64,000 bases of DNA from an uncultured delta proteobacterium. GTDB lineage: Bacteria; Desulfobacterota; RBG-13-43-22. Below, piece by piece: positions 1 to 64,000 of this stretch. The translations under genes were made by a program, and so were the position numbers. Numbering within the stretch: the first letter of the stretch is position 1; the number at the start of each line of letters is the position of its first letter. The stretch is taken from positions 32,001-96,000 of the forward strand of contig CAVQFQ010000008.1 in NCBI GenBank assembly GCA_963711835.1, read 5' to 3'. The notes under the pieces are model-generated. The model was not told the DNA's origin and did no database searches. It was given only the letters and a program-made list of their open reading frames with translations.

Positions 1-1
1 A

Positions 2-121
2 TTCCAGCGGATGGCCGGGCAGGGATAAACGGACCAACCCTTTTTCGCTGCCGGCCACATAAATACGCCCCAGAATGGGGAATTCCCGGCTATCATAGTA
101 AATGGCATTAAGGCGATCCAT
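2..121 (-). CDS. 5' part of probable methylated-DNA-protein-cysteine methyltransferase (Ogt-like), runs off window start
   Basis: Manual translation from ATG at 121: MDRLNAIYYDSREFPILGRIYVAGSEKGLVRLSLPGHPLE, resembling the Ogt N-terminal domain; the catalytic PCHR motif is outside the window. Confidence 0.55.
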   Translation of the reverse strand, partial: MDRLNAIYYDSREFPILGRIYVAGSEKGLVRLSLPGHPLE

Positions 122-189
122 CCGTCCGGCCCTTATAGCCTTTTTCGTAACATTTTAGGTGTTTGAAAATTTGTCAAAGTTAATTTTTC

Positions 190-352
190 TTGGCACGGAT
201 TTCACGGATAAACACGGTTGAGTTATGAAAGGGATTGGCAACATGGCCAATCCCTTGCCTTCCGGCCTCCGGCGGCTGGATGATTTTTCCCCCTGCGGTC
301 CTTCCGCAGGGGGAAAATAAAGCGTCCGTGGAATCCGTGAAATCCGTGCCAA
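190..352. repeat. REP-like intergenic palindrome with nested hairpins
   Basis: Terminal IR ttggcacggatttcacggat / atccgtgaaatccgtgccaa; internal hairpins gggattggc/gccaatccc and ttttccccctgcgg/ccgcagggggaaaa. Confidence 0.75.
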
Positions 353-389
353 AAATTTTATAAAAAGCTAAATTGATCCCCTTTTTCTT

Positions 390-1331
390 TTACCAATTTG
401 ACCCCTGAAAGGTCCCGGTTTTGAGAAAACAGTCCCGAATCATTTTTAAGGTCTCCTGCTTTTGGACTGCCCAGTCCGGGGCCACCAGCGAAGTCGGATC
501 CGGATCTCCGGTCAGCCGCTGGATGACCCAATGGGAAGGACATTGCTGCAGGAACCGGCAGGTCCAGGCAACAAAGTCCTCCTGGCTGATAGGCTGAAAC
601 CTGCCTTCCCGGTACCAGGCCTCCAAAGGGGTCCCGCGGCTGATATACAAGGAATGGATCTTAAGACCCTGGATATCCAGATGGGACAATTTCTCGGCAG
701 TCTGCATGACTTCCTCCAGACCTTCCCCGGGCAGACCGATAATAACATGGACGCAGATATTCAAGGCTCTTTTTCTGGTCTCCTCTACAGCCCGGATAAA
801 ATCCTCAAGCAGATGCCCCCGGTTGATGCGATCCAGTGTGGCGGCCTGAAAGGACTGGAGCCCGTATTCAACCCAAACCAAGTAATCTTTTTGATAGCCG
901 GCCAGCAGATCCAGGATCTCAGGGCCGACACAATCGGGCCGGGTCCCTACAGCCAGTCCGACCACATCCTCATCGCTGAGGGCCTCAGCGTAAAGGCCTT
1001 TCAATTTTTCCAAGGGGGCATAGGTGTTTGAAAAGGACTGAAAATAGGCAATAAATTTCCTGGCCTGGACCCTGTTGAAATAAAATCCTTTCCCCCGAAG
1101 AAGTTGTTCCCGAATAGAAAGACCCCGGTTAAAAGCCCCGCTTCCGGATCCCAGGGCATCACAATAAATACATCCCCCCTGCCCCTTGGTCCCATCACGG
1201 TTGGGGCAGGTCAAACCGGCATCCAGGGAAATTTTTTGAACCCGGCATCCGAAGAGGTTCCTTAAATAGGAGGCGTAATCATTATAGGGCCTGGAGGGGC
1301 TTAAGGGTTCCTTACCCAAAACTGTTGCCAT
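390..1331 (-). CDS. TIGR01212/YhcC-family radical SAM protein
   Basis: KISLDAGLTCPNRDG...GGCIYC motif, YFQSFSNTY, GTRPDC, HVIIGLPGE. Confidence 0.9.
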   Translation of the reverse strand: MATVLGKEPLSPSRPYNDYASYLRNLFGCRVQKISLDAGLTCPNRDGTKGQGGCIYCDALGSGSGAFNRGLSIREQLLRGKGFYFNRVQARKFIAYFQSFSNTYAPLEKLKGLYAEALSDEDVVGLAVGTRPDCVGPEILDLLAGYQKDYLVWVEYGLQSFQAATLDRINRGHLLEDFIRAVEETRKRALNICVHVIIGLPGEGLEEVMQTAEKLSHLDIQGLKIHSLYISRGTPLEAWYREGRFQPISQEDFVAWTCRFLQQCPSHWVIQRLTGDPDPTSLVAPDWAVQKQETLKMIRDCFLKTGTFQGSNW

Positions 1332-1468
1332 CCCGATTCCTCAGAATATCAAGGGCTGCCAAAATTCTTTTGTCTAACAACATAGTAATTTATTTTGAAT
1401 CTTACCACAGGCTCCTTTTTTATGTTATTATTTTTTAAAATTTGTTGCTCAGAGCTGACCGCTGACTT

Positions 1469-2099
1469 TTATTTGTCTGAAGGTCCCCCTCCCCTTTCGC
1501 CCCTTTGGGCGGCCTGGGAAAGGCTTTGCTCTTCTTTGGGGGCTTTCATCACGGTTGGTTCTCTCCTTCCCTCGATCGGCCTTCCTGAATGACCGGACTG
1601 TTCAATTTGAGACGGTCTCGGTCTGGCAGGCTGGGCCTTAGGCGACTTCTGGCTCCATAGTCCTCGGTTGATAAAGGGCCCCCGGCCGGTCCGGGGGCTC
1701 TTTGATCCGGTTTCAAGGGTCTCACTTGCGGGTTGTCTCTGGGAATGACCTCGGGAGAACGAATCGGACCCGGCTGTTCCTGGGCATCTCCCTGGGTATC
1801 TCCGCTGATCCGGATCCAGGTATTATTGGGCAGGATTAGCTCGGCCCTGCCGTTTCGGTCCGAGTAGAGGGCATCCTCCAATCCAAAGGGGGCGTCTTGT
1901 ACCGTAGCCACCCAATGCCGGTTCCGACGGGACATAGCGTAAAAGCTGCCCTTCCAGATGAGCAATCCGGCCGACCAGGATGGGCTCCCGGGCCTCCGGC
2001 GCTTGGGCGCCGGAAATCCGGATCCCCGAAAAACAATACACGGAAGAGCCATTCATCCCGCGTAAAACCAATCTTTGGCAGATGGTTATGGGTATGCAT
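1469..2099 (-). pseudogene. Frameshifted, internally deleted FecR-like N-terminal domain protein
   Basis: EPILVGRIAHLEGQLLRYVPSE in one frame continues as WVATVQDAPFGLEDALYSDRNGRAELILPNNTWIRISGDTQ in another, then jumps to a Pro/Arg-rich low-complexity tail. Confidence 0.6.
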
Positions 2100-2228
2100 C
2101 CAAATATTTTCCAATCAAAAATCGTTAAAATTTTATTTCAAAGATACTAACACTACAGTTAGTTGGACAAAAGGGAAAGGAATTTGGTTAAATCGAAAAA
2201 AAGAGCTCGGGTTAATGATGGCTCGGGT

Positions 2229-3629
2229 TCAAATCTCTTCGGCGAGTTTCTTACCGCAATAGGGGCAGGCTTTCCAGGAAGGCTGAATTCTTTTGGAACA
2301 ATCCGGACATCGTTGAATCAAGGGCAAAGCACAGTTCGGGCAACAGACAAAAAAATGTTCCAGAGGATGAAGACAGGTGGGACAGCACCGGGCCCCCACC
2401 TCATAGGGGATGACCCGCATCATTTCTTCCAGGCTGACCCGCCCTTCCCTGGCCTTCCTCAATCCGCAGGAGAGCAACGTTTCCATCCCCTCCTGTACGG
2501 CCAGGTTCCTCATCTCCGTTTCGGGAGCCCGGGATAAAATGGCTTCCCGGAGAAGGGGGCTGACGGTCAACAATTCAAAAACCCCTTCCCGTCCGGCTGT
2601 CCCCTGTCCCTGACAGGCCGGGCATCCTTTTCCGGAATAAAAGGTCTCGGATTCTGAAAGATTCAAGTGATAGCGTTCCAATAAATCTGGATCAGGCCGG
2701 TATGAGGAAAGACAATGAGAACAGTTTCTTCTTACCAGTCGCTGGGACAATATGCCCAGGATGGATGAGGAAAGGAGATAAGGCTCCAAGCCCAGGTTGT
2801 TGAGACGGGTCAGGGTGGATACCGCGTCGTTGGTGTGCAGGGTGCTCAACACCAGATGGCCGGTAAAGGCGGCCCGCAAGGCGATCTGGGCCGTTTCTTC
2901 ATCCCGAATTTCTCCAACCATGATCACATCCGGGTCCTGCCGGAGAATGGAGCGCAAGGCCCCGGCAAAGGTCAGCCCCACTTTTTCGTTGACCTGGACC
3001 TGATTGATCCCTTCGAGCAGATACTCGATGGGATCCTCCACGGTAATGATATTGATCCCTTCTCGGTGGATGGCCCGGAGCAGGGAATAGAGGGTGGTGG
3101 TCTTGCCGCTGCCGGTCGGCCCCACCGTCAGGATGAGCCCCTGAGGCCTTTCGATCATGGTCGAGAGCCTTTTTAACTGCGCCGGTGGAAGGCCAAGCTG
3201 GTCCATGTTTAGAAAGGCCTGGTTCTTGTCTAAGATCCGGACGACTATTTTTTCTCCCCAGAGGGAAGGCAGGGTGGAAACCCGCAAATCAATGGACTGG
3301 CCCTGGAATTGGATCCGGAAACTGCCGTCCTGGGGGATCCTTTTCTCACTGATGTTCAGATTGCAACTGATCTTATACCGGGAGGAAAGGGATTCCAGGA
3401 CGGAACGGGGCAGCAGCGGCCCCTGGCCTAAACAGCCGTCAACCCGGAAACGGACCCGGACCTGGGATTCCTGAGGTTCGATGTGAATATCGCTGGCCCC
3501 AAGCCGCAAGGCTTCTTCAATCAGTTCCCGCTGTAGTCGAACTGCCGGAGACTGTTCCGGTTCCGAAAAGACTTTTTCCGAAAGCCCCCCTTTTTTGACC
3601 AGTCCGAGATTAGTGCGCTGGGCATTCAT
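2229..3629 (-). CDS. GspE/PilB-family secretion ATPase with C-terminal double zinc ribbon
   Basis: ASDIHIEP, Walker A GPTGSGKTTT, TVEDPIEY, LRQDPDVIMVGEIRD, TGHLVLSTLH; tail CPTC/CPNC/CPDC/CPYC. Confidence 0.92.
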   Translation of the reverse strand: MNAQRTNLGLVKKGGLSEKVFSEPEQSPAVRLQRELIEEALRLGASDIHIEPQESQVRVRFRVDGCLGQGPLLPRSVLESLSSRYKISCNLNISEKRIPQDGSFRIQFQGQSIDLRVSTLPSLWGEKIVVRILDKNQAFLNMDQLGLPPAQLKRLSTMIERPQGLILTVGPTGSGKTTTLYSLLRAIHREGINIITVEDPIEYLLEGINQVQVNEKVGLTFAGALRSILRQDPDVIMVGEIRDEETAQIALRAAFTGHLVLSTLHTNDAVSTLTRLNNLGLEPYLLSSSILGILSQRLVRRNCSHCLSSYRPDPDLLERYHLNLSESETFYSGKGCPACQGQGTAGREGVFELLTVSPLLREAILSRAPETEMRNLAVQEGMETLLSCGLRKAREGRVSLEEMMRVIPYEVGARCCPTCLHPLEHFFVCCPNCALPLIQRCPDCSKRIQPSWKACPYCGKKLAEEI

Positions 3630-3672
3630 ACCGTGATCCTTATGAGGGTATTTTCCCTACCCTAATATGGTA

Positions 3673-3688
3673 AGCAACAGGTATGCCA
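3673..3688 (-). promoter_or_regulatory. sigma-54 (-24/-12) promoter for the GspE/PilB-like gene
   Basis: Minus strand TGGCAT-ACCTG-TTGCT, correct GG/GC spacing, about 45 bp upstream of the ATG at 3629. Confidence 0.65.
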
Positions 3689-3877
3689 AGCCGGGGGTTA
3701 TCAAAAATAGGCTTATTTCCTATGTTTTTTGAGCCAAGGCCTCCTGCAGCCGAGATCCTTTGAACACATCCTTCCCAGACAATGCGGGAAGATGCTTTAT
3801 AGTCTTCCTTCTGAAACTAAAAAGTGGCCCTTCCTATTTCTCCCCACATCTGCTTTGTTTTCTTGGTACCGGTCTAG

Positions 3878-3982
3878 GACCTGGATGGGGACTGGCGCCT
3901 TTCCGGGGGCACCGTCTCCATGGGCGCCGACGAGATACCGGGGCCGGTCAACCGTCTCTTCCTGCCGGTCATCTTAAAATAA
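3878..3982 (+). pseudogene. 3' remnant of a secreted protein (choice-of-anchor Q-like end plus LFLPVILK tail)
   Basis: Translation DLDGDWRLSGGTVSMGADEIPGPVNRLFLPVILK-stop, preceded by an in-frame TAG with no start covering the motif. Confidence 0.5.
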
Positions 3983-4105
3983 TAGCCCAAGGGAATTCCT
4001 TGACTTTTTAATTCTTCTCTGGTTTAGTTTCCGGCGAATACTGGCCCCCTTTTCTCGCTGTAAACCCTTTTTTGGGAGACAGATGGAAATGACGATGCAC
4101 CCTTG

Positions 4106-4142
4106 ACCCCGCCTCTTTGAAAAGAAGCGGGGTTTTTCTTTT
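4106..4142 (+). terminator. Intrinsic terminator
   Basis: ACCCCGCCTCTTT-GA-AAAGAAGCGGGGT followed by TTTTCTTTT. Confidence 0.75.
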
Positions 4143-4685
4143 GTTGAAACCAGAAATCAAGGCGGCAATGCCCTTCAGCCGACCCTGGCGGAAAATCTAT
4201 TCCATGACATCCGCTATGCCGGACATGAGATCGGCCACAACTTTAACGGCCGGCACACCCATTGTCTGATCGATCCGGCAACAAATGATTATGTCGATAA
4301 ATGTGGGGTTGAAACGAACTGCAATCAGACCCAAGACTGCAGCACAGCACCCGGTTCGATCATGAGCTATTGCCACGATTGCCCCGGTGGAGGAAACAAT
4401 GTGTTAGAAGAATTTGACACTGTCAATATCAGCCGGATCAGGGACCATGTCAACGCCTCCTGCCTGAGACTGGCCCGTAACCCGTCCATCATTGATTGGC
4501 GCAATACCTCGGGAATCGAGGATGGGACCATATCCTATCCTTACAATACCATTAAGGAAGGCACCGAGGCCGTGCTCCCCAATGGAGCGGTGAATATTGC
4601 TAGCGGGACCTATAACGAAACGATCACCATCTGGCAACCCATGATCCTGCAGGCCACGGGTGGAATCGTCATTATTGGGCAGTGA
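4143..4685 (+). pseudogene. 5'-truncated metzincin (M12B/reprolysin-like) zinc metallopeptidase
   Basis: The frame upstream of the called ORF 4362 reads HEIGHNFNGRHTH (HExxHxxxxxH) and Met-turn GSIMSYCH; no in-frame start between TGA 4104 and the zinc motif. Confidence 0.65.
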
Positions 4686-5427
4686 ATTTTTTAACAGGAA
4701 AAGGACGGGCAAACCGGTAGAGAAATTGGGCTAATTTTTTGCGGGCCTCCAAAAACCGGGCTTCCTGAAACCCGTGGCGCCATTTCAGCCGGGAGAGGTC
4801 GTCGGAAACAACCAGCAGGGCCGCCACTTCGATGCCCCGAAAAGCCCCGACGGTATAAAGAGCCGAGGTTTCCATATCCACCCCCAGGACCCCTTCGGCC
4901 TGATAGCGTTTGACTTTGTCCACTGTCTCACGATAGGGGGCGTCGGTGGTCCAGACCGGGCCTTGTTTAAAGGGTATCCCCTCCCCTTTCAGGGCCGTTC
5001 TTAATTCCTCCGTCAAACTCAGGGAGGCCCTCGGTCTGAGATCCTTGGAATAATGACGGGAAGTCCCTTCTTCACTGACGGCCTCATCCACCAGAATCAG
5101 ATCACCCGGTTCCAGGGTCGGATCCAAGCAACCGGTCCAGCCAAAGAGAACGACCCGTTTAGCCCCAAGGACAATCAGCTTTTCCAGGACCATCACCGCC
5201 TGGGGGGCTCCCTGGAAGGGACCGGCCAGAGCCAGGAGATCCGTTCGATCATCCCAGTGGAAAATCCGCATAAAGACATTTTTATAGACCACCCTGCCCT
5301 TCTCCTGAAAAAGACGGCTGAGGCGGTTCAGGTCGGTGGGCAGCGGAATCATATAGGCCAGCGGACCGACGGAAAGTTCGGAGCGGGATTTTTTAGGATT
5401 AATTAGGCTAAGAGAGGAATCAATCAT
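4672..5427 (-). CDS. Nucleoside phosphorylase (PNP/UDP family)
   Basis: GAPQAVMVLEKLIVLG, EEGTSRHY, VWTTDAPYRET, VDMETSAL, VSDDL. Confidence 0.88.
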   Translation of the reverse strand: MIDSSLSLINPKKSRSELSVGPLAYMIPLPTDLNRLSRLFQEKGRVVYKNVFMRIFHWDDRTDLLALAGPFQGAPQAVMVLEKLIVLGAKRVVLFGWTGCLDPTLEPGDLILVDEAVSEEGTSRHYSKDLRPRASLSLTEELRTALKGEGIPFKQGPVWTTDAPYRETVDKVKRYQAEGVLGVDMETSALYTVGAFRGIEVAALLVVSDDLSRLKWRHGFQEARFLEARKKLAQFLYRFARPFPVKKFTAQ

Positions 5428-5453
5428 AACTTATTGACAGTCTCAAAAGACGA

Positions 5454-5663
5454 TCTCTCACAGAGCGCGCGGAGTCCGCAGAGATTCTATTTTTTCATTG
5501 CCGGTGAGAGGCCGGCAATGAAAAACAGTCTCGGCGCTGTAGCGCACTTATGGCCGAAGGCCTGAGGCGGTTTTTGGCTGCCGTCCTTCTCAACAGCAGC
5601 CAAAAAGAAAATTCTCTCTGCGATCTCTGTGTGCTCAAGTGACCGAAGGGAACGGGCGAGAGA
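5454..5663. repeat. REP-like multi-hairpin intergenic element
   Basis: Imperfect terminal IR (cacagag...cgcagaga / tctctgcg...ctctgtg) enclosing hairpins tttttcattgccgg/ccggcaatgaaaaa and tttttggctg/cagccaaaaa. Confidence 0.7.
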
Positions 5664-5711
5664 AAAATAATACACCCTCCAGAGGCATGGAGCAGAGAGC
5701 ATAGCGTCAAC

Positions 5712-7427
5712 CTAAATTGTATTCGATTTCGCTTTGTCAAGCAATTCTTTGGCCAAAGAAAAGGTCTTTCCCGAGGTTTGATCGCCCCCCAGCATACGAG
5801 CCAGTTCTTTGACCCGGGCTTCTCCCTGCAGAGGATGGATTTCGGTCAGGGTCCTCTTCTGGACCGTTTTCTTGGCCACCTGGTAGTGGGTTTCCGCGAA
5901 GGCGGCGATCTGAGGAAGATGGGTGATGCAAAGGATCTGATGAAAGCGAGCTAGTTTTTTCAACTTCTTTCCCACGGCCTCACCCAGGCTGCCGCCGATC
6001 CCTGAATCCACTTCGTCAAAAATCAGGGTTTCCACCGAACCTTGCTGGGAAAGCAGCCCTTTCAAGACCAGCAGGATCCTGGAAAGTTCACCGCCCGAGG
6101 CGATCCGGGCCATAGGCCGCAGTCCTTCCCCGGGATTGGGGGCAATATAAAACTCACCCTGCTCCAGTCCTTCGGGAGTCAGTCTCCGGCCATCCTGATC
6201 AAAAGGCCCCGGGGTCTTCCCCTCCGTTGGAGGAAGGGTAAAAACCACTTCAAAGCGGCACCCGGCCAGGCCCAATTCCTTCAGTTCCTCTTCAACCCCC
6301 TTGGCCAGTCTTCGGGCCGCCTTTTTACGCTGCTCGGACAGCTCCAGGGAAATTTCAACCAATCCCCGGCGTTCCTTTTCGATGGACTGCTCCAAGGCGA
6401 TTTTTTGCTGAATCGTGTCTTCGCCTTGCTGAAGATTCTGTTCTATTTCTTTCAGACAGCTCAACACGTCCGCGGTTGTGGGGCCGTATTTGGCAATCAG
6501 CCTCTGGAGGATAAGCAGCCTTTCTTCAAGCCGTTCCAGTTCCTGGGGATCAAAGGTGATCTGCTGAAGATAATCCCGCAATCCCAGATCCAGCTCTCTC
6601 AGGTGAAGCTCGGCCTGCTCCAATTCCTGCATTTGGGCGTTTAAAGCGGGATCAATCCGGCCGGCCGACTTGATCAATTCCTTGGACCGGGAGAGGGTCA
6701 TCAAGCAGGAATGCTCTTCTTCGGATAGAACCTGCTGGGCCTGATGAATTTTCTCCCAGATCCTCTCGGCCTGCTGCAGGATCTTTTTCCGCTGTAATAA
6801 TTCCTGGTCTTCTCCGGGATGCAGGCCGGCCTGACGAATTTCCTGGGCTTGAAATGTCCAGAGGTCCGTTTGGGCTTTTCGTTTTTGCTCCGTATCCAGA
6901 AGCAGGGCCAAGGATTTTACCAGGCCTTCCAGGGCCTGAAAGCGTTGGGCCGTTTCTTCCCGAAGGGGATGCAACCCCCCGAAGAGATCGAGAAGCAACA
7001 AATGATGGCCCGGATCCAGCAGGGCCTGGTGTTCATGCTGGTTGGAAATACTGAGCAGGGTTCGCCCCAGGCGCCCCAGAACGGTTTGACTGACCAGGCT
7101 CCCGTTGATCCAGGCCCGGCTCTTCCCGGCCGGTTGAATCAGACGTCGTATCAGGATCTGATCATCGGCGGGCAGGCCTAAAGACTGAAAAAACGGCTGC
7201 AGGGGATGGTCGGCCGGGATGGTAAAAAGGGCCTCCAAGGAAGCCTCGGCAGCTCCCTGGCGGATGGAATCAGGAGAAGGCTTTTCTCCCAGCAGGAGAT
7301 TGACGGCCTTGATGATGATGGACTTTCCCGCCCCTGTTTCCCCGGAAAGGATATTTAACCCTTTGGAGAAGGAAAGGGTCAGGTGGTCAATAAGGGCCAG
7401 GTTGGAGATTTGGAGCTGGTCTAACAC
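5712..7427 (-). CDS. recN: DNA repair protein RecN
   Basis: SGETGAGKS, coiled coil, IASGGELSR, IFDEVDSGIGG, CITHLPQIA. Confidence 0.96.
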   Translation of the reverse strand: MLDQLQISNLALIDHLTLSFSKGLNILSGETGAGKSIIIKAVNLLLGEKPSPDSIRQGAAEASLEALFTIPADHPLQPFFQSLGLPADDQILIRRLIQPAGKSRAWINGSLVSQTVLGRLGRTLLSISNQHEHQALLDPGHHLLLLDLFGGLHPLREETAQRFQALEGLVKSLALLLDTEQKRKAQTDLWTFQAQEIRQAGLHPGEDQELLQRKKILQQAERIWEKIHQAQQVLSEEEHSCLMTLSRSKELIKSAGRIDPALNAQMQELEQAELHLRELDLGLRDYLQQITFDPQELERLEERLLILQRLIAKYGPTTADVLSCLKEIEQNLQQGEDTIQQKIALEQSIEKERRGLVEISLELSEQRKKAARRLAKGVEEELKELGLAGCRFEVVFTLPPTEGKTPGPFDQDGRRLTPEGLEQGEFYIAPNPGEGLRPMARIASGGELSRILLVLKGLLSQQGSVETLIFDEVDSGIGGSLGEAVGKKLKKLARFHQILCITHLPQIAAFAETHYQVAKKTVQKRTLTEIHPLQGEARVKELARMLGGDQTSGKTFSLAKELLDKAKSNTI

Positions 7428-7510
7428 CGATGGGTCTCCCGCCTACTACTCCGAACGCTTTCGAAGACAACTCGCTACGCATGATCCCTTCAAAAAATGA
7501 AGGGAAAGTC

Positions 7511-7553
7511 AAAAAAAAGGCCCTCTCATTCTTTCGGATTAAAAGAGGGCCTT
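7511..7553 (-). terminator. Intrinsic terminator of csp gene
   Basis: Minus strand AAGGCCCTCT...AGAGGGCCTT followed by a T run. Confidence 0.75.
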
Positions 7554-7576
7554 CATTGTTCCGGAGGTTTTGAAAT

Positions 7577-7780
7577 TTATGCCTTCATGACATTGGTGGC
7601 TTGGGGACCTTTGGCACCTTCCTTTACTTCAAACTCAACATCCTGCCCTTGCTTGAGAGTCTTAAACCCTTCCCCCTGGATGGCCGAATAATGAACGAAG
7701 ACATCGGCACCACCCTCCTGTTCAATAAATCCGAAACCCTTGGCATCATTGAACCACTTCACCTTCCCTTTACTCATCAT
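7577..7780 (-). CDS. Cold-shock protein (CspA family)
   Basis: [25 protein letters not shown]; strong RBS AAGGAGG. Confidence 0.96.
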
Positions 7781-8033
7781 CCCTACTCCTCCTTAAAAAT
7801 GAAAAACATTACGGATCCAGGACCCGTCAATCCAGGCAGAATAAAAAAAAGCAAAAAAGTATGTCCTCACTTTTTTGCCTTTTTAAGTTGGTTTCTTAAC
7901 TTCATGGGGGTTCCCAATGTCTTTCAAGGGTGTCCATACCATATTTTTTTTAGCCTTGTCAAGGCTTTTTCTTTCTCTTACCTAAAAACATTTCAACCAC
8001 CCCAAAACGCATCTGAGCCATAACACCCTTGGC

Positions 8034-9197
8034 TTACATCTGGATCCACCCCCCCATGGTGACGACGAAGCTGGAAAGATTTTGGGGCAGATAGGGGTTC
8101 AGGATTTCGGCCCGGCGGCTAAATTGAAAGCCGCCGCTGCGGGACAGATCCCCTTGGCTGACGATGGAGCCCAGCACCTGGCCGGAGCCTCTTTGGATAA
8201 GAGAACCGTTCGTCCAAAAAACACCGCAGAGCTCTTGGAACTGGTTTAAAATGATGTCCCGCCCGGCTATGAAAGCCGCAGTTACCCGTTGGACCTGGTC
8301 CGGAGAGGAAGACCCGTTTAAGATGATCGTACCCGTGGCCACTACGGTCAGGCCTCTCAAATCAACCCCCTGGAGGGTAACATCCCCGTCTATGAAAATG
8401 AGCCTCCCGCCCTGATCTCCTGATAAGCTCAGTTGCTGCGGGCCTGTTAAATAACCCTGGCCCGGCCTCTGGGACAGGGAACGCCATTCCTGAAAATCCC
8501 TTTCCAAAATTCGGGGCACGGCCACCTCGGCCTGATAATCGGTCCGGTTCGGATCAGAAGATTGGCTGAGGCTGTAATTCCAGGCCTTCAAATCGTCGAT
8601 GACCGAAGCCGGTTCGATTCTATAACCCCGATTGGCATGCAGGTTACTCCGGATATCGCCCCCGCCACTGAGCCGAAACTCACCGGCCGTAACGATCCCC
8701 TGTTTAAAAATGGAAGGGACATCTAAGGAACCTGCCGGGTCATTGCCGTAAAGGGTGGCCCGAATATGGGTCAGGGCCTGGTGAATGGGTTCCTTTCCGC
8801 AAAGCAGTATTTCGGCATAGGCCGGAAAAGGCTGGGGATCGTAGCGAAGGGCTTTGATCCAAAATTTATGCCGCCCCACATTGGCTGCAGCCGGTTCGGC
8901 ATCAGGTAAATTCATTTCAGCCGCCGACTTTTTCCATAAAAAGAGCCGGGGATCTGAGCGATAAGCAGACAGCAATTGCTGCAGGCCGGCTTCGGCGCTG
9001 TAGAAGGCCTTTAGACTTTGACGGTAATTGCTGCCGATCTGCAGCTCCGTGGTCGAGGTGATAAAGGCCGTGGTGCCCAGGAGGGTAATGACCAGCATGG
9101 TCAGTAACACCCCCACCAGGGCCGCCCCCCTTGATTCGGCCGCCGGGGCGGTTCTCAACCTGTTGCCCACCCTCCTCTGGTTGAAGGCGCTCGGCAT
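8034..9197 (-). CDS. pilX: PilX-like minor pilin / pilus assembly protein
   Basis: RGAALVGVLLTML (no Glu5), AFYSAEAGL; RBS AAAGGAGG before ATG at 9197. Confidence 0.75.
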   Translation of the reverse strand: MPSAFNQRRVGNRLRTAPAAESRGAALVGVLLTMLVITLLGTTAFITSTTELQIGSNYRQSLKAFYSAEAGLQQLLSAYRSDPRLFLWKKSAAEMNLPDAEPAAANVGRHKFWIKALRYDPQPFPAYAEILLCGKEPIHQALTHIRATLYGNDPAGSLDVPSIFKQGIVTAGEFRLSGGGDIRSNLHANRGYRIEPASVIDDLKAWNYSLSQSSDPNRTDYQAEVAVPRILERDFQEWRSLSQRPGQGYLTGPQQLSLSGDQGGRLIFIDGDVTLQGVDLRGLTVVATGTIILNGSSSPDQVQRVTAAFIAGRDIILNQFQELCGVFWTNGSLIQRGSGQVLGSIVSQGDLSRSGGFQFSRRAEILNPYLPQNLSSFVVTMGGWIQM

Positions 9198-9220
9198 ATT
9201 TTTACCTCCTTTCGGTCTGC

Positions 9221-10141
9221 TCAATTTCTTTTGAAGACCTGGGTCGTCAGCGTTATGGGAAGCGGATTCCCTCCATCACCACCCGGACGTGATTCGGCCG
9301 GCCAGGCCGTCAGCCAAAGGGAAAAACGCTCCGGGGTCTGGGCCGTTACTTTCATATCCATTACCCATTCGGCCAGCGGTTCAAAACCGCAGGCATTGAC
9401 CTTCCGTTTTATTACCGGCCGCCCCGGATCATGATACCTACCCTCCGGATCGTTGCTCTCATTAAAAACGGCGTAATGGACCAGACTGATTTCACCGACT
9501 TCCGTCCCCAGGGGATAGTCTTTTTTCAGGCCCTGGTTGCCGGCCTGGATGGGGTCGCTGTCAATGATCAGGGTGCGACCCCGGATCTCTTTTATCTGGA
9601 CATATTCGGCGGGTTTTCCGAGATAGAGGATATCCCAGGGATTAAATTGATCGGCCACCTCCGAGCTCCCCAATGATAATTCGATCCGGGTATCTCCTGT
9701 CCTGGCCCCGGCAGCCAGTTGGCTTGGGTTGGTTTCTCCGGAAAGAACGGTTATCAGGGAAAGGATATCGGGCTGAGATCCGCCGGGGGTAATAGTAACG
9801 ACCCCGCTCAGGGCCACCGACAGGGGAACCCTGGGTATAAAAGCATTCGGGACCCAGTGCCCTAAGTCGGCCAGGAAGGCCGGTGACAGGCCGGGGTAGC
9901 CGGCTCCGCGCAGGTCGCGAACCATGAGTTCCATAGAAGCCCGGAGTCCCTGTTGGCTGTTGACCTTCCTCTCCTGGTTTTTATAGCCCCGGGCCTGGCA
10001 AAGAAACAGGTCACCCAAAAGGCCTAACACCAAAAGCCCCAGGGATAAGGCCACGATCATTTCGATTACGGTAAATCCCCTGTTTTTCTTCCTCTTTTTT
10101 TCCATGGCTTTTCTCTTTCTGGTTTGGGCAGATGCACCCAT
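9221..10141 (-). CDS. pilW: PilW-like minor pilin (start may be ATG 10105)
   Basis: Prepilin site RGFTVIEMIVAL; MVRDLRGAGY motif. Confidence 0.8.
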   Translation of the reverse strand: MGASAQTRKRKAMEKKRKKNRGFTVIEMIVALSLGLLVLGLLGDLFLCQARGYKNQERKVNSQQGLRASMELMVRDLRGAGYPGLSPAFLADLGHWVPNAFIPRVPLSVALSGVVTITPGGSQPDILSLITVLSGETNPSQLAAGARTGDTRIELSLGSSEVADQFNPWDILYLGKPAEYVQIKEIRGRTLIIDSDPIQAGNQGLKKDYPLGTEVGEISLVHYAVFNESNDPEGRYHDPGRPVIKRKVNACGFEPLAEWVMDMKVTAQTPERFSLWLTAWPAESRPGGDGGNPLPITLTTQVFKRN

Positions 10142-10179
10142 CTTTAATCTGGGAATTTATCTCTAACATTCAATGCAAG

Positions 10180-10394
10180 GGTCATAGGGGGTCTTGTTTC
10201 AGGGGTTGTCCACCCCAAGGCCATAAGCTTGTTTGCCGGGCCAAATTCGGGATCTAATTCGGAGGCAGGCCTACACCTTTGTCCGAAACAGGCTGAGTGT
10301 AAATCCTGCCTCGAATCAAACTTAGCCGTCCTGGCCGGATTAGAAACTCATAATTACCCTTTGGACAACCCATAAAACAAGACCCCCTATGACC
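10180..10394 (-). repeat. Rod-like palindromic repeat family, copy D (diverged, inner unit only)
   Basis: IR ggtcatagggggtcttgttt...ttgtcca / tggacaa...aaacaagaccccctatgacc; reverse complement aligns by eye with the core of copy A (ttgtcc-aaagggta, ccggcc, taagtttg, ggtgt.ggcctg, caagct, ggacaa). Confidence 0.75.
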
Positions 10395-10426
10395 AACCCA
10401 AAATTTCAAATAGCTTTGCTTAGGAT

Positions 10427-10897
10427 CTATTCCACCTTAACTCTGCCCTGTGAGGAGAGGGTGATCACTTTCTGCAGCCCGGTATGACGCAGGACCAGGG
10501 TTGTACCCAGGGCCGTGCCCCGAGGGCTGAAAACCGGGTCACGGCTGCTGCTGACCAGGTCTACCCGGGGTTGATAATAGAGACCGGCTGGATTGTTGAA
10601 CTGCCGGGCAAGTCCTTCCGGCTGCCCCGGCCAGCGAGAGGATTCCGTTTCGGAGGCCCTCTCGATGACATAGCCTTCCTGGTCCGGAAAAAATTGAATC
10701 CGATAATAACAATTCCGGCCGATGGCTTTCATCCGTGCGGATCGCAAATCCGAAACCAAGGTTTGAACCGCCCCTTCCAGCCGCAGCCGGGGGATAACCT
10801 GGTTAAACCCATACCCGCTTATGGCCAGAAGGAGCCCGAGTATAAATAGTGCCGTTACTAATTCCAGGATGGTAAATCCGGTCTGTTTATTGATCAT
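10427..10897 (-). CDS. FimT/FimU/GspH-like minor pilin
   Basis: GFTILELVTAL prepilin motif; LVSDLRSARMKA; FSPRG; SSQGRV. Confidence 0.85.
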   Translation of the reverse strand: MINKQTGFTILELVTALFILGLLLAISGYGFNQVIPRLRLEGAVQTLVSDLRSARMKAIGRNCYYRIQFFPDQEGYVIERASETESSRWPGQPEGLARQFNNPAGLYYQPRVDLVSSSRDPVFSPRGTALGTTLVLRHTGLQKVITLSSQGRVKVE

Positions 10898-10931
10898 GGC
10901 TTTACCTCAGTCCAACGCTCCTGAAAACCAT

Positions 10932-11254
10932 AAAATTTTGGTAACGTTCAAAAGTTATAGCACTGGCGTAATATTGCCTGATTTGGGGACCGGGGGTCTC
11001 GATTTCAAGGTTGTCCGAAAGGGTATCCGTAGCCCCAACCCGGCCCGAATTTATAAGTTTGTTGGGAGCCGGGCATTCATCCCGCCGAGGCGGGACTTTG
11101 GTGTTGGCCTGTTTCTAAACCCACCTATAAACTTCCTGCCCGGGTTCAAGCTGCCGGCGTTTTGGCGGACAATCCTTGAAATCGAGACCCCCGGTCCCTT
11201 TCCATCGGGTATCAGAAATATAAGGCCCAAACTTTTGAACGATACCAAAATTTT
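10932..11254 (+). repeat. Rod-like palindromic repeat family, copy A (MITE/REPIN-like)
   Basis: 25-bp outer IR aaaattttggtaacgttcaaaagtt / aacttttgaacgataccaaaatttt; inner IR 10986-11017 / 11166-11198; homologous to 31654-31870 and 37975-38290. Confidence 0.88.
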
Positions 11255-11400
11255 GGGCCGGATCGGGACGTTGAGTAACCTTTTGGACCATCTTTGAAAA
11301 GAGACCCCCAGACGCCCAAATCGAGACAAATGGAATTTTTCAGGAAACTTTAAGGACGAAACAGGGATGGAGGCCTGGAGGTTGGTCCGGGCCGGGAAAA

Positions 11401-12171
11401 TCAGCCTAAATACCAGGTCAGGAGGGTTTGTCCAAAAAAAAGATGGATAAGGGACCCTAAAGAAAGAAAGGGACCGAAGGGGATGGCAAAGGTGCGACTT
11501 TTTTTCCAAATCACCATCAGGAGAAGACCGACGATCGTCCCTGTTAGAGAACCGACCAAAACGGAGACTAAAACCCCGCTCCAGCCCTGGAAGGCTCCGA
11601 TCATGGCCAATAATTTGATGTCCCCTCCTCCCAGGCCTTCTTTGCGGGTCAGCAATTCGTAGCCCAGGGCCAGTAGATACAAAAACCCTCCTCCGGCCAA
11701 AAGACCTATCAGGGAAGCCTTCCAGCCCGGGTTTCCCGAGACCCAGGAGAGAATGAAACCGATCACCAGACCGGGGTAAGTAATCTCGTCGGGAATAATT
11801 TGATGATCCAGATCGATAAAGGAAACCGCCGTTAAGGAACAAACCAGGATCAAACCCTGCAGCAAGGCCCAGGAAAAACCGGATTGCCAGCCGACCAGGA
11901 CCATCAGCAAGGGAGTCAGCAGTTCGATCAGGGGATAGCGCCGGGATATGGGGAAATGACAATAGCGACATGTCCCCCTTAAAAGCAAAAAGCTTACCAA
12001 CGGCAGATTATCTAAGACCGACAGAGGATGGTTGCAGTGGGGGCAATGGGATCCGGGCCAAACTATCGATTCATTCCGGGGGATCCGGTAAATGCAGACA
12101 TTTAAAAAGCTCCCGAAAATCAACCCCAGAATAACCAGGGCCGGATAAAAAAGCCAGTCTAACCCGTCCAT
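11401..12171 (-). CDS. pilD: Prepilin peptidase/N-methyltransferase PilD
   Basis: GSFLNVCIYRIP, CPHC...CRYC, FIDLD, GGGDIKL, IPFGPFL; ATG 12171 has RBS GGAGAAG. Confidence 0.95.
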   Translation of the reverse strand: MDGLDWLFYPALVILGLIFGSFLNVCIYRIPRNESIVWPGSHCPHCNHPLSVLDNLPLVSFLLLRGTCRYCHFPISRRYPLIELLTPLLMVLVGWQSGFSWALLQGLILVCSLTAVSFIDLDHQIIPDEITYPGLVIGFILSWVSGNPGWKASLIGLLAGGGFLYLLALGYELLTRKEGLGGGDIKLLAMIGAFQGWSGVLVSVLVGSLTGTIVGLLLMVIWKKSRTFAIPFGPFLSLGSLIHLFFGQTLLTWYLG

Positions 12172-12220
12172 TAGCTTCTCCAAAAAGGTTTTGCCTTCTC
12201 TATAGGGCCTGTCCAAGTAT

Positions 12221-12248
12221 TTGACAAGGATTTTTTCTCCTTTATAAT
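12221..12248 (+). promoter_or_regulatory. sigma-70 promoter upstream of the Sua5/YciO gene
   Basis: TTGACA-16 bp-TATAAT. Confidence 0.7.
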
Positions 12249-12387
12249 AAAAAGATCCGGAAGGCGGCCGGCACTGTTCTTTTATCGGCGGCTGGGAAGG
12301 GATCGGCAGCCATAACGGCTTTTTTAAAACGACCCGAGCTGTAAAGCGGGTTGTCATAACCGTCTTAATGTTTACAGCGGGAAAGGA

Positions 12388-13002
12388 GTGACTATGGTCC
12401 TGCGCATCAATCCACAGAACCCCCAGAAACGTTTAATTGATAAGGTGGCCGGGATTCTAAGGGAGGGCGGGGTGATGGCCTACCCTACGGATACCATCTA
12501 TGGATTCGGCTGTGATATATTCAGCAAAAAGGCCATTCAACGGATCTATCAGATAAAAAAAAGAAACCGCCAGAAACCTTTCAGCTTTATCTGTTCGGAT
12601 TTGAAAAACATCAGTCAATATGCCCAGGTCACTAATGCCGCTTATAAAATTATGAAACGGTGTTTGCCCGGTCCCTACACTTTCATTTTGCCGGGTAGTA
12701 AGCTGGTCCCCAAAATCATGTTGACCAAACGTAAAACGGTCGGTATCCGGGTGCCTAATAATAACATTTCCCTGGCTATTGTGAAGAGTTTGGACCATCC
12801 GATCATCAGCACCAGCGTGGGTCTGTCGGGAGGAGAAATTTTGACTGATCCGCTTCAGATCGAAGAACGTTTCGGTTCCCAGATCGACCTGACGATTGAC
12901 GGGGGGATTCTGGCCAACCAACCCTCCAGTATTATCTCCCTGCTCGACGACCAGGTCGAAATCATACGGGAAGGCCTGGGGGATACCCATCAATTCTTAT
13001 AA
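12388..13002 (+). CDS. Sua5/YciO/YrdC-family threonylcarbamoyl-AMP synthase
   Basis: AYPTDTIYG, KKR...KPFS, LPGPYTFIL, VGIRVP. Confidence 0.93.
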   Translation: MTMVLRINPQNPQKRLIDKVAGILREGGVMAYPTDTIYGFGCDIFSKKAIQRIYQIKKRNRQKPFSFICSDLKNISQYAQVTNAAYKIMKRCLPGPYTFILPGSKLVPKIMLTKRKTVGIRVPNNNISLAIVKSLDHPIISTSVGLSGGEILTDPLQIEERFGSQIDLTIDGGILANQPSSIISLLDDQVEIIREGLGDTHQFL

Positions 13003-13895
13003 AGATAAGGTGGGACCAGTAAAAGGTGGGGAGAAGACCAGGGTTCCTGGAGGGTTTGCTTAACCTCTCCGGCCAGCTCACTGAAGAGAAACTCCCAAAT
13101 GGAAAATTTCTTTTTTTCGGCCTGTACCAGCTTCACCTCGCCGCTGAGTCCGACCATTTTTTTAACCAGGTCCACCGCGTCTTCAAAACTGCCCAGCTCA
13201 TCGACCAAACCCAAGGTCTTGGCCTGCTCTCCGGAGAAAATCCGCCCGTCGGCGATCTGGGCTACCTGGTCTTTCGGCAACCGCCTCCCCTGAGCAACGG
13301 CTTCGATAAATTGCCGGTGAACGTTTTTAATGACCCCCTCCAGAAGCTGCCGTTCCTCCGGTTTCATGTCCCGGAGCGGAGACCCGATGTCTTTAAAAGA
13401 ACCGCTTTTAACCACTTCCATGCCGACCCCGATTTTATGGAGCAATTCTTTAAGATTGGAGAATTGCATAATGACGCCGATACTGCCGGTCAGGGTACCC
13501 GGGTTGGCCACGATTTTATCGGCCGCGGCGGCGATATAGTAGCCGCCCGAAGCTGCAATATTGCCCATGGAAACGACTATCTTTTTCTTGGGAAGGGTCC
13601 GGAGGATTTCCCGGTGGATCTCCTGAGAAGCCGCGGTGCTTCCGCCCGGAGAATCGATCCGGATGATAAGGGCCTTGACCCTTTCATCCTTTCGAAATTT
13701 CTTGATCTGCTCAACCGGCCCTTTGGAGTCCAAAATAACACCCCGGATAAGCACCACCCCGATCCGGCTGCCGCTCCGCAAGGGTGAATCTTCTCTTAGA
13801 AAGACGGCAAACAGGAACAGGAGGAAGGCAAATCCTAAAACCACCAGGCTTGAGACCGCCAGGCCAAAAATGATGGGATGTTTTCTTTCTGCCAC
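12990..13895 (-). CDS. sppA: Signal peptide peptidase SppA (S49)
   Basis: IDSPGG, AASGGYY, TGSIGVI, KSGSFKD. Confidence 0.95.
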   Translation of the reverse strand: MAERKHPIIFGLAVSSLVVLGFAFLLFLFAVFLREDSPLRSGSRIGVVLIRGVILDSKGPVEQIKKFRKDERVKALIIRIDSPGGSTAASQEIHREILRTLPKKKIVVSMGNIAASGGYYIAAAADKIVANPGTLTGSIGVIMQFSNLKELLHKIGVGMEVVKSGSFKDIGSPLRDMKPEERQLLEGVIKNVHRQFIEAVAQGRRLPKDQVAQIADGRIFSGEQAKTLGLVDELGSFEDAVDLVKKMVGLSGEVKLVQAEKKKFSIWEFLFSELAGEVKQTLQEPWSSPHLLLVPPYLYKN

Positions 13896-13923
13896 GTTGA
13901 AACCCCAAATAAAAGGTCAGGAT

Positions 13924-15702
13924 TTAATTGTCGCCCGAATCCAGGGAAGTTTTGTTTTTATTTTCCATCTCCTCCCGGAGCAGGTCCCCTAAATTCGAAC
14001 TCGCCTCCTTGGGGCTGTTGAGGTACTCTTTGAGGTAGGAGTGTTCTTCGTCTTTTTTGGCCCGCCGTATGGAAAGGCCGATGCGTCGTTCCTTTTTCTG
14101 GATATTGATGACTTTGGCTGTAATCCCGTCCCCCACTTTAAACATCCCCACCGGGGTTTTTATTTTCTCCTTGCTGACCTCGGAGACATGAACCAGCCCT
14201 TCGATCCCTTCTTCCAATTCCACGAAGATGCCGAAATCGGTTACATTGGTAATAACGCCCTGAACCAGGCTTCCGGAAGGATACTTCTTAGGGATTTCAT
14301 CCCAGGGATCCGGTTCGAGTTGTTTGATTCCCAGGGAAAACCGTTCCTGGTCCTTGTCGATATGCAGGACCTTAGCCTGGACTTCCTGGCTTTTTTTAAA
14401 CAGTTCCGATGGATGCTTAATGCGCTTGGTCCAGGAGATATCCGAAATGTGGACCAAGCCGTCGATGCCCTCGTCAATCCCGATAAAAATTCCAAAATCG
14501 GTGATATTTTTTATCTTGCCTTCGATGACCGTACCGACCGGATATTTTTCAGCAATCACATCCCAGGGATTAGGCTCCACCTGTTTCAGACCTAAGGAGA
14601 TTCGTTTCTTGTCCGTATCCATGGCCAGGACTATGGCTTCCAGCGTATCCCCGATTGAGACCAGTTTGGAAGGGTGGCGGACCTTCTGGGTCCAGGACAT
14701 CTCGGAGACATGAATCAGACCTTCCACGCCGGTTTCCAATTCTACAAAGGCCCCGTAGTCGGTCAGATTGACCACTCGGCCCTGCACCCGGGATCCGATG
14801 GGATATTTTTGAGCCACCATACTCCAGGGATCGGAGATCAGTTGTTTTAATCCTAAGGAAACCCGCTGCCTTTCCCGGTCAAAACTCAGGACCTTTAGTC
14901 GAATGGGTTCTCCCACCCGGCACAAATCCGAGGGATGGGCAGCCCGGCCCCAACTCATATCGGTGACGTGGAGTAAGCCGTCGATGCCTCCCAAATCAAC
15001 GAAGACACCGTAATCGGTAATGTTTTTAACAAGGCCCTCGACTTCCTGGTCTTTTTCCAGGGTGTTTAAAACCAGGCTGCGTTTTTCTTCCCGTTCCTTT
15101 TCAAGAATACTCCGGCGGGAAAGGACGACGTTGCTTCTCTTTTTATTATACTTCAGGATTTTATAAGGCAAGGTAGTCCCGATCAGACTGTCCATATCCC
15201 GCAGGGGCTGCAGGTCGACCTGGGAGCCGGGCAGGAAGGCCGGGATACCGATGTCCACCGAAAGGCCTCCCTTTACCTTCCCGATAACTTTCCCTTCGAT
15301 GACGCCGTCTTCACGATAAATACGGCTGATCTCTTCCCAAACCAAAATTTTGGCCGCCTTCTCTTTGGAGAGGAGGATATCCCCATCCTCGTCTTCCCTT
15401 TTCTCGATCAGGACATCTATCGTCTCCCCGATGAGGGCCGTAATCTCGCCGCTGCCGGAAAATTCTTGCAGGGGGATCCGCCCCTCGGATTTGTAGCCGA
15501 TATCGACCATGACAAAATCTTTGTCGATACTGACAATCCTTCCCCGAATGACCTCACCCTCCTGGAAAGTCTTGAGGCTTTCTTCGTATAATTCCTTAAA
15601 CCCTTCTTCCCCCTGTATGGCCGGAGGCGCCTCTGGGGCCGCCGCTTCCCCGGCAGCCATTTCGTTTACCTGATTACCCATTTCCTCGTTGCTTTTTTCC
15701 AT
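13924..15702 (-). CDS. rpsA: 30S ribosomal protein S1
   Basis: Six S1 repeats (DIGYKSEG, AFLPGSQVD, DGLLHVTDMSW, EGLIHVSEMSW...). Confidence 0.98.
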   Translation of the reverse strand: MEKSNEEMGNQVNEMAAGEAAAPEAPPAIQGEEGFKELYEESLKTFQEGEVIRGRIVSIDKDFVMVDIGYKSEGRIPLQEFSGSGEITALIGETIDVLIEKREDEDGDILLSKEKAAKILVWEEISRIYREDGVIEGKVIGKVKGGLSVDIGIPAFLPGSQVDLQPLRDMDSLIGTTLPYKILKYNKKRSNVVLSRRSILEKEREEKRSLVLNTLEKDQEVEGLVKNITDYGVFVDLGGIDGLLHVTDMSWGRAAHPSDLCRVGEPIRLKVLSFDRERQRVSLGLKQLISDPWSMVAQKYPIGSRVQGRVVNLTDYGAFVELETGVEGLIHVSEMSWTQKVRHPSKLVSIGDTLEAIVLAMDTDKKRISLGLKQVEPNPWDVIAEKYPVGTVIEGKIKNITDFGIFIGIDEGIDGLVHISDISWTKRIKHPSELFKKSQEVQAKVLHIDKDQERFSLGIKQLEPDPWDEIPKKYPSGSLVQGVITNVTDFGIFVELEEGIEGLVHVSEVSKEKIKTPVGMFKVGDGITAKVINIQKKERRIGLSIRRAKKDEEHSYLKEYLNSPKEASSNLGDLLREEMENKNKTSLDSGDN

Positions 15703-15916
15703 TAAATTATTGTCCCCCTGAACCGCCGTTTTTTTCTCCCCAAGGCTCGGAGAGGCCGGACCAGGCCCACCCGCTCTCCGGGTTTTTCTGAATAAATGGT
15801 GCTCCCCAACCTATGGAATTTTAATAAATTGTTGAAGATTATCAGCAAATTTATAAAAAATCAAGTCTTATTCTTATCTCTTCTGCGGCAGACTTCATTG
15901 GCGGTGATCGAGTATT

Positions 15917-16600
15917 TTAAGCGGCGTCCGGAGCCCCGGAAATTATTCGTATTATTTCCTGAAGCACCTGGTCGATGGTCAGATCCGTGGTATCGATCAC
16001 CCGGGCATCCGGGGCCGGTTGCAGTGGGGCCAGAGACCTTCCCTGATCCTGTTGGTCGCGAAAGGACATATCCTGTCGTACCTTTTCCAGGGAAAGGGCA
16101 TGACCGGCTTCAAGAAGTTCCTGAAACCGTCGTTGAGAGCGCACCGCCAGCGAGGCCTCCAAGAAAAATTTGAAGGCGGCCCAGGGAAAGACCACCGTTC
16201 CCATATCCCGGCCCTCGGCCACCAGCCCCTGCTTTTGCGCCCAAGCCCTTTGCTTGTCCAAAAGAAAGGCCCGAACTTCCTGTTTCTTCGATACCGCCGA
16301 AGCCAATTGGCTGATCTCCGGCTCCCGAATCTGCCGGCCGATTTCCCGGTCTGAAACCCAAACCTGTTGTTTTCGGCCTTGCCCAAAAATCCGGATATCC
16401 AAATTTTTAATAAATCGTGACAGCGCCGGCCCTTCCGCCTGCTCTTTGCCGCCGGCCTTGAGGGCCCAGGCAACCGCTCGGTAGAGGGCCCCGGTATCCA
16501 GATAGGCCAGCCCTAAACGTCCGGCCAGACGGCGGCTGATCGTACTTTTGCCGGCCCCGGCCGGTCCATCGATGGTAATTAGGAGATGGCGATCAGGCAT
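15917..16600 (-). CDS. cmk: Cytidylate kinase
   Basis: ITIDGPAGAGKST, YLDTGALYR, EGRDMGTVVFP. Confidence 0.96.
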   Translation of the reverse strand: MPDRHLLITIDGPAGAGKSTISRRLAGRLGLAYLDTGALYRAVAWALKAGGKEQAEGPALSRFIKNLDIRIFGQGRKQQVWVSDREIGRQIREPEISQLASAVSKKQEVRAFLLDKQRAWAQKQGLVAEGRDMGTVVFPWAAFKFFLEASLAVRSQRRFQELLEAGHALSLEKVRQDMSFRDQQDQGRSLAPLQPAPDARVIDTTDLTIDQVLQEIIRIISGAPDAA

Positions 16601-16624
16601 GGCATCGAAGAAGCCGAAGGGAAA

Positions 16625-17713
16625 TTAGGATTGCTTAAGGACCTGTTGCAAGGTCCGCAAAAAAAGGGCATTCTCCTTCGGAAGCCCCACATTGACACGG
16701 ATATAGTCCTCCAAGCCGTAACTCTTCATGGAGCGGATGATCACCCCCATTTTCAACATGGCCTCATAAACGAACTGGCCTTTCAGGGGCATTCGGACCA
16801 AGATAAAATTGGTTTGCGAGGGAATAAAGGTCAAACCCAGGTTGAGAAGCCCTTTCTCCAAATCCTTTTTCCCTTTACGCACCAGGGAACGGGTTTTTTC
16901 ATAAAACCGCGTATCTTGAAGGGCTCCTAAGGCCCCAGCCTGGGCCAGAGAATTGACGTTAAAGGGCTGGCGGACCCGGTTCATATAATCGGCCAGCTCC
17001 GGACGAGTAATCCCGAAACCGATTCGCAATCCGGCCAATCCGTAGGCCTTGGAAAAGGTCCGAATGAGCAGCAGGTTTTTCGTGGATTGAATATAGTCGC
17101 TCCCTAAGGGGCAGGCCGGGTCGTCCACAAAATCAATATAGGCTTCATCCATCAAGATCAGGATCTCCTGGGGGACCTTTTTCAAAAAACGTTCCCATTC
17201 CTTCCGGGTAATAATGGTCCCCGTGGGATTATTGGGGTTGTTGATGATAATCAAACGGGTTCGGGACCGGGTCTGCCGGAGAATCTCCTGAAGGTCTATT
17301 TTAAAACCCCGCAGAGGGATCAATCGATTTTTCCCCCCTATGGTTTGGACGACTTTGTTATAAACCAAGAAGGAGGGACTGGGGGAGATAACCTCGTCGC
17401 CGGCTTCCAAAAAGGTCCTGATAGCCAATTCGATGATCTCGTTGGAGCCGTTCCCCAAAAGGAACTGTTCCGGAGGAAATCCCAAGGCCCGGCTTAAAGC
17501 TTGTTTTAAATAATAACCGCTGCCATCCGGGTAACGATGAAGCTGAGGGAGGGCTTTTTGAATGGCCGCCAAGGCCCGGGGAGAAGGCCCTAAGGGATTT
17601 TCATTGGAAGCCAGTTTGATAACCTCCCGGATCCCCAACTCCCGGGTTAATTCTTCCATAGGCTTCCCGGGAGGGTAAGGGACCAGATCTCGGATATAGT
17701 TTTTAATTTTCAT
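16625..17713 (-). CDS. hisC: Histidinol-phosphate aminotransferase
   Basis: KLASNENPLG, YPDG, GNGSNE, NPNNPTG, DEAY, RTFSKAYGLAGLRIG. Confidence 0.95.
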   Translation of the reverse strand: MKIKNYIRDLVPYPPGKPMEELTRELGIREVIKLASNENPLGPSPRALAAIQKALPQLHRYPDGSGYYLKQALSRALGFPPEQFLLGNGSNEIIELAIRTFLEAGDEVISPSPSFLVYNKVVQTIGGKNRLIPLRGFKIDLQEILRQTRSRTRLIIINNPNNPTGTIITRKEWERFLKKVPQEILILMDEAYIDFVDDPACPLGSDYIQSTKNLLLIRTFSKAYGLAGLRIGFGITRPELADYMNRVRQPFNVNSLAQAGALGALQDTRFYEKTRSLVRKGKKDLEKGLLNLGLTFIPSQTNFILVRMPLKGQFVYEAMLKMGVIIRSMKSYGLEDYIRVNVGLPKENALFLRTLQQVLKQS

Positions 17714-18077
17714 AACCGTCCTGCCGAAACCTTTTGGTCGTGTTAAAAAGTTAAGGGATTAGGGTGGATCAGCTCCAACGCATTTGGAGATGATCAATTT
17801 TCATTTTGTTCTTACCTCACCCGCAGGCCAAAAAGCAACCCCTTTTCCATCCCCCTTCCCGGCCTTTAACCTAAACCCGTGAGTGTGGGAAAAGTTTGAG
17901 ATCGGCTTCCTGAAAAGCGTTGAGAGAAAAACCGGCCTCCCGCCGGATGATCCCGGGTCGGCCTGATTGGGAAAAGCGGGCTTTCCGAAGAAAAAAGTTG
18001 CTTTTTTTAAAAAAAGCAGGTTATTATGATGCATCGGTTTTTCCGGCAGGCATCTCTTTTTATAAAAGGAGAAGAAG

Positions 18078-18353
18078 ATGAACAAGTCCCAGTTGATTGA
18101 AGCTTTGGCTAAAGACCAGGGGTTGACGATTAAGAATGCGGAATTTGTTGTTTCAAATTTTTTTGACAGTATCGAGGCTGCCCTGGTCAAACGGGAGCGG
18201 GTTGAGATTCGGGGCTTTGGAAGTTTCAAGGTAAAAAATTATCAGGGCTACCAGGGGCGTAATCCAAAAACCGGAACGGTGATCAATGTGACGGAAAAGA
18301 GGCTGCCCTTTTTTAAGGTAGGCAAGGAATTAAAAGAAAGAGTGGACGCTTAA
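18078..18353 (+). CDS. ihfB: Integration host factor beta-like / HU-family protein
   Basis: MNKSQLI, RVEIRGFGSF, GRNPKTG, PFFKVGKELKERV. Confidence 0.85.
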   Translation: MNKSQLIEALAKDQGLTIKNAEFVVSNFFDSIEAALVKRERVEIRGFGSFKVKNYQGYQGRNPKTGTVINVTEKRLPFFKVGKELKERVDA

Positions 18354-18376
18354 CCTAAATTACAGTAATTACAGTC

Positions 18377-18642
18377 TTGGCCGTGCTAAGCGGGGAGTTA
18401 GCGGTGCCCTAAACCCGAAATCCGCTCATGCGGGGCTGAATCTCCTTTCGAGGGCTCAAACGATATCCCAGTTTCTTTCGCTAAAAGCCGGATTGGACGT
18501 TACGCAACAAACGGTTATGAACCCCGTCAGGTCCGGGAGGAAGCAGCGGTAAATAATGCGGTTTGTGTCGTGACCAACTCTAAGCTGTGTTTTTATTCGG
18601 AGGCCTGTGATGGCGTTGGTTCGACAAAGGATGCACGGCCAA
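18377..18642 (+). ncRNA. ffs: Large (Alu-domain) bacterial SRP RNA
   Basis: Helix 8 CCGTCAGGTCC-GGGA-GGAAGCAGCGG; 5' Alu-like GCCGTGCTAAGCGGGGAG..AGCGGTGCCC; ends pair (ttggccgtgc / gcacggccaa). Confidence 0.92.
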
Positions 18643-18834
18643 GATAACCCTTTTAGGACTTCCCCAGCAATCCCCTCCACCTTTCGCGTTGCTCCAAAAA
18701 ATGAACGGTTTCTTTTGCTCTCCCGACCGGCCGGGGCTCTCTTTCTCCGAGCCGGCCGGCCGGATGAGATGCGGCCATGACTCACCTCCAGTCCTTCCCG
18801 AAAAACGGCTTTCGTTGAAAGGTTCACAATATAC

Positions 18835-18863
18835 TTGACAAATGGTTTCTTCCCTTCTATTTT
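18835..18863 (+). promoter_or_regulatory. Putative sigma-70 promoter of pilMNOPQ
   Basis: TTGACA-17 bp-TATTTT. Confidence 0.55.
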
Positions 18864-19018
18864 TAAGGCAATTATTAATAATTACTAAGAGTTCCTGTAG
18901 AATCAGCCCCCGAGGCATTAAGGGTCCCGAGGCTGGAATAGTTAAAGAATTTTTTTTAGGGAATCGGGGCCTTCCTGGAGAGAAGTCAGCCCACTTTTAA
19001 AGCGTGGAGACATGAGGA

Positions 19019-20071
19019 ATGCGGTTTTCCGGGAATCATAGTTTAGTCGGAATCGATATCGGGTCTCATTCCATAAAGGTTTGTCAGGCTGAAAAAAAAC
19101 TCAAGCGCTTTGAGTTAAAAAACTTCGGCTTGGCCAACCTGCCGCCCTCGGCCATTGTCCACGGAGCAATCAAAGAACCTTCCCTCATTGCCGGCGCCTT
19201 ACAAACCCTCTTAGCCCATCTCAATCTCAAGGATCAAAAAGCGATTTTTGCGGTTTCCGGCCACTCGGTCATCGTCAAACGAATCACCTTTCCGGCTCTT
19301 AGTGAAAAGGAATTAATCCAAACCATTCCTTATGAGGCCAAGCAATATATCCCCTTTGACATCAACGAAGTGAATCTCGATTTTCAGGTTCTGGGTCCCT
19401 TGCCGGAGGACCCGGATTCGCTGTCGGTTCTCTTAGTGGCCGCCAAGAAAGAAGTGATGGCCGAATATATCGACGTCCTCCAACTCAGCGGCCTGGAGGC
19501 CGCGATTGGAGATGTGGCGGCCTTTGCCCTGGCCAATGCCTACGAATTAAATTACGGCTTGGAGGCCGATCCGGTGGCCTTGGTTGATCTCGGTGCCAGC
19601 CAGACCACCCTGGTGGTCATTAACCAGGATGGACCGATTTATACCCGGGACTTCTTTTTGGGAGGAAAACAACTGACCGAACAGATCCAGTCTTTGGGAA
19701 ATCTTTCTTTCGAAGAAGCCGAGAAATTAAAATTGCACTGGGACCGCACGCCGGACCATCTCGATCAACTGGCCCCCTCCTTCCTGGGGGTTATTCAGGC
19801 CTGGGTTCAGGAAATCAAGCGCGCTCTGGACTTCCTGGTTACCTCCCAACCGGAAAGCCGACCGCTAAAAATGGTCCTTTCCGGAGGTTCTTCCTTGATC
19901 CCGGGATTTCCCAAATACCTCTCCGAGGCGGTCCAACTGCCGACCGAACTTTTCCAGCCCTTCCATCAGGTCCACTGTGATCCGGAGGTCTTCAATCCGG
20001 ATTACCTTAAAGCCGTCGGGCCCCAGGCGGCCATCGCCTTGGGGTTGGCCTTGCGGGAGTCGGGGGACTAA
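19019..20071 (+). CDS. pilM: Type IV pilus assembly protein PilM
   Basis: VGIDIGSHSIK, EAKQYIPF, LLVAAKK, LVDLGA, LSGGSS, ALGLALR. Confidence 0.95.
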   Translation: MRFSGNHSLVGIDIGSHSIKVCQAEKKLKRFELKNFGLANLPPSAIVHGAIKEPSLIAGALQTLLAHLNLKDQKAIFAVSGHSVIVKRITFPALSEKELIQTIPYEAKQYIPFDINEVNLDFQVLGPLPEDPDSLSVLLVAAKKEVMAEYIDVLQLSGLEAAIGDVAAFALANAYELNYGLEADPVALVDLGASQTTLVVINQDGPIYTRDFFLGGKQLTEQIQSLGNLSFEEAEKLKLHWDRTPDHLDQLAPSFLGVIQAWVQEIKRALDFLVTSQPESRPLKMVLSGGSSLIPGFPKYLSEAVQLPTELFQPFHQVHCDPEVFNPDYLKAVGPQAAIALGLALRESGD

Positions 20072-20640
20072 TGATCCGGATCAACCTCCTGGGGGATCAT
20101 AAAGTCCGCGGAAGCGGAGAAAACCGTTGGCTGCTGAAAGGGTTTTCTCTGGCCCTGGTCCTGGTCCTTTTCGCCGGTCTGCTGGTTTATTGGCTCCTGG
20201 GCCTCCAGGTCAACCGGTTGAAAAAGGAAAAAACGGCCTTGCAGAGACAAGCCCAGGCCTATCCCGTGCTCCTGCAGGAAATCAAAGAACTCAAGGAAAA
20301 GAAAGAAATTGCCCGGAAACGCTTAACCCTTCTCCAAACCCTGGAAAAAGAGCGCCATGGACCGGTCCAGCTTATGGAGCAGCTCTCGGTTCTATTGCCG
20401 GTCAATCAGCTCTGGATTACCACTTTAAAGGAAACCGGCCCGGAGCTACGTCTGGATGGAATGGCTTTGAGCAATGAAGTGCTGGCGGAATACCTGAAAC
20501 GGCTGGAATCGATTCCTCTGATCCACCAGGTGGATCTGGTTCAAAGCAATCAAGTTACTTACAAAGACTTAAAGGTAAAGCAATTCAGCATCACGGCCTG
20601 GTTGAAGCCGCCGGATAAAACCCCGGAGGGTCCGAAGTGA
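20071..20640 (+). CDS. pilN: Type IV pilus assembly protein PilN
   Basis: MIRINLL motif, TM helix, coiled coil; operon position. Confidence 0.93.
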   Translation: MIRINLLGDHKVRGSGENRWLLKGFSLALVLVLFAGLLVYWLLGLQVNRLKKEKTALQRQAQAYPVLLQEIKELKEKKEIARKRLTLLQTLEKERHGPVQLMEQLSVLLPVNQLWITTLKETGPELRLDGMALSNEVLAEYLKRLESIPLIHQVDLVQSNQVTYKDLKVKQFSITAWLKPPDKTPEGPK

Positions 20641-21251
20641 GCCCCAGGGATCTTTTCCAAAACATGAGCGAACGCTTTCAGCTTTTACCTTTGTCACAGC
20701 GGGTTTTAGCCGGGGTGGTCCCCCTGATAGTGGTGGCGGTTCTCCTGGGTTATTTTTTAATCGCCCCCCTTTGGCAGAAGAGGGGTAATTTGCTGGATGA
20801 AATTGCCCAGGAAAAAATTCGTCTGGAACAAATCCGCCGGGCCCAAGCCGAAATAGAACAATTTAAACTGGAATTGGTTGAAATTGAGATGCGCTTCAAG
20901 CAGGTCCTGGCTATGCTGCCGGAAGCCCGTGAACTCCCCAACCTCCTAAAACATGTGGCTGAACTGGCCCACCAGCAAAATCTTGAATTTCTTCTCTTCA
21001 AACCGGACAAGGAGATCCCTAAAGACTTTGTGGCTGAAATCCCGATTCTGGTCCAGCTTAAAGGCCCGTATCACCAAATCGCCCTCTTTTTCGACCAGAT
21101 CCGGCGGCTGCCCCGAATCATCAATGCCCAGCAATTGGACCTGGGGTCTTATGACGAAAAAACGGCTTCCGTTTCGGCCCGCTGTCAACTGGTAACCTAT
21201 CGTTTTTTATCAACCCCGATTCCCCCGCCCAAAGGGGAGAAAAAAAAGTAA
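20637..21251 (+). CDS. pilO: Type IV pilus assembly protein PilO
   Basis: LPEARELPNLL, GPYHQIALFFD, LPRII; operon position. Confidence 0.93.
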   Translation: MSPRDLFQNMSERFQLLPLSQRVLAGVVPLIVVAVLLGYFLIAPLWQKRGNLLDEIAQEKIRLEQIRRAQAEIEQFKLELVEIEMRFKQVLAMLPEARELPNLLKHVAELAHQQNLEFLLFKPDKEIPKDFVAEIPILVQLKGPYHQIALFFDQIRRLPRIINAQQLDLGSYDEKTASVSARCQLVTYRFLSTPIPPPKGEKKK

Positions 21252-21797
21252 GTGCGGAACAGGATCTTCTTTTGTTTATCTTTGTTAGGCTGGGCCCTGC
21301 TCAGTTGTGGGGGGCCTTCACCGGAGGGAAAGCTCGCTGCTAAAGCAAGAGCGCTCCCTGCTCTTCAAGGCCCCTTGCCGGCCCAGGGAAGACCCATGGT
21401 CAACCCTTTGCCTCAGCCGAAGGCCGTCACGGCCCTTCCGGAAAAGGAGGCACCTGCCTACATCGTTGAGGGAAAACCCGACCCCTTTAAACCCTTGAAC
21501 CTCGAGTGGGAATCGCTCGAAAAACAGAAGCTGGCCAAGGTGTTGCCTTTACAGCGTTTTGAATTGAGCGAGTTTGAGTTGGTCGGGATCCTTTCAACTT
21601 CGGGGACGAGAAAGGCCTTGGTCCAGGACCTGACCGGGAAGGGGTATCTGATCCAGGTGGGTACCAAGATCGGAAAAAAAGGGGGACGGCTCAGCAAAAT
21701 CTTATCGCAGGAGGTCCTGGTGGAAGAACCTTATCAGGACTATCTGGGACGCGCCAAGATCCGAAAGGTGACTTTAAAGCTTCCTCAGCCCAATTAA
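21252..21797 (+). CDS. pilP: Type IV pilus lipoprotein PilP
   Basis: Lipobox LLSC, PDPFKP, PLQRFELSE, GKGY..GTKIG. Confidence 0.9.
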   Translation: MRNRIFFCLSLLGWALLSCGGPSPEGKLAAKARALPALQGPLPAQGRPMVNPLPQPKAVTALPEKEAPAYIVEGKPDPFKPLNLEWESLEKQKLAKVLPLQRFELSEFELVGILSTSGTRKALVQDLTGKGYLIQVGTKIGKKGGRLSKILSQEVLVEEPYQDYLGRAKIRKVTLKLPQPN

Positions 21798-21827
21798 CCG
21801 GTTATCAGGAAAGCGTAGAGAGGAAAG

Positions 21828-23789
21828 ATGTCAAAAAACCATAGACGGACTATCTGTTTCGTATTGGGGATAATGCTCACCTGCTGGGGGGGATGGGTTC
21901 AAGTACCCCCGGGATGGACCAAGGACGGAGCCCCGCTGCCGGCCCGACTGCTCCAGATTAAAGAACAACTGCTTCCGGATTCCGCCCGGGTGATCTTGAC
22001 CTTCAGCCGGCCGGTGGCTCCCAAGGTTTTTTCCCTTTCCGATCCGGGGCGATTGGTCATCGACCTCAGCCCCTGCACCCTGGCCTTAACCCAGACTCCG
22101 GAACTCTCGGATCCCCTTTTCAAGGGCTGGCGCTACGCCCAGTTTAAAAAAAATACGGTTCGGATCGTCTTCCCCTCCTTATCTCAAACCCCCTATAAAC
22201 TTTCCAAGGAAGGGGCTGAGGCCTTCCGACTCCTGGTGGATTTCCCCAGGAAAGAAAAACCGCTTGGCCCTCCAATTTCCTCCCCGCTCAAACCGGATAG
22301 CCCCAAGGTGCAAAGCCTGACGGAATTCAAGACCGAACAGGCCTTGGCTGAAAAGATGAAACCCCTGCCTCCCCAACCCCAGCGCATCACCTTCGATTTT
22401 TACAATGCCGATATCCATAACGTGTTTCGGGTCATCGGCGAAGTGGGCCGGGTCAATATTATTGTAGGCGACGACGTCAAAGGCAAAGTGACCATGAGCT
22501 TCAGGGAACACCCCTGGGATCAGGCCTTGGAGATTTTGACGGCTAATTTTAATCTCCACCAGGAACGTTTCGGCAATAACATTTTGCTTTCCAGCAGCGA
22601 AAATTACCTTAAAAAATTGCAGGCCCAGATCAAAGAAGAGATGGATAAGGAGAAACTAAAACAGGAAAAAGCAAAAACAAAACGTGAGGAACGTAAGAAC
22701 GATGAATTTAAAGAAAAATTCACAAAAAAATATCAGATCCGCTATGTGGACGTTCACTATGTTTATGAGCAGATCAAAGCCCATTACGGACTTGAGAAAA
22801 AAACCAGATCAGCTTCCGGAATGGATTCAAGTAAGGCAACCTCTTTCGAAAAATCGGAGGAGACCACCAGCAAATCGATGGTCATCCCCGGCAGCGAAGC
22901 CACGATAACCCCTATTTTACATACCAACATCCTAATGGTCAGGGGCACTCAAGAAGAAATCACCTACATGGATGAGTTGGTTGATTCCTTTGATCAACCG
23001 GTCTCCCAGGTTATGATCGAGGCCCGTATTGTTGAGGCGGATGCCAATTTTACCCGGGATATAGGTCTCCGCTGGGGAGGTTCCTACGGTTACGGGGTCC
23101 CCAATGCCCCCTTCGGAGGCACCATTCGGGGAGGGGATACCGGGGCCACCTCAACCAACCCTAACAATAACTATGCCGTCAATCTGCCTCTCAGCAATAT
23201 TATCGCCCCTTCCGGTTTTGGCGGGTTAGGGTTTTCCTTTGCCAGTGCCAATTTTAATTTGGATGTGCGTCTCCAGGCTATGGAGCAGCAAGGTAGGGGT
23301 AAAACCATTTCTTCACCGAAGATCCTGACCATCTTCGGCAAAGAGGCCGAGATAACCCAAGGCTCGGAAATACCGGTAACCACCCGGGATCAAAACAATG
23401 CCTTTTCCACCATATACAAAGATGCGGCCTTAAAATTAATTGTAACCCCTCATATTGCCGGCACCAGAAAAATGAGGATTGATTTGGACATTTCCAATGA
23501 CTCACCGGATTTTACCCATACCGACTCCCTGGGGAATCCCACCGTTAACAAGAAAAAGGCCAAGACCAATATGATCGTCAATGACGGCGAAACGATCGTT
23601 ATCGGGGGAATTATTTCCAAGAAGGAAGGTGCCCAGGAAAATCGGGTACCGGGTCTGGCGGATATACCTATTTTAGGCTGGCTTTTTAAGACAAAAAACC
23701 GATCCTATCAGGATACGGAATTATTGATATTCTTGACCCCCCGGCTTGTGCAAGCTTCGGACGTTGGAAGGAAAACCTCTGAAAGATAA
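21828..23789 (+). CDS. pilQ: Type IV pilus secretin PilQ with AMIN domain
   Basis: AMIN (PGRLVIDL), ITFDFYNADI, PWDQAL, QVMIEARIVE, GETIVIGG, VPGLADIPILGWLFK, ELLIFLTPR. Confidence 0.95.
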   Translation: MSKNHRRTICFVLGIMLTCWGGWVQVPPGWTKDGAPLPARLLQIKEQLLPDSARVILTFSRPVAPKVFSLSDPGRLVIDLSPCTLALTQTPELSDPLFKGWRYAQFKKNTVRIVFPSLSQTPYKLSKEGAEAFRLLVDFPRKEKPLGPPISSPLKPDSPKVQSLTEFKTEQALAEKMKPLPPQPQRITFDFYNADIHNVFRVIGEVGRVNIIVGDDVKGKVTMSFREHPWDQALEILTANFNLHQERFGNNILLSSSENYLKKLQAQIKEEMDKEKLKQEKAKTKREERKNDEFKEKFTKKYQIRYVDVHYVYEQIKAHYGLEKKTRSASGMDSSKATSFEKSEETTSKSMVIPGSEATITPILHTNILMVRGTQEEITYMDELVDSFDQPVSQVMIEARIVEADANFTRDIGLRWGGSYGYGVPNAPFGGTIRGGDTGATSTNPNNNYAVNLPLSNIIAPSGFGGLGFSFASANFNLDVRLQAMEQQGRGKTISSPKILTIFGKEAEITQGSEIPVTTRDQNNAFSTIYKDAALKLIVTPHIAGTRKMRIDLDISNDSPDFTHTDSLGNPTVNKKKAKTNMIVNDGETIVIGGIISKKEGAQENRVPGLADIPILGWLFKTKNRSYQDTELLIFLTPRLVQASDVGRKTSER

Positions 23790-23794
23790 GACGG

Positions 23795-24913
23795 TTAAAA
23801 AGGCAGGAGGGTATTGCTGGCGTCTGCGATATACCTGACTTGAAGAGCCGCTTCCTTTCGTTCATTGGTTATTACGGAAAAATACAGATAATAGGTGGTG
23901 TCTTCCCGGACCTGAAAAGACCGGGTGAAGGTTTTATAACGACCGTTTAGCGACAAACTGACCACCAGGGAATGATCTCCGGGAGCCAGATCTTTGTCGA
24001 ACCAGATTTGGCCGGCCTTAAAGCCGCTCAGAACATCGTGATACAATCTTTTCCGGGAATCCTCCCAGTCTTCGGCTTTCAGGATTTTTATTTCCTTTTC
24101 GTCCAGCCACAAAGCAAGATCATTCACCGAGTGCAGCTTCCAGAATTCTTTTTGGAAAAAATCCTTTCCTTTGGCCGGAAAGGATCCCGTTAAGAAATTT
24201 TCCTCCCTTTCCCGCCCTTTAGACCCGGCCAGTTCCAAATGGGAAAGGATGATCAGGCGGCTGAGTTTTCGTTTCGGTTTTTCCAAAACAGTCAAGGCCT
24301 GTTGCATCTCTTCCGCGGTCAACTGAGGGCTCAGGAAGGTCAGGGAAGTATAATTCAGGCGGTTTAATTCCCCCTCAACGGCACTGATCCGTTTAAAAAG
24401 AGGGATCAGATCAACCCGGACGGTTAATCTGGAATCCTCCTGTTTTAAAATTTGACCCGTGATCAGAATATCAACCGGGCTTCGAGAAAAAGTCGGGGAG
24501 TCCTGCAAGGCCCGTTGGACGCCTGTTTTGACTTGGGGGTCTTTTTGAAGATAAGACTGGATGGTTATCCCAACAGGGTCTTCTGCTCCGTAAATAAAAA
24601 ACTGCCTTTCCTGGCCCCCTTTTAATCTTAAAAAATCAGCCAAGGCCCGGCCGAAACGAATCTCTTTACCGGTTGCATCTTGAAAATCAAAGATAACCAT
24701 TCTGACCACCGGTCTCTGGTAATAATCGAAGCCCAGATCGGCGGCTTGTTTGGAAACTTTTTGAAAGACATCCTGAAAGAAGGCTGATGGGGGAGAAGCG
24801 GCCTCCGCCGGCGAAAGGCAACCCCATCCCAACCATAGGGCGGCAAGAAAGAACGCCGCCGAAAGAACCGTAGCTTTAGCACTTCTGGTAACTCTTTTCA
24901 TGGCCGACACCAC
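23795..24913 (-). CDS. Exported hypothetical protein, possible FlgO/TolB-N-like alpha/beta domain
   Basis: 372-aa ORF with signal peptide (AEA); pattern MVIFDF..G..LAD.L...VDILITGQI...LTVRVDLI. Confidence 0.6.
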   Translation of the reverse strand: MVSAMKRVTRSAKATVLSAAFFLAALWLGWGCLSPAEAASPPSAFFQDVFQKVSKQAADLGFDYYQRPVVRMVIFDFQDATGKEIRFGRALADFLRLKGGQERQFFIYGAEDPVGITIQSYLQKDPQVKTGVQRALQDSPTFSRSPVDILITGQILKQEDSRLTVRVDLIPLFKRISAVEGELNRLNYTSLTFLSPQLTAEEMQQALTVLEKPKRKLSRLIILSHLELAGSKGREREENFLTGSFPAKGKDFFQKEFWKLHSVNDLALWLDEKEIKILKAEDWEDSRKRLYHDVLSGFKAGQIWFDKDLAPGDHSLVVSLSLNGRYKTFTRSFQVREDTTYYLYFSVITNERKEAALQVRYIADASNTLLPF

Positions 24914-24991
24914 CTATTGGTAAAATAAATACTGTCCGTCCTGGGGCCGTCTTGGCCGCGGCCCCGAGCGAAATCCGGGGGCCAGGCGAGG

Positions 24992-25384
24992 TTAGCGGTT
25001 CGTTCTGGGGAGATAGACCTTATCCCCCACCGCCACCTCGTTGACGCTGGAATCAATGATACCAAGCACTAATCGGTCGTTGATGATTTGGAGAATGGTA
25101 GCCTCTCCAATTCTTTGGTATAGGGAGGCTTTCGAGCCGATCAGGCTTTCTTGATAAATTTCAAAGGGGTCTCCAATTTTCATAGTTTGGCTCTTTTCTA
25201 AAAGAACGCTGATTTTATCCCCGGATGAAAGGGCCAGTTTCCCCTGTTGCACAGGGCTGACAATAGTGCCCTGCAACTCCGTTGCCTCTCGGAATTCTTT
25301 ATTTTCCTGGCTCATCAGAGATGAAAAACATACAAGATTCATTGCCCAAGATAAAAGAAACAGGACCATCCATCTGGTTTTCAT
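24992..25384 (-). CDS. Exported hypothetical protein, FlgT-C/TsaP C-terminal-like beta domain
   Basis: Signal peptide from MKTRW; GTIV...SGDKI...KIGDPFEIY...IGEATIL...EVAVGDKV. Confidence 0.6.
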   Translation of the reverse strand: MKTRWMVLFLLSWAMNLVCFSSLMSQENKEFREATELQGTIVSPVQQGKLALSSGDKISVLLEKSQTMKIGDPFEIYQESLIGSKASLYQRIGEATILQIINDRLVLGIIDSSVNEVAVGDKVYLPRTNR

Positions 25385-25469
25385 CGTTCCCCTCTGCCTT
25401 CCGATCATTTTTTTAAGGCCAGTGCTTACGGAACATTTGCCCAAATTCTGTTTTCATTATAGCAAAGAA

Positions 25470-26123
25470 TCAGGAAAGGTCTAATTGTTTTTCCAGATGC
25501 CCCTGCAGTTCCTTAAATCCCCGGACATGACGGGTGGCCTCTAATTCCGGGTTTTTAAAAGCGATCAGGGGAACACCGGCCCGCCGGGCCGTTTCGGCAT
25601 CGACTTCTGAATCCCCGACATAGAAACAGGCCTCCGCTTTTACCTGAAAGTGGGACAAAATTTTATAAAGCGATTCGGGATCCGGTTTCGGTCGGCTGAC
25701 ATCCAGGGCGCTGACTACGAGATCAAAATACCCTTCCAGACAAAACTGCTTGAGGACCTGGTGGATAGTCGTGGTCCGGTTGGTGTTAATGGCCGTCTTG
25801 ATCCTGGGCCTGATATAAGTTAGAAACGGGATCAGGTCCGCTTCCATTTCCATGGCCCGGATAAAGGGGGTATAATCCAATTCCTGCCGGAAGCGGTGGG
25901 CCTCTTCCCGGAGGGAATCCTCCGGAAAAAGATGGTCGATGCAGGCCATCACCGTGTGGGTATGAACAAAGTCGAGGTTTTTCTCGTCCAGTGGGGGTTT
26001 TCCAAACCGGGACAAGAGGTGGTTGTAAAAGATCTGGTTAGCCCGGCGGGAATCGAAAAGGACCCCATCACAATCAAAGATGATGAGCAGCGGTTTGATA
26101 AAGGAATTGCGGGGCTTTTCCAT
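25470..26123 (-). CDS. HAD-family hydrolase (phosphoglycolate phosphatase-like)
   Basis: FDCDGVLFDS, TNR, KPDPE, YVGDSEVD; ATG 26123 preferred as start. Confidence 0.9.
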   Translation of the reverse strand: MEKPRNSFIKPLLIIFDCDGVLFDSRRANQIFYNHLLSRFGKPPLDEKNLDFVHTHTVMACIDHLFPEDSLREEAHRFRQELDYTPFIRAMEMEADLIPFLTYIRPRIKTAINTNRTTTIHQVLKQFCLEGYFDLVVSALDVSRPKPDPESLYKILSHFQVKAEACFYVGDSEVDAETARRAGVPLIAFKNPELEATRHVRGFKELQGHLEKQLDLS

Positions 26124-26304
26124 ACAGGACAATTCGGACCTGGGGTTGGAGGGGGTCATTAGTGATTAGGGTCAACTCCCGCTCAAAGGCGCCGTTTAAG
26201 CGGTTGGGATCTAACTGGATCAGGATTTCCCCCTTTTCACCGGGTTTAATGTACGGATCCCACCGTACCAGGTTGACGCCTCAGGCATACTGGATTTGGC
26301 CGGG
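26074..26304 (-). other. Unannotated DUF1573-like (Ig-fold) reading frame with in-frame TGA and SECIS-like hairpin; selenoprotein remnant or small gene
   Basis: PGQIQYA-TGA-GVNLVRWDPYIKPGEKGEILIQLDPNRLNGAFERELTLITNDPLQPQVRIVLYGK; hairpin GTACGG-TGGGAT-CCGTAC starting 13 nt after the TGA. Confidence 0.55.
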
Positions 26305-27549
26305 TTAATTCAGTTCCTTCTCCTGAGGAAAAACCGGCAAGTAGCGATAGGATAAAGAGATGATCAGGGCCCCGTAGGCCAGGATGGCAAAGGTCGGGGC
26401 CCACTCCTGCCAGGTCGGCCAATAGGTCGCAAAGCGATCAAAGGGCATAACCGGTATGGCCAACGTTACTATGGTAAAGACAAATCGGTTAAAGACAATA
26501 CCGGTACAATCCAGCAGACAGGCAAAGGCCAGCCAGCCGGGGCTCAGGCGCACCTTCTTACTCAGCAGCAGGAAGGCCGGAAGAATTCCAAACACCCCCA
26601 GTTCCGCGACCACCAGCCAGAACCCGTAAGGGCTCCGGTACTGATCCATAAAACGAAGCCCTCGGGAGGGAAGGAGAGAGGCTCCCCAGTAAATGGTATC
26701 GATAAATTTCAGGATAAGATAGACTACCAACAATCCGCCGGCGATTTTACCCAGCAGGGCCAGGACTTCCTGTTTGACTAATTTCTTTCCGCTGACTTTT
26801 TCCAGGATGGAGGTAATCAGGACCGTAAAAGCCGGGCCGGAGGCAATGGCCGAGGCAATGAAAAGAAAAAAAGTCCAGGGCCAGATAAAAAACCCGGTCC
26901 GGTAAGCGAAAGGACGGGCGAACATAACCCCGTACATACCGCCCAGGGACCCCTGATGGAAAAAGGACAGGAAGGTCCCCGTCCCGGCGAAGATGAACAT
27001 CAGGTGATGCAGGTTATGGGCGAAATAGTGGGCCCCGGGATTGGTGTTGATTTTCCTGTTTTCCAGGACCAGGGGGGCATATTCGATGGTCAGGACGCCA
27101 AAGTAAAGGGTGATACAGAACATCACTTCGGTCAGCATAGAGTGGACGTTGGGATGCCAAAAACCGAACCAGGCCCGCAGCGGTTGGCCGATATCAATGG
27201 TCAGGATGAGGAGCGCTCCGCTGTAGCAGATGAACCCGATGATGACCGCAAAGTTGATAATGGCTTTTAACTCTTTCTTACCCCAGATATAGGTCAAAAA
27301 ACCGGTAAAAAACGCCCCGGCACCCAGGGCAATAATAGCCAGGTCAAAAGTGATCCAGAGGGCAAACCCGAAATGATCGTTCATATTGGTCTGATTCAGG
27401 CCTTTCCAGAGGACCAGGCCGGCCCCGGCCAACCCCCAACCCAAGACCAGAAGTAAAAAGAATATCCATCCCGAAAATTTAAACAGGGAACATCGGGATA
27501 CCCCTTCCGGTATAATGGCACTGTCCTGCGGCATCACTGACTCGTTCAT
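26305..27549 (-). CDS. qrcD: Menaquinone reductase integral membrane subunit QrcD (NrfD/PsrC family)
   Basis: GLNQTNMNDHFGFALWITFDL, DIGQPLR, SFFHQGSLGG; cluster context. Confidence 0.92.
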   Translation of the reverse strand: MNESVMPQDSAIIPEGVSRCSLFKFSGWIFFLLLVLGWGLAGAGLVLWKGLNQTNMNDHFGFALWITFDLAIIALGAGAFFTGFLTYIWGKKELKAIINFAVIIGFICYSGALLILTIDIGQPLRAWFGFWHPNVHSMLTEVMFCITLYFGVLTIEYAPLVLENRKINTNPGAHYFAHNLHHLMFIFAGTGTFLSFFHQGSLGGMYGVMFARPFAYRTGFFIWPWTFFLFIASAIASGPAFTVLITSILEKVSGKKLVKQEVLALLGKIAGGLLVVYLILKFIDTIYWGASLLPSRGLRFMDQYRSPYGFWLVVAELGVFGILPAFLLLSKKVRLSPGWLAFACLLDCTGIVFNRFVFTIVTLAIPVMPFDRFATYWPTWQEWAPTFAILAYGALIISLSYRYLPVFPQEKELN

Positions 27550-27594
27550 AGCTTACCTCTTCCTCAACGGATGTTGGAAATCGATGACCTTCTT

Positions 27595-28362
27595 TTAGGA
27601 AACTTTTTTAAGGCCTTCCTTGGTTAAATAATTATCTCCTTGTTTACGGATCCAATCCTGGGTAGTCAGGTAATAGACCTTGGGCTGGGTTCCCAGTTTC
27701 TCCAGGAGTCTGAAAGCGGTTGGGCTTTTGCTTAGTTTGGCCACCTGAGTCTGGGGATCCCTGAGATTGCCGAAATGGATGGCTTTGGTCGGACAGGCCT
27801 CGGCGCAGGCGGTTATGTATTCCCCGTCTTTCAGATCACGCCGTTCCTCCGAGAAGGCCTTATCTTTGGCCCTTTGATAACGATGATTGCAGAAGGTGCA
27901 TTTATGGGCCACCCCGCGCATGGCCACCGAGACATCGGGACTTAAATAATTTTCCAGGCCCTTTGGGTAGACCGGATCCCACCAATGAAAGTAGCGGACA
28001 TGGTAAGGACAGGCGGCCACACAGTACCGGCAGCCGATGCACCGGGGGTAGATCTGGCTGACCACCCCTTTTTCGTCGATCTTGGTGGCATTGACCGGGC
28101 AGACCGAAACACAGGGGGTATGGTTCTGGCAATGCATGCAGGGCCGGGGCAAATAGGCAATCCGGGTCTTGGGAAAGGCCTGCCCGTTATTCAGGCGATA
28201 AAGCCGCATCCAGGTGCTGGCCCGGAGCCGGTCCGTCTCATCATCCCGAAAAGCCACATTGTTTTCAGCCATACAGGCCACGGCACAGGCCCCGCAACCG
28301 GTACATCGCTCCAGGTCGATCACCATGCCATACAATTCTTTTCCGACTGGTACCTCTTTCAT
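27595..28362 (-). CDS. qrcC: Menaquinone reductase Fe-S subunit QrcC
   Basis: CTGCGAC, CMHC...PCVSVCP, CIGCRYCVAACP, KCTFC...ACAEACP. Confidence 0.92.
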   Translation of the reverse strand: MKEVPVGKELYGMVIDLERCTGCGACAVACMAENNVAFRDDETDRLRASTWMRLYRLNNGQAFPKTRIAYLPRPCMHCQNHTPCVSVCPVNATKIDEKGVVSQIYPRCIGCRYCVAACPYHVRYFHWWDPVYPKGLENYLSPDVSVAMRGVAHKCTFCNHRYQRAKDKAFSEERRDLKDGEYITACAEACPTKAIHFGNLRDPQTQVAKLSKSPTAFRLLEKLGTQPKVYYLTTQDWIRKQGDNYLTKEGLKKVS

Positions 28363-28371
28363 TGGCTACCT

Positions 28372-30675
28372 CTACGCTTTCTTGATTTTTACACGAGTGG
28401 GCCGGGGGACTTCCAAACCGGTCATCGGATCCACGGTCGTGTCTAACATGGGATATAGATTGGCGCCCCGGTTTTTCAGGGTCGGGTCAAAAGCCTCATG
28501 CCCCAGGCCCAGGGCCGCAAAAATCACCTTGGGCATGGCGCCTTCGAATAAGGCGATCCGGACCTTGGCCTTACCCCGGGCGGATTGAATTTCCACCACC
28601 TCCCCTTCCCGCAAAGAAAGGCTTTTGGCCGTTTCAGGATGGATCTGGGCTACCAGATCATTCCGGGTCAGGGTTTCCTCCCCTAAATATTTGGTCAGGA
28701 AGGGAGGGTTGGCCCAGTAGCCGGCTTGGAGCAGCATAAGGGAGGAAGGCACCAGAAGGAGCGGCGACTCCTCAGGCGATTCGCCGTGGGCCTGAACTGA
28801 TTTATTTTGGCCGGCCTGGAAGACCCCGGCCGGAAAAGCGGCTTTGGTCTTACCTGCTTCACCTTTATCTTCAAGGTGGTACCAGGTTCCCTGAGCCACC
28901 AGTTGTTCCCAAAACTTATCAAAGGATTCGAAAGAGGCCGAATTGTACTTCCCGGCTTCGGGTAACGGTCCATCGGTCAGGCGCCCCTTCTTCATTTCAT
29001 AGACCCCCTTGGCGGCCTGCTTGACCACAGCTTCCATGCTTTCAAAGGGTAAGGCCTCCTGAACCGATCCCCCCAAGGCCTTGGCTAAGGCAATAAAGAC
29101 CTCTCCGGCCGGTCTGGTTTCATGCAGAGGCGGTAGAATGGGTTTGGTAATCCCATAGACCGGGAAGGGAACACCTCGGGAGTTGTACCCGTCATCCCAG
29201 CGCTCCAAAAAGGTCGGGGCCGGCAGGATCAAGTCGGCCAGGGCGGTCGTCTCGTCCATTAAAGACGAGAAACTGACCAGATAAGGTATCTGCTCCAGGG
29301 CCTGCGCAAAATACCCGCCTGTTAGGGAGAAGGCCGGGTTGGCTTCATTGATCAGCAGGATATTCACCGGGTAAGGGGTCTTTAGGGCGGCCTTGGCCAA
29401 AAACTGGTTAAGCAACTGGCCGCTTAAGGGATATTTCTGGGAAGAGGCCCCATCCAGCCGGGCTTGGGAAAGCCCTTTCTCGGCCAGACTATCCAAACCC
29501 AACTTGGGCCATTGGGCAGGAGAAAGTCCCTCCTGGAGATAGACCCCTCCTGGTTTATTGATGGAACCGACCAGGAGATTCAGGGTGTGTACGGCCGCGG
29601 CATCAAATAGAGAACAAGGCAGTTCCCCTTTGCCCTGGCCCCAGACGGCCAAGGGTTGTTTGGCCGAGGCGAAATCCCGGCTTATTTTTAGAATAGTTTC
29701 TTTCGAGAGGCCGGTCAGATGGGACACCTTTTCCGGGGTGTATTCTTTAAGGACCTCCTGCAGACTATCCAGTCCGGAGGTCCGGCCTTGGACGTACTCC
29801 TTGTTATACCAACCCTTTTCAATCATCACCTGGGCCAAGCCTAACGCCAGATGGCCTTCAGTTCCAGGTTTTACGGCAAACCACTCATCCGCCAGAGAGG
29901 CTGTAGTCGAGGCCAGGGAATCGATCTGAACGAGCTTAGCCCGTCCCTGGGCTGGAGTTTTTCGCCACTCCTGATAGGCCTGGGCCACCCAGGTGGGAGT
30001 CCCCCAGCCATCCAGCAGGGCGCTTCCGAAACTCAACAGGTATTGGGCCCGGGGTAAATCATAGGCCAGGCCGGCCCGGAAGCCATGCATGGTTTGGGTC
30101 AGGGATTCTTCCAGGTCAGCCTGCTGGTAGGGGCGGACCACATTGGGTGAGCCATAGGCCTTTACAAACCGGGACATCAGCAGGGCTTGGCTGCCGCTGC
30201 CTTGCCCATCCAGGAGGGCCAGGGTATGGGAGAGATTATTTTGGCGCAGTTCTTTCAAGTGAAGCGTCAATTCTCCCAGGGCTGCCTCCCAGGATAGGGG
30301 TTTCCATTCCCCTTTACCTCGGGCCCCGAACCTTTTTAAGGGCTGTTTGACCCGGATATCCTCATGGTATAAATATTGGAGGCCCGCCAGACCCAAGGGG
30401 CACAGCCCCCCGCGGTTAACCGGATGATTGGGCTGACCCTCAATTTTGATAGCCCTTTTCTTTTCGATCAGCCGGACCCGGATCCCGCAGTTTCCCGGAC
30501 AGAGTTTACAGGTGGAATTCAGGTAGGAGGTCCCGCCTTTTTCAGGGATGGGCGACCAGCGCTGGCTCCATTTGGCCACCTCGTCCATGGGTACCCAGGG
30601 CAGGGGAGAAAAGAGGGTCCCTACGGCCCCTCCGATCGCAAACTTAAGGAAATCTCTTCTATCGACTATTGGCAT
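28372..30675 (-). CDS. qrcB: Menaquinone reductase molybdopterin-oxidoreductase-like subunit QrcB
   Basis: Tat signal DRRDFLK, SPLPW, CKLCPGNCG...LC; located between cytochrome and Fe-S genes. Confidence 0.9.
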   Translation of the reverse strand: MPIVDRRDFLKFAIGGAVGTLFSPLPWVPMDEVAKWSQRWSPIPEKGGTSYLNSTCKLCPGNCGIRVRLIEKKRAIKIEGQPNHPVNRGGLCPLGLAGLQYLYHEDIRVKQPLKRFGARGKGEWKPLSWEAALGELTLHLKELRQNNLSHTLALLDGQGSGSQALLMSRFVKAYGSPNVVRPYQQADLEESLTQTMHGFRAGLAYDLPRAQYLLSFGSALLDGWGTPTWVAQAYQEWRKTPAQGRAKLVQIDSLASTTASLADEWFAVKPGTEGHLALGLAQVMIEKGWYNKEYVQGRTSGLDSLQEVLKEYTPEKVSHLTGLSKETILKISRDFASAKQPLAVWGQGKGELPCSLFDAAAVHTLNLLVGSINKPGGVYLQEGLSPAQWPKLGLDSLAEKGLSQARLDGASSQKYPLSGQLLNQFLAKAALKTPYPVNILLINEANPAFSLTGGYFAQALEQIPYLVSFSSLMDETTALADLILPAPTFLERWDDGYNSRGVPFPVYGITKPILPPLHETRPAGEVFIALAKALGGSVQEALPFESMEAVVKQAAKGVYEMKKGRLTDGPLPEAGKYNSASFESFDKFWEQLVAQGTWYHLEDKGEAGKTKAAFPAGVFQAGQNKSVQAHGESPEESPLLLVPSSLMLLQAGYWANPPFLTKYLGEETLTRNDLVAQIHPETAKSLSLREGEVVEIQSARGKAKVRIALFEGAMPKVIFAALGLGHEAFDPTLKNRGANLYPMLDTTVDPMTGLEVPRPTRVKIKKA

Positions 30676-30743
30676 TTTCCTGTTCCTCGTTTTTTTGCGG
30701 ATAATTTAATGACCTTGATTAGGATGATCCCGGCCGATTCCTT

Positions 30744-31322
30744 TTATTTATGGCAGACAAAACAGGCATTGCTCTTGCCCTTTTTTTCGTGACAGGCTTC
30801 GCAGGTCTCCATCATCATGATTTCCGGGGCATATCCGGAGATCCACTTGTACGTATAAACGGGATTGCGGTCGGTTTTACCGCCCACCGCTTTATGGCAT
30901 TCCTTGCAATCCATTTTAGCCATTTTGACATGAGCGGCATGGGAGAAAAAAACATTATCCGGCTGCTGGGAATAGATCAGCCAGGGGACATTTTTATTTG
31001 CCTTCTTCAGTTTTTCAGCCATCTTTATGAAATCGGCCTCTTCCTTGGAACTGCCCTGAGCCGATTCATGGCATTCCAGACACTTGGCTAAGGCAGGGAT
31101 ACCGGCGTAACTGCCGTCATCCCTGAAAAAGTGGCAGTCCTCGCATTTCACCCCGGCCCCTTCGCCGTGTTTCAGATGACTGAAGTGGACCGGCTGGACC
31201 TTTTTAGAATGAATGAGACCCGGGAAGATAAGCCACCCCAAGATCAGTGAGGCAATCACACCCACCCAAAAAAATATCCATCTGCCTTTGGCCTTACCCT
31301 CTTTTTCCATTTCTTTTTCCAT
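30744..31322 (-). CDS. qrcA: Menaquinone reductase multiheme cytochrome c QrcA
   Basis: N-terminal TM helix; five CxxCH (CEDCH, CLECH, CKECH, CEACH, CFVCH); QPDNVFFSH. Confidence 0.92.
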   Translation of the reverse strand: MEKEMEKEGKAKGRWIFFWVGVIASLILGWLIFPGLIHSKKVQPVHFSHLKHGEGAGVKCEDCHFFRDDGSYAGIPALAKCLECHESAQGSSKEEADFIKMAEKLKKANKNVPWLIYSQQPDNVFFSHAAHVKMAKMDCKECHKAVGGKTDRNPVYTYKWISGYAPEIMMMETCEACHEKKGKSNACFVCHK

Positions 31323-31375
31323 AGACTCCGCCCCGATTGTGATTAGGAAACCTGTGTTTCGTTAGCTCATTCCTC

Positions 31376-31430
31376 AAAAAATAAAAAACCCGACGGGATC
31401 CTTTAGTCGTGGTCTAAAGGTCTCCTCGGG
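31376..31430 (-). terminator. Terminator-like hairpin in qrcA leader
   Basis: Minus strand CCCGAGGAGACCTTTAG...CTAAAGGATCCCGTCGGG then TTTTTTATTTTTT. Confidence 0.6.
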
Positions 31431-31592
31431 CTTCTCCCCTTTTTAAGTCGACCCAAACTGTTTTTTCCCATGGTTTAGACTTAAAAGTTCCCCTTACGGA
31501 TATTTTGAGGCTCCACTACAATAATAAGGGGTTTTTACTTTTTTTTTCGGCCAGTTGTCAAGCAAAATTTTCATTAAAAAAATCGGGATAGG

Positions 31593-31907
31593 CCCAAAGT
31601 TACGTGATTCTCATATCGGAGTGGTAGCTACTTAAAATATTAATTCACCCCAAAGGGCTTCGGGGGTCTTGAATTCAAGGATTGTCCGCCAAAACGCCGG
31701 CAGCCTGAACCCGGGCAGGAAGTTTATAGGTGAGTTTAGAAACAGGCCAGCTCCAAAGTCCCGCCTCGGCGGGATGAATGCCCGGCTCCCAACCAACTTA
31801 GAAATTCGGGCCGGGTTGGGGCTACGGATTACCTTTCGGACAACCTTGAAATCAAGACCCCCGAAGCCCTCGAAGATTGGAGTGCTTAAAAATCACGTAA
31901 CCTTGGG
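31593..31907 (-). repeat. Rod-like palindromic repeat family, copy B
   Basis: 31654-31870 is a near-identical reverse complement of the copy A core; outer IR cccaaagttacgtgatt / aatcacgtaaccttggg. Confidence 0.88.
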
Positions 31908-31967
31908 ACAACTTCTAAAAACAGGCGGACTACCCCCAACCCGGAAGGGTCCGGGTGGTGAGCTGAT

Positions 31968-32645
31968 TCATGGCCGGCAGCTCCGACAGGGACTAAATCC
32001 CAACCAATAAGCCTCTTTCTTGTTGGTAAAGATGACCCGGTTCTTGGCTGAGATGCGCCTTCCATAAGCACAATCCAGCCGGTGAAACTTTCGACTTTTC
32101 CCCTGCCCCCGATAGCCGGGTTCGGTCTCCTGCAAAGCTTTTTGCCAAATCCCCCGTTTCCCCCGGATGGCTTCCTGCTGCGCGGCTAAGAGTTCTCCAA
32201 ATTTTTCCAGGCCCGGGGACTGATATAGGACATGGGCGTAGCCCTCCTTAACCAATTCCCGGTTCACCCAGGTCCCGTCCCGGAGATACACATAAGCCAG
32301 TTCCCGGTTAAAGCGGTCCCTTTTTTCCCCTTCGAACTCAAGCCGGATTTCCTTTCCCAAAACCAGATTACGGTTGAATTGGAAGGCCTCCTGGGCCAGA
32401 AATTCGGCCTTCCCCGGTTTTCCCCGTTCCGGAGCATTGATGCCCAGGTAGCGGACCCGCTCCCCGTTGGGAAGAGAGATGGAATCCCCATCGGCGACGA
32501 AGGCCACCCTGACCCAGGTCTGGGCCTGGACAGGGCCGGGACCGGAACCAAAGAAAAAAGTGGCCAGAAGCGAGGCCAGGAACAGTGCCTGGCATAAAAA
32601 ATCTTTTTTGGTCAGGATATGACGGGGCTCCGAATGCCGGACCAT
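31968..32645 (-). CDS. Exported thermonuclease (SNase) with C-terminal Ada-like metal-binding domain
   Basis: VADGDSI, VRYLGINAPE, DRFNRELAYV; KFHRLDC...PCRSCRP. Confidence 0.88.
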   Translation of the reverse strand: MVRHSEPRHILTKKDFLCQALFLASLLATFFFGSGPGPVQAQTWVRVAFVADGDSISLPNGERVRYLGINAPERGKPGKAEFLAQEAFQFNRNLVLGKEIRLEFEGEKRDRFNRELAYVYLRDGTWVNRELVKEGYAHVLYQSPGLEKFGELLAAQQEAIRGKRGIWQKALQETEPGYRGQGKSRKFHRLDCAYGRRISAKNRVIFTNKKEAYWLGFSPCRSCRP

Positions 32646-32686
32646 GGCGGACAAAAAACCATTTGGTTCGATCTCGCCGCCTTGGA

Positions 32687-33622
32687 TCACAACGATAAAT
32701 GACGGCGAAAATAAGCGATGGTCTCTATTAATCCCTTTTCCAAGGCTACCCGGGGGGTCCAACCCAACTTTTCTCGGGCCAGTCTGATATCCGGTTTTCT
32801 CTGGACCGGATCGTCCTGGGGCAGGGGTTTATAGTTAAGGGACGAGCTGGAACGGGTCAGGCCTTTGACCTGCTCAGCCAGTTCCAGGATGGTGAACTCC
32901 TTGGGGTTCCCTAAGTTGACCGGACCGATGAAAGGCTCCCCTTCCATCAAGGCCATCAGGCCTCGGACCATATCCGAAATAAAACAAAAAGAGCGTGTCT
33001 GACGGCCCCGGCCATAGATCGTAATGGGGTCTCCCCGCAGGGCCTGGACGATAAAATTGCTGACCACCCGGCCGTCATTAACGGCCATCCGTGGGCCGTA
33101 GGTATTGAAGATGCGGGCAATGCGGATATCCACCCCATGCTGGCGATGGTAATCCATCATCAGGGTTTCGGCCACCCGCTTGCCTTCATCATAACAGCCC
33201 CGGGGACCGATACAATTTACATTTCCCCAATAGGTCTCTTTCTGAGGGTGGACCGAGGGGTCGCCATAAACCTCCGAGGTGGAGGCTTGAAGAATGCGGG
33301 CTTTTACCCGCTTGGCCAACCCCAGCATATTCAGGGTCCCCATGACATTGGTCTTAACGGTTTTGACCGGATTGAATTGATAATGAATCGGGGAAGCGGG
33401 GCAGGCCAGGTTATAAATCTGATCGATCTCCAGCGTTATGGGATTAATTAGGTCATGGCGCAGGATCTCGAAATGGGGATTGGCCCGTAGATTGAGAATA
33501 TTTTCTTTTGAGCCGGTGTAATAATTGTCGACACAGATGACATCATGGCCTTGATCCAGCAAGGCTTCACAGAGGTGGCTGCCTATGAAACCCGCCCCAC
33601 CGGTTACCAATATTTTCTTCAT
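32687..33622 (-). CDS. UDP-glucuronate decarboxylase (UXS-like SDR)
   Basis: [48 protein letters not shown]. Confidence 0.93.
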
Positions 33623-33645
33623 GGTCTCTCCTTGTTAGGATCCAT

Positions 33646-33781
33646 AAATCCGAAATTTGAGGTACGAAATCCGAAACAAGCACGAAGGTCAGAAATCCAA
33701 ATGATCAAAACAGGAACGTTTCGAATTTTGAAATTTGGTCTTTTGCATTTGTTTCGAGTTTTGAAATTCGGATTTCGGATT
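33646..33781. repeat. Heptamer-periodic imperfect palindrome (aaatccg/cggattt type)
   Basis: aaatccgaaa...aaatccgaaac on the left arm; ttcggatttcggatt on the right arm. Confidence 0.7.
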
Positions 33782-33948
33782 GCCTTTCCCCTCTTTTGAC
33801 AAAGGGGGGATTTTTCAGATGAGTTAACTTCCGTTTTTCTTATGGCATGGGGAGACCCTTTTGTCAAGGAAAGGCCGTTTTTTGCCCTTTACCCCCTTGG
33901 TATCTTATGTTATTAATCTAAGCCAGAAATAGGAAGAAGGAGGCTGCC

Positions 33949-34293
33949 GTGTTGAAGGAAAAACTTTCTTATCCCCCGATGATCGAAAGCCTGCCCGATA
34001 TTGATATCAATCTGCCCGGGGTGCGGGGTAAACTATTTCAAGGTCCCGGCCTGCAGGCGGTTTTTTTTGAGGTCCGGGACACCGGGTCCATCCCACCCCA
34101 TCACCATGAAGCTCAGTGGGGTGTGATTTTGGAAGGGGAAGCGGACCTGACCATCGATGGGGTGACTGAACGCTATCAGAAGGGCGATTCGTATTATATC
34201 CCGGCCGGTGTGGTCCACTCGACTAAGGTGCGGAGCCCCATGAAAGCCCTGGAGTTTTTTAATGAACCGGAACGCTACCGGCCTAAAAGGTAG
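33949..34293 (+). CDS. Cupin domain protein
   Basis: PPHHHEAQWG, GDSYYIPAGVVH; RBS AGGAGG. Confidence 0.88.
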   Translation: MLKEKLSYPPMIESLPDIDINLPGVRGKLFQGPGLQAVFFEVRDTGSIPPHHHEAQWGVILEGEADLTIDGVTERYQKGDSYYIPAGVVHSTKVRSPMKALEFFNEPERYRPKR

Positions 34294-34371
34294 TCGAACT
34301 TTTAATGATTCTTTATTTGGATTTCGAATTTAGCCAAACACCCAAATCCCACTAAGAAGAAGGGGCATATT

Positions 34372-35553
34372 ATGGCTGTTGCTGAAAAAATAAAAGGCTT
34401 CATGGAAAAATCATCCTGGATCCGAAAGATGTTTGAACAGGGGGCCTTGCTCAAGGCCCAGCACGGCCCTGACCGGGTCTATGATTTCAGCCTGGGCAAT
34501 CCCAATATAGAACCTCCCGAGGCGGTTCATCAGGCCCTCGAAAAAGTCCTTCGGGAGAAGAAAGCAGCCCTTCATGCCTATATGCCCAATGCCGGTTATC
34601 CGGCTACCAGAAAGGCCATAGCCGGCTTTCTCACCCGGGAGCATGGCCTGCCCTTCAGCGAAAGGGAAGTCGTCATGACCTGCGGAGCGGCCGGGGCCCT
34701 CAACGTGGTCCTGAAGGCCCTCTTAAATCCGGGTGACGAACTGATCGTGCTTTCCCCTTATTTTGTGGAATACCTTTTTTACACCGATAACTTCCAAGGT
34801 GTGCCCAAGGTCGTAGCCACTGGGGCCGATTTCCAGCCTGATCTCCAGGCTATTGAGCAGGTTTTGTCCCCCAAGACCAAAGCCATCTTAATTAACTCAC
34901 CGAACAATCCCACCGGAAAGGTCTATGGGGCCTCGGCCATCTCCGGTCTGGCGGAACTGCTTACCCATTACAGCCGGAAATTCGGCCAGTCCATTTATTT
35001 GATATCCGATGAGCCCTACCGAAAAATTATTTACGATCAGGTGGAGGTCCCCAGCATTTTTCAGGCCTACCCGGAAAGCATCCTGGTCACCTCCTATTCC
35101 AAGGATCTCTCCCTGCCGGGGGAACGGATCGGCTATCTGGCCGTTCACCCTCAGGCCCCGGATAAGGGAGAGCTGATCGAGGCCATGACCTTCACCAACC
35201 GGATTTTGGGATTCGTCAACGCCCCGGCTCTGATGCAATGGATCCTGCCGGAACTCCAGGGGTTGACCGTCGAGGTGGCCCTGTATCAGAAGAAACGGGA
35301 TCTTTTTTACCAGGCCCTGACCCGAATGGGCTACGAGTTGGTCAAACCGGAAGGGGCCTTTTATCTCTTCCCGAAATCACCCCTCCCGGATGATGTCGCC
35401 TTTGTCCAGGCCCTACAGGAAGAGTTGATCCTGACCGTCCCCGGAACCGGCTTCGGCGCGCCGGGTTATTTTCGGATCGCCTATTGCGTCCCGGACGCCA
35501 CGATCGAAAATTCCCTGCCCGGGTTTGAGAAGGTCATAAACAAATTTAAATAA
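34372..35553 (+). CDS. Class I PLP aminotransferase (aspartate aminotransferase-like)
   Basis: DFSLGNP, NSPNNPTG, SDEPY, SYSKDLSLPGERIG. Confidence 0.93.
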   Translation: MAVAEKIKGFMEKSSWIRKMFEQGALLKAQHGPDRVYDFSLGNPNIEPPEAVHQALEKVLREKKAALHAYMPNAGYPATRKAIAGFLTREHGLPFSEREVVMTCGAAGALNVVLKALLNPGDELIVLSPYFVEYLFYTDNFQGVPKVVATGADFQPDLQAIEQVLSPKTKAILINSPNNPTGKVYGASAISGLAELLTHYSRKFGQSIYLISDEPYRKIIYDQVEVPSIFQAYPESILVTSYSKDLSLPGERIGYLAVHPQAPDKGELIEAMTFTNRILGFVNAPALMQWILPELQGLTVEVALYQKKRDLFYQALTRMGYELVKPEGAFYLFPKSPLPDDVAFVQALQEELILTVPGTGFGAPGYFRIAYCVPDATIENSLPGFEKVINKFK

Positions 35554-35621
35554 TGAGTTTTCCCTCATCCTGTTAATTTTTGATAAATTAATTTTTCCGA
35601 AGCCCCCATCTCCTATTCACC

Positions 35622-36659
35622 GTGAAAACAATTGCCGTCGCCCTAAGCGGAGGTATTGACAGCGCCTTCAGTGCTTATCGGCTAAAAAAAGAAGGCTACC
35701 GGGTTATCGGACTGCATGCCGATTTCGGTTTGAACCCAACACCTGCCCTTCTCCAGGTAAAAAAAGTCGCCCATTTTTTAAGCCTCCCACTTGAAATCCT
35801 CCCTCTGCAAGAGGCCTTTCAGCAAAAAGTAATCGATTACTTCGTCTCGGAATACCAATCAGGGCGAACGCCCAACCCCTGTGTGGTCTGCAACCGGCAG
35901 ATAAAATTCGACCTGCTTTTTGAAAAAGCCCTTCAATCAGGAGCTGAAGGATTGGCCAGCGGCCATTACGCCCGCATCGTCCCCTGCCCCTGGGGAGACG
36001 GCCGGACGATCGCCCGGGGCCTGGACCTTCAAAAGGATCAATCTTATTTCCTGCACCGTTTGGAGGCTGAAAAACTGGATCGAATTCTCTTTCCCCTGGG
36101 GACCTGGACCAAGGGGCAAGTTCGTTCCGCTGCCCGGGAAATCGGGTTACCTATCTCGCCGCGGGGGGAAAGCCAGGACATCTGTTTCCTCCCCAAAAGC
36201 GGCTACCGGGAATTTTTGATCCAAAGGATCGGCCCCGAAGCATTCAGGAAAGGGGATATGGTTGACCTGGAGGGACGCCTGTTGGGGACCCATCAGGGCC
36301 TGCCGGCCTATACTATCGGCCAGCGAAGGGGTTTGGGACTGCCCTCTTCAGCCCCCTATTATGTCATCGGGATTGATCCTGAAAAAAATCAACTTCGCTT
36401 AGGCCGAAAAAAAGACCTTGAAAAGCCGGACTGCCAAGTAAATGGATTTCATTGGATCTGCCGACCCGATGATCTCGAAGGACTGGAGCTTTCGGTTCAG
36501 ATCCGTTACCGCCATAACCCGGTCCGGGCCAGGATCATTGGCCGGAATAAGGCCATGGTTTCAATCCGATTTCTGGAGGCTCAGAAGGCCGTCACCCCGG
36601 GCCAGGCCGCGGTCCTCTACGTTGACGACCGGGTTTTGGGCGGAGGCTGGATTGTCTAA
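35622..36659 (+). CDS. mnmA: tRNA 2-thiouridine synthase MnmA
   Basis: SGGIDS, TPNPCVVCN, GHYA, KDQSYFL, ESQDICF, TIGQRRG, TPGQ. Confidence 0.96.
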   Translation: MKTIAVALSGGIDSAFSAYRLKKEGYRVIGLHADFGLNPTPALLQVKKVAHFLSLPLEILPLQEAFQQKVIDYFVSEYQSGRTPNPCVVCNRQIKFDLLFEKALQSGAEGLASGHYARIVPCPWGDGRTIARGLDLQKDQSYFLHRLEAEKLDRILFPLGTWTKGQVRSAAREIGLPISPRGESQDICFLPKSGYREFLIQRIGPEAFRKGDMVDLEGRLLGTHQGLPAYTIGQRRGLGLPSSAPYYVIGIDPEKNQLRLGRKKDLEKPDCQVNGFHWICRPDDLEGLELSVQIRYRHNPVRARIIGRNKAMVSIRFLEAQKAVTPGQAAVLYVDDRVLGGGWIV

Positions 36660-37974
36660 AATCGATAACCCCTCCCGGCCGCGTCTGGCCATTCATACCC
36701 TGGGTTGTAAAGTCAACCAGTTTGAATCCGCCTGCCTGGTAGGGCAATTTCAGGCCAAGAACTGGCTAACGGTGCCTTTCAAGGACCAAGCCGAACTTTT
36801 TTTAATCAACACCTGCGCGGTTACGGCCGAAGCCCAAAGGCAATCCACCCAAATAGTCAGGCAGGCCATCCGCCGCCATTCCCAGGCCCTGATCATCGTT
36901 ACCGGTTGTGTGGCCCAATTATTTCCCCAGGTTTTTGAAGAAATCCCCGGTGTAGATTACATCGTGGGGACCTTCAATAAATTTTCGATACCGGACCTTA
37001 TTTCGTCTCTAACCAAGGAGGAATACGCCCGGACAGCCATCCTTCCGGAACCGCCCGGCCCTCTCCTTCAAGGGGCCTTTCCCTTAGATTATAATCGGAC
37101 CCGGGCCTTTTTGCGCATTCAGGACGGATGCAACGCAGGCTGCAGCTACTGCCTGGTTCCTCAGGCTCGGGGGTCTTCCAGGAGCGTGGCCCGGGAGGAG
37201 GTGCACAGGGGCATAAGAGCCCTAGCCGGCCAAGGCTTTAAAGAAGTGATCCTGACCGGGATTCACCTGGGACAATACGGACAGGACCTATCCCCGGCCA
37301 CGGATTTGGTTTCGCTGCTGGCGAGCCTCCTCGAAGAAAGGCCGGAAATTGCATTTCGCTTAAGCTCCCTGGAAGCGCAGGAAGTTTCCCCGGAATTGAT
37401 GGCCTTATTCAAAAGCCGGCCCAACCTCTGCCCCCATTTCCATATCCCTCTGCAAAGCGGCGATGATTTCCTGCTCCGGAGGATGAACCGCCGCTATACC
37501 CGGGAAGAATACCGCCACCTGATTCAGGCCCTCAACCGGGAATTGCCCCGGGCCTCCATCGGGACGGATATTATCGTCGGCTTTCCGGGTGAAGATGAAC
37601 AAGCCTTCCGGCAGACCCTTGACCTGGTCCGGGACCTGCCTCTTTCCTATCTGCATCTCTTCCCTTATTCCCCCCGTCCCGGGACCTTGGCGGCCCTTAT
37701 CCAGGATCAGGTCCCCGAGCCCCTGAAGAAAAAACGGCTCGAGATGTTGAGGGAAATCGACCGGCTGAAGCGGCAAGAGTTTGCCGCTCAGGCCTTAGGG
37801 CAGGTCTTTTCGGCCTTGGTTCTGAAACCCTTGAAAGAAAAAGGGTGGTATGAAACGTTAACAGAAAATTATTTGACGGTCCGGGTTGAAGGAAACCTGA
37901 GAAGGAATGACCGCGTCCGGATCCGCCTGACTGCGGTCGGACCCCAGGGAATCCGGGGGGATTTGGCCGCCTGA
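36652..37974 (+). CDS. mtaB: tRNA t6A37 methylthiotransferase MtaB
   Basis: TLGCKVNQFES, NTCAVT, IQDGCNAGCSYC, LTGIHLG; TTG start at 36652 with GGAGG. Confidence 0.9.
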   Translation: MSKIDNPSRPRLAIHTLGCKVNQFESACLVGQFQAKNWLTVPFKDQAELFLINTCAVTAEAQRQSTQIVRQAIRRHSQALIIVTGCVAQLFPQVFEEIPGVDYIVGTFNKFSIPDLISSLTKEEYARTAILPEPPGPLLQGAFPLDYNRTRAFLRIQDGCNAGCSYCLVPQARGSSRSVAREEVHRGIRALAGQGFKEVILTGIHLGQYGQDLSPATDLVSLLASLLEERPEIAFRLSSLEAQEVSPELMALFKSRPNLCPHFHIPLQSGDDFLLRRMNRRYTREEYRHLIQALNRELPRASIGTDIIVGFPGEDEQAFRQTLDLVRDLPLSYLHLFPYSPRPGTLAALIQDQVPEPLKKKRLEMLREIDRLKRQEFAAQALGQVFSALVLKPLKEKGWYETLTENYLTVRVEGNLRRNDRVRIRLTAVGPQGIRGDLAA

Positions 37975-38290
37975 ATTTTTTGGTAACGTTCAAAAGTTGA
38001 GGCCTTACGGTTCTCCCGTAGAGGGGTCCGATGGTCTTGATTTCAAGGTTGTCCAAAGGGCAACCCATCGCCCAAATCCGGCCCAAACCTTAAAGTTAAT
38101 TCGGTGCCGGGCATACACCCAAGACGATAAACAGCTTTGGTGTTGGCCTGTTTCTGGACTACCTTATAAACTTCCTGCCCGGGTTCAAGCTATCTGTGTT
38201 TTGGTGGACAATCCTTGAAATCAAGACCATCGGACCCCTTTTCAGGGTGAGATAACTTTTGCCTCAACTTTTGAACAGTACCAATTTTTT
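37975..38290 (+). repeat. Rod-like palindromic repeat family, copy C
   Basis: Outer IR ttggtaacgttcaaaagttgaggc / gcctcaacttttgaacagtaccaa; inner IR aggggtccgatggtcttgatttcaagg / ccttgaaatcaagaccatcggacccct. Confidence 0.88.
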
Positions 38291-38370
38291 AAAGTTTCGG
38301 CTTCAATCTATGCTATAGTGCCTCTACAGTGTAAACATCTAAGGCAACCCAACTATTTCTATGGGGAGGT

Positions 38371-39018
38371 TTGATTATGTTGGTAAAAGATAGAATGTCT
38401 GTTGATGTCCCCACCTTGAGCCCCGACAACACCTTATTGAAAGCCATGAATCTGGTTCAGCAAAAAGGCATTCGCTACCTGCCGGTAGTGGATGGGAAAA
38501 AGGTGGTCGGGATGGTCACCGAGTATGACGTCCGAAAGGCTGGTTCCTCCGACGCCAGCTCCCTCTCTATTTACGAGCTAAATTACCTCCTGGATAAGGT
38601 CAAGGTCTCCAAGTTTATGACCAAGAAGGTCATTACCGTCTTACCCCAGGAACCCATTGAGGTGGCCGCCAAGAAAATATACGATCATAAAATCGGGGCC
38701 TTGCCGGTGGTGGAAAAAAATGAACTGGTCGGCCTCATCACCAGTGCCGACATATTGGAAACCTTTATCGAGGTCCTGGGGATCAACGAACCCAGCATCC
38801 GTCTTGAACTGGAGCTGGAAAACCGGACCGGGTCCCTGGCTGATGCGGCCAAGATCCTGAAGGATCTGGGCTTATATCTGGTCAGCGTAATCACCTTGCC
38901 GCGTCAGGAAGGCAAGAAAACCCGGACCACTGTTTTCCGAGTTCAACCGACCGATGAAAAGAAGTTGAAGGACCATCTCCGTTCAGTGGGCTCCCCGATT
39001 GTTTCGGTCCTGGGATAA
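38371..39018 (+). CDS. CBS-pair plus ACT domain protein (AcuB-like)
   Basis: IRYLPVVD, ASSLSIYELNYLL, IGALPVV, ENRTGSLA. Confidence 0.88.
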   Translation: MIMLVKDRMSVDVPTLSPDNTLLKAMNLVQQKGIRYLPVVDGKKVVGMVTEYDVRKAGSSDASSLSIYELNYLLDKVKVSKFMTKKVITVLPQEPIEVAAKKIYDHKIGALPVVEKNELVGLITSADILETFIEVLGINEPSIRLELELENRTGSLADAAKILKDLGLYLVSVITLPRQEGKKTRTTVFRVQPTDEKKLKDHLRSVGSPIVSVLG

Positions 39019-39073
39019 CCCCGGACATCCCGATCCCGGAGCAAACCCGGTTTACGAACTTCCTAAATTTCCC

Positions 39074-39931
39074 TTATTTGGTCAGGCCCCGGCTGATTCG
39101 ATCTTCAAGAAGAGGGATGATCTTGGGGGAGAGGAGCAAGGTCTTAATTTTTTCCAAACGGGAAAAGGCAATTTCCCTGGGCATGATTTGATCCTGGAGG
39201 CCTTGGGCGATGGAAATCCTTTGCAGTTGAAAGGCCTTCGGATCCAGACGGCGAACGGCGTTAAAAGTCTTGCGAATCTTGGCCCGGATTTCCAGGTCCT
39301 GATCCGGATTATAGTTGGGATTGTGAGCCCTTACCCTTTCCATAATCCGCGCCAGCAATTTTTTGGCCAGGCCTTCAACCCTTGAAGCCGGTGCTTTGTG
39401 AACGGCTTCAAGAATCCTGGCCAGACCCTGAACGGCCTCGGTCTGACTCCTCCCCTCTTCCTTTGCTATCCGAGAAATACCAGAGGAATAGCCGTCCAGT
39501 GCGATAAGCTGGGGTTCCTGCAATAGGTTTTCAATCCGCCGGGCCAGGACCTCCAATTGGAGATTCGTTTCCCGAATAACCTCTTGGGATTTGGTTTTTA
39601 ATTCATTCAATCTTTTTGCCCGACGGCCCTCTAATTGGGTTTCCCCATCCTCACCCTCCCGGGGGATGGTTTCCATGGCCTCCAAGGCCTCCAGTTGAAA
39701 TTCCCCGATCCTGATCCGGGCGCGGCGTCGAAGGGCTTCGGCCTCTTGAGCGGCTTCAATAATCAATTCGGCCTGCCTTTTTTCCAGATCCAGGGTAGGC
39801 AGCAGATGAAGGATCCGGGTTTCTTCTTTTAGGGTTTGTATCCGGGAAAGATCCTGGTCAAGGCCCAAGATGGGAAGAGGCTGACAGAAAAAAAACAGTA
39901 TAAAAAACACCTGGAAAACATTTCTTCGCAC
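39074..39931 (-). CDS. Exported helical hypothetical protein
   Basis: Long ORF; probable GTG start at 39931 (RBS GGGAG) before signal-like VRRNVFQVFFILFFFC. Confidence 0.65.
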   Translation of the reverse strand: MRRNVFQVFFILFFFCQPLPILGLDQDLSRIQTLKEETRILHLLPTLDLEKRQAELIIEAAQEAEALRRRARIRIGEFQLEALEAMETIPREGEDGETQLEGRRAKRLNELKTKSQEVIRETNLQLEVLARRIENLLQEPQLIALDGYSSGISRIAKEEGRSQTEAVQGLARILEAVHKAPASRVEGLAKKLLARIMERVRAHNPNYNPDQDLEIRAKIRKTFNAVRRLDPKAFQLQRISIAQGLQDQIMPREIAFSRLEKIKTLLLSPKIIPLLEDRISRGLTK

Positions 39932-40329
39932 CGGCGCTCCCGAACCTACCTGAACAACCCTCGATGTTGCAAAAGTTTCGGAAGTTACAGATCCGAGGCG
40001 TCCAGGGCGAAGCTGTATATGCATACCGCGAGCCCTGGACAACAAAGGAAATGTGGCTTCCCAGACTTTCCCGAAGGGTAAAAATTGATCGATATTTTTT
40101 AGGATGCTAAATTTCACCTGGAGTGAATTTTGGTCTCAACTCTGAAAAGTTAGAAGATACTGTTTTAATTTATAAAAAATCTTTATCGATCAATTTTTAT
40201 ACAACATCGAGGTAATTTCTCAATTTCCGGCCTTATTGGTGAAGGACTCCCTCCATAAGACAAGGCTTGGTTTGGATGAAAGTTTAAAAATGGTTTTGGC
40301 CGATTGGATTATCCCTTCGAATTGGCCCC

Positions 40330-40366
40330 AAAGAAGAAAGGGGCAGATTGTTGACAACCTGCCCCT
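40330..40366 (-). terminator. Terminator downstream of tRNA-Leu
   Basis: AGGGGCAGGTTG-TCAA-CAATCTGCCCCT then TTCTTCTTT. Confidence 0.7.
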
Positions 40367-40377
40367 GCTCTTTAATT

Positions 40378-40464
40378 TGGTGCCGAAGAGGGGACTCGAA
40401 CCCCTACAGGCGTTCACCTACTAGACCCTGAACCTAGCGCGTCTACCAATTCCGCCACTTCGGC
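40378..40464 (-). tRNA. tRNA-Leu (CAG)
   Basis: GCCGAAG acceptor stem, anticodon arm CTAGG-TTCAGGG-TCTAG, long variable arm, GTTCGAGTCC, encoded CCA. Confidence 0.97.
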
Positions 40465-40500
40465 AGGTGCTGATTTTTATTGATTTTCAAAACAGGTAAA

Positions 40501-40529
40501 ATTATATAGTAGGGTTGTCTTTCTGTCAA
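40501..40529 (-). promoter_or_regulatory. Consensus sigma-70 promoter of tRNA-Leu
   Basis: TTGACA-17 bp-TATAAT exact match. Confidence 0.85.
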
Positions 40530-40549
40530 GAATTCTTTGGGATTTTTCC

Positions 40550-41494
40550 ATGGGTCATTACTTTACCGATATCCATCAGATCAAACATCCTCTTCGATCC
40601 CCGGTCCTGACCATCGGAAATTTTGACGGCATTCACCGGGGCCATCAAAGCCTGTTCCAGAAGGTCCAGGAACGGGCCAGGGCGATTCAAGGCACCTCGC
40701 TGGTTATCACCTTTACCCCCCACCCGGCCCGGGTCTTACGGCCCAGCAAGGCCCCCCGGCAGATCGTATCGGACGAAAACAAAGTCGCCCTGATCTTTGA
40801 GTCCGGGATTGACGCAGTTCTGGCGCTGCCTTTCTCCCGGGAATTTGCCCAGATTTCAGCCCGGGATTTTGTCCGGGATATTTTGATCGAAAAAATTCAG
40901 ATGAAGGAAATCGTGGTCGGCTATGACTACACCTTCGGACGAAAACGGGAGGGCAACATCCTTCTCTTGCAGCAATGGGGCCAGGAATTCGGCTTCAGCC
41001 TGCATATCCATCCCCCGGTGACCATCGGCAGCCATGTGGTCAGCAGCACCCGAATCCGGGAATTAATTACCTCCGGGGCCATGGAGGAAGCCGCCCTTCT
41101 CCTGGGTCGCCCCTTTTGCCTCACCGGAACCATCATTACCGGAAAGGGAATCGGGCGATCTCTGCTCGGAATCCCTACCGCCAATTTGGATCCCTTGGAA
41201 ACCCTGCTCCCCCAAAGAGGGGTCTATGTGGTCCGCCTGGTGAAAGAAAAAGGTTCCTTTTTTGGGGTCACCAATGTGGGCTTCAATCCCACCTTTGCCG
41301 GCAAACATATTTCGGTTGAGACCTACCTCTTCGATTTTGATGGAGACCTTTACGGGAAAAAGATCAAACTCTTTTTTTTAAAGCGGTTGCGCGGGGAAAA
41401 AACCTATCCCGGCCCGGAAGCCCTAAAGGCCCAGATAGACAAGGACATCGATCAGGCCAAATCCTGGTTAAAGCAAAGGGGTTATTTTTATTAA
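40550..41494 (+). CDS. ribF: Bifunctional riboflavin kinase/FAD synthetase
   Basis: IGNFDGIHRGH, VSSTRIR, GIPTAN, NVGFNPT, ETYLFDF. Confidence 0.96.
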   Translation: MGHYFTDIHQIKHPLRSPVLTIGNFDGIHRGHQSLFQKVQERARAIQGTSLVITFTPHPARVLRPSKAPRQIVSDENKVALIFESGIDAVLALPFSREFAQISARDFVRDILIEKIQMKEIVVGYDYTFGRKREGNILLLQQWGQEFGFSLHIHPPVTIGSHVVSSTRIRELITSGAMEEAALLLGRPFCLTGTIITGKGIGRSLLGIPTANLDPLETLLPQRGVYVVRLVKEKGSFFGVTNVGFNPTFAGKHISVETYLFDFDGDLYGKKIKLFFLKRLRGEKTYPGPEALKAQIDKDIDQAKSWLKQRGYFY

Positions 41495-41705
41495 AGATTT
41501 TATTTCCTATTCTCTCTTGGCTGTTTTTCTGGTATTTTTTTTCTTGACAGCTTTTGTTTCATACTATAAAGGGAAAAACCATAAAATAGGTCCTTTATAA
41601 CTATCCCACTCTGTGGCAGAGACTATTTTTGCAGCCGGCCTTTAAACCAGGCCCTGTTTCAGGACCTGGAACACGGCCGGAAGGAAGGCTTAGGAGGTCA
41701 GCCCG

Positions 41706-42089
41706 TTGTTCTCCCAGATGTTTCAAGCGGCCCTGCATGATTTTTTTTACGTGCTCCTGTTTTTGCTGGTGGCCCTTATTTTCGCCGTGATACCGATCGT
41801 CCTTTCCGTCTATGTGGCCCCCCATGTCTACGGAGAAAAACGGCGCACTACCTATGAAAGCGGTATGCCTCCGGTGGGCACGGCCTGGATCCAGTTCGGG
41901 GCCTCCTATTATCTCTTTGCCCTGATCTTTCTGGCCTTCGATGTGGATGTGCTCTACCTTTTTCCGGTGCTGATAGCTTATGAAAGGAATGGCCAGTATT
42001 TTCAACTCCTCGAACTGGCCATCTTCCTCTTTCTGATCTCCTTGACCATCGTTTATGCCTGGCGGAAGGGGGTATTTCGATGGAGGTAA
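41706..42089 (+). CDS. nuoA: Complex I subunit A
   Basis: [27 protein letters not shown]. Confidence 0.92.
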
Positions 42090-42595
42090 AAGAGACCCCG
42101 GCGATTGTCAAATTTGCCCCGGTCCAGGATATCCTTAATCTGGCCCGGGCCAGTTCTCTCTGGCCCATGACTTTCGGGATCGCCTGTTGTTCCATAGAAA
42201 TGATGGCCGCCGGCATGGCCCGTTTTGATCTGGATCGTTTTGGAATCATCTTTCGATCCACCCCCCGCCAGTCGGATGTCATGATTGTGGCCGGCACCAT
42301 TTCCCATAAATTTGTCCCGACCATCAAGACCCTTTGGGATCAAATGCCGGCCCCCAAATGGGTCATTGCCATGGGCAATTGCGCCATCTCCGGAGGCCCT
42401 TTTGCCTACGACGGGCAATATGCCATCGTCAACGGGGCGGATAAAATCGTCCCGGTGGACATCTATATCCCCGGCTGCCCCCCGCGTCCCGAGGGGCTGA
42501 TCCAGGGATTACTTCAACTACAAAAAAAGATTACCCGAGGCATGCTGGATGCTAACCGAAGGGCAGAAAAAGCAGCTCGAAGATCTAAAAAATAG
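42080..42595 (+). CDS. nuoB: Complex I subunit B
   Basis: [33 protein letters not shown]. Confidence 0.95.
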
Positions 42596-43043
42596 CCTGG
42601 GACAGGCTGTTCCCGAAGCGGAGTTGCTGGAAAGCCTCTATGGCCGGACCGGCTATCATCTGGAGGTGCGCCTTATCATGCGCGGCATGCGCCGAGTGGC
42701 CCGGGAAATGGAGGCCAGGCGTTTTTACCTCGAGACCATTACCGCGGTCGATTTTCTGGAAGCCTTTGAATTAATTTATCTTTTTGCCTGTTATGACCAA
42801 GAGCCCTTTCGAGTCATGACCCGGATCCGACTCCCCAAAGAGGCTTCGGCCTTTACCCTCTCGGCCATCTACCCGGAAGCCATCTGGTTGGAACGGGAGG
42901 TTTACGACTTTTTTGGGATCCGTTTCCTGGGGCACCCCAACCTGAAACGGATCCTCTTGCCCGACGAGGTGGATTATTTCCCTTTGTTAAAGACCTTCGG
43001 CAAAACCAGGGTCACCGAAGAAATCGACGATATCTTATGCTGA
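42549..43043 (+). CDS. nuoC: Complex I subunit C
   Basis: [26 protein letters not shown]. Confidence 0.92.
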
Positions 43044-44164
43044 ATATCCATACCATTGACAATAAGACCCTGAACGAGCGTATTTACTACCTCAACCTGG
43101 GACCGCAGCATCCCAGCACCCACGGGGTCTTGCGCCTTTTCCTGACCCTGGACGGCGAGGTGGTTATCGAAGCCGAGCCGATTATCGGTTACTCACACCG
43201 CGGCCATGAAAAGATGGCGGAAAACAGGACCTACGAACAATTTTTACCCAATCCCCCGCGCATGGATTATCTCTCCGGCCTCCTTTTCAACCAGGGCTAC
43301 TGCATGGCGGTGGAAAAACTCTGCGGGATTCAGGTCCCTAAAAGGGCCGAATACATCCGGGTTATTACCTCGGAATTAAATCGGATCTCCAGTCATCTTT
43401 TGGGCGTCATGGCCTTTGTCATGGACCTGGGGGCCTTTACCCCCTTTCTTTACGGCTGGGACGATCGGGAAGCGGTCCTGGACCTCTTGGAACGGGTCAG
43501 CGGATCCCGTCTGACCTATTGTTATAACCGTTTCGGCGGGGTGCGCAACGACATCGACAAGGCATTTTATGACGGCACCCGCCGTTTTATCGAACGGTTG
43601 CGGGGCCGTTTCAAGGATTATTTCGATCTGATCCACGAAAATGTCATTTTTATCAACCGGACCAAAGGGGTTGGGATCATCACCCCGGATATGGCCCTGG
43701 AGTACGGGGTTACCGGTCCCTCCTTAAGGGCCGCCGGGGTCCTCTATGACCTGCGCAGGAATGAGCCTTACTCCGCTTACCCGGAATTCGATTTTGAGAT
43801 TCCGGTCCGGGAAGCCGGGGATGTCATGGCCCGCTATGAGGTTCGGATCGCCGAGATGGAGCAAAGCCTGACTATCATCGAGCAGGCCTTGGACGGACTG
43901 CCCCCGGGTCCGATTCGGGCCCGCGTTCCCCGCTTTGTCACCCCTCCGGCCGGAGACTGCTACCTGGCCATGGAAAGCGCCCGAGGGGCCGTAGGCTTCT
44001 ATATCGTCAGCGACGGAACGCGCATCCCCTACCGGATCAAGGTGCGGGCCCCCTCCTTTTCCAACTTATTCATCCTAACCAAAATTCTGCCGGGTAACTT
44101 TGTGGCCGATACCATTGCCATCCTGGGCAGTATCGATGTGGTGGTTCCGGAGATTGATCGGTGA
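43037..44164 (+). CDS. nuoD: Complex I subunit D
   Basis: [27 protein letters not shown]-terminal EIDR; no NiFe CxxC motifs. Confidence 0.95.
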
Positions 44165-45180
44165 GTATTTCAGAAATCGCCATAGTCTATGATACCTTGC
44201 AAGTCCTGAAGGCCGTCTACGGATTCCTGGGCTATGACGTCACCGTAGCCCTCATCGGCTTGTTGCTGATCGTGGGATTTATCCAGGTCAACGCCCTCTT
44301 TCTGATCTGGCTGGAACGCAAAGTGGCCGGCCATATCCAACTCCGCCCCGGCCCCATGGAGGTCGGGCCCCACGGCCTGCTCCAGACCCTTGCCGACGGA
44401 ATAAAATTGATGGGCAAGGAATTGATAACGCCCCAGTTGGCGGACAAACCGCTCTACTGGCTGGCTCCTATCATCATCTTAATCCCGGCCCTGGTCTGTT
44501 TCGTGGTCATCCCCTTCAGCCCCCTGCTGCAGGTGCGGGATATCAATGTGGGCATCCTGCTGATATTTTCGATTTCCAGTCTGACGGGTTTGTCCATCCT
44601 GATGGGGGGCTGGGCCTCAAACAACAAATACTCCCTGATCGGGGCGGCCCGTTCGGTGGCTCAGATCATCGCCTATGAGATCCCTCTGCTGCTGTCCACC
44701 ATGTCGGTCATCATCATGTGCAATTCCTTCAAGATGAGTGAAATCATCGCCGCCCAGTCCTCGGTCTGGTATATACTTTACCAGCCCATTGCCGCCGTCA
44801 TCTTCCTGGTCGGGGCCACCGCCGAAACCAACCGGGCTCCCTTCGATCTGGTCGAGGCCGAATCGGAACTGGTTTCCGGGTTCCATACCGAATATACCGG
44901 TATGCGTTTTGCCCTTTTTTTCCTGGCCGAATACAGCAATATGTTTATTACCGCAGCCATGGCCACGACCCTCTTTTTTGGAGGCTGGCAAGGGCCGGTT
45001 TTTCCGGGACTGATCTGGTTTATGATTAAATGTTATGCCCTGATCTTCGGGGTCATCTGGGTCCGCTGGACCTTTCCCCGGCTCCGTTTTGATCAATTGA
45101 TGAATTTCGCCTGGAAGATACTGATCCCGGTGGCCCTGCTTAATCTGATGATTACGGCCATTGTGGTCAAATTGGTCTAA
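44161..45180 (+). CDS. nuoH: Complex I subunit H
   Basis: WLERKV...[35 protein letters not shown]. Confidence 0.95.
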
Positions 45181-45184
45181 TGAT

Positions 45185-45643
45185 ATGACAGCTCCGTCCA
45201 ACCTCAAACAATACGGTCAGGAGATCCTGTTCGGATCCAAGAGCCTGGTGATCGGCATGTGGATCACTTTCAAGCGGCTTTTGCAGCGGATCGTCACCGT
45301 CCAGTACCCCCGGCAGAAACTGACCATGTTCCCGAATTTCCGGGGACATATCGAGGCCATTCGTTTTGACGACACCAAGAGCCACCATTGTGTGGCCTGC
45401 GGCCTCTGCGCCCGCATCTGCCCCTCCCATGTCATTAAGGTCCAGGGCGCCAAGACCAAGGCCAGTGATCTCAAGCGCGGCCAGAATTATTTTATCGACT
45501 TTACCAAGTGCAGTCTTTGCGGTCTCTGTGTGGATGTCTGTCCGGAAAACACCCTGCGTTTCTCCCGGGAGTATGAACTGGCCTTTTTCTCCCGCTGGGA
45601 CGGCGTCATCGATCTCATGAAGCGCTTGGAGGAATCCAAATGA
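45185..45643 (+). CDS. nuoI: Complex I subunit I
   Basis: TVQYP, CVACGLCARICP, CSLCGLCVDVCP. Confidence 0.93.
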   Translation: MTAPSNLKQYGQEILFGSKSLVIGMWITFKRLLQRIVTVQYPRQKLTMFPNFRGHIEAIRFDDTKSHHCVACGLCARICPSHVIKVQGAKTKASDLKRGQNYFIDFTKCSLCGLCVDVCPENTLRFSREYELAFFSRWDGVIDLMKRLEESK

Positions 45644-46173
45644 ACAACCTCTCGGCTACTATTTCTCCCTGGCTGCTGGCCCAAGCCGCCCTTTGGTTCA
45701 CCATCCTGATTACCTTGACCGGGTCGCTGCTGGCCGTCATCCCCAAGAATATCATCCATAATGTCATGGGCCTGGCCCTGGCCATGTTCGGTGTCACCGG
45801 GATCTATCTTTACCTGGGAAGCCAGTTCGTGGCCATGATGCAGCTCTTGATTTATGTCGGGGCCATTTGTGTCACCTATATCTTTGCCATTATGCTCTCG
45901 CCGCCTCTGCAACAGGAACTGCCCAAGAGGAGAAGGGCCAAATTTCTCTCGGCCCTGCTGGTCAGCGGCGTAACTTTTGTCGCCATGGCCCTCATGGTGG
46001 CCCGACTGCCATGGGAACCGATCCGGACCGTCTCCCGGGATTGGTCGATCAAGACCTTAGGCCAGGCCTTGCTGACCCGTTATTTTCTGGTCTTTGAATT
46101 AATTTCCTTGCTCCTGGCCATAGCCATTATCGGGGCCATCCTGATCGCCGGGCTGGACCGGGAAAGGGAGTAG
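45640..46173 (+). CDS. nuoJ: Complex I subunit J
   Basis: QLLIYVGAI, FELISLLL. Confidence 0.92.
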   Translation: MNNLSATISPWLLAQAALWFTILITLTGSLLAVIPKNIIHNVMGLALAMFGVTGIYLYLGSQFVAMMQLLIYVGAICVTYIFAIMLSPPLQQELPKRRRAKFLSALLVSGVTFVAMALMVARLPWEPIRTVSRDWSIKTLGQALLTRYFLVFELISLLLAIAIIGAILIAGLDRERE

Positions 46174-46175
46174 CC

Positions 46176-46484
46176 ATGGAAAATCTTTCGCTTTATTTAC
46201 TCCTCGGGGCCCTGATGTTCTGCATCGGCCTCTTCGGGTTGCTGCAACACAACTCCTTAATCGGCATGTTGATTGCCACGGAACTTATTTTAAACGGTGC
46301 CGGTATGAATTTTATGGCCTTCAATATGTTTTTATCCCCCGACCCGGTTCTGGGGCAGGCCTTTACGCTCTTCATCATGGGGGTCGCCGCCGCCGAGGCC
46401 GCCATTGCCTTGAGCATCATCATTGCCGTCTACCGCCGCTTTAGGGAAATCCGAGTGGACAGCGTCAGCGAACTGAAAGGATAA
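46176..46484 (+). CDS. nuoK: Complex I subunit K
   Basis: ELILNG, VAAAEAAIAL. Confidence 0.93.
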   Translation: MENLSLYLLLGALMFCIGLFGLLQHNSLIGMLIATELILNGAGMNFMAFNMFLSPDPVLGQAFTLFIMGVAAAEAAIALSIIIAVYRRFREIRVDSVSELKG

Positions 46485-46503
46485 GACCTTCGATCACCCG
46501 CTC

Positions 46504-48000
46504 ATGGAAACCATCTTCTCCATAAAACCCTTCCTAACGGTCTTAATCCCAAGCCTGGCCTCCCTGCTCATTTTGGCCACACCGAAAAAGCCGAATCTGC
46601 GGGAGGCCTGGTCGATCCTGGGGGCGGTGGCCACCTGTTTGACCGTGCTCTCCATGACCCCCCTGGTCCTGGCCGGCAAAGCTGTGGAATACACCCCGTT
46701 TGTGATTTTACCGGGGATCTCGATGAAGTTCCGGGTCGATGCCCTGGGCATCCTCTTCGGGACCATCGCTTCCTTTCTCTGGATCTTGGTTTCCTTCTAC
46801 AACATCGGTTACATGCGCTCCCTGAAGGAACATGCCCAGACCCGTTACTACTTCTGCTTTGCCGTAGCCATCGTCGGCGCCGTGGGAGTGGCCTTTTCCG
46901 GCAATCTCTTCACCCTCTATCTCTTTTATGAAATCATTACCATTTTCACCTATCCTCTGGTGGCCCATCATCAGGATGACGAGGCCTATGAGGGGGGCCG
47001 GAAGTATATGGTTTACCTGACCGGGACCGCCAAGGGCTTCTTCCTGCCGGCCATCATCCTGACCTATATCCTCTGCGGCACCCTGGACTTTGCCCCCTCG
47101 GGGATCGTCAAGGGAATTTTCCCAGCCTCGGCCGACCCGACCCTGGTCACCATAACCTATGTCCTTTATCTGGCCGGCTTTGCCAAGGCCGCCATCATGC
47201 CCTTTCACAACTGGCTGCCCTCGGCCATGGTGGCCCCTACCCCGGTTAGCGCCCTGCTCCATGCCGTGGCCGTGGTCAAGGCCGGGGTCTTCTGTACCAG
47301 CCGGGTCATGCTTTCGGTCTTCGGGGTGGAACTCCTGGACCAGTTGAATCTCGGCATCCCCACCGCCTATGCGGCCTCCTTTACTATTTTAGCGGCCTCG
47401 ATCATCGCCCTGAGCAAGGATGACCTCAAGGCCCGGCTGGCCTATTCCACGGTCAGCCAGCTTTCCTATATTATTTTGGGGGTGGCCCTGCTGACCCCCA
47501 GCGCCGTCACCGGCGGGCTGATCCATATGGCCAATCATGCCTTCTCCAAGATTACCCTCTTTATGTGCGCCGGATCCATTTATGTGGCCCTGCACACCAA
47601 AAAAATCAGCGAGATGGGGGGTATCGGCCGGAAGATGCCCTTTACCATGGGTGCCTTCGGCGTGGCCTCCCTGAGCATGATCGGGGTTCCCCTGGTCTGC
47701 GGTTTTGTGACCAAGTGGTATATCGCCCTGGGGGTGCTGGAGTCCCAGCACCATTTCTTCCTCCTGGTTTTGCTGGCCAGCACTATTTTGAATACCGGTT
47801 ATTTCATCCCGGTGGTCTTTAAAGCCTTCTTCGATCGCCCCGGCCCGGCACTGGAAAGCAGCGGGCATTCCAACCCGGAAGGTCTCCGGGAGGCCCCGGC
47901 TTTCATGGTCGTTCCCCTGGTCCTGACGGCCCTGGGCTCGATCCTGTTTGGCTTGTATCCCGATTATTTTTTGAATATCGTCAAGGCGGTTTTCCAATGA
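46504..48000 (+). CDS. Antiporter-like subunit (MrpD/NuoL-core type, no lateral-helix tail)
   Basis: LFYEII, KAAIMPFHNWLPSAMVAPTPVSALLH, LAYSTVSQL, NHAFSK, GFVTK. Confidence 0.9.
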   Translation: METIFSIKPFLTVLIPSLASLLILATPKKPNLREAWSILGAVATCLTVLSMTPLVLAGKAVEYTPFVILPGISMKFRVDALGILFGTIASFLWILVSFYNIGYMRSLKEHAQTRYYFCFAVAIVGAVGVAFSGNLFTLYLFYEIITIFTYPLVAHHQDDEAYEGGRKYMVYLTGTAKGFFLPAIILTYILCGTLDFAPSGIVKGIFPASADPTLVTITYVLYLAGFAKAAIMPFHNWLPSAMVAPTPVSALLHAVAVVKAGVFCTSRVMLSVFGVELLDQLNLGIPTAYAASFTILAASIIALSKDDLKARLAYSTVSQLSYIILGVALLTPSAVTGGLIHMANHAFSKITLFMCAGSIYVALHTKKISEMGGIGRKMPFTMGAFGVASLSMIGVPLVCGFVTKWYIALGVLESQHHFFLLVLLASTILNTGYFIPVVFKAFFDRPGPALESSGHSNPEGLREAPAFMVVPLVLTALGSILFGLYPDYFLNIVKAVFQ

Positions 48001-48245
48001 ACTGGGCCCAACCGATGGAGTTTTTACGAAATCATCTTAAGGTGCTGATCTGGATCCTCTATCTCCTCATGGGGGCGGCGGTTCTTTTCGATATTTTCAT
48101 ACCCCGCCATGAGGCCCACTTTTTTGGAGATAAGATCCCCGGCTTCTGGTCCGGCTTCGGGCTGATCGCCTGTATCCTTCTGATCCGCATCATGAAAGGC
48201 CTGGCTCACAGCCTGCTGATGAAAAAAGAGGATTACTATGGATAG
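47997..48245 (+). CDS. Small two-TM protein between antiporter subunits
   Basis: 82 aa, IPGFWSGFG...KKEDYY; overlaps both neighbours (translational coupling). Confidence 0.8.
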   Translation: MNWAQPMEFLRNHLKVLIWILYLLMGAAVLFDIFIPRHEAHFFGDKIPGFWSGFGLIACILLIRIMKGLAHSLLMKKEDYYG

Positions 48246-50001
48246 CTGGCTTCATCCGGCCCTTTTCTTCATCCTGGGCGCCTTTTTTATCCCCCTCTTA
48301 AAGGGCCGGATCAAACAGATCTATGTCCTGGTACTGCCGGCAGTGGCTTTTTACGATGTCATCAATATGGTCCCCGGTGTCTATGGGGAAATCCAATATC
48401 TGGGCTTCAACATCATCCTGGGCCGGGTAGACCGCCTGACCCTGGTCTTTGCCCATGTCTTCACCCTGATGGCTTTCCTGGGCGTCCTTTACGGCCTTCA
48501 CGTTAAGGAAGACGGGCACCTCATGGCGGCCTTTTTTTATGTGGGGGGTTCCCTGGGAGTGGTTTTTGCAGGAGACTATCTGACGGTCTTCATCTTCTGG
48601 GAGATGATGGCCTTCGCCTCGGTCTTCCTGATCTGGTACCGCAAGGTCCCGGCTTCCATCTCGGCCGGCTTCCGCTATCTCCTGATGCACGTCTTCGGCG
48701 GCCTGCTGCTGCTGGCCGGGATCTTTCTCCATTATAAAAATACCGGGAGCCTGGCTTTTGAACTCATCCCCAAGGCCGGAGCCGGCCCGGCTGAATATTT
48801 AATTTTGGCCGGTTTTGCCCTCAATGCCGCCGTGTTCCCCTTGCATGCCTGGCTGCCGGATGCCTATCCGGAAGCCACCGTAACCGGGGCTGTTTTCATG
48901 TGCGCCTTTACGACCAAGACGGCCGTCTATGTCCTGGCCCGGGCCTTTCCCGGCTATGATATCCTGGCCGTTATGGGTACGGCCATGACCATCTATGGGG
49001 TCTGCTACGCCACCATCGAAAACGATATGCGGCGGATTCTCTCTTACCACATCATCAGCCAGGTGGGCTACATGGTGGCCGGCGTCGGTATCGGCACGGA
49101 ACTGGCCATCAACGGCGCCTCAGCCCATGCCTACGCCCACATCCTCTATAAGGCCCTGCTCTTCATGGGGGCCGGCGCGGTGATCCAGATGACCGGTAAA
49201 TCCAAACTGAACGAACTGGGCGGTCTCTATAAATATATGCCCCTTTCCCTGATCTTTTACTGCGTGGGCGGGATCTCCATTTCCGGTTTTCCCCTGTTCA
49301 GCGGCTTTGTCAGCAAATCCATGATCGTGGCCGGGGCCGGCGAGGCCCATCATCCGGTCCTGATGGTCCTGATGCTCCTGGCCTCGGTGGGGACCTTCCT
49401 TTCAGTCGGATTGAAGCTCCCCTATTTCGCCTGGTTCGGCAAGGATTGCGGTCTCCGCCCCAAAGAACCGCCCCGGAATATGCTTTGGGCCATGGGTTTG
49501 ACCTCCCTGCTCTGCTTTATCATCGGCGTTTATCCTAAAGTCCTTTATGACCTATTGCCCTTTCCGGTCCATTATCAGCCCTATACCGGCACCCACCTCT
49601 CCGAAACGATCCAGATCCTGCTTTTTACCGGGCTGGGGTTTTTCCTGCTGCTGAAAAGGCTGACCCCGGAACCGAAGATCAATCTGGACTTCGACTGGTT
49701 CTACCGCGCCGGGACGTCCGGGTTTATGTGGCTGGCCCGTAAACCGATCCAGGGCTTCGATTCCGGATGGGGAGAGCTTTACCGCACCGTGGCCCTCAGG
49801 ATCATGATGCTCCTGGCCGCTTTTTTCGCCTGGTTTGACCGCTGGGGCATCGACGGGGTGGTGGATAACCTCGCTTACGGTACCCGGGGGGCGGGCAATA
49901 AGCTTCGCCGGGTTCAGAGCGGCAATATTCAATATTATTTGGGCTTGGCCCTGGTCACCTTTTTTATTATCATCGGGGTCTATCTGCTTCTATCCTTTTG
50001 A
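48238..50001 (+). CDS. Antiporter-like subunit (Mrp-type core with NuoL-like C-terminal helix)
   Basis: FWEMM, LNAAVFPLHAWLPDAYPEA, GFVSK; tail FDRWGIDGVVD...LRRVQSGNIQYY. Confidence 0.9.
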   Translation: MDSWLHPALFFILGAFFIPLLKGRIKQIYVLVLPAVAFYDVINMVPGVYGEIQYLGFNIILGRVDRLTLVFAHVFTLMAFLGVLYGLHVKEDGHLMAAFFYVGGSLGVVFAGDYLTVFIFWEMMAFASVFLIWYRKVPASISAGFRYLLMHVFGGLLLLAGIFLHYKNTGSLAFELIPKAGAGPAEYLILAGFALNAAVFPLHAWLPDAYPEATVTGAVFMCAFTTKTAVYVLARAFPGYDILAVMGTAMTIYGVCYATIENDMRRILSYHIISQVGYMVAGVGIGTELAINGASAHAYAHILYKALLFMGAGAVIQMTGKSKLNELGGLYKYMPLSLIFYCVGGISISGFPLFSGFVSKSMIVAGAGEAHHPVLMVLMLLASVGTFLSVGLKLPYFAWFGKDCGLRPKEPPRNMLWAMGLTSLLCFIIGVYPKVLYDLLPFPVHYQPYTGTHLSETIQILLFTGLGFFLLLKRLTPEPKINLDFDWFYRAGTSGFMWLARKPIQGFDSGWGELYRTVALRIMMLLAAFFAWFDRWGIDGVVDNLAYGTRGAGNKLRRVQSGNIQYYLGLALVTFFIIIGVYLLLSF

Positions 50002-50044
50002 AATATGAATTTTCAGGTTTAAATAGACAGGGAAGTTTACCTTA

Positions 50045-51541
50045 ATGGATTTTTTGATTCCCAATCAGCTTAATTACCCCATTTTGAGCAGCCTTATTTT
50101 TCTGCCCCTGGCCGGGGCCCTGGTCATATTTCTGATCCGCGATGAAAAGGTGGCCAAAATCTGGTCCCTTTTCATCAGCCTGGTCATTTTTGGCCTGTCT
50201 TTGCCGCTGTATATCTATTTTGATTCCTCGACTTACAAATACCAGTTTGCCGAACATGTGCCCTGGATTCCTTCCTTTAATATTTTTTATACCCTGGGCG
50301 TGGACGGCATAAGCCTTCTTTTGATCCTTCTGACCACCTTATTGGTCCCCATTTGTATCCTGGCTTCCTGGAACTATATTGCCAAACGGGTCAAGGAGTT
50401 TCTTTTCTGCCTCCTGCTCATGGAAACAGCCTGCGTCGGGGTCTTTTCGGCCCTGGATTTCGTCTTGTTCTATGTTATGTGGGAAGCCATGCTGGTCCCC
50501 ATGTATCTCCTGATCGCCGTCTGGGGCGGGCCGGAGAAGGTCTATGCCTCGATCAAATTTTTTATTTATACCATGGCCGGGAGCGTCTTTCTGTTGGTGG
50601 CCCTGATCGCCCTCTACCTTTCGGCCGGCACCTTCAGCATCCCCCAGTTGATGACCCATTCCTATTCCTTCAACTTCCAGGTCTGGATCTTTCTGGCCTT
50701 TGCCGTGGCCTTCGCCATCAAGGTGCCCATGGCCCCTTTCCATACCTGGCTGCCGGCCGCCCATGTGGAGGCCCCGACGGCCGGCAGCGTCCTGCTGGCC
50801 AGTGTCCTGTTGAAGATGGGGACCTACGGTTTTATCCGCTTCTGCCTGCCCATCACCCCCCAGGCCAGTATCTATTTTGCCCCCTATCTCCTCTGGCTGT
50901 CGATCATCTCCATTCTTTACGGCGGCTATGTCGCCCTGGGGCAGAGTGACATGAAGCGCTTAATCGCCTATTCCAGCGTAGCCCATATGGGTTTTGTCAC
51001 CCTGGGAATCTTTCTTTTCAACCGCCAGGGGCTCGAAGGGGCCATCCTGCAGATGATCAATCACGGCATTACCACCGGTGCCCTCTTTCTCTGTGTAGGC
51101 ATTATCTATGAACGCAGCCACAGCCGGCTGATTATGGATAATGCCGGTATCGGCAAGATCATGCCCCTCTATGTGGGCTTCCTGGGATTCTTCTCCCTGT
51201 CGTCCATGGCCTTTCCCGGGACCAACAGCTTTGTGGGCGAGTTGCTGGTCCTGATCGGCACCTTTACCGGGCACAAGCTCTTGGGCGCCCTGACCATTCC
51301 GGGCGTGGTTCTGGCGGCAGCCTATATGCTGCGCCTGTTGCAGAAAATCGCCTGGGGCGGAAAAGGAAATCCGGCCTTCCTGGATTTGAACCTGAGGGAG
51401 ATTATCTACCTGATCCCCCTGGCCCTGCTGGTCCTCTGGGTCGGTTTCTCCCCGGGTCCTTTTCTGAATATCATGCACACCAGCGTGAACCATCTTATCG
51501 AGCAGCTTCAGGCAGCCGATGCCCTGGTCCTGGCCCGATAA
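50045..51541 (+). CDS. nuoM: Complex I subunit M
   Basis: GVDGIS, WEAML, IKVPMAPFHTWLP, LLKMG, FVGEL. Confidence 0.94.
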   Translation: MDFLIPNQLNYPILSSLIFLPLAGALVIFLIRDEKVAKIWSLFISLVIFGLSLPLYIYFDSSTYKYQFAEHVPWIPSFNIFYTLGVDGISLLLILLTTLLVPICILASWNYIAKRVKEFLFCLLLMETACVGVFSALDFVLFYVMWEAMLVPMYLLIAVWGGPEKVYASIKFFIYTMAGSVFLLVALIALYLSAGTFSIPQLMTHSYSFNFQVWIFLAFAVAFAIKVPMAPFHTWLPAAHVEAPTAGSVLLASVLLKMGTYGFIRFCLPITPQASIYFAPYLLWLSIISILYGGYVALGQSDMKRLIAYSSVAHMGFVTLGIFLFNRQGLEGAILQMINHGITTGALFLCVGIIYERSHSRLIMDNAGIGKIMPLYVGFLGFFSLSSMAFPGTNSFVGELLVLIGTFTGHKLLGALTIPGVVLAAAYMLRLLQKIAWGGKGNPAFLDLNLREIIYLIPLALLVLWVGFSPGPFLNIMHTSVNHLIEQLQAADALVLAR

Positions 51542-51615
51542 ATGGAAACGGATAGGGGTCCGCTGAAAAAGGTCCAAGCGCCAATGATTTCGGAAAGAAT
51601 TAAGGAATAAACTTC

Positions 51616-53034
51616 ATGGATCTGCGGTTATTCATACCTGAGCTCTATCTTCTTTTTCTGGCCTTGGTCTTTTTTGCCCAATCCCTCTGGAAATCTCCGG
51701 CCAAATTAAATCAATCCCTGGCCCTGGGTTTATCGGCCTTCGGGGTAATCCTCAGTTTGTTAACCTTGAACCAGTCCGGGGAGCTTTTTTACCAGGCCTA
51801 CCGGGTAGATCTTTTTTCACAGGGCTTTAAAATCCTGATTAGCCTGGGCCTCTTTCTGATCATTGTCTTGGGCCGGGACTTAAAGAGTGTTGATGAGCGC
51901 CTCCATCCGGAATACTTCATGTTCCTGGGTTTAAGCTCCCTGGGGTTGACGCTCATGGTCAGCAGTGTGGAACTCCTGACTATTTTTATCGCCATGGAGC
52001 TTTCCTCCTTTTCCCTTTATGTCCTGATCCCTTTGCGGAAACAGACCTTTTCTACCCAGATGGAAGCGGCCATTAAGTACATCATCTTTGGAGCGGCCTC
52101 AACCGGGATCATGATTTTCGGGATGAGTTATGTTTTCGGCGTCGCCCAAACCACCTATTTGGCTGAGCTGATCCGGAAATTCCCCCTCTTGATCAGCCAG
52201 CCGGTAGCCCTGACTGGATTGATTATGGTCCTGGCCGGTTTTTTCTTTAAACTGGCGGTAGTGCCCTTCCATTTCTGGACCCCGGATATTTATCAGGGGG
52301 CGGCCAATGAAACGACCAGCTTTATTGCCACCATGCCCAAGCTGGCCGGGTTGGCCCTTTTGATCCGCCTGGTTTCCATAGGGGGTCCCCAGGCTACGGC
52401 CATGATCCAGGTTCTGGTCCTCCTGGCCGCTGTCTCCATGACCTTCGGGAATTTGGTGGCCCTGGTTCAAAAAGACCTAAAACGCATCCTGGCCTATTCC
52501 AGTATCGCCCATGCCGGCTATGTCCTGCTGGGGGTTTTAAGCCTGAATACCATCGGTTTTGCGGCCGCGGTCTATCATATTACAGCCTACCTGCTGATGA
52601 ACCTGGCTTGTTTCCTGGTTATCTGCAGCGTCTCACGGCAGGGGGAGGATGTCTCGGTCGGGGACCTCTCCGGCCTGTATCGCCGTTCCCCCCTCCTGGC
52701 CTTTACCCTGGCCGTGGGGGCTTTTGCCTTGGCCGGGATCCCCCCGACAGCCGGATTTACCGGAAAGTTTTTCCTTTTTACCGCGGCCTTGGACCAGGGG
52801 CACCTGGCCCTGGTGATCATCGCCGCGGTGAATACGGCCATTTCCATTTTTTATTATTTGAATCTGGTTCGCGCGGCTTACGGCCAGGATCCCGACGGGT
52901 TGCCGGCGGTCTCTTTGAATGTTCCATTGCGGCTTTTGAGTCTGGCCCTGATCGCCGCTATTTTTCTCCTGGGGGTCTTGCCGGCCTGGTTTATTGACTT
53001 GGCCCGAAAGGCCTGCAGTGCCATTATTTTATAA
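51616..53034 (+). CDS. nuoN: Complex I subunit N
   Basis: EAAIKY, FKLAVVPFHFWTPDIYQGA, LAYSSIAHAGY, GIPPTAGFTGK. Confidence 0.94.
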   Translation: MDLRLFIPELYLLFLALVFFAQSLWKSPAKLNQSLALGLSAFGVILSLLTLNQSGELFYQAYRVDLFSQGFKILISLGLFLIIVLGRDLKSVDERLHPEYFMFLGLSSLGLTLMVSSVELLTIFIAMELSSFSLYVLIPLRKQTFSTQMEAAIKYIIFGAASTGIMIFGMSYVFGVAQTTYLAELIRKFPLLISQPVALTGLIMVLAGFFFKLAVVPFHFWTPDIYQGAANETTSFIATMPKLAGLALLIRLVSIGGPQATAMIQVLVLLAAVSMTFGNLVALVQKDLKRILAYSSIAHAGYVLLGVLSLNTIGFAAAVYHITAYLLMNLACFLVICSVSRQGEDVSVGDLSGLYRRSPLLAFTLAVGAFALAGIPPTAGFTGKFFLFTAALDQGHLALVIIAAVNTAISIFYYLNLVRAAYGQDPDGLPAVSLNVPLRLLSLALIAAIFLLGVLPAWFIDLARKACSAIIL

Positions 53035-53110
53035 ACCATGAAGAGTGAAGGCAGAATTTGGTTAAAAAGATAAGAATAAATTTTAAAACCATTTAGTCTA
53101 AGAATCTATT

Positions 53111-53602
53111 ATGTTAGCTTCCAATCACCTTCAAGATCAGGACCTGAAACTACTGGAATCCATAGTGGCCGAACGGGGAACCCATCCCTCTTCGGTCCTT
53201 CAAATCCTGCTGGATATCAACCATCACTACCATTACCTCCCTCGGGAAAGTCTGGAATGGGTTTCCCGGCAGGTCCGAATGCCCATCAATCAGATATTCA
53301 GCGTGGCTACCTTCTTCAAGGTCTTCAGTCTGAAACCCAGGGGCCGGACCTTGGTCCATGTCTGCACCGGAACAGCCTGCCATGTTAAAGGAACGCCCCG
53401 CATCCTCGATCGCCTGGAAAAGGAATTAAACCTGAAACCCGGGGAGACGACGGCGGACCTGGCTATCACCCTGGAAACGGTCAACTGTGTCGGGGCCTGC
53501 GCTTCAGCCCCGGTCGTCCGTGTCGATGAGGCGACCTTCAGTGAAATGACGCCCTCGAAGGCAGCGGACCTGGTCAAAGAACTATTGAGAAGAGAGTCTT
53601 AA
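53111..53602 (+). CDS. nuoE: NuoE/HydC-like 2Fe-2S subunit
   Basis: VATFF, CTGTACHVKG, NCVGAC. Confidence 0.92.
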   Translation: MLASNHLQDQDLKLLESIVAERGTHPSSVLQILLDINHHYHYLPRESLEWVSRQVRMPINQIFSVATFFKVFSLKPRGRTLVHVCTGTACHVKGTPRILDRLEKELNLKPGETTADLAITLETVNCVGACASAPVVRVDEATFSEMTPSKAADLVKELLRRES

Positions 53603-56600
53603 TGGAGCAGTTATTTATGAACCGGCTAACCAGCCTGCAGGATCTTGAACCCTTACGCCAGTCCATTCTGGAAAAGCGCCGGAAGGTTCGGAAGCGCATC
53701 CGGGTCTGCATCGGACCGGCCTGCCACTCCCAGGGAGGCGAAACCCTGTCCCGGATGATAGAAGCCGCCCTCAAAGAACGCGGGGCAGCGGACGATCTTA
53801 TGGTCACGCCTACCGGGTGCCACGGTTTTTGCGCCCGGGGCCCGGTCATGGTGATCGAACCGGAAAATATCTTTTACGAACGGGTCCGGTCGGAGCGGAT
53901 CCCCGAGATCGTCGAAAAGTCGATCCTGGGGGATGAACTGCTGGAAGATCTCCTTTACCTGGACCCGGAGACCAACAAACGGATCGTTCACGAAGCGGAG
54001 ATCCCTTTTTACGCCCGCCAGGAACAGATCGTTTTCAAGGACTCGGGCCGGAATTTTCCAACCGATATCGACGATTATATCTCCCGGGGCGGCTACTCGG
54101 CCCTGGTCAAAGTCCTTTCCGAACTGACCCCTGAAGAAGTCATTGAAGAGGTAAAAATTTCCGGTTTGCGGGGCCGGGGCGGGGGCGGTTTTCCGACCGG
54201 GACCAAATGGGAATCCTGCCGCAAGTCCCGGGGAGTCTTGAAATATGTCATGTGCAACGCCGACGAGGGCGATCCCGGGGCCTATATGGACCGGGCCTTG
54301 CTGGAGGGCAATCCCCATCAGGTCCTGGAAGGCATGATTGTCGGTGCCTATGCCATCGGCGCCAGGGAAGGGTATCTCTATGTCCGCTACGAATACCCCA
54401 TGGCCACCCAAAATGCCATCTGGGCCATCAAACAGGCCAAGGAATACGGATTGCTGGGTGAAAATATCTTAGGCACCCCTTTCAGCCTCGAACTTTTCGT
54501 CACCCGGGGGGCCGGGGCCTTTGTCTGCGGGGAATCAACCGCCCTGATGGCCTCTCTGGAGGGCAAGATCGGGGAACCGCGGGGCAAGCATATCCATACC
54601 GTGGAAAAAGGACTCTGGAACCGTCCCAGCAATCTCAACAATGTCGAGACCTGGGCTACGGTTCCCCTGATCATCAACAACGGGGGGCAATGGCTGGCCT
54701 CCATCGGAACCGAGCGGAGCAAGGGGACCAAGATCTTTTCTCTGGTAGGCAAGATCAACAATCCCGGCCTGGTCGAAGTGTCCATGGGAACCCCCTTGAG
54801 AAAGATCATCTACGACATCGGCGGGGGTGTACCGGGCGGCAAAGCCTTCAAGGCCGTCCAGTCCGGAGGCCCTTCCGGGGGCTGCATCCCAAAAGACCTG
54901 ATCGATCTGGCGGTAGATTTCGAAAAACTGAAAGAGGCCGGTTCCATGATGGGTTCAGGCGGTATGATCGTCATGGACGAGGATACCTGCATGGTCGATG
55001 TGGCCCGCTATTTCCTGAATTTTCTGGAGGAGGAATCCTGCGGGAAATGCGTCCCCTGCCGTATGGGCGTCAAGCGCATGCATGAAATAGTCACCCGGAT
55101 CTGCCTCGGGCAGGGGCGGGAGGAAGACCTTGAAAAACTGAAAGATCTGGGAGAAACGATCAGCGAGGCCGCGCTTTGCGGATTGGGAAAATCCTCGGCC
55201 AACCCGGTTTTATCGACCCTAAAATATTTTCGGGCCGAATATGAGGCCCATATTAAAGACAAGGAATGCCCGGCCGGTGTCTGCCGCCGGCTTTCGGCCG
55301 CCCCCTGTCAGAAAGCCTGTCCGGCCGGAATCGATGTCCCCTCCTATGTAGCCCTGATCTCCGATGCCCATTATGAAGAGGCCCTAGAAATTGTCCGTCA
55401 GGACAACCCTTTTCCCTCGATCTGCGGCCGTATCTGCCAGCACGGCTGCGAGGTCACCTGCACCCGCGGCGAGATCGACCATTCCATCGACATCATGCAC
55501 TTGAAGCGCTTCATTTCCGATTTTGAAGCGACCCGGCCCTGGCGCCTTCCCGAACGGATCATCCCGACCCAAAACGAGAAAGTGGCGGTCGTCGGGGGAG
55601 GACCGGCCGGTCTTTCCGCCGCCTATTTTCTAGCCAGAAGAGGCTATCCGGTAACCCTCTTCGAGGCTGCGCCGGTCCTGGGGGGTATGCCGGCCCTGGC
55701 TATCCCCGATTTCCGCCTTTCTAAAAACGCCTTGCAACGGGATATCGACTATATCCTGGCCCTGGGAATAGAGGTTAAAACCAATACCCCGGTCGGGGAA
55801 AACCCCTCTCTGGAGGATCTTAAAAAACAAGGCTATGAAGCCATCTTTCTGGCCACCGGGGCCGACAAAGGCCTTGAAATGGGGGTTTTCGGGGAAAACC
55901 TCTACGCCGGCGTCGTCGATGCCCTGGATTACCTCAAGGCCTATCATTTGAAACAGTTGATCAACCCGGGAAAGGAAGTCGTCGTCATCGGCGGGGGCTA
56001 CGCCGCCATGGACGCCGCCCGGATGGCCTTGCGGCTGGGGGCCAAGGTTCACCTTCTTTTCCGGCGCTCCGAAGAGGAGCTGCCGGCCGATCCCCTGGAG
56101 CTGGAGGCGGCCAAGGAGGAGGGGATCCGGTTTCATTTTCTGACCACCCCCACAAAATTGCTGGCCAAGAACAACCGGGTAACCGGGGTCGAATGCATCG
56201 GGCTCGAGATCGCCGCTGCCGACACCAGCGGCCGCAAGCGGGTTTTGCCCAGGGAAGGGACCGAATTCATCCTGCCCGCAGATCTGGTTATCCCGGCCGT
56301 CGGCCAGACGCCGGATATTTCCCCCTTCAGGGGAATGGCCTTATCGATCTCACCCTGGAACCTTCTCCAGGTCAACCCTGAAACACTCCAGACCAATTGG
56401 CCCCATATCTTCGCCGGCGGCGATGTCACCACCGGCTCCGCTTCGGTGATTGAAGCGGTGGCGGTAGGGAAAAAGGCCGCCTGGGCTGTTCATAATTTCC
56501 TTTCCGGGACCACCGGCAGAATGCCTTTAGCCAAGCCCCGCCTCCGCCTGGAAAGGGTGGCGGTATCTCCCGACGAACCTCAGGCTACGGAAAGACCGGC

Positions 56601-56721
56601 CATGACCCTGGCCCCCGCCTCGGAAAGAAAAAAATCTTTCGAAGAAGCAGAGCTGGGCTTGAGTGAACGACAAGCGGTAACCGAAGCCAGGCGCTGCCTG
56701 CGCTGCGATCTGACGGAGTAA
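53602..56721 (+). CDS. NuoF/HydB-like NADH-FMN subunit fused to GltD-like FAD/NADPH oxidoreductase
   Basis: CIGPAC...GCHGFC, GLRGRGGGGFPTG, NADEGDPGAYM, ESCGKCVPCR; then APCQKACP, CGRICQHGCEVTC, GGGPAG, GGGYAA..RRS, AGGD, RCLRC. Confidence 0.92.
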   Translation: MEQLFMNRLTSLQDLEPLRQSILEKRRKVRKRIRVCIGPACHSQGGETLSRMIEAALKERGAADDLMVTPTGCHGFCARGPVMVIEPENIFYERVRSERIPEIVEKSILGDELLEDLLYLDPETNKRIVHEAEIPFYARQEQIVFKDSGRNFPTDIDDYISRGGYSALVKVLSELTPEEVIEEVKISGLRGRGGGGFPTGTKWESCRKSRGVLKYVMCNADEGDPGAYMDRALLEGNPHQVLEGMIVGAYAIGAREGYLYVRYEYPMATQNAIWAIKQAKEYGLLGENILGTPFSLELFVTRGAGAFVCGESTALMASLEGKIGEPRGKHIHTVEKGLWNRPSNLNNVETWATVPLIINNGGQWLASIGTERSKGTKIFSLVGKINNPGLVEVSMGTPLRKIIYDIGGGVPGGKAFKAVQSGGPSGGCIPKDLIDLAVDFEKLKEAGSMMGSGGMIVMDEDTCMVDVARYFLNFLEEESCGKCVPCRMGVKRMHEIVTRICLGQGREEDLEKLKDLGETISEAALCGLGKSSANPVLSTLKYFRAEYEAHIKDKECPAGVCRRLSAAPCQKACPAGIDVPSYVALISDAHYEEALEIVRQDNPFPSICGRICQHGCEVTCTRGEIDHSIDIMHLKRFISDFEATRPWRLPERIIPTQNEKVAVVGGGPAGLSAAYFLARRGYPVTLFEAAPVLGGMPALAIPDFRLSKNALQRDIDYILALGIEVKTNTPVGENPSLEDLKKQGYEAIFLATGADKGLEMGVFGENLYAGVVDALDYLKAYHLKQLINPGKEVVVIGGGYAAMDAARMALRLGAKVHLLFRRSEEELPADPLELEAAKEEGIRFHFLTTPTKLLAKNNRVTGVECIGLEIAAADTSGRKRVLPREGTEFILPADLVIPAVGQTPDISPFRGMALSISPWNLLQVNPETLQTNWPHIFAGGDVTTGSASVIEAVAVGKKAAWAVHNFLSGTTGRMPLAKPRLRLERVAVSPDEPQATERPAMTLAPASERKKSFEEAELGLSERQAVTEARRCLRCDLTE

Positions 56722-56726
56722 GGTCT

Positions 56727-57455
56727 ATGCCCGGATCCAGGCCTCGTATTGATGAACCGAAAACCCCGCTGGGACTGGTCAAGCTTTATGAAAAACCCCA
56801 GATCACCGTCTGCGCCGGTCCGGCCCCCCACTATGAATGCGGGGGAAAAGGCCTCTATTCCGGTCTTTTTTCCGAAGCCAACCGATTAAACATTCCCCTC
56901 GCTTTAGCGCCGGGGAAATGCGGCTGTAGCGGATCCTGCCTGAAAGGTCCTTATCTCAGCCTGCCCAGAATGGGTCTTTTTTACCAGCAGGTCACGACCG
57001 AGCATATCCCCTTTATCCTGAAGGAGACCATACTCCAGGGAAAGATCCTTTTCCCCATCCTGCGCCTGGATCATCTCCAATCCATAAGGGGGGACCTGAT
57101 CTGGGAGAAATCCTCACGCTGCCTCATGACCCTGGATGCTTCATATTGTATGGTTCAGGTAGCCGAGTACCTCATTAAATTTCATGCTGAAGAATCCTGC
57201 GGCAAGTGCACCCCTTGCCGCCTGGGCATTAAGCGCTTGACCGAGGTCATTGAAGGGATCGGACGGGGACGGGCGAATCCGGAGGCCCTCTCGGAAATGG
57301 AAACGCTGACGGCCTTGATGACCCAGGCGGCTTATTGCGCCTTTGCCGGAAAGGCTTCGGATATCATCATGGCCATCCTCTCCTATTTCAGAGAAGAGTT
57401 TGAAGCCCATATTAAAGAGAAACGCTGTCCGGTCGGGGCCTGTAAGATGTTTTAA
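56727..57455 (+). CDS. Thioredoxin-like ferredoxin fused to NuoF C-terminal 4Fe-4S domain (mini-NuoF)
   Basis: VCAG..EC...CGCSGSCLKGP; ESCGKCTPCR...YC; AHIKEKRCPVGAC; no FMN/NADH domain. Confidence 0.85.
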   Translation: MPGSRPRIDEPKTPLGLVKLYEKPQITVCAGPAPHYECGGKGLYSGLFSEANRLNIPLALAPGKCGCSGSCLKGPYLSLPRMGLFYQQVTTEHIPFILKETILQGKILFPILRLDHLQSIRGDLIWEKSSRCLMTLDASYCMVQVAEYLIKFHAEESCGKCTPCRLGIKRLTEVIEGIGRGRANPEALSEMETLTALMTQAAYCAFAGKASDIIMAILSYFREEFEAHIKEKRCPVGACKMF

Positions 57456-57458
57456 AAA

Positions 57459-57540
57459 GCTATCAGCGGTCAGCCGTCACCAATCCCCCTTCCTCGGGGT
57501 GGTCGTTGCTGATCGCTGATTACTGACGGCTTAACGCTGC
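57459..57540. repeat. Heptamer-periodic imperfect palindrome (tcagc/gctga type)
   Basis: tcagcggtcagccgtca ... gctgatcgctgattactgacggct; related half-site gctgaccgctgac near 1455. Confidence 0.55.
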
Positions 57541-57559
57541 TTTAACAGGAGATTTAATC

Positions 57560-59794
57560 ATGTCCAAGATTCACCTGACCATTAACGGCCAGCCGCTGGA
57601 GGCCGAATCCGGTCAAACAATTCTCCAGGTTGCCGAAAGCTCCGGCATCCGTATCCCGACCCTTTGTTATCATCCGGCCCTGCCCCCGGAAGAATCCTGC
57701 CGCATCTGCGTGGTTGAGTTGTTTAAAGGGAAATGGAGTTCCTTGGTGGCGGCCTGCGTTTACCCGGCCCGGGAAGGGATGGTTATCGAAACCGATACCC
57801 CCCAGGTTCACAAGGCCCGCCGGACCATCCTGGAATTGATTTTATCAGACCACCCCAGTGATTGCATGACCTGCAACTCTACCGGAAACTGCGAACTTCA
57901 GGATCTGGCCTATGAATACGGCATCAAGGAAGTCACCCTCGGCGGCCAGTCCCATTCCTATCCCATAGATCCTGATCCGAACCCCTTCATCCATTGGGAT
58001 ATGAATAAGTGCGTCATGTGCCGCCGCTGTATCCGGGCCTGTTCCGAAGTCCAGTGTGCCCATGTCCTGACCAAGGCCGAGCGGGGTTTTAATCAACGAA
58101 TTTCAACGGCTTTCGGGGAACTCCTGGAAAATTCAGGCTGCGAATTCGACGGCCAATGTCTGGCTTTTTGCCCGGTGGATGCCTTATCCGAGAAAGCCCC
58201 GCGGGGGAAGGCCCGCACCTGGGAGATGGGAAAGACCCGGACCGTCTGTCCCTTATGTGCCTGCGGCTGCCTGTTCGACCTGAACACCAAGGGAGATCAG
58301 GTCCTCAAAGTGACCTCCAATTTCAGTTCCCCGGCTAATCTGGGCGCCCTCTGTAACCGGGGCCGGTTTGGTTACGAATACCTGAATCATCCCGATCGGC
58401 TCAAGGCGCCCCTTTTGAAAAAGGGAAATGATTGGGTCGAAGCCGAATGGGAGGAGGCCCTGGAGGTAATCGCGGATAAGTTCCGGGCCGTTCAAGAGAA
58501 GTTCGGTCCGGAGGCCCTGGGTTTCCTCCTTTCCCCTTCTTTGACCAATGAGGAACTGTATCTCTGGCAGAAATTCGCCCGGTCATCCCTGAAAACAAGC
58601 CGCTTGGCCCATCCGGAGGCCTGCCTATGGGCCCCGGTAAAAAAAATAATGGACGAACGTCTCGGCCTCTCGGGCATGACCAATCCCACCGGGGACTTGA
58701 TCAACAGCTCCGGCATACTCCTCCTGGGCTCCCATATCATGACCACCCACCCCATCGCCGGGATCAAGATTCGCCAGGCCGTCCAAAAAGGAGCCCGGCT
58801 TTTGACGATCGATAGTCAGGCCCATAGCTTCAGCAGCCTGGCCTATCAGGCCCTGATCGCCCCCTCCGGGACCGAGGAACTGATCCTGAACGGCATCCTT
58901 TCCTTCCTAGTTCAACAAACCAAATGGGATCAGGAATTTGTGGCCCAAAGGACGTCCGGTTTGGAGGGCCTCCGGGAAGCCCTGTCCAAAACAACCCTGG
59001 AGAGCACAGCGGCCGAAACCGGACTGCCCTTAAAGAGCCTGCAGGAAGCCGCGGACTTTGTGGCCCATCACCGGCCCCTGGCCCTGATCTGCCCGCCTCC
59101 CTTGAACGGCCGTCCTTTCCCCCCTGCCCTGGTGGAATCGGCCTTGAACCTGCAGCTCCTGATGGGAAACCTGGGTAAGTCCGGGGGAGGTCTGGATTTC
59201 CTGGTTCCCCAGGCCAACGGCTTAGGGGCCTGGGAGTTCGGCGCCGGCCGTCCGGACTATACCGACGAGGAGCTCTGGTCGGATCTGAAGGCCGGAAACA
59301 TTAAAGCCCTATTCCTGGCCGCCGAAGATCCCTACGGCAACAGCCACCTCTCGCCGGCCCAGCAGGCCCTTCTCAATACCTTGGGCGATGAATCCTTTTT
59401 GGTCGTCCAGGATCTCTTTTTGAGCGAGGCGGCCCGAAAGGCCCAGGTCGTGTTGCCGGCCCTGTCTTACTCGGAAAAAACCGGCACCTTCTTAAATATG
59501 GAGCGCCGAGTCCAATTGCTTAAACCGGGCCTTCCGGTCCAGGGCAAAGGGCTTTGGACCGGGGAACTGCTGGGCCAACTGGCCCTTCGTATGGGTTTGT
59601 CCTTCCCGGTTCTATCGGCGGCTGAAACCTTTCAGGAAATAGCCCTGACTTTCCCCCTCTGGTCCGGCTTGAATTACAGCCGCCTAGAAAAAGAAGGGCT
59701 TTCATGGCCCTGCCCGGATCCCGATTCCAAGGGAACGCCGATCTTATTTGAATCGGATTTTCCGGTCGGGAAGGTCCGGTTAGTAAAAGCCTAA
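57560..59794 (+). CDS. NuoG-like / FdhF-derived Fe-S subunit (probably non-catalytic)
   Basis: IPTLC...CRIC...AAC, HPSDCMTC..C, CVMCRRC...C, CEFDGQC...CP, CPLCACGC...LC; degenerate Mo-ligand region. Confidence 0.88.
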   Translation: MSKIHLTINGQPLEAESGQTILQVAESSGIRIPTLCYHPALPPEESCRICVVELFKGKWSSLVAACVYPAREGMVIETDTPQVHKARRTILELILSDHPSDCMTCNSTGNCELQDLAYEYGIKEVTLGGQSHSYPIDPDPNPFIHWDMNKCVMCRRCIRACSEVQCAHVLTKAERGFNQRISTAFGELLENSGCEFDGQCLAFCPVDALSEKAPRGKARTWEMGKTRTVCPLCACGCLFDLNTKGDQVLKVTSNFSSPANLGALCNRGRFGYEYLNHPDRLKAPLLKKGNDWVEAEWEEALEVIADKFRAVQEKFGPEALGFLLSPSLTNEELYLWQKFARSSLKTSRLAHPEACLWAPVKKIMDERLGLSGMTNPTGDLINSSGILLLGSHIMTTHPIAGIKIRQAVQKGARLLTIDSQAHSFSSLAYQALIAPSGTEELILNGILSFLVQQTKWDQEFVAQRTSGLEGLREALSKTTLESTAAETGLPLKSLQEAADFVAHHRPLALICPPPLNGRPFPPALVESALNLQLLMGNLGKSGGGLDFLVPQANGLGAWEFGAGRPDYTDEELWSDLKAGNIKALFLAAEDPYGNSHLSPAQQALLNTLGDESFLVVQDLFLSEAARKAQVVLPALSYSEKTGTFLNMERRVQLLKPGLPVQGKGLWTGELLGQLALRMGLSFPVLSAAETFQEIALTFPLWSGLNYSRLEKEGLSWPCPDPDSKGTPILFESDFPVGKVRLVKA

Positions 59795-59925
59795 CGAAGA
59801 GGTTTGAAGTTTTTTTCACCTCTTAAAGAAATAAAGAAATGGTGTTGGGAGGGACCCCCCAACACCTGGATCCGGGATTCAATTCCCTATCCAACCCGAC
59901 CCTCTAAACCTTGTTTGGGGGCACC

Positions 59926-62382
59926 ATGATTCCCTTTCTATCCCGCATCCGGCGGAGTTTGGCCCTTAAAATGGGCATCTCGGTTGGCATTATCCTTCTG
60001 ATCTCCATCAGTAGCTTCACTTTTTTCAACATTCGGGAGCTTAAAAAACAACTCATCCACCGTTTGATGCTCCGGGCCGACCGCTTCAGCGAAACGGTTC
60101 AGCGGGCCACCCGCTTCGGCATGCTGATCAACGACCGGGAGCATGTGGCCCGTATCATTGAAGCCTTGGCCGCTCAGGAGGGTATCGAGGGCATCCGGGT
60201 CTTCAGCAAAAAAGGGGTCATCATGTATTCCTCCAGGGTCCTGGAGGCCGGGACCTTTCTGAGTAAGAAGGATCCCCCATGCAGTTCCTGTCATGAATCC
60301 TTGGAACCCCTGGAACATCTACCTTTGAAGCAGCGGGCCCGCTTTGAAAAAGGGAGCGGGCAGAAACATGTCCTCAATATCATCACCTCCATCCCCAACG
60401 AATCGAGCTGTTTCACCGCGGCTTGTCATGTCCATACCCCGGCGGAACGAAAGCTCGGGGTGCTGGAAGTGTCCATGTCCATGGTCAAGATCGACGAGGA
60501 AATCAAGCGGAATGTTCGCGGCACCCTGCTCTTTGATCTCCTGCTCTTTCTTTTTATCACCACCATTATCATTGCCAGCCTCCTCCTTTTCGTAAACCGC
60601 CCTATCAAGCGTCTGGTTCAAGGAGCCAAAAAGATCGGAGAAGGCCGTTTAAAGGAGGTCATTTCCATTGATTCCCGCGATGAGATCGGTGAGTTGGCTC
60701 GGGCCTTTAATGAGATGAGCGAACGGATCTCTTCCTATACCCAGGATCTGGAGCGCATGGTCGCCGAACGGACCGAGGATTTCCGGAAATCCGAGGAAAG
60801 GTACCGCCTTATCTTCCAAGGCTCCCAGGACGGGATCCTCCTGACTACCCCGGAGGGAAAATTATTAGAGATCAATCCCACCGGCGTCTCCCTGCTGGGA
60901 CACGATTCCAAACGATCGGCCCTGGAGCATTTTAATTTGCATGCCCTCTTTGTTAATTTTGAGGATTGGCATCTGGTCCGAAAAACGATTTCCCAGGGAG
61001 GTTTCATCAGCGATTTCGAAACCCTGCTGCAACCCCAACCGGGTCTGACCATAGAGGCCTTGCTTTCCGCCCATGTAATCAAAGACGCCTCCGCCCAAAT
61101 GCTCGGCTATGTATTGCTTCTCAAAGACGTTACGGATAAGAAAAAAGCCGAACGTCTCTTGCTCCATGAAAAACAGACCATTGAGGGTATCCTGGAAGGG
61201 TCTCCCATAGCCATGTTTGTTGTGGATCATAGCCATCAGGTCATCCACTGGAATAAGGCCTGTGAACAATTGACCGGGAAAAGCAAGGCCGAGATGATCG
61301 GCACACAGGGCCAGTGGAAGGCCTTCTATAACCAACCCAAGCCCCTTATGTCGGACTGGATTATCGAGGAAAATAGCAACGGCCTTTATGAATCGTACGG
61401 CGATAAAAATTTGAAGGAATCCCCCTTTATCACGGGGGCCTTTCAGGCCGAAGATTTTTTTCCTTTCCTGGGTCAGGGGGGCCGGCACCTTCTTTTTTTA
61501 TCGGCCCCGATCCGCGATCAGGAGGGCCAGATTCTGGCGGCCATAACCACACTTCAGGATGTAACCGAACAGCGCCGGGCCGAAGCGGTTATCCAACGGA
61601 ACATCCGGGAGATCGAACAGGCCTATGAGGAATTGAAATCAACTCAGGAACAGCTTATTCAATCGGCCAGACTGGCTTCTTTAGGAAAACTGGCGGCCAC
61701 CATCGCCCATGAGATCAACAATCCTCTGGCCGGGGTTTTAAATTATATCAAGTTGCTGATTAGAATCTTTCAGAAGGATCCTCTCCCCCTCGACCGTCTG
61801 GAAGATATTCGGGCTTTCCTGTCCATCATGGAAAAAGAAACGACCCGGAGCGGCGAGATCGTCAAAAATCTGTTGTCCTTTTCGCGGCCTTCGGTGGTTC
61901 GTCTGGAAGCCACCCCGATCAATGACATAATCGAGCAGGCCCTGAATATCCTAACCCACAAGATTGAGATCTCCGGGGTCCAATTGAAGCGGGATTTGGG
62001 AGCAAATTTACCGCCGGTAATTTGTGATTTTAAACAGATCCAACAGGCCTTGATGAACATCATCATCAATGGGGTGGAAGCCATGCCGGAGGGCGGCACC
62101 CTGACCATCGCCAGCCGTACCCTGTCCGAGGCCAACATGGTTGAGGTGGAAATCCGGGATACCGGCATGGGCATCTCCAAGGAGAATTTGAAAAACCTCT
62201 TCGAACCTTTCTTTACCACCAAGGCCGAAGGGAAAGGGGTGGGCCTGGGACTTTCGGTTTCCTACGGCATTATCAGCAAGCATGAAGGGGTTATTCTGGT
62301 GGAAAGTAGCCCTGGACAGGGTACCCAATTTCGGGTACGTTTACCCATACAGCCGGGAGAGGGCAACAAGTCCCCGGGATAA
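59926..62382 (+). CDS. Sensor histidine kinase with periplasmic heme-c motifs, HAMP and two PAS domains
   Basis: CSSCH and CFTAACH between two TM helices; RDEIGELA; AHEINNPL; NGVEAM, DTGMG, FFTTK, GLGL. Confidence 0.93.
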   Translation: MIPFLSRIRRSLALKMGISVGIILLISISSFTFFNIRELKKQLIHRLMLRADRFSETVQRATRFGMLINDREHVARIIEALAAQEGIEGIRVFSKKGVIMYSSRVLEAGTFLSKKDPPCSSCHESLEPLEHLPLKQRARFEKGSGQKHVLNIITSIPNESSCFTAACHVHTPAERKLGVLEVSMSMVKIDEEIKRNVRGTLLFDLLLFLFITTIIIASLLLFVNRPIKRLVQGAKKIGEGRLKEVISIDSRDEIGELARAFNEMSERISSYTQDLERMVAERTEDFRKSEERYRLIFQGSQDGILLTTPEGKLLEINPTGVSLLGHDSKRSALEHFNLHALFVNFEDWHLVRKTISQGGFISDFETLLQPQPGLTIEALLSAHVIKDASAQMLGYVLLLKDVTDKKKAERLLLHEKQTIEGILEGSPIAMFVVDHSHQVIHWNKACEQLTGKSKAEMIGTQGQWKAFYNQPKPLMSDWIIEENSNGLYESYGDKNLKESPFITGAFQAEDFFPFLGQGGRHLLFLSAPIRDQEGQILAAITTLQDVTEQRRAEAVIQRNIREIEQAYEELKSTQEQLIQSARLASLGKLAATIAHEINNPLAGVLNYIKLLIRIFQKDPLPLDRLEDIRAFLSIMEKETTRSGEIVKNLLSFSRPSVVRLEATPINDIIEQALNILTHKIEISGVQLKRDLGANLPPVICDFKQIQQALMNIIINGVEAMPEGGTLTIASRTLSEANMVEVEIRDTGMGISKENLKNLFEPFFTTKAEGKGVGLGLSVSYGIISKHEGVILVESSPGQGTQFRVRLPIQPGEGNKSPG

Positions 62383-62507
62383 GAGACAGGGTTCATGGGT
62401 TCAAATTGTTCCCGGACCTTGTGCCCTCGGCCTTCTGCCTTTCCCCCTACAGCCGGAAATCTTATTCCTAGTGACTTGGATCTCTATCCGCAACCCGTTT
62501 TTAGGAG

Positions 62508-63866
62508 ATGATGATGAGTGAAGTTCCGAAAATTTTAGTCGTGGATGATGAGCAGATTGTTCGGGAATCCCTGGCCAACTGGCTCAAGGAGGACGGCTAC
62601 CAGGTCGAAACGGCTGAGAGCGGTCCTCAGGCCCTGGAACGGATTCAATCGGCCTCGTTTCATATCGTCCTGCTGGATCTAAAAATGCCCGAGATGAACG
62701 GCATCCAGGTCCTGCAGGAAATAAAAAAGAACTTTTCCGACATTGAGGTGATTATCATGACCGCTTACGGCTCCATCCATACCGCCGTTGAAGCCATCAA
62801 GGAAGGGGCCTTCGATTATATTGTAAAACCGTTTGACCCGGAAGAGGTAGGTCTCTTGATCCGTAAGATCCTGGACCACAAGAATTTAGTCCTGGAAAAT
62901 ATCCTGCTGCGTCAAAAACTGGAGGAGAAATATGAATTTGAGGACCTGATCGGCAAGAGCGCGGTCATGCAAAACCTCTTTGGCTTGATCCGGAACGTGG
63001 CCCCCACCCAGGCCACCGTCCTGATTACCGGCGAATCGGGAACCGGAAAGGAACTGGTCGCCAAGGCCATTCACACCCTGAGCCCGCGCCGCTACCAGCC
63101 TTTTATCGCCCTGAGTTGCGGCGCCCTGCCCGATACCCTTTTGGAAAGCGAACTTTTCGGCTATGAGAAAGGGGCCTTTACCGGGGCCGGGCATACCAAG
63201 AAAGGACGATTTGAATTGGCCGACGGAGGCACCCTGTTTCTGGATGAGATCGGTGAGATCTCCTTAAAGACCCAGATCGATCTGCTGCGGGTCCTGCAGG
63301 AGAAGGAATTCCGCCGCCTGGGAGGGACCGAGGTCATCAAAGTCGACGTGCGCATCATTTCCGCCACCAACCGCGATCTTCCGGAAGCCTTGCGTCAGGG
63401 CATTTTCCGGGGCGATCTTTTTTACCGTTTGAATGTGGTCGCCATCCCCCTGCCCCCGCTTCGGGATCGGAAGGAGGATATCCCGCTTTTGGCCAAACAT
63501 TTCCTGAAACGGTATGCCATCGAAATCAACAAAAAGGTGGACCGCCTGGAGCCCCGGGCCTTGGAGAGCCTGATGAATTACAACTGGCCGGGCAATGTCC
63601 GGGAATTGGAGAACGCCGTGGAAAGGGCGGTGGTTATCAGCCAGAGCCGCGAATTAACGGAAAAAGATTTTGCCTTCCTCCAATCCGGCCCGACCCCTCT
63701 TGCGGAAGGAGGGATCAAAAATCTCCAGGAACTGGAACGGCTTCATGTCCTGAGGGTCCTGGATGAAAATCATTGGAATATCTCCAAGTCGGCCTCTGAA
63801 TTGGGCATAGATCGGGTCACGCTTTACAATAAAATAAAAAAATACGGCCTTGAAAGAAATCCATAA
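62508..63866 (+). CDS. Sigma-54-dependent response regulator (NtrC family)
   Basis: VVDDE, DLKMP, GESGTGKE, GAFTGA, LFLDEI, WPGNVRELEN, Fis HTH. Confidence 0.96.
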   Translation: MMMSEVPKILVVDDEQIVRESLANWLKEDGYQVETAESGPQALERIQSASFHIVLLDLKMPEMNGIQVLQEIKKNFSDIEVIIMTAYGSIHTAVEAIKEGAFDYIVKPFDPEEVGLLIRKILDHKNLVLENILLRQKLEEKYEFEDLIGKSAVMQNLFGLIRNVAPTQATVLITGESGTGKELVAKAIHTLSPRRYQPFIALSCGALPDTLLESELFGYEKGAFTGAGHTKKGRFELADGGTLFLDEIGEISLKTQIDLLRVLQEKEFRRLGGTEVIKVDVRIISATNRDLPEALRQGIFRGDLFYRLNVVAIPLPPLRDRKEDIPLLAKHFLKRYAIEINKKVDRLEPRALESLMNYNWPGNVRELENAVERAVVISQSRELTEKDFAFLQSGPTPLAEGGIKNLQELERLHVLRVLDENHWNISKSASELGIDRVTLYNKIKKYGLERNP

Positions 63867-63877
63867 AAGAGATCGCC

Positions 63878-64000
63878 ATAGAACCCGTTATTCACCTATT
63901 ACCTATTGGGGAAATGCCGGAGGACGTCCTCTTGGCTGTTTTTGATGCGATTCCGAAGGCCTTTGGCCTCCCCTGTCTTATCAGTCCTGCCCTTCGCCTA
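63878..64000 (+). CDS. 5' part of probable archaemetzincin-like (M54) protein, runs off window end
   Basis: Open frame IEPVIHLLPIGEMPEDVLLAVFDAIPKAFGLPCLISPAL resembles the archaemetzincin N-terminus; zinc motif not in window. Confidence 0.45.
   Translation, partial: MEPVIHLLPIGEMPEDVLLAVFDAIPKAFGLPCLISPALRL

Follow-up and report, generated by a model that had tools for sequence, protein, structure and literature searches.

What maintains a family of rod-like repeats between the genes of an uncultured delta proteobacterium? The original prediction concerned a 64,000-nucleotide stretch of DNA, here called the window (positions 32001-96000 of contig C8 of the source genome, G000). It described four copies with covarying stems and ascribed them to selection on structure, either in a noncoding RNA or in a REPIN-like single-stranded DNA element. 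The questions are therefore which unit moves, what is conserved within it and whether that conservation is of RNA or of DNA.

Results

All four rods lie in the window with the arm variants that had been quoted, and their inner units, predicted at 213-218 bp, measure 213-216 bp. Each repeat has two layers, an inner palindromic cassette of 215 bp and a shell of 40-75 bp on either side. Copy 1 (10132..10423, minus strand) places a 215-bp cassette (10180..10394, minus strand; arms at 10180-10212 and 10362-10394) in a type C shell, without a terminal inverted repeat, and is inserted behind a TAG-type motif, with a second occurrence of the motif at the opposite end. Copy 2 (10940..11246, plus strand) is a 307-bp composite of shell A, which has ISH6-type ends, and a 213-bp cassette (10986..11198, plus strand). 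The order within this cassette is arm, sites I-II-III, sites III'-II'-I', arm, with site I at 11011, II at 11040, III at about 11068, III' at 11106, II' at 11138 and I' at 11167. Identical 8-bp target duplications (AAAATTTT) flank copy 2 at 10932..10939 and 11247..11254. Copy 3 (31585..31915, minus strand) has a type B shell (331 bp in all, with a decayed 8-bp duplication) around a 215-bp cassette (31655..31869, minus strand) that is 95% identical to the copy 2 cassette over 203 bp despite the different shells. Copy 4 (37982..38282, plus strand) is a 301-bp composite of shell E, an A-type variant, and a 216-bp cassette (38023..38238, plus strand), and its 8-bp target duplications (AATTTTTT) lie at 37974..37981 and 38283..38290. 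The coordinates first given for copies 2 and 4 took in the shell and target duplication. A partial fifth copy had been overlooked: an older cassette remnant on the minus strand (11248..11316; repeat I4), consisting of an arm, site I and site II and matching model positions 2-63, ends at the copy 2 target.

Both copy 1 and copy 2 lie within, and interrupt, a type IV pilus cluster (8034-12357) that encodes a prepilin peptidase, a GspH/FimT-like pilin, another N-methyl pilin and PilX. A further high-copy repeat occupies about 33600-33800 of the window, where summed contig depth is 258-487 against about 15 elsewhere, and this segment is replaced in relatives.

The family is far larger than the four copies first counted. 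A profile HMM built from the four window cores gives 157 non-overlapping hits in G000, 104 of them full-length. The flanks of these 104 full cassettes are repeated elsewhere on both sides in 96 cases, on one side in seven and on neither side in one, such that 103/104 have a repeated outer shell. No conserved open reading frame is present, as predicted; the composites measure about 290-330 bp and carry frequent 1-2-base indels.

The predicted mobility is borne out by empty sites in related strains, taken from contigs assembled from sediment metagenomes. Such sites were found for copies 1, 3 and 4, and in each the whole composite is absent. The copy 4 site is clean in 4/4 runs; 309 bases are skipped (8 ambiguous), corresponding to the 301-bp composite plus one target copy. 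Runs X2, X4 and X5 each show the joined copy 3 site and X3 something similar, and one X2 contig links position 10127 with 10428, 9 other letters included, which is an empty site for copy 1. Among metagenome loci with a flank match in G000, some of them distant matches, 46/58 have no full core at the G000 site, and insertion polymorphism is therefore extensive. The inserting unit is shell plus cassette. Since the shell, too, is wholly missing from the empty sites, the unit seen to move is not the hairpin, contrary to what a REPIN-like single-stranded DNA element would require.

At least seven shell types with different target rules enclose one common interior. Terminal inverted repeats are present in shells A/E, B, D, G and H. 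Shell C (copy 1) has none; it shows TAG at both junctions, and its ends recur at many sites. Shells A/E (copies 2 and 4) and B (copy 3) combine inverted ends with 8-bp AT-rich duplications, and 22/28 A/E elements have flanking repeats that match at 7-8 of 8 positions. Duplications are about 10 bp for shell G and 8 bp for shell H, shell D ends in TATTAA-type flanks (a TA-type target), and shell F is a further type. Going by family rules, we take shell G to belong with IS4 and shell D with TA-targeting families. Shells also nest inside shells.

One shell could be linked to a described insertion sequence, a match of the kind that the original prediction had named as refuting it. The left 17 bp of copy 2 are identical to the right end of an ISH6-family element in genome G096 (locus L378). 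This element encodes a 451-aa ISH6 transposase (NF041731; 483.5 bits against a cut-off of 240), its other end is not intact, and no cassette was found at the ends inspected. The AT-rich 8-bp duplications of shell A/E fit the ISH6 duplication motif AANATNTT given in a published account, which also reports a Desulfobacterium member (PMC3942029). Shell A/E thus has both an end in common with an autonomous element and the 8-bp AT-rich duplication, and copies 2 and 4 have the properties of MITEs with ISH6 ends. Copy 3 likewise has the properties of a MITE, and no parent was found for it.

The 17-bp A end occurs in 5/401 genomes of the phylum. No ISH6 transposase gene was detected among the 21 family genomes, whose assemblies are incomplete, with the query used, and PF00872 has no match in G000 (89% complete). 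Among 20 loci with Mutator-type genes fetched from relatives, none has a cassette and none has shell B or H ends beside the gene. Other candidate parents were rejected: PF01610 (ISL3) has no match in G000, and IS1182/IS5 and IS110 genes or fragments are present, none with shell ends or a cassette. At locus L329, the subterminal sequence of an IS256-family element resembles one shell C end over about 16 bases; this element may be the source of shell C, or the likeness may be due to chance.

Several loci have unusual arrangements. D-type ends enclose other palindromic cargoes both in G000 and in further families of the phylum (G000:C13:34216-34509 and C17:43781-44049; loci L405, L406, L417, L418, L420 and L422), and the arms of one such family of 260-bp rods resemble cassette arms. 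At L107, the left shell is F-type and the right shell D-type. Small REP-like hairpins are nested in the cassette tip at L055, L059, L082, L106 and L107, extending the cores to 200-350 bp. An A-type composite at G000:C10:53479-55978 is split by a two-ORF DDE insertion sequence (PF01609).

A sequence-only model of the cassette matches 20/21 family genomes, with from 1 to more than 100 hits each; G018 (76% complete) is the genome without a hit, and G011 (98% complete) has a single weak one. Copy number across the family thus runs from 0 to more than 100, and where it is low most of the copies are decayed remnants. Partial hits in G006, G010 and G003 reflect contig ends, deletions or REP insertions, with some left without assignment. 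Under stricter filters, 0/146 genomes from other families of the phylum match. An exact pattern scan of 185,579 genomes found at least 55 loci in six assemblies, most of them titled Deltaproteobacteria or Thermodesulfobacteriota and one Pseudomonadota. Viral contigs gave seven short-pattern matches, none confirmed by the HMM, and zero matches to the right half; PLSDB has no match to copy 2, and a phage set has none to copy 1.

Two-ended shells in G000 were scored as 76 with a core and 30 without, and among the latter are a full copy scored in error, partial deletions and one shell with other cargo. The junctions of core-less shells fall at short repeats and look like microhomology deletions. 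Of 24 core-less shells checked, two have both flanks in a near strain; both carry the full core there, and the corresponding G000 shells lack all or most of it. Some core-less shells have a common junction at different sites, which suggests that these may themselves move.

The cassette also changes shells. When 62 cores are arranged on a tree, 20 changes of shell label are counted (minimum 5; 33.9 when shuffled); the labels came from regular expressions, at least two are wrong, and cores without a label were left out. Given the starred branches, each shell type needs at least 3-5 changes; copies 2 and 3 are sisters in the tree. Orientation varies as well, the cassette being inverted relative to its shell in 11/70 classifiable copies (34 were unclassified). 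Together, these results show a cassette that resides in shells, can be inverted, passes from one shell to another and is frequently deleted.

Within the cassette, the core is mostly 159-166 bp long, from TTGTCC to GGACAA. A near-perfect outer stem with arms of 33 bp stops 26-28 bp outside site I in 120/147 copies and usually begins with GG; the cassette edge, mostly with GG ends, shows no duplication. The conserved interior consists of three inverted motif pairs, I (TT(G/T)TCC), II (CCGG(C/G)CC) and III (GCAGG(G/C)C), spaced 28-30 bp from I to II, 27-31 bp from II to III and 45-47 bp from III to III'. This spacing holds in most of a set of 51 of the 62 scored cores and in 16/16 cores from two sister genera, in which the spacers are unrecognizable and the shell is a different one (H). 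The motif pairs, about 29 bp apart, are kept across four genera. The prediction that something is conserved beyond chance was therefore sound, and inside the cassette it is the motifs and their spacing that are kept while the spacers drift. Each arm has its own fixed choice between C and G at sites II and III, which produces a C-C and a G-G mismatch in the rod, and these are kept across genera. The same alternatives would allow sites II and III to pair within each arm over 4-5 bp; we give this pairing little weight because the neighboring position shows no compensation.

Private substitutions are 3.4-fold rarer in motifs (20/2624) than in spacers (240/9240). Eight same-site pairs, from loci found in a biased way, lean toward protection of the motifs in place (5/304 motif against 37/957 spacer differences, p 0.07). 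Selection acting on every resident copy, or repair templated by the hairpin, would also be consistent with the low private mutation rate.

Searches for familiar binding or expression signals gave little. The cassette shows no 10.5-bp periodicity, and the exact IHF consensus occurs in 0/66 cores. Site I was rejected as a DnaA box; an exact match to the box consensus is present in only 0/50 and 2/16 cores. Scans for promoters and terminators found none in the cassettes and one weak promoter-like hit, with three promoter-like sites (1.0 expected) and one terminator-like site (2.1 expected).

The closing stems differ in sequence yet remain paired, as first observed. In 78/89 A-D copies, those alignable without indels, double changes affect 45 arm cells (26 distinct, 11 of these being transversions), where about 2.6 would be expected, and a further 59 cells differ on one side only. 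This is the pattern expected from arm-to-arm DNA copying, which we suggest as the mechanism. One study describes how template switching produces compensatory stem changes in a single step (PMC8794818). In the same-site pair L289/L004, the cores have opposite orientations and both arms have changed together. Among four inverted B copies, a 1-base bulge follows the shell in two, the core in one and both arms in one. A site-specific invertible switch was rejected, given that these four copies, a small sample, have no fixed crossover point.

The fold of the interior is another matter. Copy 2 with its shell folds at z -10.2, with 0/100 shuffles as stable, and the predicted long unbranched hairpin holds for copies 2 and 3; across 36 divergent cores, however, the interior is weakly structured (mean z -1.1 forward and -0.8 reverse, the forward strand folding better in 19/36). 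RNAalifold on 39 divergent cores confines covariation to the outer stem. Helices II and III are paired in 92-95% of cells, with 0/12 pairs changed on both sides in 39 sequences; 2/4 tip pairs have double changes, in one or two cells each and three cells in total. The pairing of a spacer with its own partner is no better than with the partner from another copy (0.44 vs 0.42; 0.54 vs 0.54).

The strand arguments fared similarly. G-T pairs had seemed to favor one strand, but G-T and A-C mismatches number 35:31 in the orientation of the core and 18:14 on the transcribed strand. Three of the four window copies are indeed in the sense orientation, but of the 59 copies in co-oriented gaps genome-wide, 33 are sense and 26 antisense (p 0.43). 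By our own crude gene calls, all 97 scored copies are intergenic; co-oriented genes, predicted to bound every copy, do so at 59/97 genome-wide, compared with 1989/2651 background gaps. Rfam finds no family for the repeats and nothing credible at 10100-11400; over the window it detects only the large SRP RNA (18381-18638) and a tRNA (40381-40464). In RNA runs X12 and X20, the repeat appears as contigs and piles up as in DNA runs, which is uninformative on transcription.

A separate rod-like RNA candidate of about 170 nt lies between zapA and the next gene (likely rny), a gap that is the usual place of 6S RNA. It is conserved in about 18 family genomes (G000:C17, about 254890-255060; loci L035-L050 and L052) and is undetected by the Rfam 6S model. 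A short motif downstream of zapA resembled site III, and capture of 6S RNA by the cassette was considered and rejected; the Rfam 6S model (RF00013) finds nothing in G000. Homology to the zapA-rny RNA was likewise rejected, the cassette HMM scoring E 1.8 on 19 zapA regions.

Discussion

We tentatively favor the reading, at a likelihood a little short of even, that the repeats are non-autonomous transposons (MITEs) in which several pairs of IS ends surround one invertible palindromic cassette that helps copying, probably as a protein-bound scaffold for end pairing. Transposases supplied in trans would move each shell, and a host protein bound to the dyad-symmetric site of fixed geometry would align the two shell ends, by analogy with the central gyrase site of Mu. 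The 33-bp arms would be kept matched by template switching or arm-to-arm conversion, and the exchange between shells would occur by homologous recombination among dispersed copies. Because the cassette is often lost and decays where copying has stopped, yet intact full composites dominate in four genera and motif mutations are rarer, we infer that its conservation reflects selection during copying. Our searches found no binding protein, and no parent element with a cassette in G000, the fetched loci or the Mutator-type loci. Against the scaffold, D-type shells carry other palindromic cargo, so the cassette is not needed by all shells; nor does the scaffold account for the sharp boundary of the stem.

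That boundary, with its mostly GG ends and an edge free of duplication, counts in favor of a hyperparasite, in which a nuclease or an HUH (RAYT-like) enzyme would recognize single-stranded hairpin motifs and bring the cassette, by movement or homing, into MITE shells that would then disperse it. We find this doubtful. Repeated swaps between shells, the C-C and G-G mismatches kept across genera at sites II and III, and the insertion of REP-like hairpins in the cassette tip and in D shells all speak for it, as do 12 matches to Y1 transposases in G000. Yet shell flanks are found on 103/104 copies, and a search for copies enclosing or adjoining a RAYT gene came out against the idea, with a cassette hit within 4 kb at 2/11 Y1 loci and adjacent to 0/11. 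Nor is there a half-cassette/gene/half-cassette arrangement with matching arms in G000 or the fetched loci; the sole split copy contains an unrelated IS, and the core-less shells resemble microhomology deletions. We also think it unlikely that the interior is a neutral stuffer, a relic of an older element captured by nested insertion that gives a workable length and whose halves repair each other in the fold-back. Shells do nest in shells, there is other cargo of about the same size, copying from arm to arm clearly takes place, and most of the conserved motifs are ones that pair in the rod. Such repair predicts concerted change, though, and sites II and III show 0/12 pairs changed on both sides and two mismatches kept; spacer lengths, moreover, are fixed although the spacers do not pair.

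A function for the host is improbable. MITEs could have spread a site bound by a nucleoid or replication protein, or a stem of the RNase III type through which operon mRNA is tuned, with selection preserving every copy; this would agree with the intergenic position of all 97 scored copies, the depletion of private mutations in motifs and a 33-bp stem that forms on either strand. It agrees poorly with the missing match in G018 and the single weak one in G011, with the decayed copies, with the 46/58 metagenome loci that have no full core at the G000 site and with the lack of orientation bias. The least probable reading is the strand-specific structured RNA with a conserved rod fold. Single copies fold strongly, the outer stem covaries, and the motif pairs can make short helices with 92-95% of cells paired, but the interior has no covariation, strand preference or G-U excess, inverted copies exist, and neither Rfam nor the 6S model gives a match. 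The proposed selection on RNA structure finds no support in the interior.

As MITEs, the repeats are ordinary. ERIC, Correia/NEMIS and RUP are hairpin MITEs that are short, non-coding, intergenic, present in high copy, strongly folded back and flanked by duplications, and the present repeats are like them in these features; they differ in that the interior is exchanged among at least seven shell types and has fixed motif spacing across four genera. With respect to ISH6 (p-MULT 2, Mutator superfamily; NF041731), the 17-bp end identity and the 8-bp AT-rich duplications of shell A/E are alike, whereas the repeats have no transposase gene and neither the ends nor the targets of shells C, D, F and G are of this type.

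REPINs, as described in one report, are symmetric, extragenic and lineage-restricted, with conserved motifs and spacer length and with compensatory changes (PMC3116915). The cassette resembles them as a lineage-restricted, extragenic inverted doublet that forms a hairpin and shows compensatory changes. It departs from the REPIN/RAYT system in that the hairpin is not the unit seen moving, no RAYT is flanked by the cassette, and the carriers make target duplications. The 12 Y1/RAYT-like matches in G000, many for one genome, are mostly about 330 aa long, with short inverted repeats close by on both sides; they include C12:141793, C17:498780, C17:165498, C8:125762, C5:298416, C10:57915 and C17:331913. 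In phage Mu, a central strong gyrase site promotes end pairing via a host protein (PMC10052514). The cassette would be comparable as a central cis element that aids the pairing of transposon ends, a functional analogy for which the central position is observed. In contrast to the Mu site, which on that account is functionally asymmetric and serves 38 kb, the cassette is dyad-symmetric, sits in a 300-bp element and has no 10.5-bp periodicity, and any link to gyrase is an analogy.

New here are the empty sites, the ISH6 test, the fixed geometry and the exchange of the cassette. Our literature search, with ISfinder and most subscription journals outside it, returned no description of the cassette family or of a cassette common to MITE families. 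For searches that seek structured RNAs, the repeats carry a warning, in that stem covariation can lie far above chance without a strand or G-U signal. What is unusual is that shells whose ends and target rules differ have one conserved interior in common. The inside of a MITE is generally regarded as inert; this cassette, nearly gone from some relatives, has retained its motifs and their spacing as the intervening DNA drifted. A broader account is possible, though less likely than not: the cassette may be portable and lineage-specific, a transposition enhancer or a homing hyperparasite recruited by MITEs of unrelated transposase chemistries (ISH6, IS4-like, TA-targeting and without inverted repeats), traded among them and keeping its six-site geometry across the family. 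If the cassette does raise copying by unrelated transposases, it would be a portable enhancer with a putative binding protein.

Follow-up and report, generated by a model that had tools for sequence, protein, structure and literature searches.

No common donor has been found for complex I-like enzymes that lack an NADH module, according to the extract of PMC11238625, in which the Epsilonproteobacterial complex I and headless 11-subunit complexes have an arm without the canonical NADH module and other donors are proposed to enter via extra subunits. Green complex I, encoded by a rhizobial operon, carries, in the partial description with which we compare it, two MrpD-like subunits for NuoL and four antiporter-like subunits. 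The 2M complex I (Chadwick et al. 2018, as related in extracts of PMC6606698 and PMC9040806) contains one antiporter-like subunit more than usual, and its lateral helix is elongated. As far as their abridged accounts go, Stn, NfnABC and NsoABC (PMC7483475; PDB 8oh5, 9bov, 9n5u) combine a NuoE-like subunit, a HydB-like subunit, a GltD domain and a cofactor-less G, with NADH and NADPH sites. The locus analysed here resembles each of these systems in part.

The window, that is the whole stretch of DNA that was analysed (64,000 nucleotides, from an uncultured delta proteobacterium), holds 17 ORFs on the + strand between 41706 and 59794, in the order nuoA to G-like given by the initial annotation. 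Neighbouring ORFs overlap or are separated by at most 104 nt (AP2-M 43, M-N 74, N-E 76, miniF-G 104). Pfam and NCBIfam searches back A, B, C, D, H, I, J, K, M, N, E, F::GltD and G-like, so that the claimed co-oriented run holds and the core complex I set (A, B, C, D, H, I, J, K, M, N) is found in full. The same searches agree with the annotated ribF upstream of the run and with qrcABCD, which is over cut-offs; these genes occupy 26305-31322 of the other strand, some 10 kb from the run. We give a probability of about 0.5 to the following reading of the sequence: a quinone-type complex I with a published four-subunit arm, in which miniF would be an adaptor joining a G-type subunit and NAD(P)H flavoproteins to the quinone module. 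The features are:

41706..42089, +: nuoA (PF00507)
42080..42595, +: nuoB (PF01058, TIGR01957 over cut-off; N2 cluster cysteine motifs)
42549..43043, +: nuoC (PF00329)
43037..44164, +: nuoD, quinone type (PF00346, PRK06075 over cut-off; no CxxC, His/His/Tyr motifs)
44161..45180, +: nuoH (PF00146, PRK06076.1-2 over cut-off)
45161..45643, +: nuoI (two [4Fe-4S] motifs)
45640..46173, +: nuoJ (PF00499)
46176..46484, +: nuoK (PF00420)
46504..48000, +: AP1, MrpD-like antiporter subunit, 498 aa (PRK08375.1-1 over cut-off)
47997..48245, +: 82-aa membrane protein (no family match; conserved position)
48238..50001, +: AP2, antiporter-like subunit, 587 aa (PRK12668 over cut-off)
50045..51541, +: nuoM (TIGR01972 over cut-off)
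51616..53034, +: nuoN (TIGR01770 over cut-off)
53111..53602, +: NuoE/HydC-like [2Fe-2S] subunit (PF01257)
53602..56721, +: F::GltD, HydB-type NuoF fused to a GltD-like FAD/NADP(H) domain
56727..57455, +: miniF, proposed adaptor, 242 aa (NADH_4Fe-4S as only family domain)
57560..59794, +: G-like subunit (family matches and cluster motifs)
59911..62382, +: sensor kinase (CxxCH motif, HAMP, PAS)
62508..63866, +: sigma-54 response regulator

A four-antiporter arm of published design

AP1 and AP2 fall far under the NuoL cut-offs and over those of MrpD-like models (AP1 on PRK08375 at 788 bits, cut-off 663; AP2 on PRK12668 at 771 bits, cut-off 564), and a single canonical NuoL is absent. AP1 keeps every key residue (TM5 Glu, TM7 Lys, TM8 His/Lys, TM11 His/His/Lys, TM12 Lys) and has no lateral helix. 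The position of the 82-aa membrane ORF between AP1 and AP2 is conserved across loci and matches Mrp operons. In AP2 an extended lateral helix (residues 487-560), about 25 residues longer than that of NuoL, precedes the final TM helix. The spacing of the anchor motifs is 51-53 residues in 23/23 AP2 sequences vs 27 in 6/6 NuoL (L028 was measured on the alignment; L025 and L208, where the pattern mis-anchored, were left out), and because the linker ahead of the anchor is shorter in AP2, the net lengthening counted from TM15 is smaller. From these traits AP2 probably has a place in the membrane arm; it would be the distal subunit, its helix bracing AP1, M and N.

AP2 keeps Glu122, and its TM7 lysine is replaced by Asn196 in 23/23 homologues. 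In the available part of PMC7419157, LysTMH7 is described as absolutely conserved and essential in antiporter-like subunits. Of the 'four pumping units' first claimed, the four antiporter-like subunits are there; with Asn in place of the essential lysine of the fourth, four working pumps are unproven. Since every four-subunit arm examined has lost LysTMH7 in its helix-bearing subunit, these arms offer a natural test of pump number.

The arm itself is not new: it follows the published green complex I design and is common in the phylum (AP2 relatives in 177/401 genomes), which removes the novelty first ascribed to it. Most four-subunit operons examined have no multi-flavin module, the 11 loci sampled being headless as a rule, and miniF and G also stand on three-pump operons. 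The special pairing of long arm and multi-flavin module that had been suggested is thus not borne out.

The input module

E, F and G are each under the cut-offs of TIGR01958, TIGR01959 and TIGR01973, and canonical NuoEFG is absent. F::GltD consists of an N-terminal [2Fe-2S] domain, an FMN/NADH domain, an N3 cluster and a GltD-like FAD/NADP(H) domain, the last occupying the place of HydB's 2x[4Fe-4S] domain, whose CxxCxxCxxxCP motif is absent. A motif search found both NADH/FMN and NADPH/FAD motifs in F::GltD, in agreement with the two sites proposed initially; the module is multi-flavin in having two predicted flavin sites, both in this protein and none in miniF. G-like has intact N1b, N5, N4 and N7 motifs, and a cysteine of its second ferredoxin-type cluster is changed to Asp. 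It has neither a Mo/W-ligand Cys/Sec nor the C-terminal molybdopterin dinucleotide domain, and does not qualify as a formate dehydrogenase alpha subunit; it scores 366 bits on the NuoG model vs 325 on Fdh-alpha, both below cut-off. Among six G-type N-termini of this genome, only this G-like subunit and the C19 fusion have an acidic N1b motif in common.

The nuoN-nuoE gap is weakly bridged by one RNA-library contig of a relative (52973-53478), which carries 27 substitutions and 22 gap letters and may be DNA. The three RNA runs are contigs of one study, mostly 90-95% alike (X2 share 0.17, X3 0.08), and given these small shares and the single source RNA depth was left unused. A sequence scan saw no terminator-like site in the gap, and a promoter scan gave 11 sites vs 10.8 ± 3.0 expected, neither result bearing on co-transcription. 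Downstream, the claimed two-component system is present as kinase and regulator; residues 124-128 of the kinase form a CxxCH motif, a possible attachment site for a c-type heme, while the heme sensing claimed for it is unsupported. The sensor kinase accompanies the E-F::GltD-miniF-G form across loci.

One could suspect two machines here: a soluble Stn-like NADPH:NAD+ transhydrogenase made of E, F::GltD and G, and a headless membrane complex fed by ferredoxin, perhaps via miniF. The domain inventory fits Stn (E, F, GltD and a cofactor-less G), F is structurally closest to bifurcating enzymes of the soluble kind, and both this genome and most others of the class have F::GltD paralogues (46-51% identity) at sites remote from nuo. 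Free-standing E-F-miniF-G modules in L188 and L189 and the prevalence of headless four-subunit operons point the same way. However, G accompanies miniF and nuoN even at loci without E and F, GltD-bearing partners adjoin this operon repeatedly in several lineages, and the 2x[4Fe-4S] domain known from StnB/HydB is missing in F; we consider this scenario distinctly improbable. Stn proper was rejected as an identity for E + F::GltD + G, since GltD is on another subunit and the 2x[4Fe-4S] domain is missing.

On the input side, conservation is highest in miniF

By sequence comparison, the unusual part of the locus is miniF, which is conserved beside such operons in many anaerobes. No other component of the input side is as well conserved, where the first reading had taken miniF as a minor piece. 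It comprises a thioredoxin-like [2Fe-2S] domain, a NuoF N3 domain that corresponds to the G-binding part of HydB/NuoF, and a C-terminal Cys/His/Cys/Cys site; the FMN/NADH domain is absent. All four [2Fe-2S] cysteines are intact in 33/33 copies; 4/33 show decay of the N3 or the C-terminal site, all from genomes with no partner found.

miniF lies downstream of nuoN in 20/20 close loci extending beyond nuoN. The full gene string sought among genomes, with E-F::GltD-miniF-G after nuoN, occurs in 3 of these, and in the other 17 miniF follows nuoN directly. It is present in 19/21 genomes of its own class and in 64/121 of the class around G392. In that second class three-pump operons precede it, and of the 30 best miniF loci 28 are preceded by nuoN and 28 followed by G. 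In the latter class G orthologues are accompanied by miniF in 32/33 cases, miniF is found in 49/55 genomes with either G-type partner, and 51/121 have neither; since related genomes are not independent, these counts overstate the co-occurrence. No partner was found in 15/64 miniF genomes, several of which are fragmented. One miniF homologue is named from Desulfacinum hydrothermale. In a metagenome scan with the miniF alignment, 79/80 loci matched the N3 domain only (ordinary HydB/NuoF).

Partners differ between lineages. A G::GltD fusion, with GltD inserted just behind the N-terminal [2Fe-2S] domain, replaces G in 12/14 genomes of genus g2 and 18/22 of family f74, where it often adjoins nuoA; in L015, L016, L018 and L024 the fusion follows miniF. 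In these two groups miniF is beside nuoN (14/14 and 19/22 genomes) with no G orthologue found. Elsewhere, E, miniF and G are grouped with an F of 68-74% identity, in another order or off nuo (L188, L189, L193), the E-F-miniF-G module of L188 and L189 standing away from nuo. In genus g220, orthologous nuoH occurs in 34/38 genomes and miniF in 4; miniF as an obligatory part of the Q-module was rejected on this ground.

These data bear on a docking of canonical type, the model nearest to the first reading, in which G would sit on NuoI/C/D like NuoG, E and F::GltD would cap it, and miniF would be an alternative cap, e.g. a ferredoxin port. We hold it to be quite unlikely: miniF stays by nuoN in the g2 and f74 genomes despite the missing G orthologue, the GltD of the substitute fusion would sit in the N5-bearing region expected to face NuoI, and in genomes without a partner the [2Fe-2S] motif persists even where that of N3 has decayed. 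In its favor are the four N-type cluster motifs retained by G, the higher score of G on NuoG, the textbook order E-F-G and the likeness of the miniF N3 domain to the G-binding part of HydB/NuoF.

Proposed wiring and direction of electron flow

In the adaptor reading, which we prefer, the N3 domain of miniF would grip the G-type subunit and its [2Fe-2S] domain would touch the quinone module, wiring G to NuoI. HydABC-type enzymes are built around a G dimer. E and F::GltD would connect to miniF via G, possibly through such a dimer; miniF and its G-type partner would be the lasting part, and E + F::GltD a replaceable plug-in. This wiring needs an extra assumption, as the N3 domains of F::GltD and miniF compete for one G site. 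The sequence data also hold a point against an adaptor: miniF is dispensable, as seen in genus g220 and in the modules of L188 and L189 located off nuo. If the reading is true, NADPH would gain a direct, energy-conserving route to the quinone pool, and miniF is a concrete candidate for feeding complex I without an NADH module in anaerobes.

A bolder version, tentative and on balance somewhat unlikely, makes miniF a dedicated docking subunit. With it, a headless complex I would become a socket that accepts soluble enzymes interchangeably: NADH/ferredoxin HydB-type, NADH/NADPH F::GltD-type or a selenocysteine formate dehydrogenase::GltD. The result would be an ion-pumping NADPH:quinone oxidoreductase, which may confurcate and whose distal subunit would work without the TM7 lysine.

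At the quinone end, NuoD has no CxxC, both CxxC NiFe motifs of the group 4 [NiFe] hydrogenase large subunit being absent, and its His/His/Tyr quinone-site motifs are intact, as expected from the quinone type assigned to it. The link to menaquinone was not recovered: a profile search of this 89%-complete genome found none of MqnC, MqnA, MenB and MenD over cut-off; MqnC is over cut-off in 4/21 genomes of the class. The genome contains dsrA and acsB, a second, canonical complex I at C10 and other E/F/G sets at C17 and C23, and these could oxidise NADH instead. In the usual direction, NAD(P)H from organic-carbon oxidation would reduce the quinone pool, which would serve sulfate or sulfite reduction, with a yield of about 3-4 ions per two electrons and not five.

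The docked complex might also work backwards, with ions that flow in at up to five sites driving electrons from quinol to NAD(P)+ and supplying NADPH for the Wood-Ljungdahl pathway; this rival concerns direction and is compatible with either docking model. Transfer from NADH to menaquinone releases about 0.5 eV for each electron pair, which does not suffice to move five ions against 150 mV. The genome has acsB and qrcABCD, a profile search found no RnfC over cut-off in it, and the extracts of PMC9040806 and PMC6606698 propose reverse operation for complexes with extra subunits. Yet AP2 lacks LysTMH7, which makes a fifth ion doubtful, and three-pump arms use the same miniF/G input, which therefore does not require the extra subunit. 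We regard reversal as unlikely.

Comparison with known systems

The partial description of green complex I mentions no miniF, GltD-bearing input or TM7 Lys-to-Asn change. Manganitrophus Complex_I_3 has, in its abridged account, an extra antiporter-like subunit and a lateral helix 26 residues longer (about 25 here). Going by the same extracts, this locus differs from Complex_I_3 and 2M complex I in that its extra subunit is MrpD-like and no second NuoM, the locus having one NuoM only, and in having four subunits, not five.

In the available descriptions of Stn, NfnABC and NsoABC, GltD is inserted in G, whereas here it is fused to F; the Stn B subunit ends in a 2x[4Fe-4S] domain (PMC7483475) that F::GltD lacks; and here, unlike in those enzymes, miniF is an extra subunit and the genes stand behind a nuo operon. 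HydB of the HydABC-type bifurcating enzymes (PDB 7t2r, 7q4v, 8a6t, 9mqx) is nearest to both F and miniF. Of HydB, miniF retains the N-terminal [2Fe-2S] domain, the N3/B1 domain and the C-terminal Cys/His/Cys/Cys site, without the flavin domain, and G-like differs from the enzymes of this type in having no hydrogenase or molybdopterin active site. Finally, the complexes treated in the extract of PMC11238625 are thought to take flavodoxin or ferredoxin, whereas here the input side carries miniF, a separate protein of HydB origin that is associated with GltD-bearing (NADPH) partners.

Operon content and genome setting

The gene string from nuoA to a G-like gene proposed in the initial annotation was confirmed as 17 genuine, tightly spaced ORFs in one orientation. 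Family scans recognised nuoA, B, C, D, H, I, J, K, nuoM and nuoN; AP1 and AP2, two MrpD-like antiporter-like subunits, flank an 82-aa ORF, and nuoN is followed by an E-like protein, a NuoF-GltD fusion (F::GltD), a 242-aa NuoF-like protein without FMN/NADH domain (miniF) and a 744-aa NuoG-like protein (G). NuoD, annotated as quinone-type, indeed retains quinone-site motifs and lacks CxxC.

Features of the window
41706-59794, + strand: nuo run
26305-31322, - strand: qrcABCD, with a QrcB of 767 aa
39074-40117, - strand: 347-aa ORF divergent from ribF, with no Pfam match at E <= 1e-8
59841-59866: 11-pair hairpin between the G and kinase genes, scored as a minus-strand terminator

The hairpin may be the end or a punctuation of the operon. 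The qrcABCD genes are genuine, yet they lie on the opposite strand, about 10 kb from the nuo run; QrcB only just exceeds its cut-off, has similarity to PhsA as well, and may thus be unlike the Desulfovibrio form. As for the heme-sensing two-component system, the kinase does carry a CxxCH motif, while heme sensing itself is only putative.

The window's own genome (G000, 89% complete) contains dsrA and acsB and gave no RnfC match over cut-off. Relatives that bear names put its organism in Desulfobacterota. Besides the window's operon it encodes a second complex I, of canonical type, an Ech-like cluster (six genes; L061, G000:C25) and further E/F/G sets. The second complex I (L060, G000:C10:142700-157500) has fused BCD, E, F, G and a single NuoL, and its NuoM clusters in a quick tree with three-pump operons of the class around genome G392. 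A paralogous G-E-F::GltD cluster (L056, G000:C23:6600-12900; 48% to the window F) precedes a MetV-like (DUF5981) gene, which suggests a link to methylene-THF reductase. HdrA-like and MvhD-like genes lie immediately upstream of an E-F-G(short) set (L057, G000:C17:734000-740700), a possible bifurcating Hdr/Nuo-like complex.

miniF, a flavin-free family and proposed adaptor

The real lead of the operon is miniF, a flavin-free family of putative adaptors in which HydB's N-terminal thioredoxin-like domain runs straight into the N3 domain, the flavin domain that lies between them in HydB being absent. It has 12 conserved ligand positions, including a Cys/His/Cys/Cys set that we take to be HydB's B2/zinc site. 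Close relatives made up 26 of the 50 loci surveyed; 6 stop before or inside nuoN, and all 20 that extend past it carry miniF. In 17 of these it comes straight after nuoN, and the other 3 show the gene order of the window. Within the organism's own class, 19/21 genomes have miniF, these genomes and the surveyed loci being overlapping, not independent, collections. A narrow profile was positive in 18/401 phylum genomes and a wider one in 64/121 genomes of the class around G392, which we infer from one protein name to be Syntrophobacteria.

Among the best 30 miniF loci of that class, 28 have nuoN on the upstream side and 28 have G on the downstream side. In 20 hand-chosen wider loci nuoN precedes miniF in 17, of which 16 show a single NuoL and 6 have G directly next; the others are two stand-alone E-F-miniF-G clusters and one lone copy. 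The proposed pairing of a long arm with the input module is not supported, since miniF also sits on single-NuoL operons. The window clade joins three-pump operons with miniF in the NuoH tree (support 87/89), and a quick NuoM tree separates four-subunit from three-pump arms, which argues that miniF tracks the quinone module and not the long arm. We rejected the idea that this module obligatorily carries miniF: genus g220 has orthologous nuoH in 34/38 genomes and miniF in only 4/38, and three of its nuo operons terminate at nuoN.

We found 217 proteins matching miniF at E <= 1e-40, the names among those listed being domain-level or hypothetical, and two Atlas clusters with automatic names only. 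No description of miniF or of the window combination was found in a mostly open-access literature, whose supplementary operon figures (e.g. PMC4758237) could show it; miniF is undescribed in the main-text portions consulted of PMC4453560, PMC6606698, PMC13490349, PMC4287179, PMC9888536, PMC2825233, PMC11238625, PMC4758237, PMC9040806, PMC7415380, PMC7483475 and PMC7419157.

Partners of miniF

Across the class around G392 (121 genomes), miniF accompanies G orthologues in 32/33 genomes, G::GltD fusions in 37/42 and either partner in 49/55; 15 genomes have miniF with neither, and 51 have none of the three. The partner counts leave out five G matches with E > 1e-136, one partial and four genomes in which the Fdh-type frames are long. 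The [2Fe-2S] cysteines are kept in 33/33 copies. The N3 or C-terminal site has decayed in 4/33, all from genomes where no partner was found; one more partner-less copy (L192) has intact sites. Long Glu/Ala/Pro-rich C-terminal tails (ORFs of 458-654 aa) occur on miniF of L179, L180, L181 and L197, with decayed cluster sites and partner-less genomes.

The G::GltD fusion occurs in 18/21 own-class genomes and follows miniF in four loci (L015, L016, L018 and L024). There, as at L059:6007-10128 (G000:C19), it is a G::GltD::formate-dehydrogenase fusion broken at the ligand position, with no F/E genes seen adjoining it. The break in L015 is a TGA codon in frame, so the fusion is probably a selenocysteine enzyme that carries its own NADP(H) domain.

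Proposed electron path

F::GltD bears FMN/NADH, N3, FAD and GxGxxA NADP(H) motifs, which bears out, as a prediction from sequence, the NADH and NADPH sites annotated earlier. NAD(P)H electrons would enter there, pass through G to the N3 and [2Fe-2S] clusters of miniF, and then travel via NuoI and N2 to quinone, coupled to ion pumping. We give this path, in which every contact is deduced, a probability of about 0.5. The cluster motifs known from NuoG/Fdh are present in G, which lacks the Mo ligand and C-terminal pterin domain. F::GltD has its closest relatives in the HydB-type subunits found in soluble bifurcating enzymes. Docking of G in the canonical manner is unlikely, and so is a separate soluble transhydrogenase. 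In an RNA library one contig of a relative spans the nuoN-nuoE gap, although a contig over two genes does not prove a single transcript.

Potentials are -320 mV for NADH, about -370 mV for NADPH in cells and -74 mV for menaquinone. Two electrons passed to menaquinone as the presumed acceptor would thus release 0.5-0.6 eV. At 150 mV this suffices for 3-4 ions, in agreement with AP2 not adding a full pumping step. Reverse operation, which overlaps with the docking models, is a minority possibility. Although Qrc and Dsr are encoded in the window's own genome, MqnC was found in only 5/21 own-class genomes (4 over cut-off); this class may have an atypical quinone or make its quinone by an atypical pathway.

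Probable place of AP2 in the membrane arm

The anchor-to-anchor distance of the lateral helix is 51-53 residues in 23/23 nuo-type AP2 and 27 in 6/6 NuoL; from first anchor to C-terminus, nuo-type AP2 have 100-106 residues, NuoL 74-75 and Mrp-type AP2 (n=7) 76-82, leaving out three mis-anchored rows. In the AlphaFold model residues 487-560 form a single helix, with low-to-moderate confidence, and the top structural matches of the model are MrpA, NdhF and NuoL. Sequence and model point to AP2 as the putative distal subunit, with a helix that would span the three others; the linker ahead of the anchor is shorter than in NuoL, so the net helix gain from TM15 is smaller. LysTMH7, absolutely conserved and essential according to PMC7419157, is Asn in 23/23 AP2 rows and Lys in AP1, M, N and six NuoL, the other key residues of AP2 being retained. 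The four pumping units initially proposed are therefore not upheld, and the pump count of this arm is doubtful.

Comparison with known systems

The extended arm is a published design: in PMC9040806, green complex I has NuoL replaced by two MrpD-like subunits, as in the window, and PMC7415380 terms its function hypothetical. AP2 relatives (E <= 1e-100) occur in 177/401 phylum genomes, nuo and Mrp operons counted together. In 11 distant loci, hand-chosen from AP2 matches, AP2 belongs to a nuo run that matches the A-to-N order or is similar to it in 10, while one has another order; an Fdh-like gene lies 3' of nuoN in one, and miniF in none. In alphaproteobacterial loci (L047) the AP1-small-AP2 cassette is part of an Mrp operon.

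Orthologues of F::GltD (at least 74%) and of G (at least 63%) each occur in four other own-class genomes and in 0/14 of genus g2. Close F orthologues in another class (68-74%) have the usual 2x[4Fe-4S] domain at their end; either GltD took its place here, or the exchange went the other way. The second half of F::GltD is nearest to the GltD part of StnC/NfnA, and we considered and rejected Stn proper for E, F::GltD and G: according to PMC7483475, Stn has GltD in its G subunit and extra clusters in its B subunit, whereas the window set has GltD on F, and a motif search of F::GltD found no CxxCxxCxxxCP. The window set is therefore Stn-like, not Stn.

What the first reader, a model, noticed from the sequence alone, without database searches (positions are those of the whole stretch)
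46504..53034. Four antiporter-like subunits with NuoL features split between two proteins
Seen: the 498-aa subunit has the NuoL/MrpA-type APTPVSALLH motif but no lateral helix; the 587-aa subunit has the NuoL-type tail (IDGVVD...LRRVQSG..QYY) but Asn in place of the usual TM7 Lys (LNAAVFPLH versus KxAxxPxH); an 82-aa 2-TM protein is translationally coupled between them. Known: canonical complex I has three such subunits (L, M, N); variants with an extra subunit exist. Inference: an Mrp-derived module replaced NuoL, possibly giving Na+ translocation or an additional pumping site.
Basis: partly seen in the sequence, partly recalled or inferred. Interest (0 to 1): 0.7.

Follow-up and report, generated by a model that had tools for sequence, protein, structure and literature searches.

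The report
Green-type complex I, four pump subunits
In this respiratory complex I operon the usual NuoL gene is replaced by two antiporter-type genes and a tiny membrane-protein gene, a layout already published as "green complex I"; the subunit predicted to sit at the far end always has asparagine where a normally essential lysine belongs, which would make it a natural test of how these pumps work.

Summary
The operon reads nuoABCDHIJK–D1 (498 aa)–s (82 aa)–D2 (587 aa)–nuoM–nuoN–NuoEFG-like genes. D1 and D2 pass the curated families PRK08375.1-1 and PRK12668. The same cassette lies in the rhizobial pSym operons, 55–57% identical, which Yu et al. 2022 (PMC9040806) call "green complex I". This scan found it before on other DNA.

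It is not a split NuoL. The trio also occurs in stand-alone Mrp operons, and the complex I copies nest among Mrp copies.

- TM7 Asn196 and a TM6 His151 are invariant in 103 of 103 D2 proteins, in both contexts.
- D2's lateral helix is 25 residues longer than NuoL's, predicting the order D2–D1–M–N.
- s is predicted to bind D2's TM15 (score 0.76, best control 0.00).

Na+ pumping is unsupported: no Mrp small subunits were found in the genome (89% complete). A fifth proton per two electrons is inferred, about even odds.

The parts
41706..46484 (+). nuoA, B, C, D, H, I, J, K: quinone module and small membrane subunits of the same operon
   Evidence: Pfam hits for all; NuoB, NuoD, NuoH, NuoK above NCBIfam cut-offs
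46504..48000 (+). D1 (MrpD1-like, 498 aa, no lateral helix). Has GluTM5 143, LysTM7 228, His253 and Lys259 on TM8, and LysTM12 404 followed by Trp. Predicted middle subunit between NuoM and D2.
   Evidence: PRK08375.1-1 788 bits vs cut-off 663; residues invariant in 101/101; Trp405 in 99/101
47997..48245 (+). s, 82-aa two-TM protein; predicted brace on D2 TM9, TM13, TM15 and the start of the lateral helix
   Evidence: conserved family; 35% identical to the S. meliloti 'hypothetical protein' in the same place; predicted complex with D2 0.76, best control 0.00
48238..50001 (+). D2 (MrpD2-like, 587 aa). Has Glu122, His151 (TM6), Asn196 in place of LysTM7, Lys227, Lys360-Ser361, TM15 451-470, lateral helix 487-559 and TM16 564-586. 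Predicted terminal subunit.
   Evidence: PRK12668 771 bits vs cut-off 564; AlphaFold2 with alignment, pLDDT 89
49693..49914 (+). D2 lateral helix (residues 486-559), 25 residues longer than NuoL's between the same two aspartate landmarks
   Evidence: 48-49 residues in 53/53 complex I D2 vs 23-24 in 30/30 NuoL; model residue 511 superposes on E. coli NuoL 563
50045..51541 (+). nuoM, with canonical GluTM12
   Evidence: TIGR01972 601 bits vs 264; Glu in 55/55
51616..53034 (+). nuoN
   Evidence: TIGR01770 356 bits vs 333
53111..59794 (+). Probable electron-input module: NuoE/HoxE-like (163 aa), NuoF fused to a GltD-like domain (1039 aa), F2 (242 aa, flavin-less NuoF-like), NuoG/FdhA-like (744 aa)
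   Evidence: same four-gene order in L009 and L013, and E-F-F2 in L012; docking on this complex is inferred from gene order only

Best explanation
This operon encodes a 'green' complex I in which an Mrp-derived cassette (D1, s, D2) stands in place of NuoL, predicted to assemble in the order D2-D1-NuoM-NuoN and likely to move protons rather than sodium. Shown: the genes, their families, their orthology to the rhizobial cassette, the residue pattern and the extra 25 residues of lateral helix. Inferred: (1) D1 is the added middle subunit; its GluTM5 faces NuoM's GluTM12 and its LysTM12 faces D2's Glu122 (about 0.8). (2) D2 is terminal; its helix straps D1, M and N, and s braces D2's TM15 and the helix root (model-supported). 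(3) D2's invariant TM6 His151 likely takes over from the missing TM7 lysine as partner of Glu122, so the charge relay continues into D2 (about 0.5). (4) The ion is H+ (about 0.85). (5) The fourth subunit likely adds one proton, giving 5 H+ per 2 electrons (about 0.5). From my own knowledge of redox potentials, that suits pmf-driven reverse electron flow or a ferredoxin-level donor better than forward NADH-to-menaquinone flow.
For: Membership: the same J-K-D1-hypothetical-D2-M-N order and 4-nt/8-nt overlaps in S. meliloti pSymA and a Phyllobacterium plasmid; the same two NCBIfam families above cut-off; D2 56% identical; window D1 and rhizobial D1 in one clade, 97*; Yu et al. define green complex I as two MrpD-like subunits replacing NuoL. 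Order: anchor Asp to second Asp is 48-49 residues in 53/53 complex I D2 against 23-24 in 30/30 NuoL; anchor to Q[ST]G is 74-75 in 51/53 against 49-51. MrpA, which spans one subunit, has about 23 residues to its TM16 motif (my count on the alignment). So the series is about 23, 49, 74. Yu et al. report a further 26 residues when a second NuoM is present. Structure fixes the register: model residue 509-511 lands on E. coli NuoL 562-563 at rmsd 2.6-3.0 A over 475-487 residues, and 544-546 lands on 593-594, while D2's TM16 starts only at 564. D1 has Trp after LysTM12, like the inner subunits D0, M and N (hydrophobic) and unlike NuoL (Asp/Glu 31/31). s: score 0.76, best of 3 controls 0.00; the mark was reached by 116 of 157 solved and 2 of 215 mismatched pairs; the runs agree in at least 96% of contacts; partner pLDDT at least 75. 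Proton only: canonical NuoJ and NuoK; no Mrp small subunits found. Proton number scales with subunit number in the domino model (PMC10212512 passages).
Against: No biochemistry exists in anything I read. Measured from the hydropathy end of TM15 instead of the Asp anchor, the helix is only about 8 residues longer (median 94 vs 86.5). The order therefore rests on the anchor and on a predicted model whose pLDDT falls from 85 to about 50 along the helix, and VIA gives end points only. Losing LysTM7 blocks activity elsewhere: MrpA K223A (PMC5703873), Paracoccus Nqo13 K232Q (PMC9802314), NuoL K229A as cited in PMC4938563. D2 also lacks the acid after LysTM12 that links MrpA to the periplasm (Ser/Ala/Thr in most), so its proton exit is unexplained. 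I could not measure the His151-Glu122 distance. MqnA/D, MqnC and MenB were not found above cut-off, so the quinone is unidentified. The D2 tree needs 4-6 context switches, and a single complex I clade is rejected (p-AU 1.4e-06), so the history is not one clean transfer.
Confidence: 0.62

Rival explanations
1. Same assembly, but no extra proton. D1 does NuoL's pumping job and D2, lacking LysTM7, is only a terminal conduit and clamp, so the enzyme pumps the usual 4 H+/2e-.
For: Asn196 in 103/103 D2; TM7 Lys substitutions abolish activity in other subunits; D1 keeps the full Glu/Lys/His/Lys/Lys set including NuoL's TM8 His.
Against: D2 keeps invariant Glu122, His151, Lys227 and Lys360, and near-invariant His297 and Lys305, across about 45% identity, which is more than a clamp needs.
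Confidence: 0.3
2. D2 sits in NuoL's place next to NuoM and D1 is added at the tip. D2 residues 486-512 then only replace the helices that run along NuoL's own body.
For: D2 513-587 is colinear with the NuoL tail (GELY matching DEIY); the TM15-to-TM16 distance is only about 8 residues longer by hydropathy.
Against: Structural superposition puts D2 511 on NuoL 563; MrpA's anchor NFFYD aligns to D2's DWFYR; D1 has an inner-type Lys-Trp on TM12; gene order K-D1-s-D2 does not decide it.
Confidence: 0.17
3. The cassette brings Na+ translocation into complex I.
For: Mrp ancestry and family names. D1 keeps the TM8 His of the MrpA/NuoL motif, which was studied for Na+ phenotypes in a B. subtilis complementation system (PMC4938563 passages).
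Against: In the solved Mrp, Na+ passes through MrpA's C-terminal domain, MrpC, F, G and E, not through the large subunits; none was found here. D1 has Ala/Val (95-100 of 101) where the motif has Thr257 and Met258, and M258I gave the strongest effect in that study.
Confidence: 0.08
4. D1-s-D2 is a passenger that works apart from complex I, or one of its subunits is not incorporated.
For: The trio also lives in Mrp operons and has moved between contexts; the genome has a second, canonical nuo operon with its own NuoL.
Against: No canonical nuoL in any of the 58 complex I-context loci fetched. D2 carries the NuoL-type TM16 tail only in complex I context and a different tail in Mrp context.
Confidence: 0.03

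Closest known systems
[quoted passage not shown]
   Same: Two MrpD-like subunits in place of NuoL; J-K-D1-small ORF-D2-M-N with the same overlaps; same NCBIfam families; 55-57% identity; Asn196 and helix length shared.
   Different: Here the order is A-B-C-D-H-I-J-K-D1-s-D2-M-N, then an atypical input module (NuoF-GltD fusion plus F2). Rhizobia have J-K-D1-s-D2-M-N-A-B-C-D-E-F-G with H and I inverted. The host has dsrAB.
Complex_I_3 of Ca. Manganitrophaceae (Yu et al. 2022, PMC9040806, section 10 read)
   Same: Two MrpD-like subunits related to the rhizobial ones replace NuoL.
   Different: It has a second NuoM (five pumps) and a further 26-residue helix insertion; the window has one NuoM and no such insertion.
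Stand-alone Mrp antiporters of layout mrpE-F-G-B1-B2-C-D0-D1-s-D2 (48 loci here)
   Same: Orthologous D1, s and D2 with the same invariant residues, including Asn196 and His151.
   Different: They have MrpE, F, G, B, C and D0 and no redox subunits; their D2 tail lacks the NuoL-type IDG and Q[ST]G motifs and varies in length (anchor to TM16 49-106 residues).
2M complex I (Chadwick et al. 2018; not held, known only as cited in PMC9040806 and PMC7419157)
   Same: A fourth antiporter-like subunit accommodated by a lateral helix about 26 residues longer.
   Different: There the extra subunit is a second NuoM and NuoL is kept; here NuoL is gone.
Canonical NuoL (E. coli structures 3RKO and 7Z84; 31 NuoL sequences here)
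   Same: D2 has the NuoL fold with TM15, lateral helix and TM16 (VIA Z about 44); D1 has the TM7-8 loop motif and TM8 His.
   Different: Neither has Arg175, Asp178 or Asp400; D2 lacks LysTM7 and has LysTM8; D1 has both His and Lys on TM8.

Membership tests
Green complex I | [quoted passage not shown] | tested here: met
   PRK08375.1-1 and PRK12668 above cut-off; NuoL models below cut-off (221 and 176 bits vs 556)
Green complex I | The two subunits are orthologues of the rhizobial ones | tested here: met
   same families; 55-57% identity; D1 in one clade with L052, 97*. That the pSym operon fetched is the published green complex I is my match to the definition; the 2016 paper was not seen.
Green complex I | Single NuoM and NuoN follow; the other core subunits A-D and H-K are present | tested here: met
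Green complex I | Rhizobial rearranged gene order (mentioned in PMC7415380) | tested here: not met
   window order differs. I treat this as lineage-specific, since the definition in PMC9040806 rests on the two subunits; the original definition could not be read.
Green complex I | All four subunits assemble and pump | not testable with these tools
   needs purification; only s-D2 binding was modelled
Mrp Na+/H+ antiporter (CPA3) | MrpB, C, E, F, G small subunits forming the Na+ path | tested here: not met
   none in the operon; none found in the 89%-complete genome
2M complex I / Complex_I_3 | Second NuoM | tested here: not met
   four PF00361 genes on C8, one of them NuoM
Canonical NuoL | LysTM7, Arg175, Asp178, TM8 His, Asp400 and lateral helix in one chain | tested here: not met

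The most novel reading that the evidence does not exclude
Green complex I and the related three-channel Mrp antiporters end in a terminal subunit (D2) that works without the 'universally essential' TM7 lysine and without the acidic exit residue. It uses an invariant TM6 histidine as the switch partner of GluTM5 and a different exit, perhaps via His453 on TM15 braced by the small subunit, and the enzyme moves 5 H+ per 2 electrons. This widespread natural variant would directly test the disputed NuoL-only-exit (domino) mechanism against one-proton-per-subunit models.
Probability: 0.3. Interest if true: 0.6.

Novelty: new member of a known kind. Interest (0 to 1): 0.27.

Why it matters
The architecture is in print and common, so its presence here matters little. 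The D2 family is above cut-off in 134 of 301 genomes of this phylum. The residue pattern is the useful part. Structural papers call LysTM7 absolutely conserved and essential, and debate whether all protons leave through the terminal subunit. A family whose predicted terminal subunit invariably swaps that lysine for Asn, gains a His nearby and lacks the exit acid offers a ready-made test. The S. meliloti pSymA copy makes it tractable in a laboratory strain. The small ORF, annotated as hypothetical, is probably a real subunit. I did not find the Asn/His pattern or the subunit order discussed in eight paper searches, but the two key primary papers and the figures of Yu et al. could not be seen.

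Tried and rejected
Single-sequence fold of D2 was useless (pLDDT 41) and was repeated with an alignment. The profile search for distant or fused forms of s never ran, so I make no claim that s is never fused. Pfam, NCBIfam and the protein atlas gave no family for s. The promoter/terminator scan was at or near chance level (promoters 10 vs 10.9 expected; terminators 40 vs 28 +/- 6, weak stems). 'Asn is an alignment artefact' was rejected. 'Asn arose when the cassette entered complex I' was rejected: it is in 40/40 Mrp-context D2. 'D1 and D2 are halves of a split nuoL' was rejected: both are full-length antiporter folds forming separate clades. A single origin of all complex I D2 was rejected by the AU test, while D1 needs only 2 changes. 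Menaquinone pathway markers were not found above cut-off, which is not proof of absence. Chadwick 2018 is not held; Degli Esposti 2016 did not appear in the searches; a search for the S. meliloti operon returned nothing. No D1-D2 or whole-arm complex was modelled, because the single job went to s-D2.
Full report
OBSERVATION. The ORF list and sequence show one co-oriented cluster from 41706 to 59794: nuoA, B, C, D, H, I, J, K, then a 498-aa protein (D1, 46504-48000), an 82-aa ORF (s, 47997-48245), a 587-aa protein (D2, 48238-50001), nuoM, nuoN, and four genes of an electron-input module. D1 overlaps s by 4 nt and s overlaps D2 by 8 nt. NCBIfam places D1 in PRK08375.1-1 (788 bits, cut-off 663) and D2 in PRK12668 (771, cut-off 564), both named 'antiporter subunit D'. 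The NuoL model scores them far below its cut-off (221 and 176 vs 556). NuoM and NuoN pass their own families, and s has no family. The genome (89% complete, 6.4% contamination) has eight PF00361 genes: these four, three in a canonical nuo operon on C10 and one in an Ech-like cluster on C25. It has dsrAB. Its close relatives carry Desulfobacterota/deltaproteobacterial titles.

IT IS A KNOWN DESIGN. Yu et al. [quoted passage not shown] A review (PMC7415380, passages) adds that it is upregulated in symbiosis and that its role is hypothetical. I tested membership directly. D2 matches 109 plasmid records at E below 1e-60, 67 of them Sinorhizobium. S. meliloti pSymA and a Phyllobacterium plasmid have J-K-D1-hypothetical-D2-M-N with the same overlaps, the same two families above cut-off, D1 55%, D2 56-57% and s 35% identical. 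Earlier notes of this scan report the same layout on other DNA, one marked as checked and in print.

DISTRIBUTION AND ORIGIN. PRK12668 is above cut-off in 134 of 301 genomes of the phylum. I fetched 60 regions around the 158 matches, chosen by hand for long contigs and spread, so their proportions are not frequencies. Of these, 28 are complex I operons with D1-s-D2 and no nuoL, 31 are stand-alone Mrp operons (mrpE-F-G-B1-B2-C-D0-D1-s-D2) and 1 is undetermined. The 50 loci add 28 complex I, 17 Mrp and 5 unrelated or undetermined; many of the complex I ones are close kin of the window. Trees rooted on NuoL, D0 and the other subunit (quick IQ-TREE, mixture model, 38 and 36 selected rows) give D1 and D2 separate clades. 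Complex I D1 rows, window and rhizobial included, form one clade (97*) nested among Mrp rows, though the branches that nest it have support of 93 and 86 only. Complex I D2 rows also nest among Mrp rows but with several switches (FastTree, 89 rows, 6 changes). An AU test rejects one clade for complex I D2, and one Mrp operon (L066) has complex I-type D1 and D2. So the direction Mrp to complex I is likely, with later exchange both ways. D2 has the NuoL-type tail only in complex I context, which suggests that an Mrp D2 core was joined to a NuoL tail (inference).

THE MISSING LYSINE. In a joint alignment the TM7 column is Asn in 94 of 94 D2 (53 complex I, 40 Mrp, 1 undetermined) and Lys in every readable D1, D0, NuoM, NuoN and NuoL. 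That set used a filter (BLAST score above 450, length above 520). Nine intact proteins it dropped also have Asn, as do three frameshifted ones. The Asn therefore predates entry into complex I and is a constraint, not decay. D2 also has an invariant His151 on TM6 (103/103), at a position that is Asn/Thr in NuoL, Thr in NuoM, Gly in NuoN and D0, and mostly Leu in D1. It keeps Glu122, Lys227 and Lys360 without exception, and His297 and Lys305 nearly so. I infer that His151 stands in for the lysine as partner of GluTM5; I could not measure the distance. Against this, the lysine is described as absolutely conserved and essential (PMC7419157 passages), and its loss blocks MrpA (PMC5703873 passages) and Paracoccus Nqo13 (PMC9802314 passages). 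Neither D1 nor D2 has NuoL's Arg175, Asp178 or the acid after LysTM12 (31/31 in NuoL; the E. coli residue numbers are recalled labels). 'NuoL split in two' therefore describes two motifs, not the ancestry.

SUBUNIT ORDER. The lateral helix works as a ruler. From the first anchor Asp (D2 486, NuoL xDE[IL]Y) to the Asp before the [IV]DG motif there are 48-49 residues in 53/53 complex I D2 and 23-24 in 30/30 NuoL (one NuoL with masked bases was left out). To the Q[ST]G before TM16 there are 74-75 residues in 51/53 (one 100, one unmatched) against 49-51. MrpA, which straps one subunit, has about 23 (my count). Twelve of 40 Mrp-context D2 measure 56-59 residues to TM16, like NuoL's 56, as expected for strapping D1 and D0; two are shorter (49) and 26 are longer and variable. 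The choice of anchor matters: measured from the hydropathy end of TM15 the excess is only about 8. Structure supports the Asp anchor. The AlphaFold2 model (104 sequences, pLDDT 89, pTM 0.86) has TM15 at 451-470, helix 487-559 and TM16 564-586. It superposes on E. coli NuoL with residue 509-511 at 562-563 (rmsd 2.6-3.0 A, 475-487 aligned, Z 43.7-44.5), and in looser fits 544-546 at 593-594. The NuoL Asp at this place docks on the next subunit (D648 in Paracoccus; its equivalence to E. coli D563 is recalled). D2 thus has one docking position near 510 and a second, sequence-equivalent Asp at 534, one subunit further on. D1 fits an inner position: Trp follows LysTM12 in 99/101, as hydrophobic residues do in D0, M and N. 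Predicted order: D2-D1-M-N, about 0.8.

THE SMALL PROTEIN. s is conserved between D1 and D2 in both contexts, with invariant Tyr81 and near-invariant Gly55 and Lys67. Folded with D2 1-540 it scores 0.76 against a best control of 0.00. The mark was reached by 116 of 157 solved and 2 of 215 mismatched pairs (rough here, since my own alignments were used); the runs agree in at least 96% of contacts and partner pLDDT is at least 75. Contacts are on D2 255-260, 331-339, 380-388, TM15 (451-475) and the linker 478-484 and 490, which holds conserved Asp484 and Arg490. The model supports binding; it does not show it. s likely braces TM15 and the root of the helix. Whether it also touches D1 was not tested.

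WHICH ION, HOW MANY. In the solved Mrp the Na+ path runs through MrpA's C-terminal domain and MrpC, E, F and G. None was found in the operon or genome by tblastn or HMM. NuoJ and NuoK are of the complex I type. D1 keeps only the His of the MrpA/NuoL TM8 motif studied for Na+ phenotypes. Na+ pumping is therefore unlikely (0.08). In the domino model the number of antiporter-like subunits sets the proton count and all protons leave through the terminal one (PMC10212512 passages). Yu et al. likewise suggest 5-6 ions for such complexes. From my own knowledge of potentials, NADH to menaquinone yields about 0.5 eV per two electrons, too little for five protons at 150 mV. A fifth proton would suit reverse electron flow or a ferredoxin-level donor; the GltD-fused NuoF may serve that (inference). 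The quinone is unidentified. The main rival is that D2 adds no proton (0.3).

VERDICT. Observation confirmed; interpretation partly supported; a new member of a known and common kind. The invariant Asn/His pattern, the predicted order and the predicted role of s are modest additions. I did not find them in print in eight searches, with the two primary papers, the figures and the supplements unseen. Interest 0.27.

Noticed in passing
window 56727-57455 (+): F2, a 242-aa flavin-less NuoF-like protein with a Cys-rich N-terminal domain resembling a thioredoxin-type [2Fe-2S] ferredoxin (by eye) and the NuoF C-terminal [4Fe-4S] domain. It is present in 20 of 20 close-relative loci that include nuoN, directly after nuoN in 17, often with no nuoEFG nearby; it was not seen in the more distant complex I regions. 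It may be a constant adaptor for interchangeable input modules.
   Followed up: partly
window 53602-56721 (+): NuoF/HydB-like protein fused to a GltD-like flavin domain (1039 aa). In L015, L018 and L024 a GltD-like match lies instead in an 830-aa protein with a NuoG-type N-terminus.
   Followed up: partly
   Followed up: partly
L090 (G027:C22:9000-28900): Mrp operon with two tandem D2 genes and no s gene found.
   Followed up: partly
L105 (G192:C21), L074, L092, L095: Rearranged green operons: J-K-M-N-D1-s-D2 in L105; G-B-D-I-A-C-H-J-K-D1-s-D2-M-N in the other three. In L074 and L092 the D2 core groups with Mrp copies although the tail is NuoL-type.
   Followed up: partly
G000:C10:142383-157486 and G000:C25:10217-15575: The genome has a second, canonical nuo operon with NuoL, M, N and EFG, and an Ech-like six-gene cluster.
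   Followed up: partly
whole genome G000: dsrAB is present, but MqnA/D, MqnC and MenB are not found above cut-off despite two complex I operons. There are 25 crotonase-family matches, suggesting extensive acyl-CoA metabolism.
   Followed up: no
window 59911-63866 (+): A PAS-type sensor histidine kinase and an NtrC-type response regulator (by sequence motifs) lie directly downstream of the operon.
   Followed up: no
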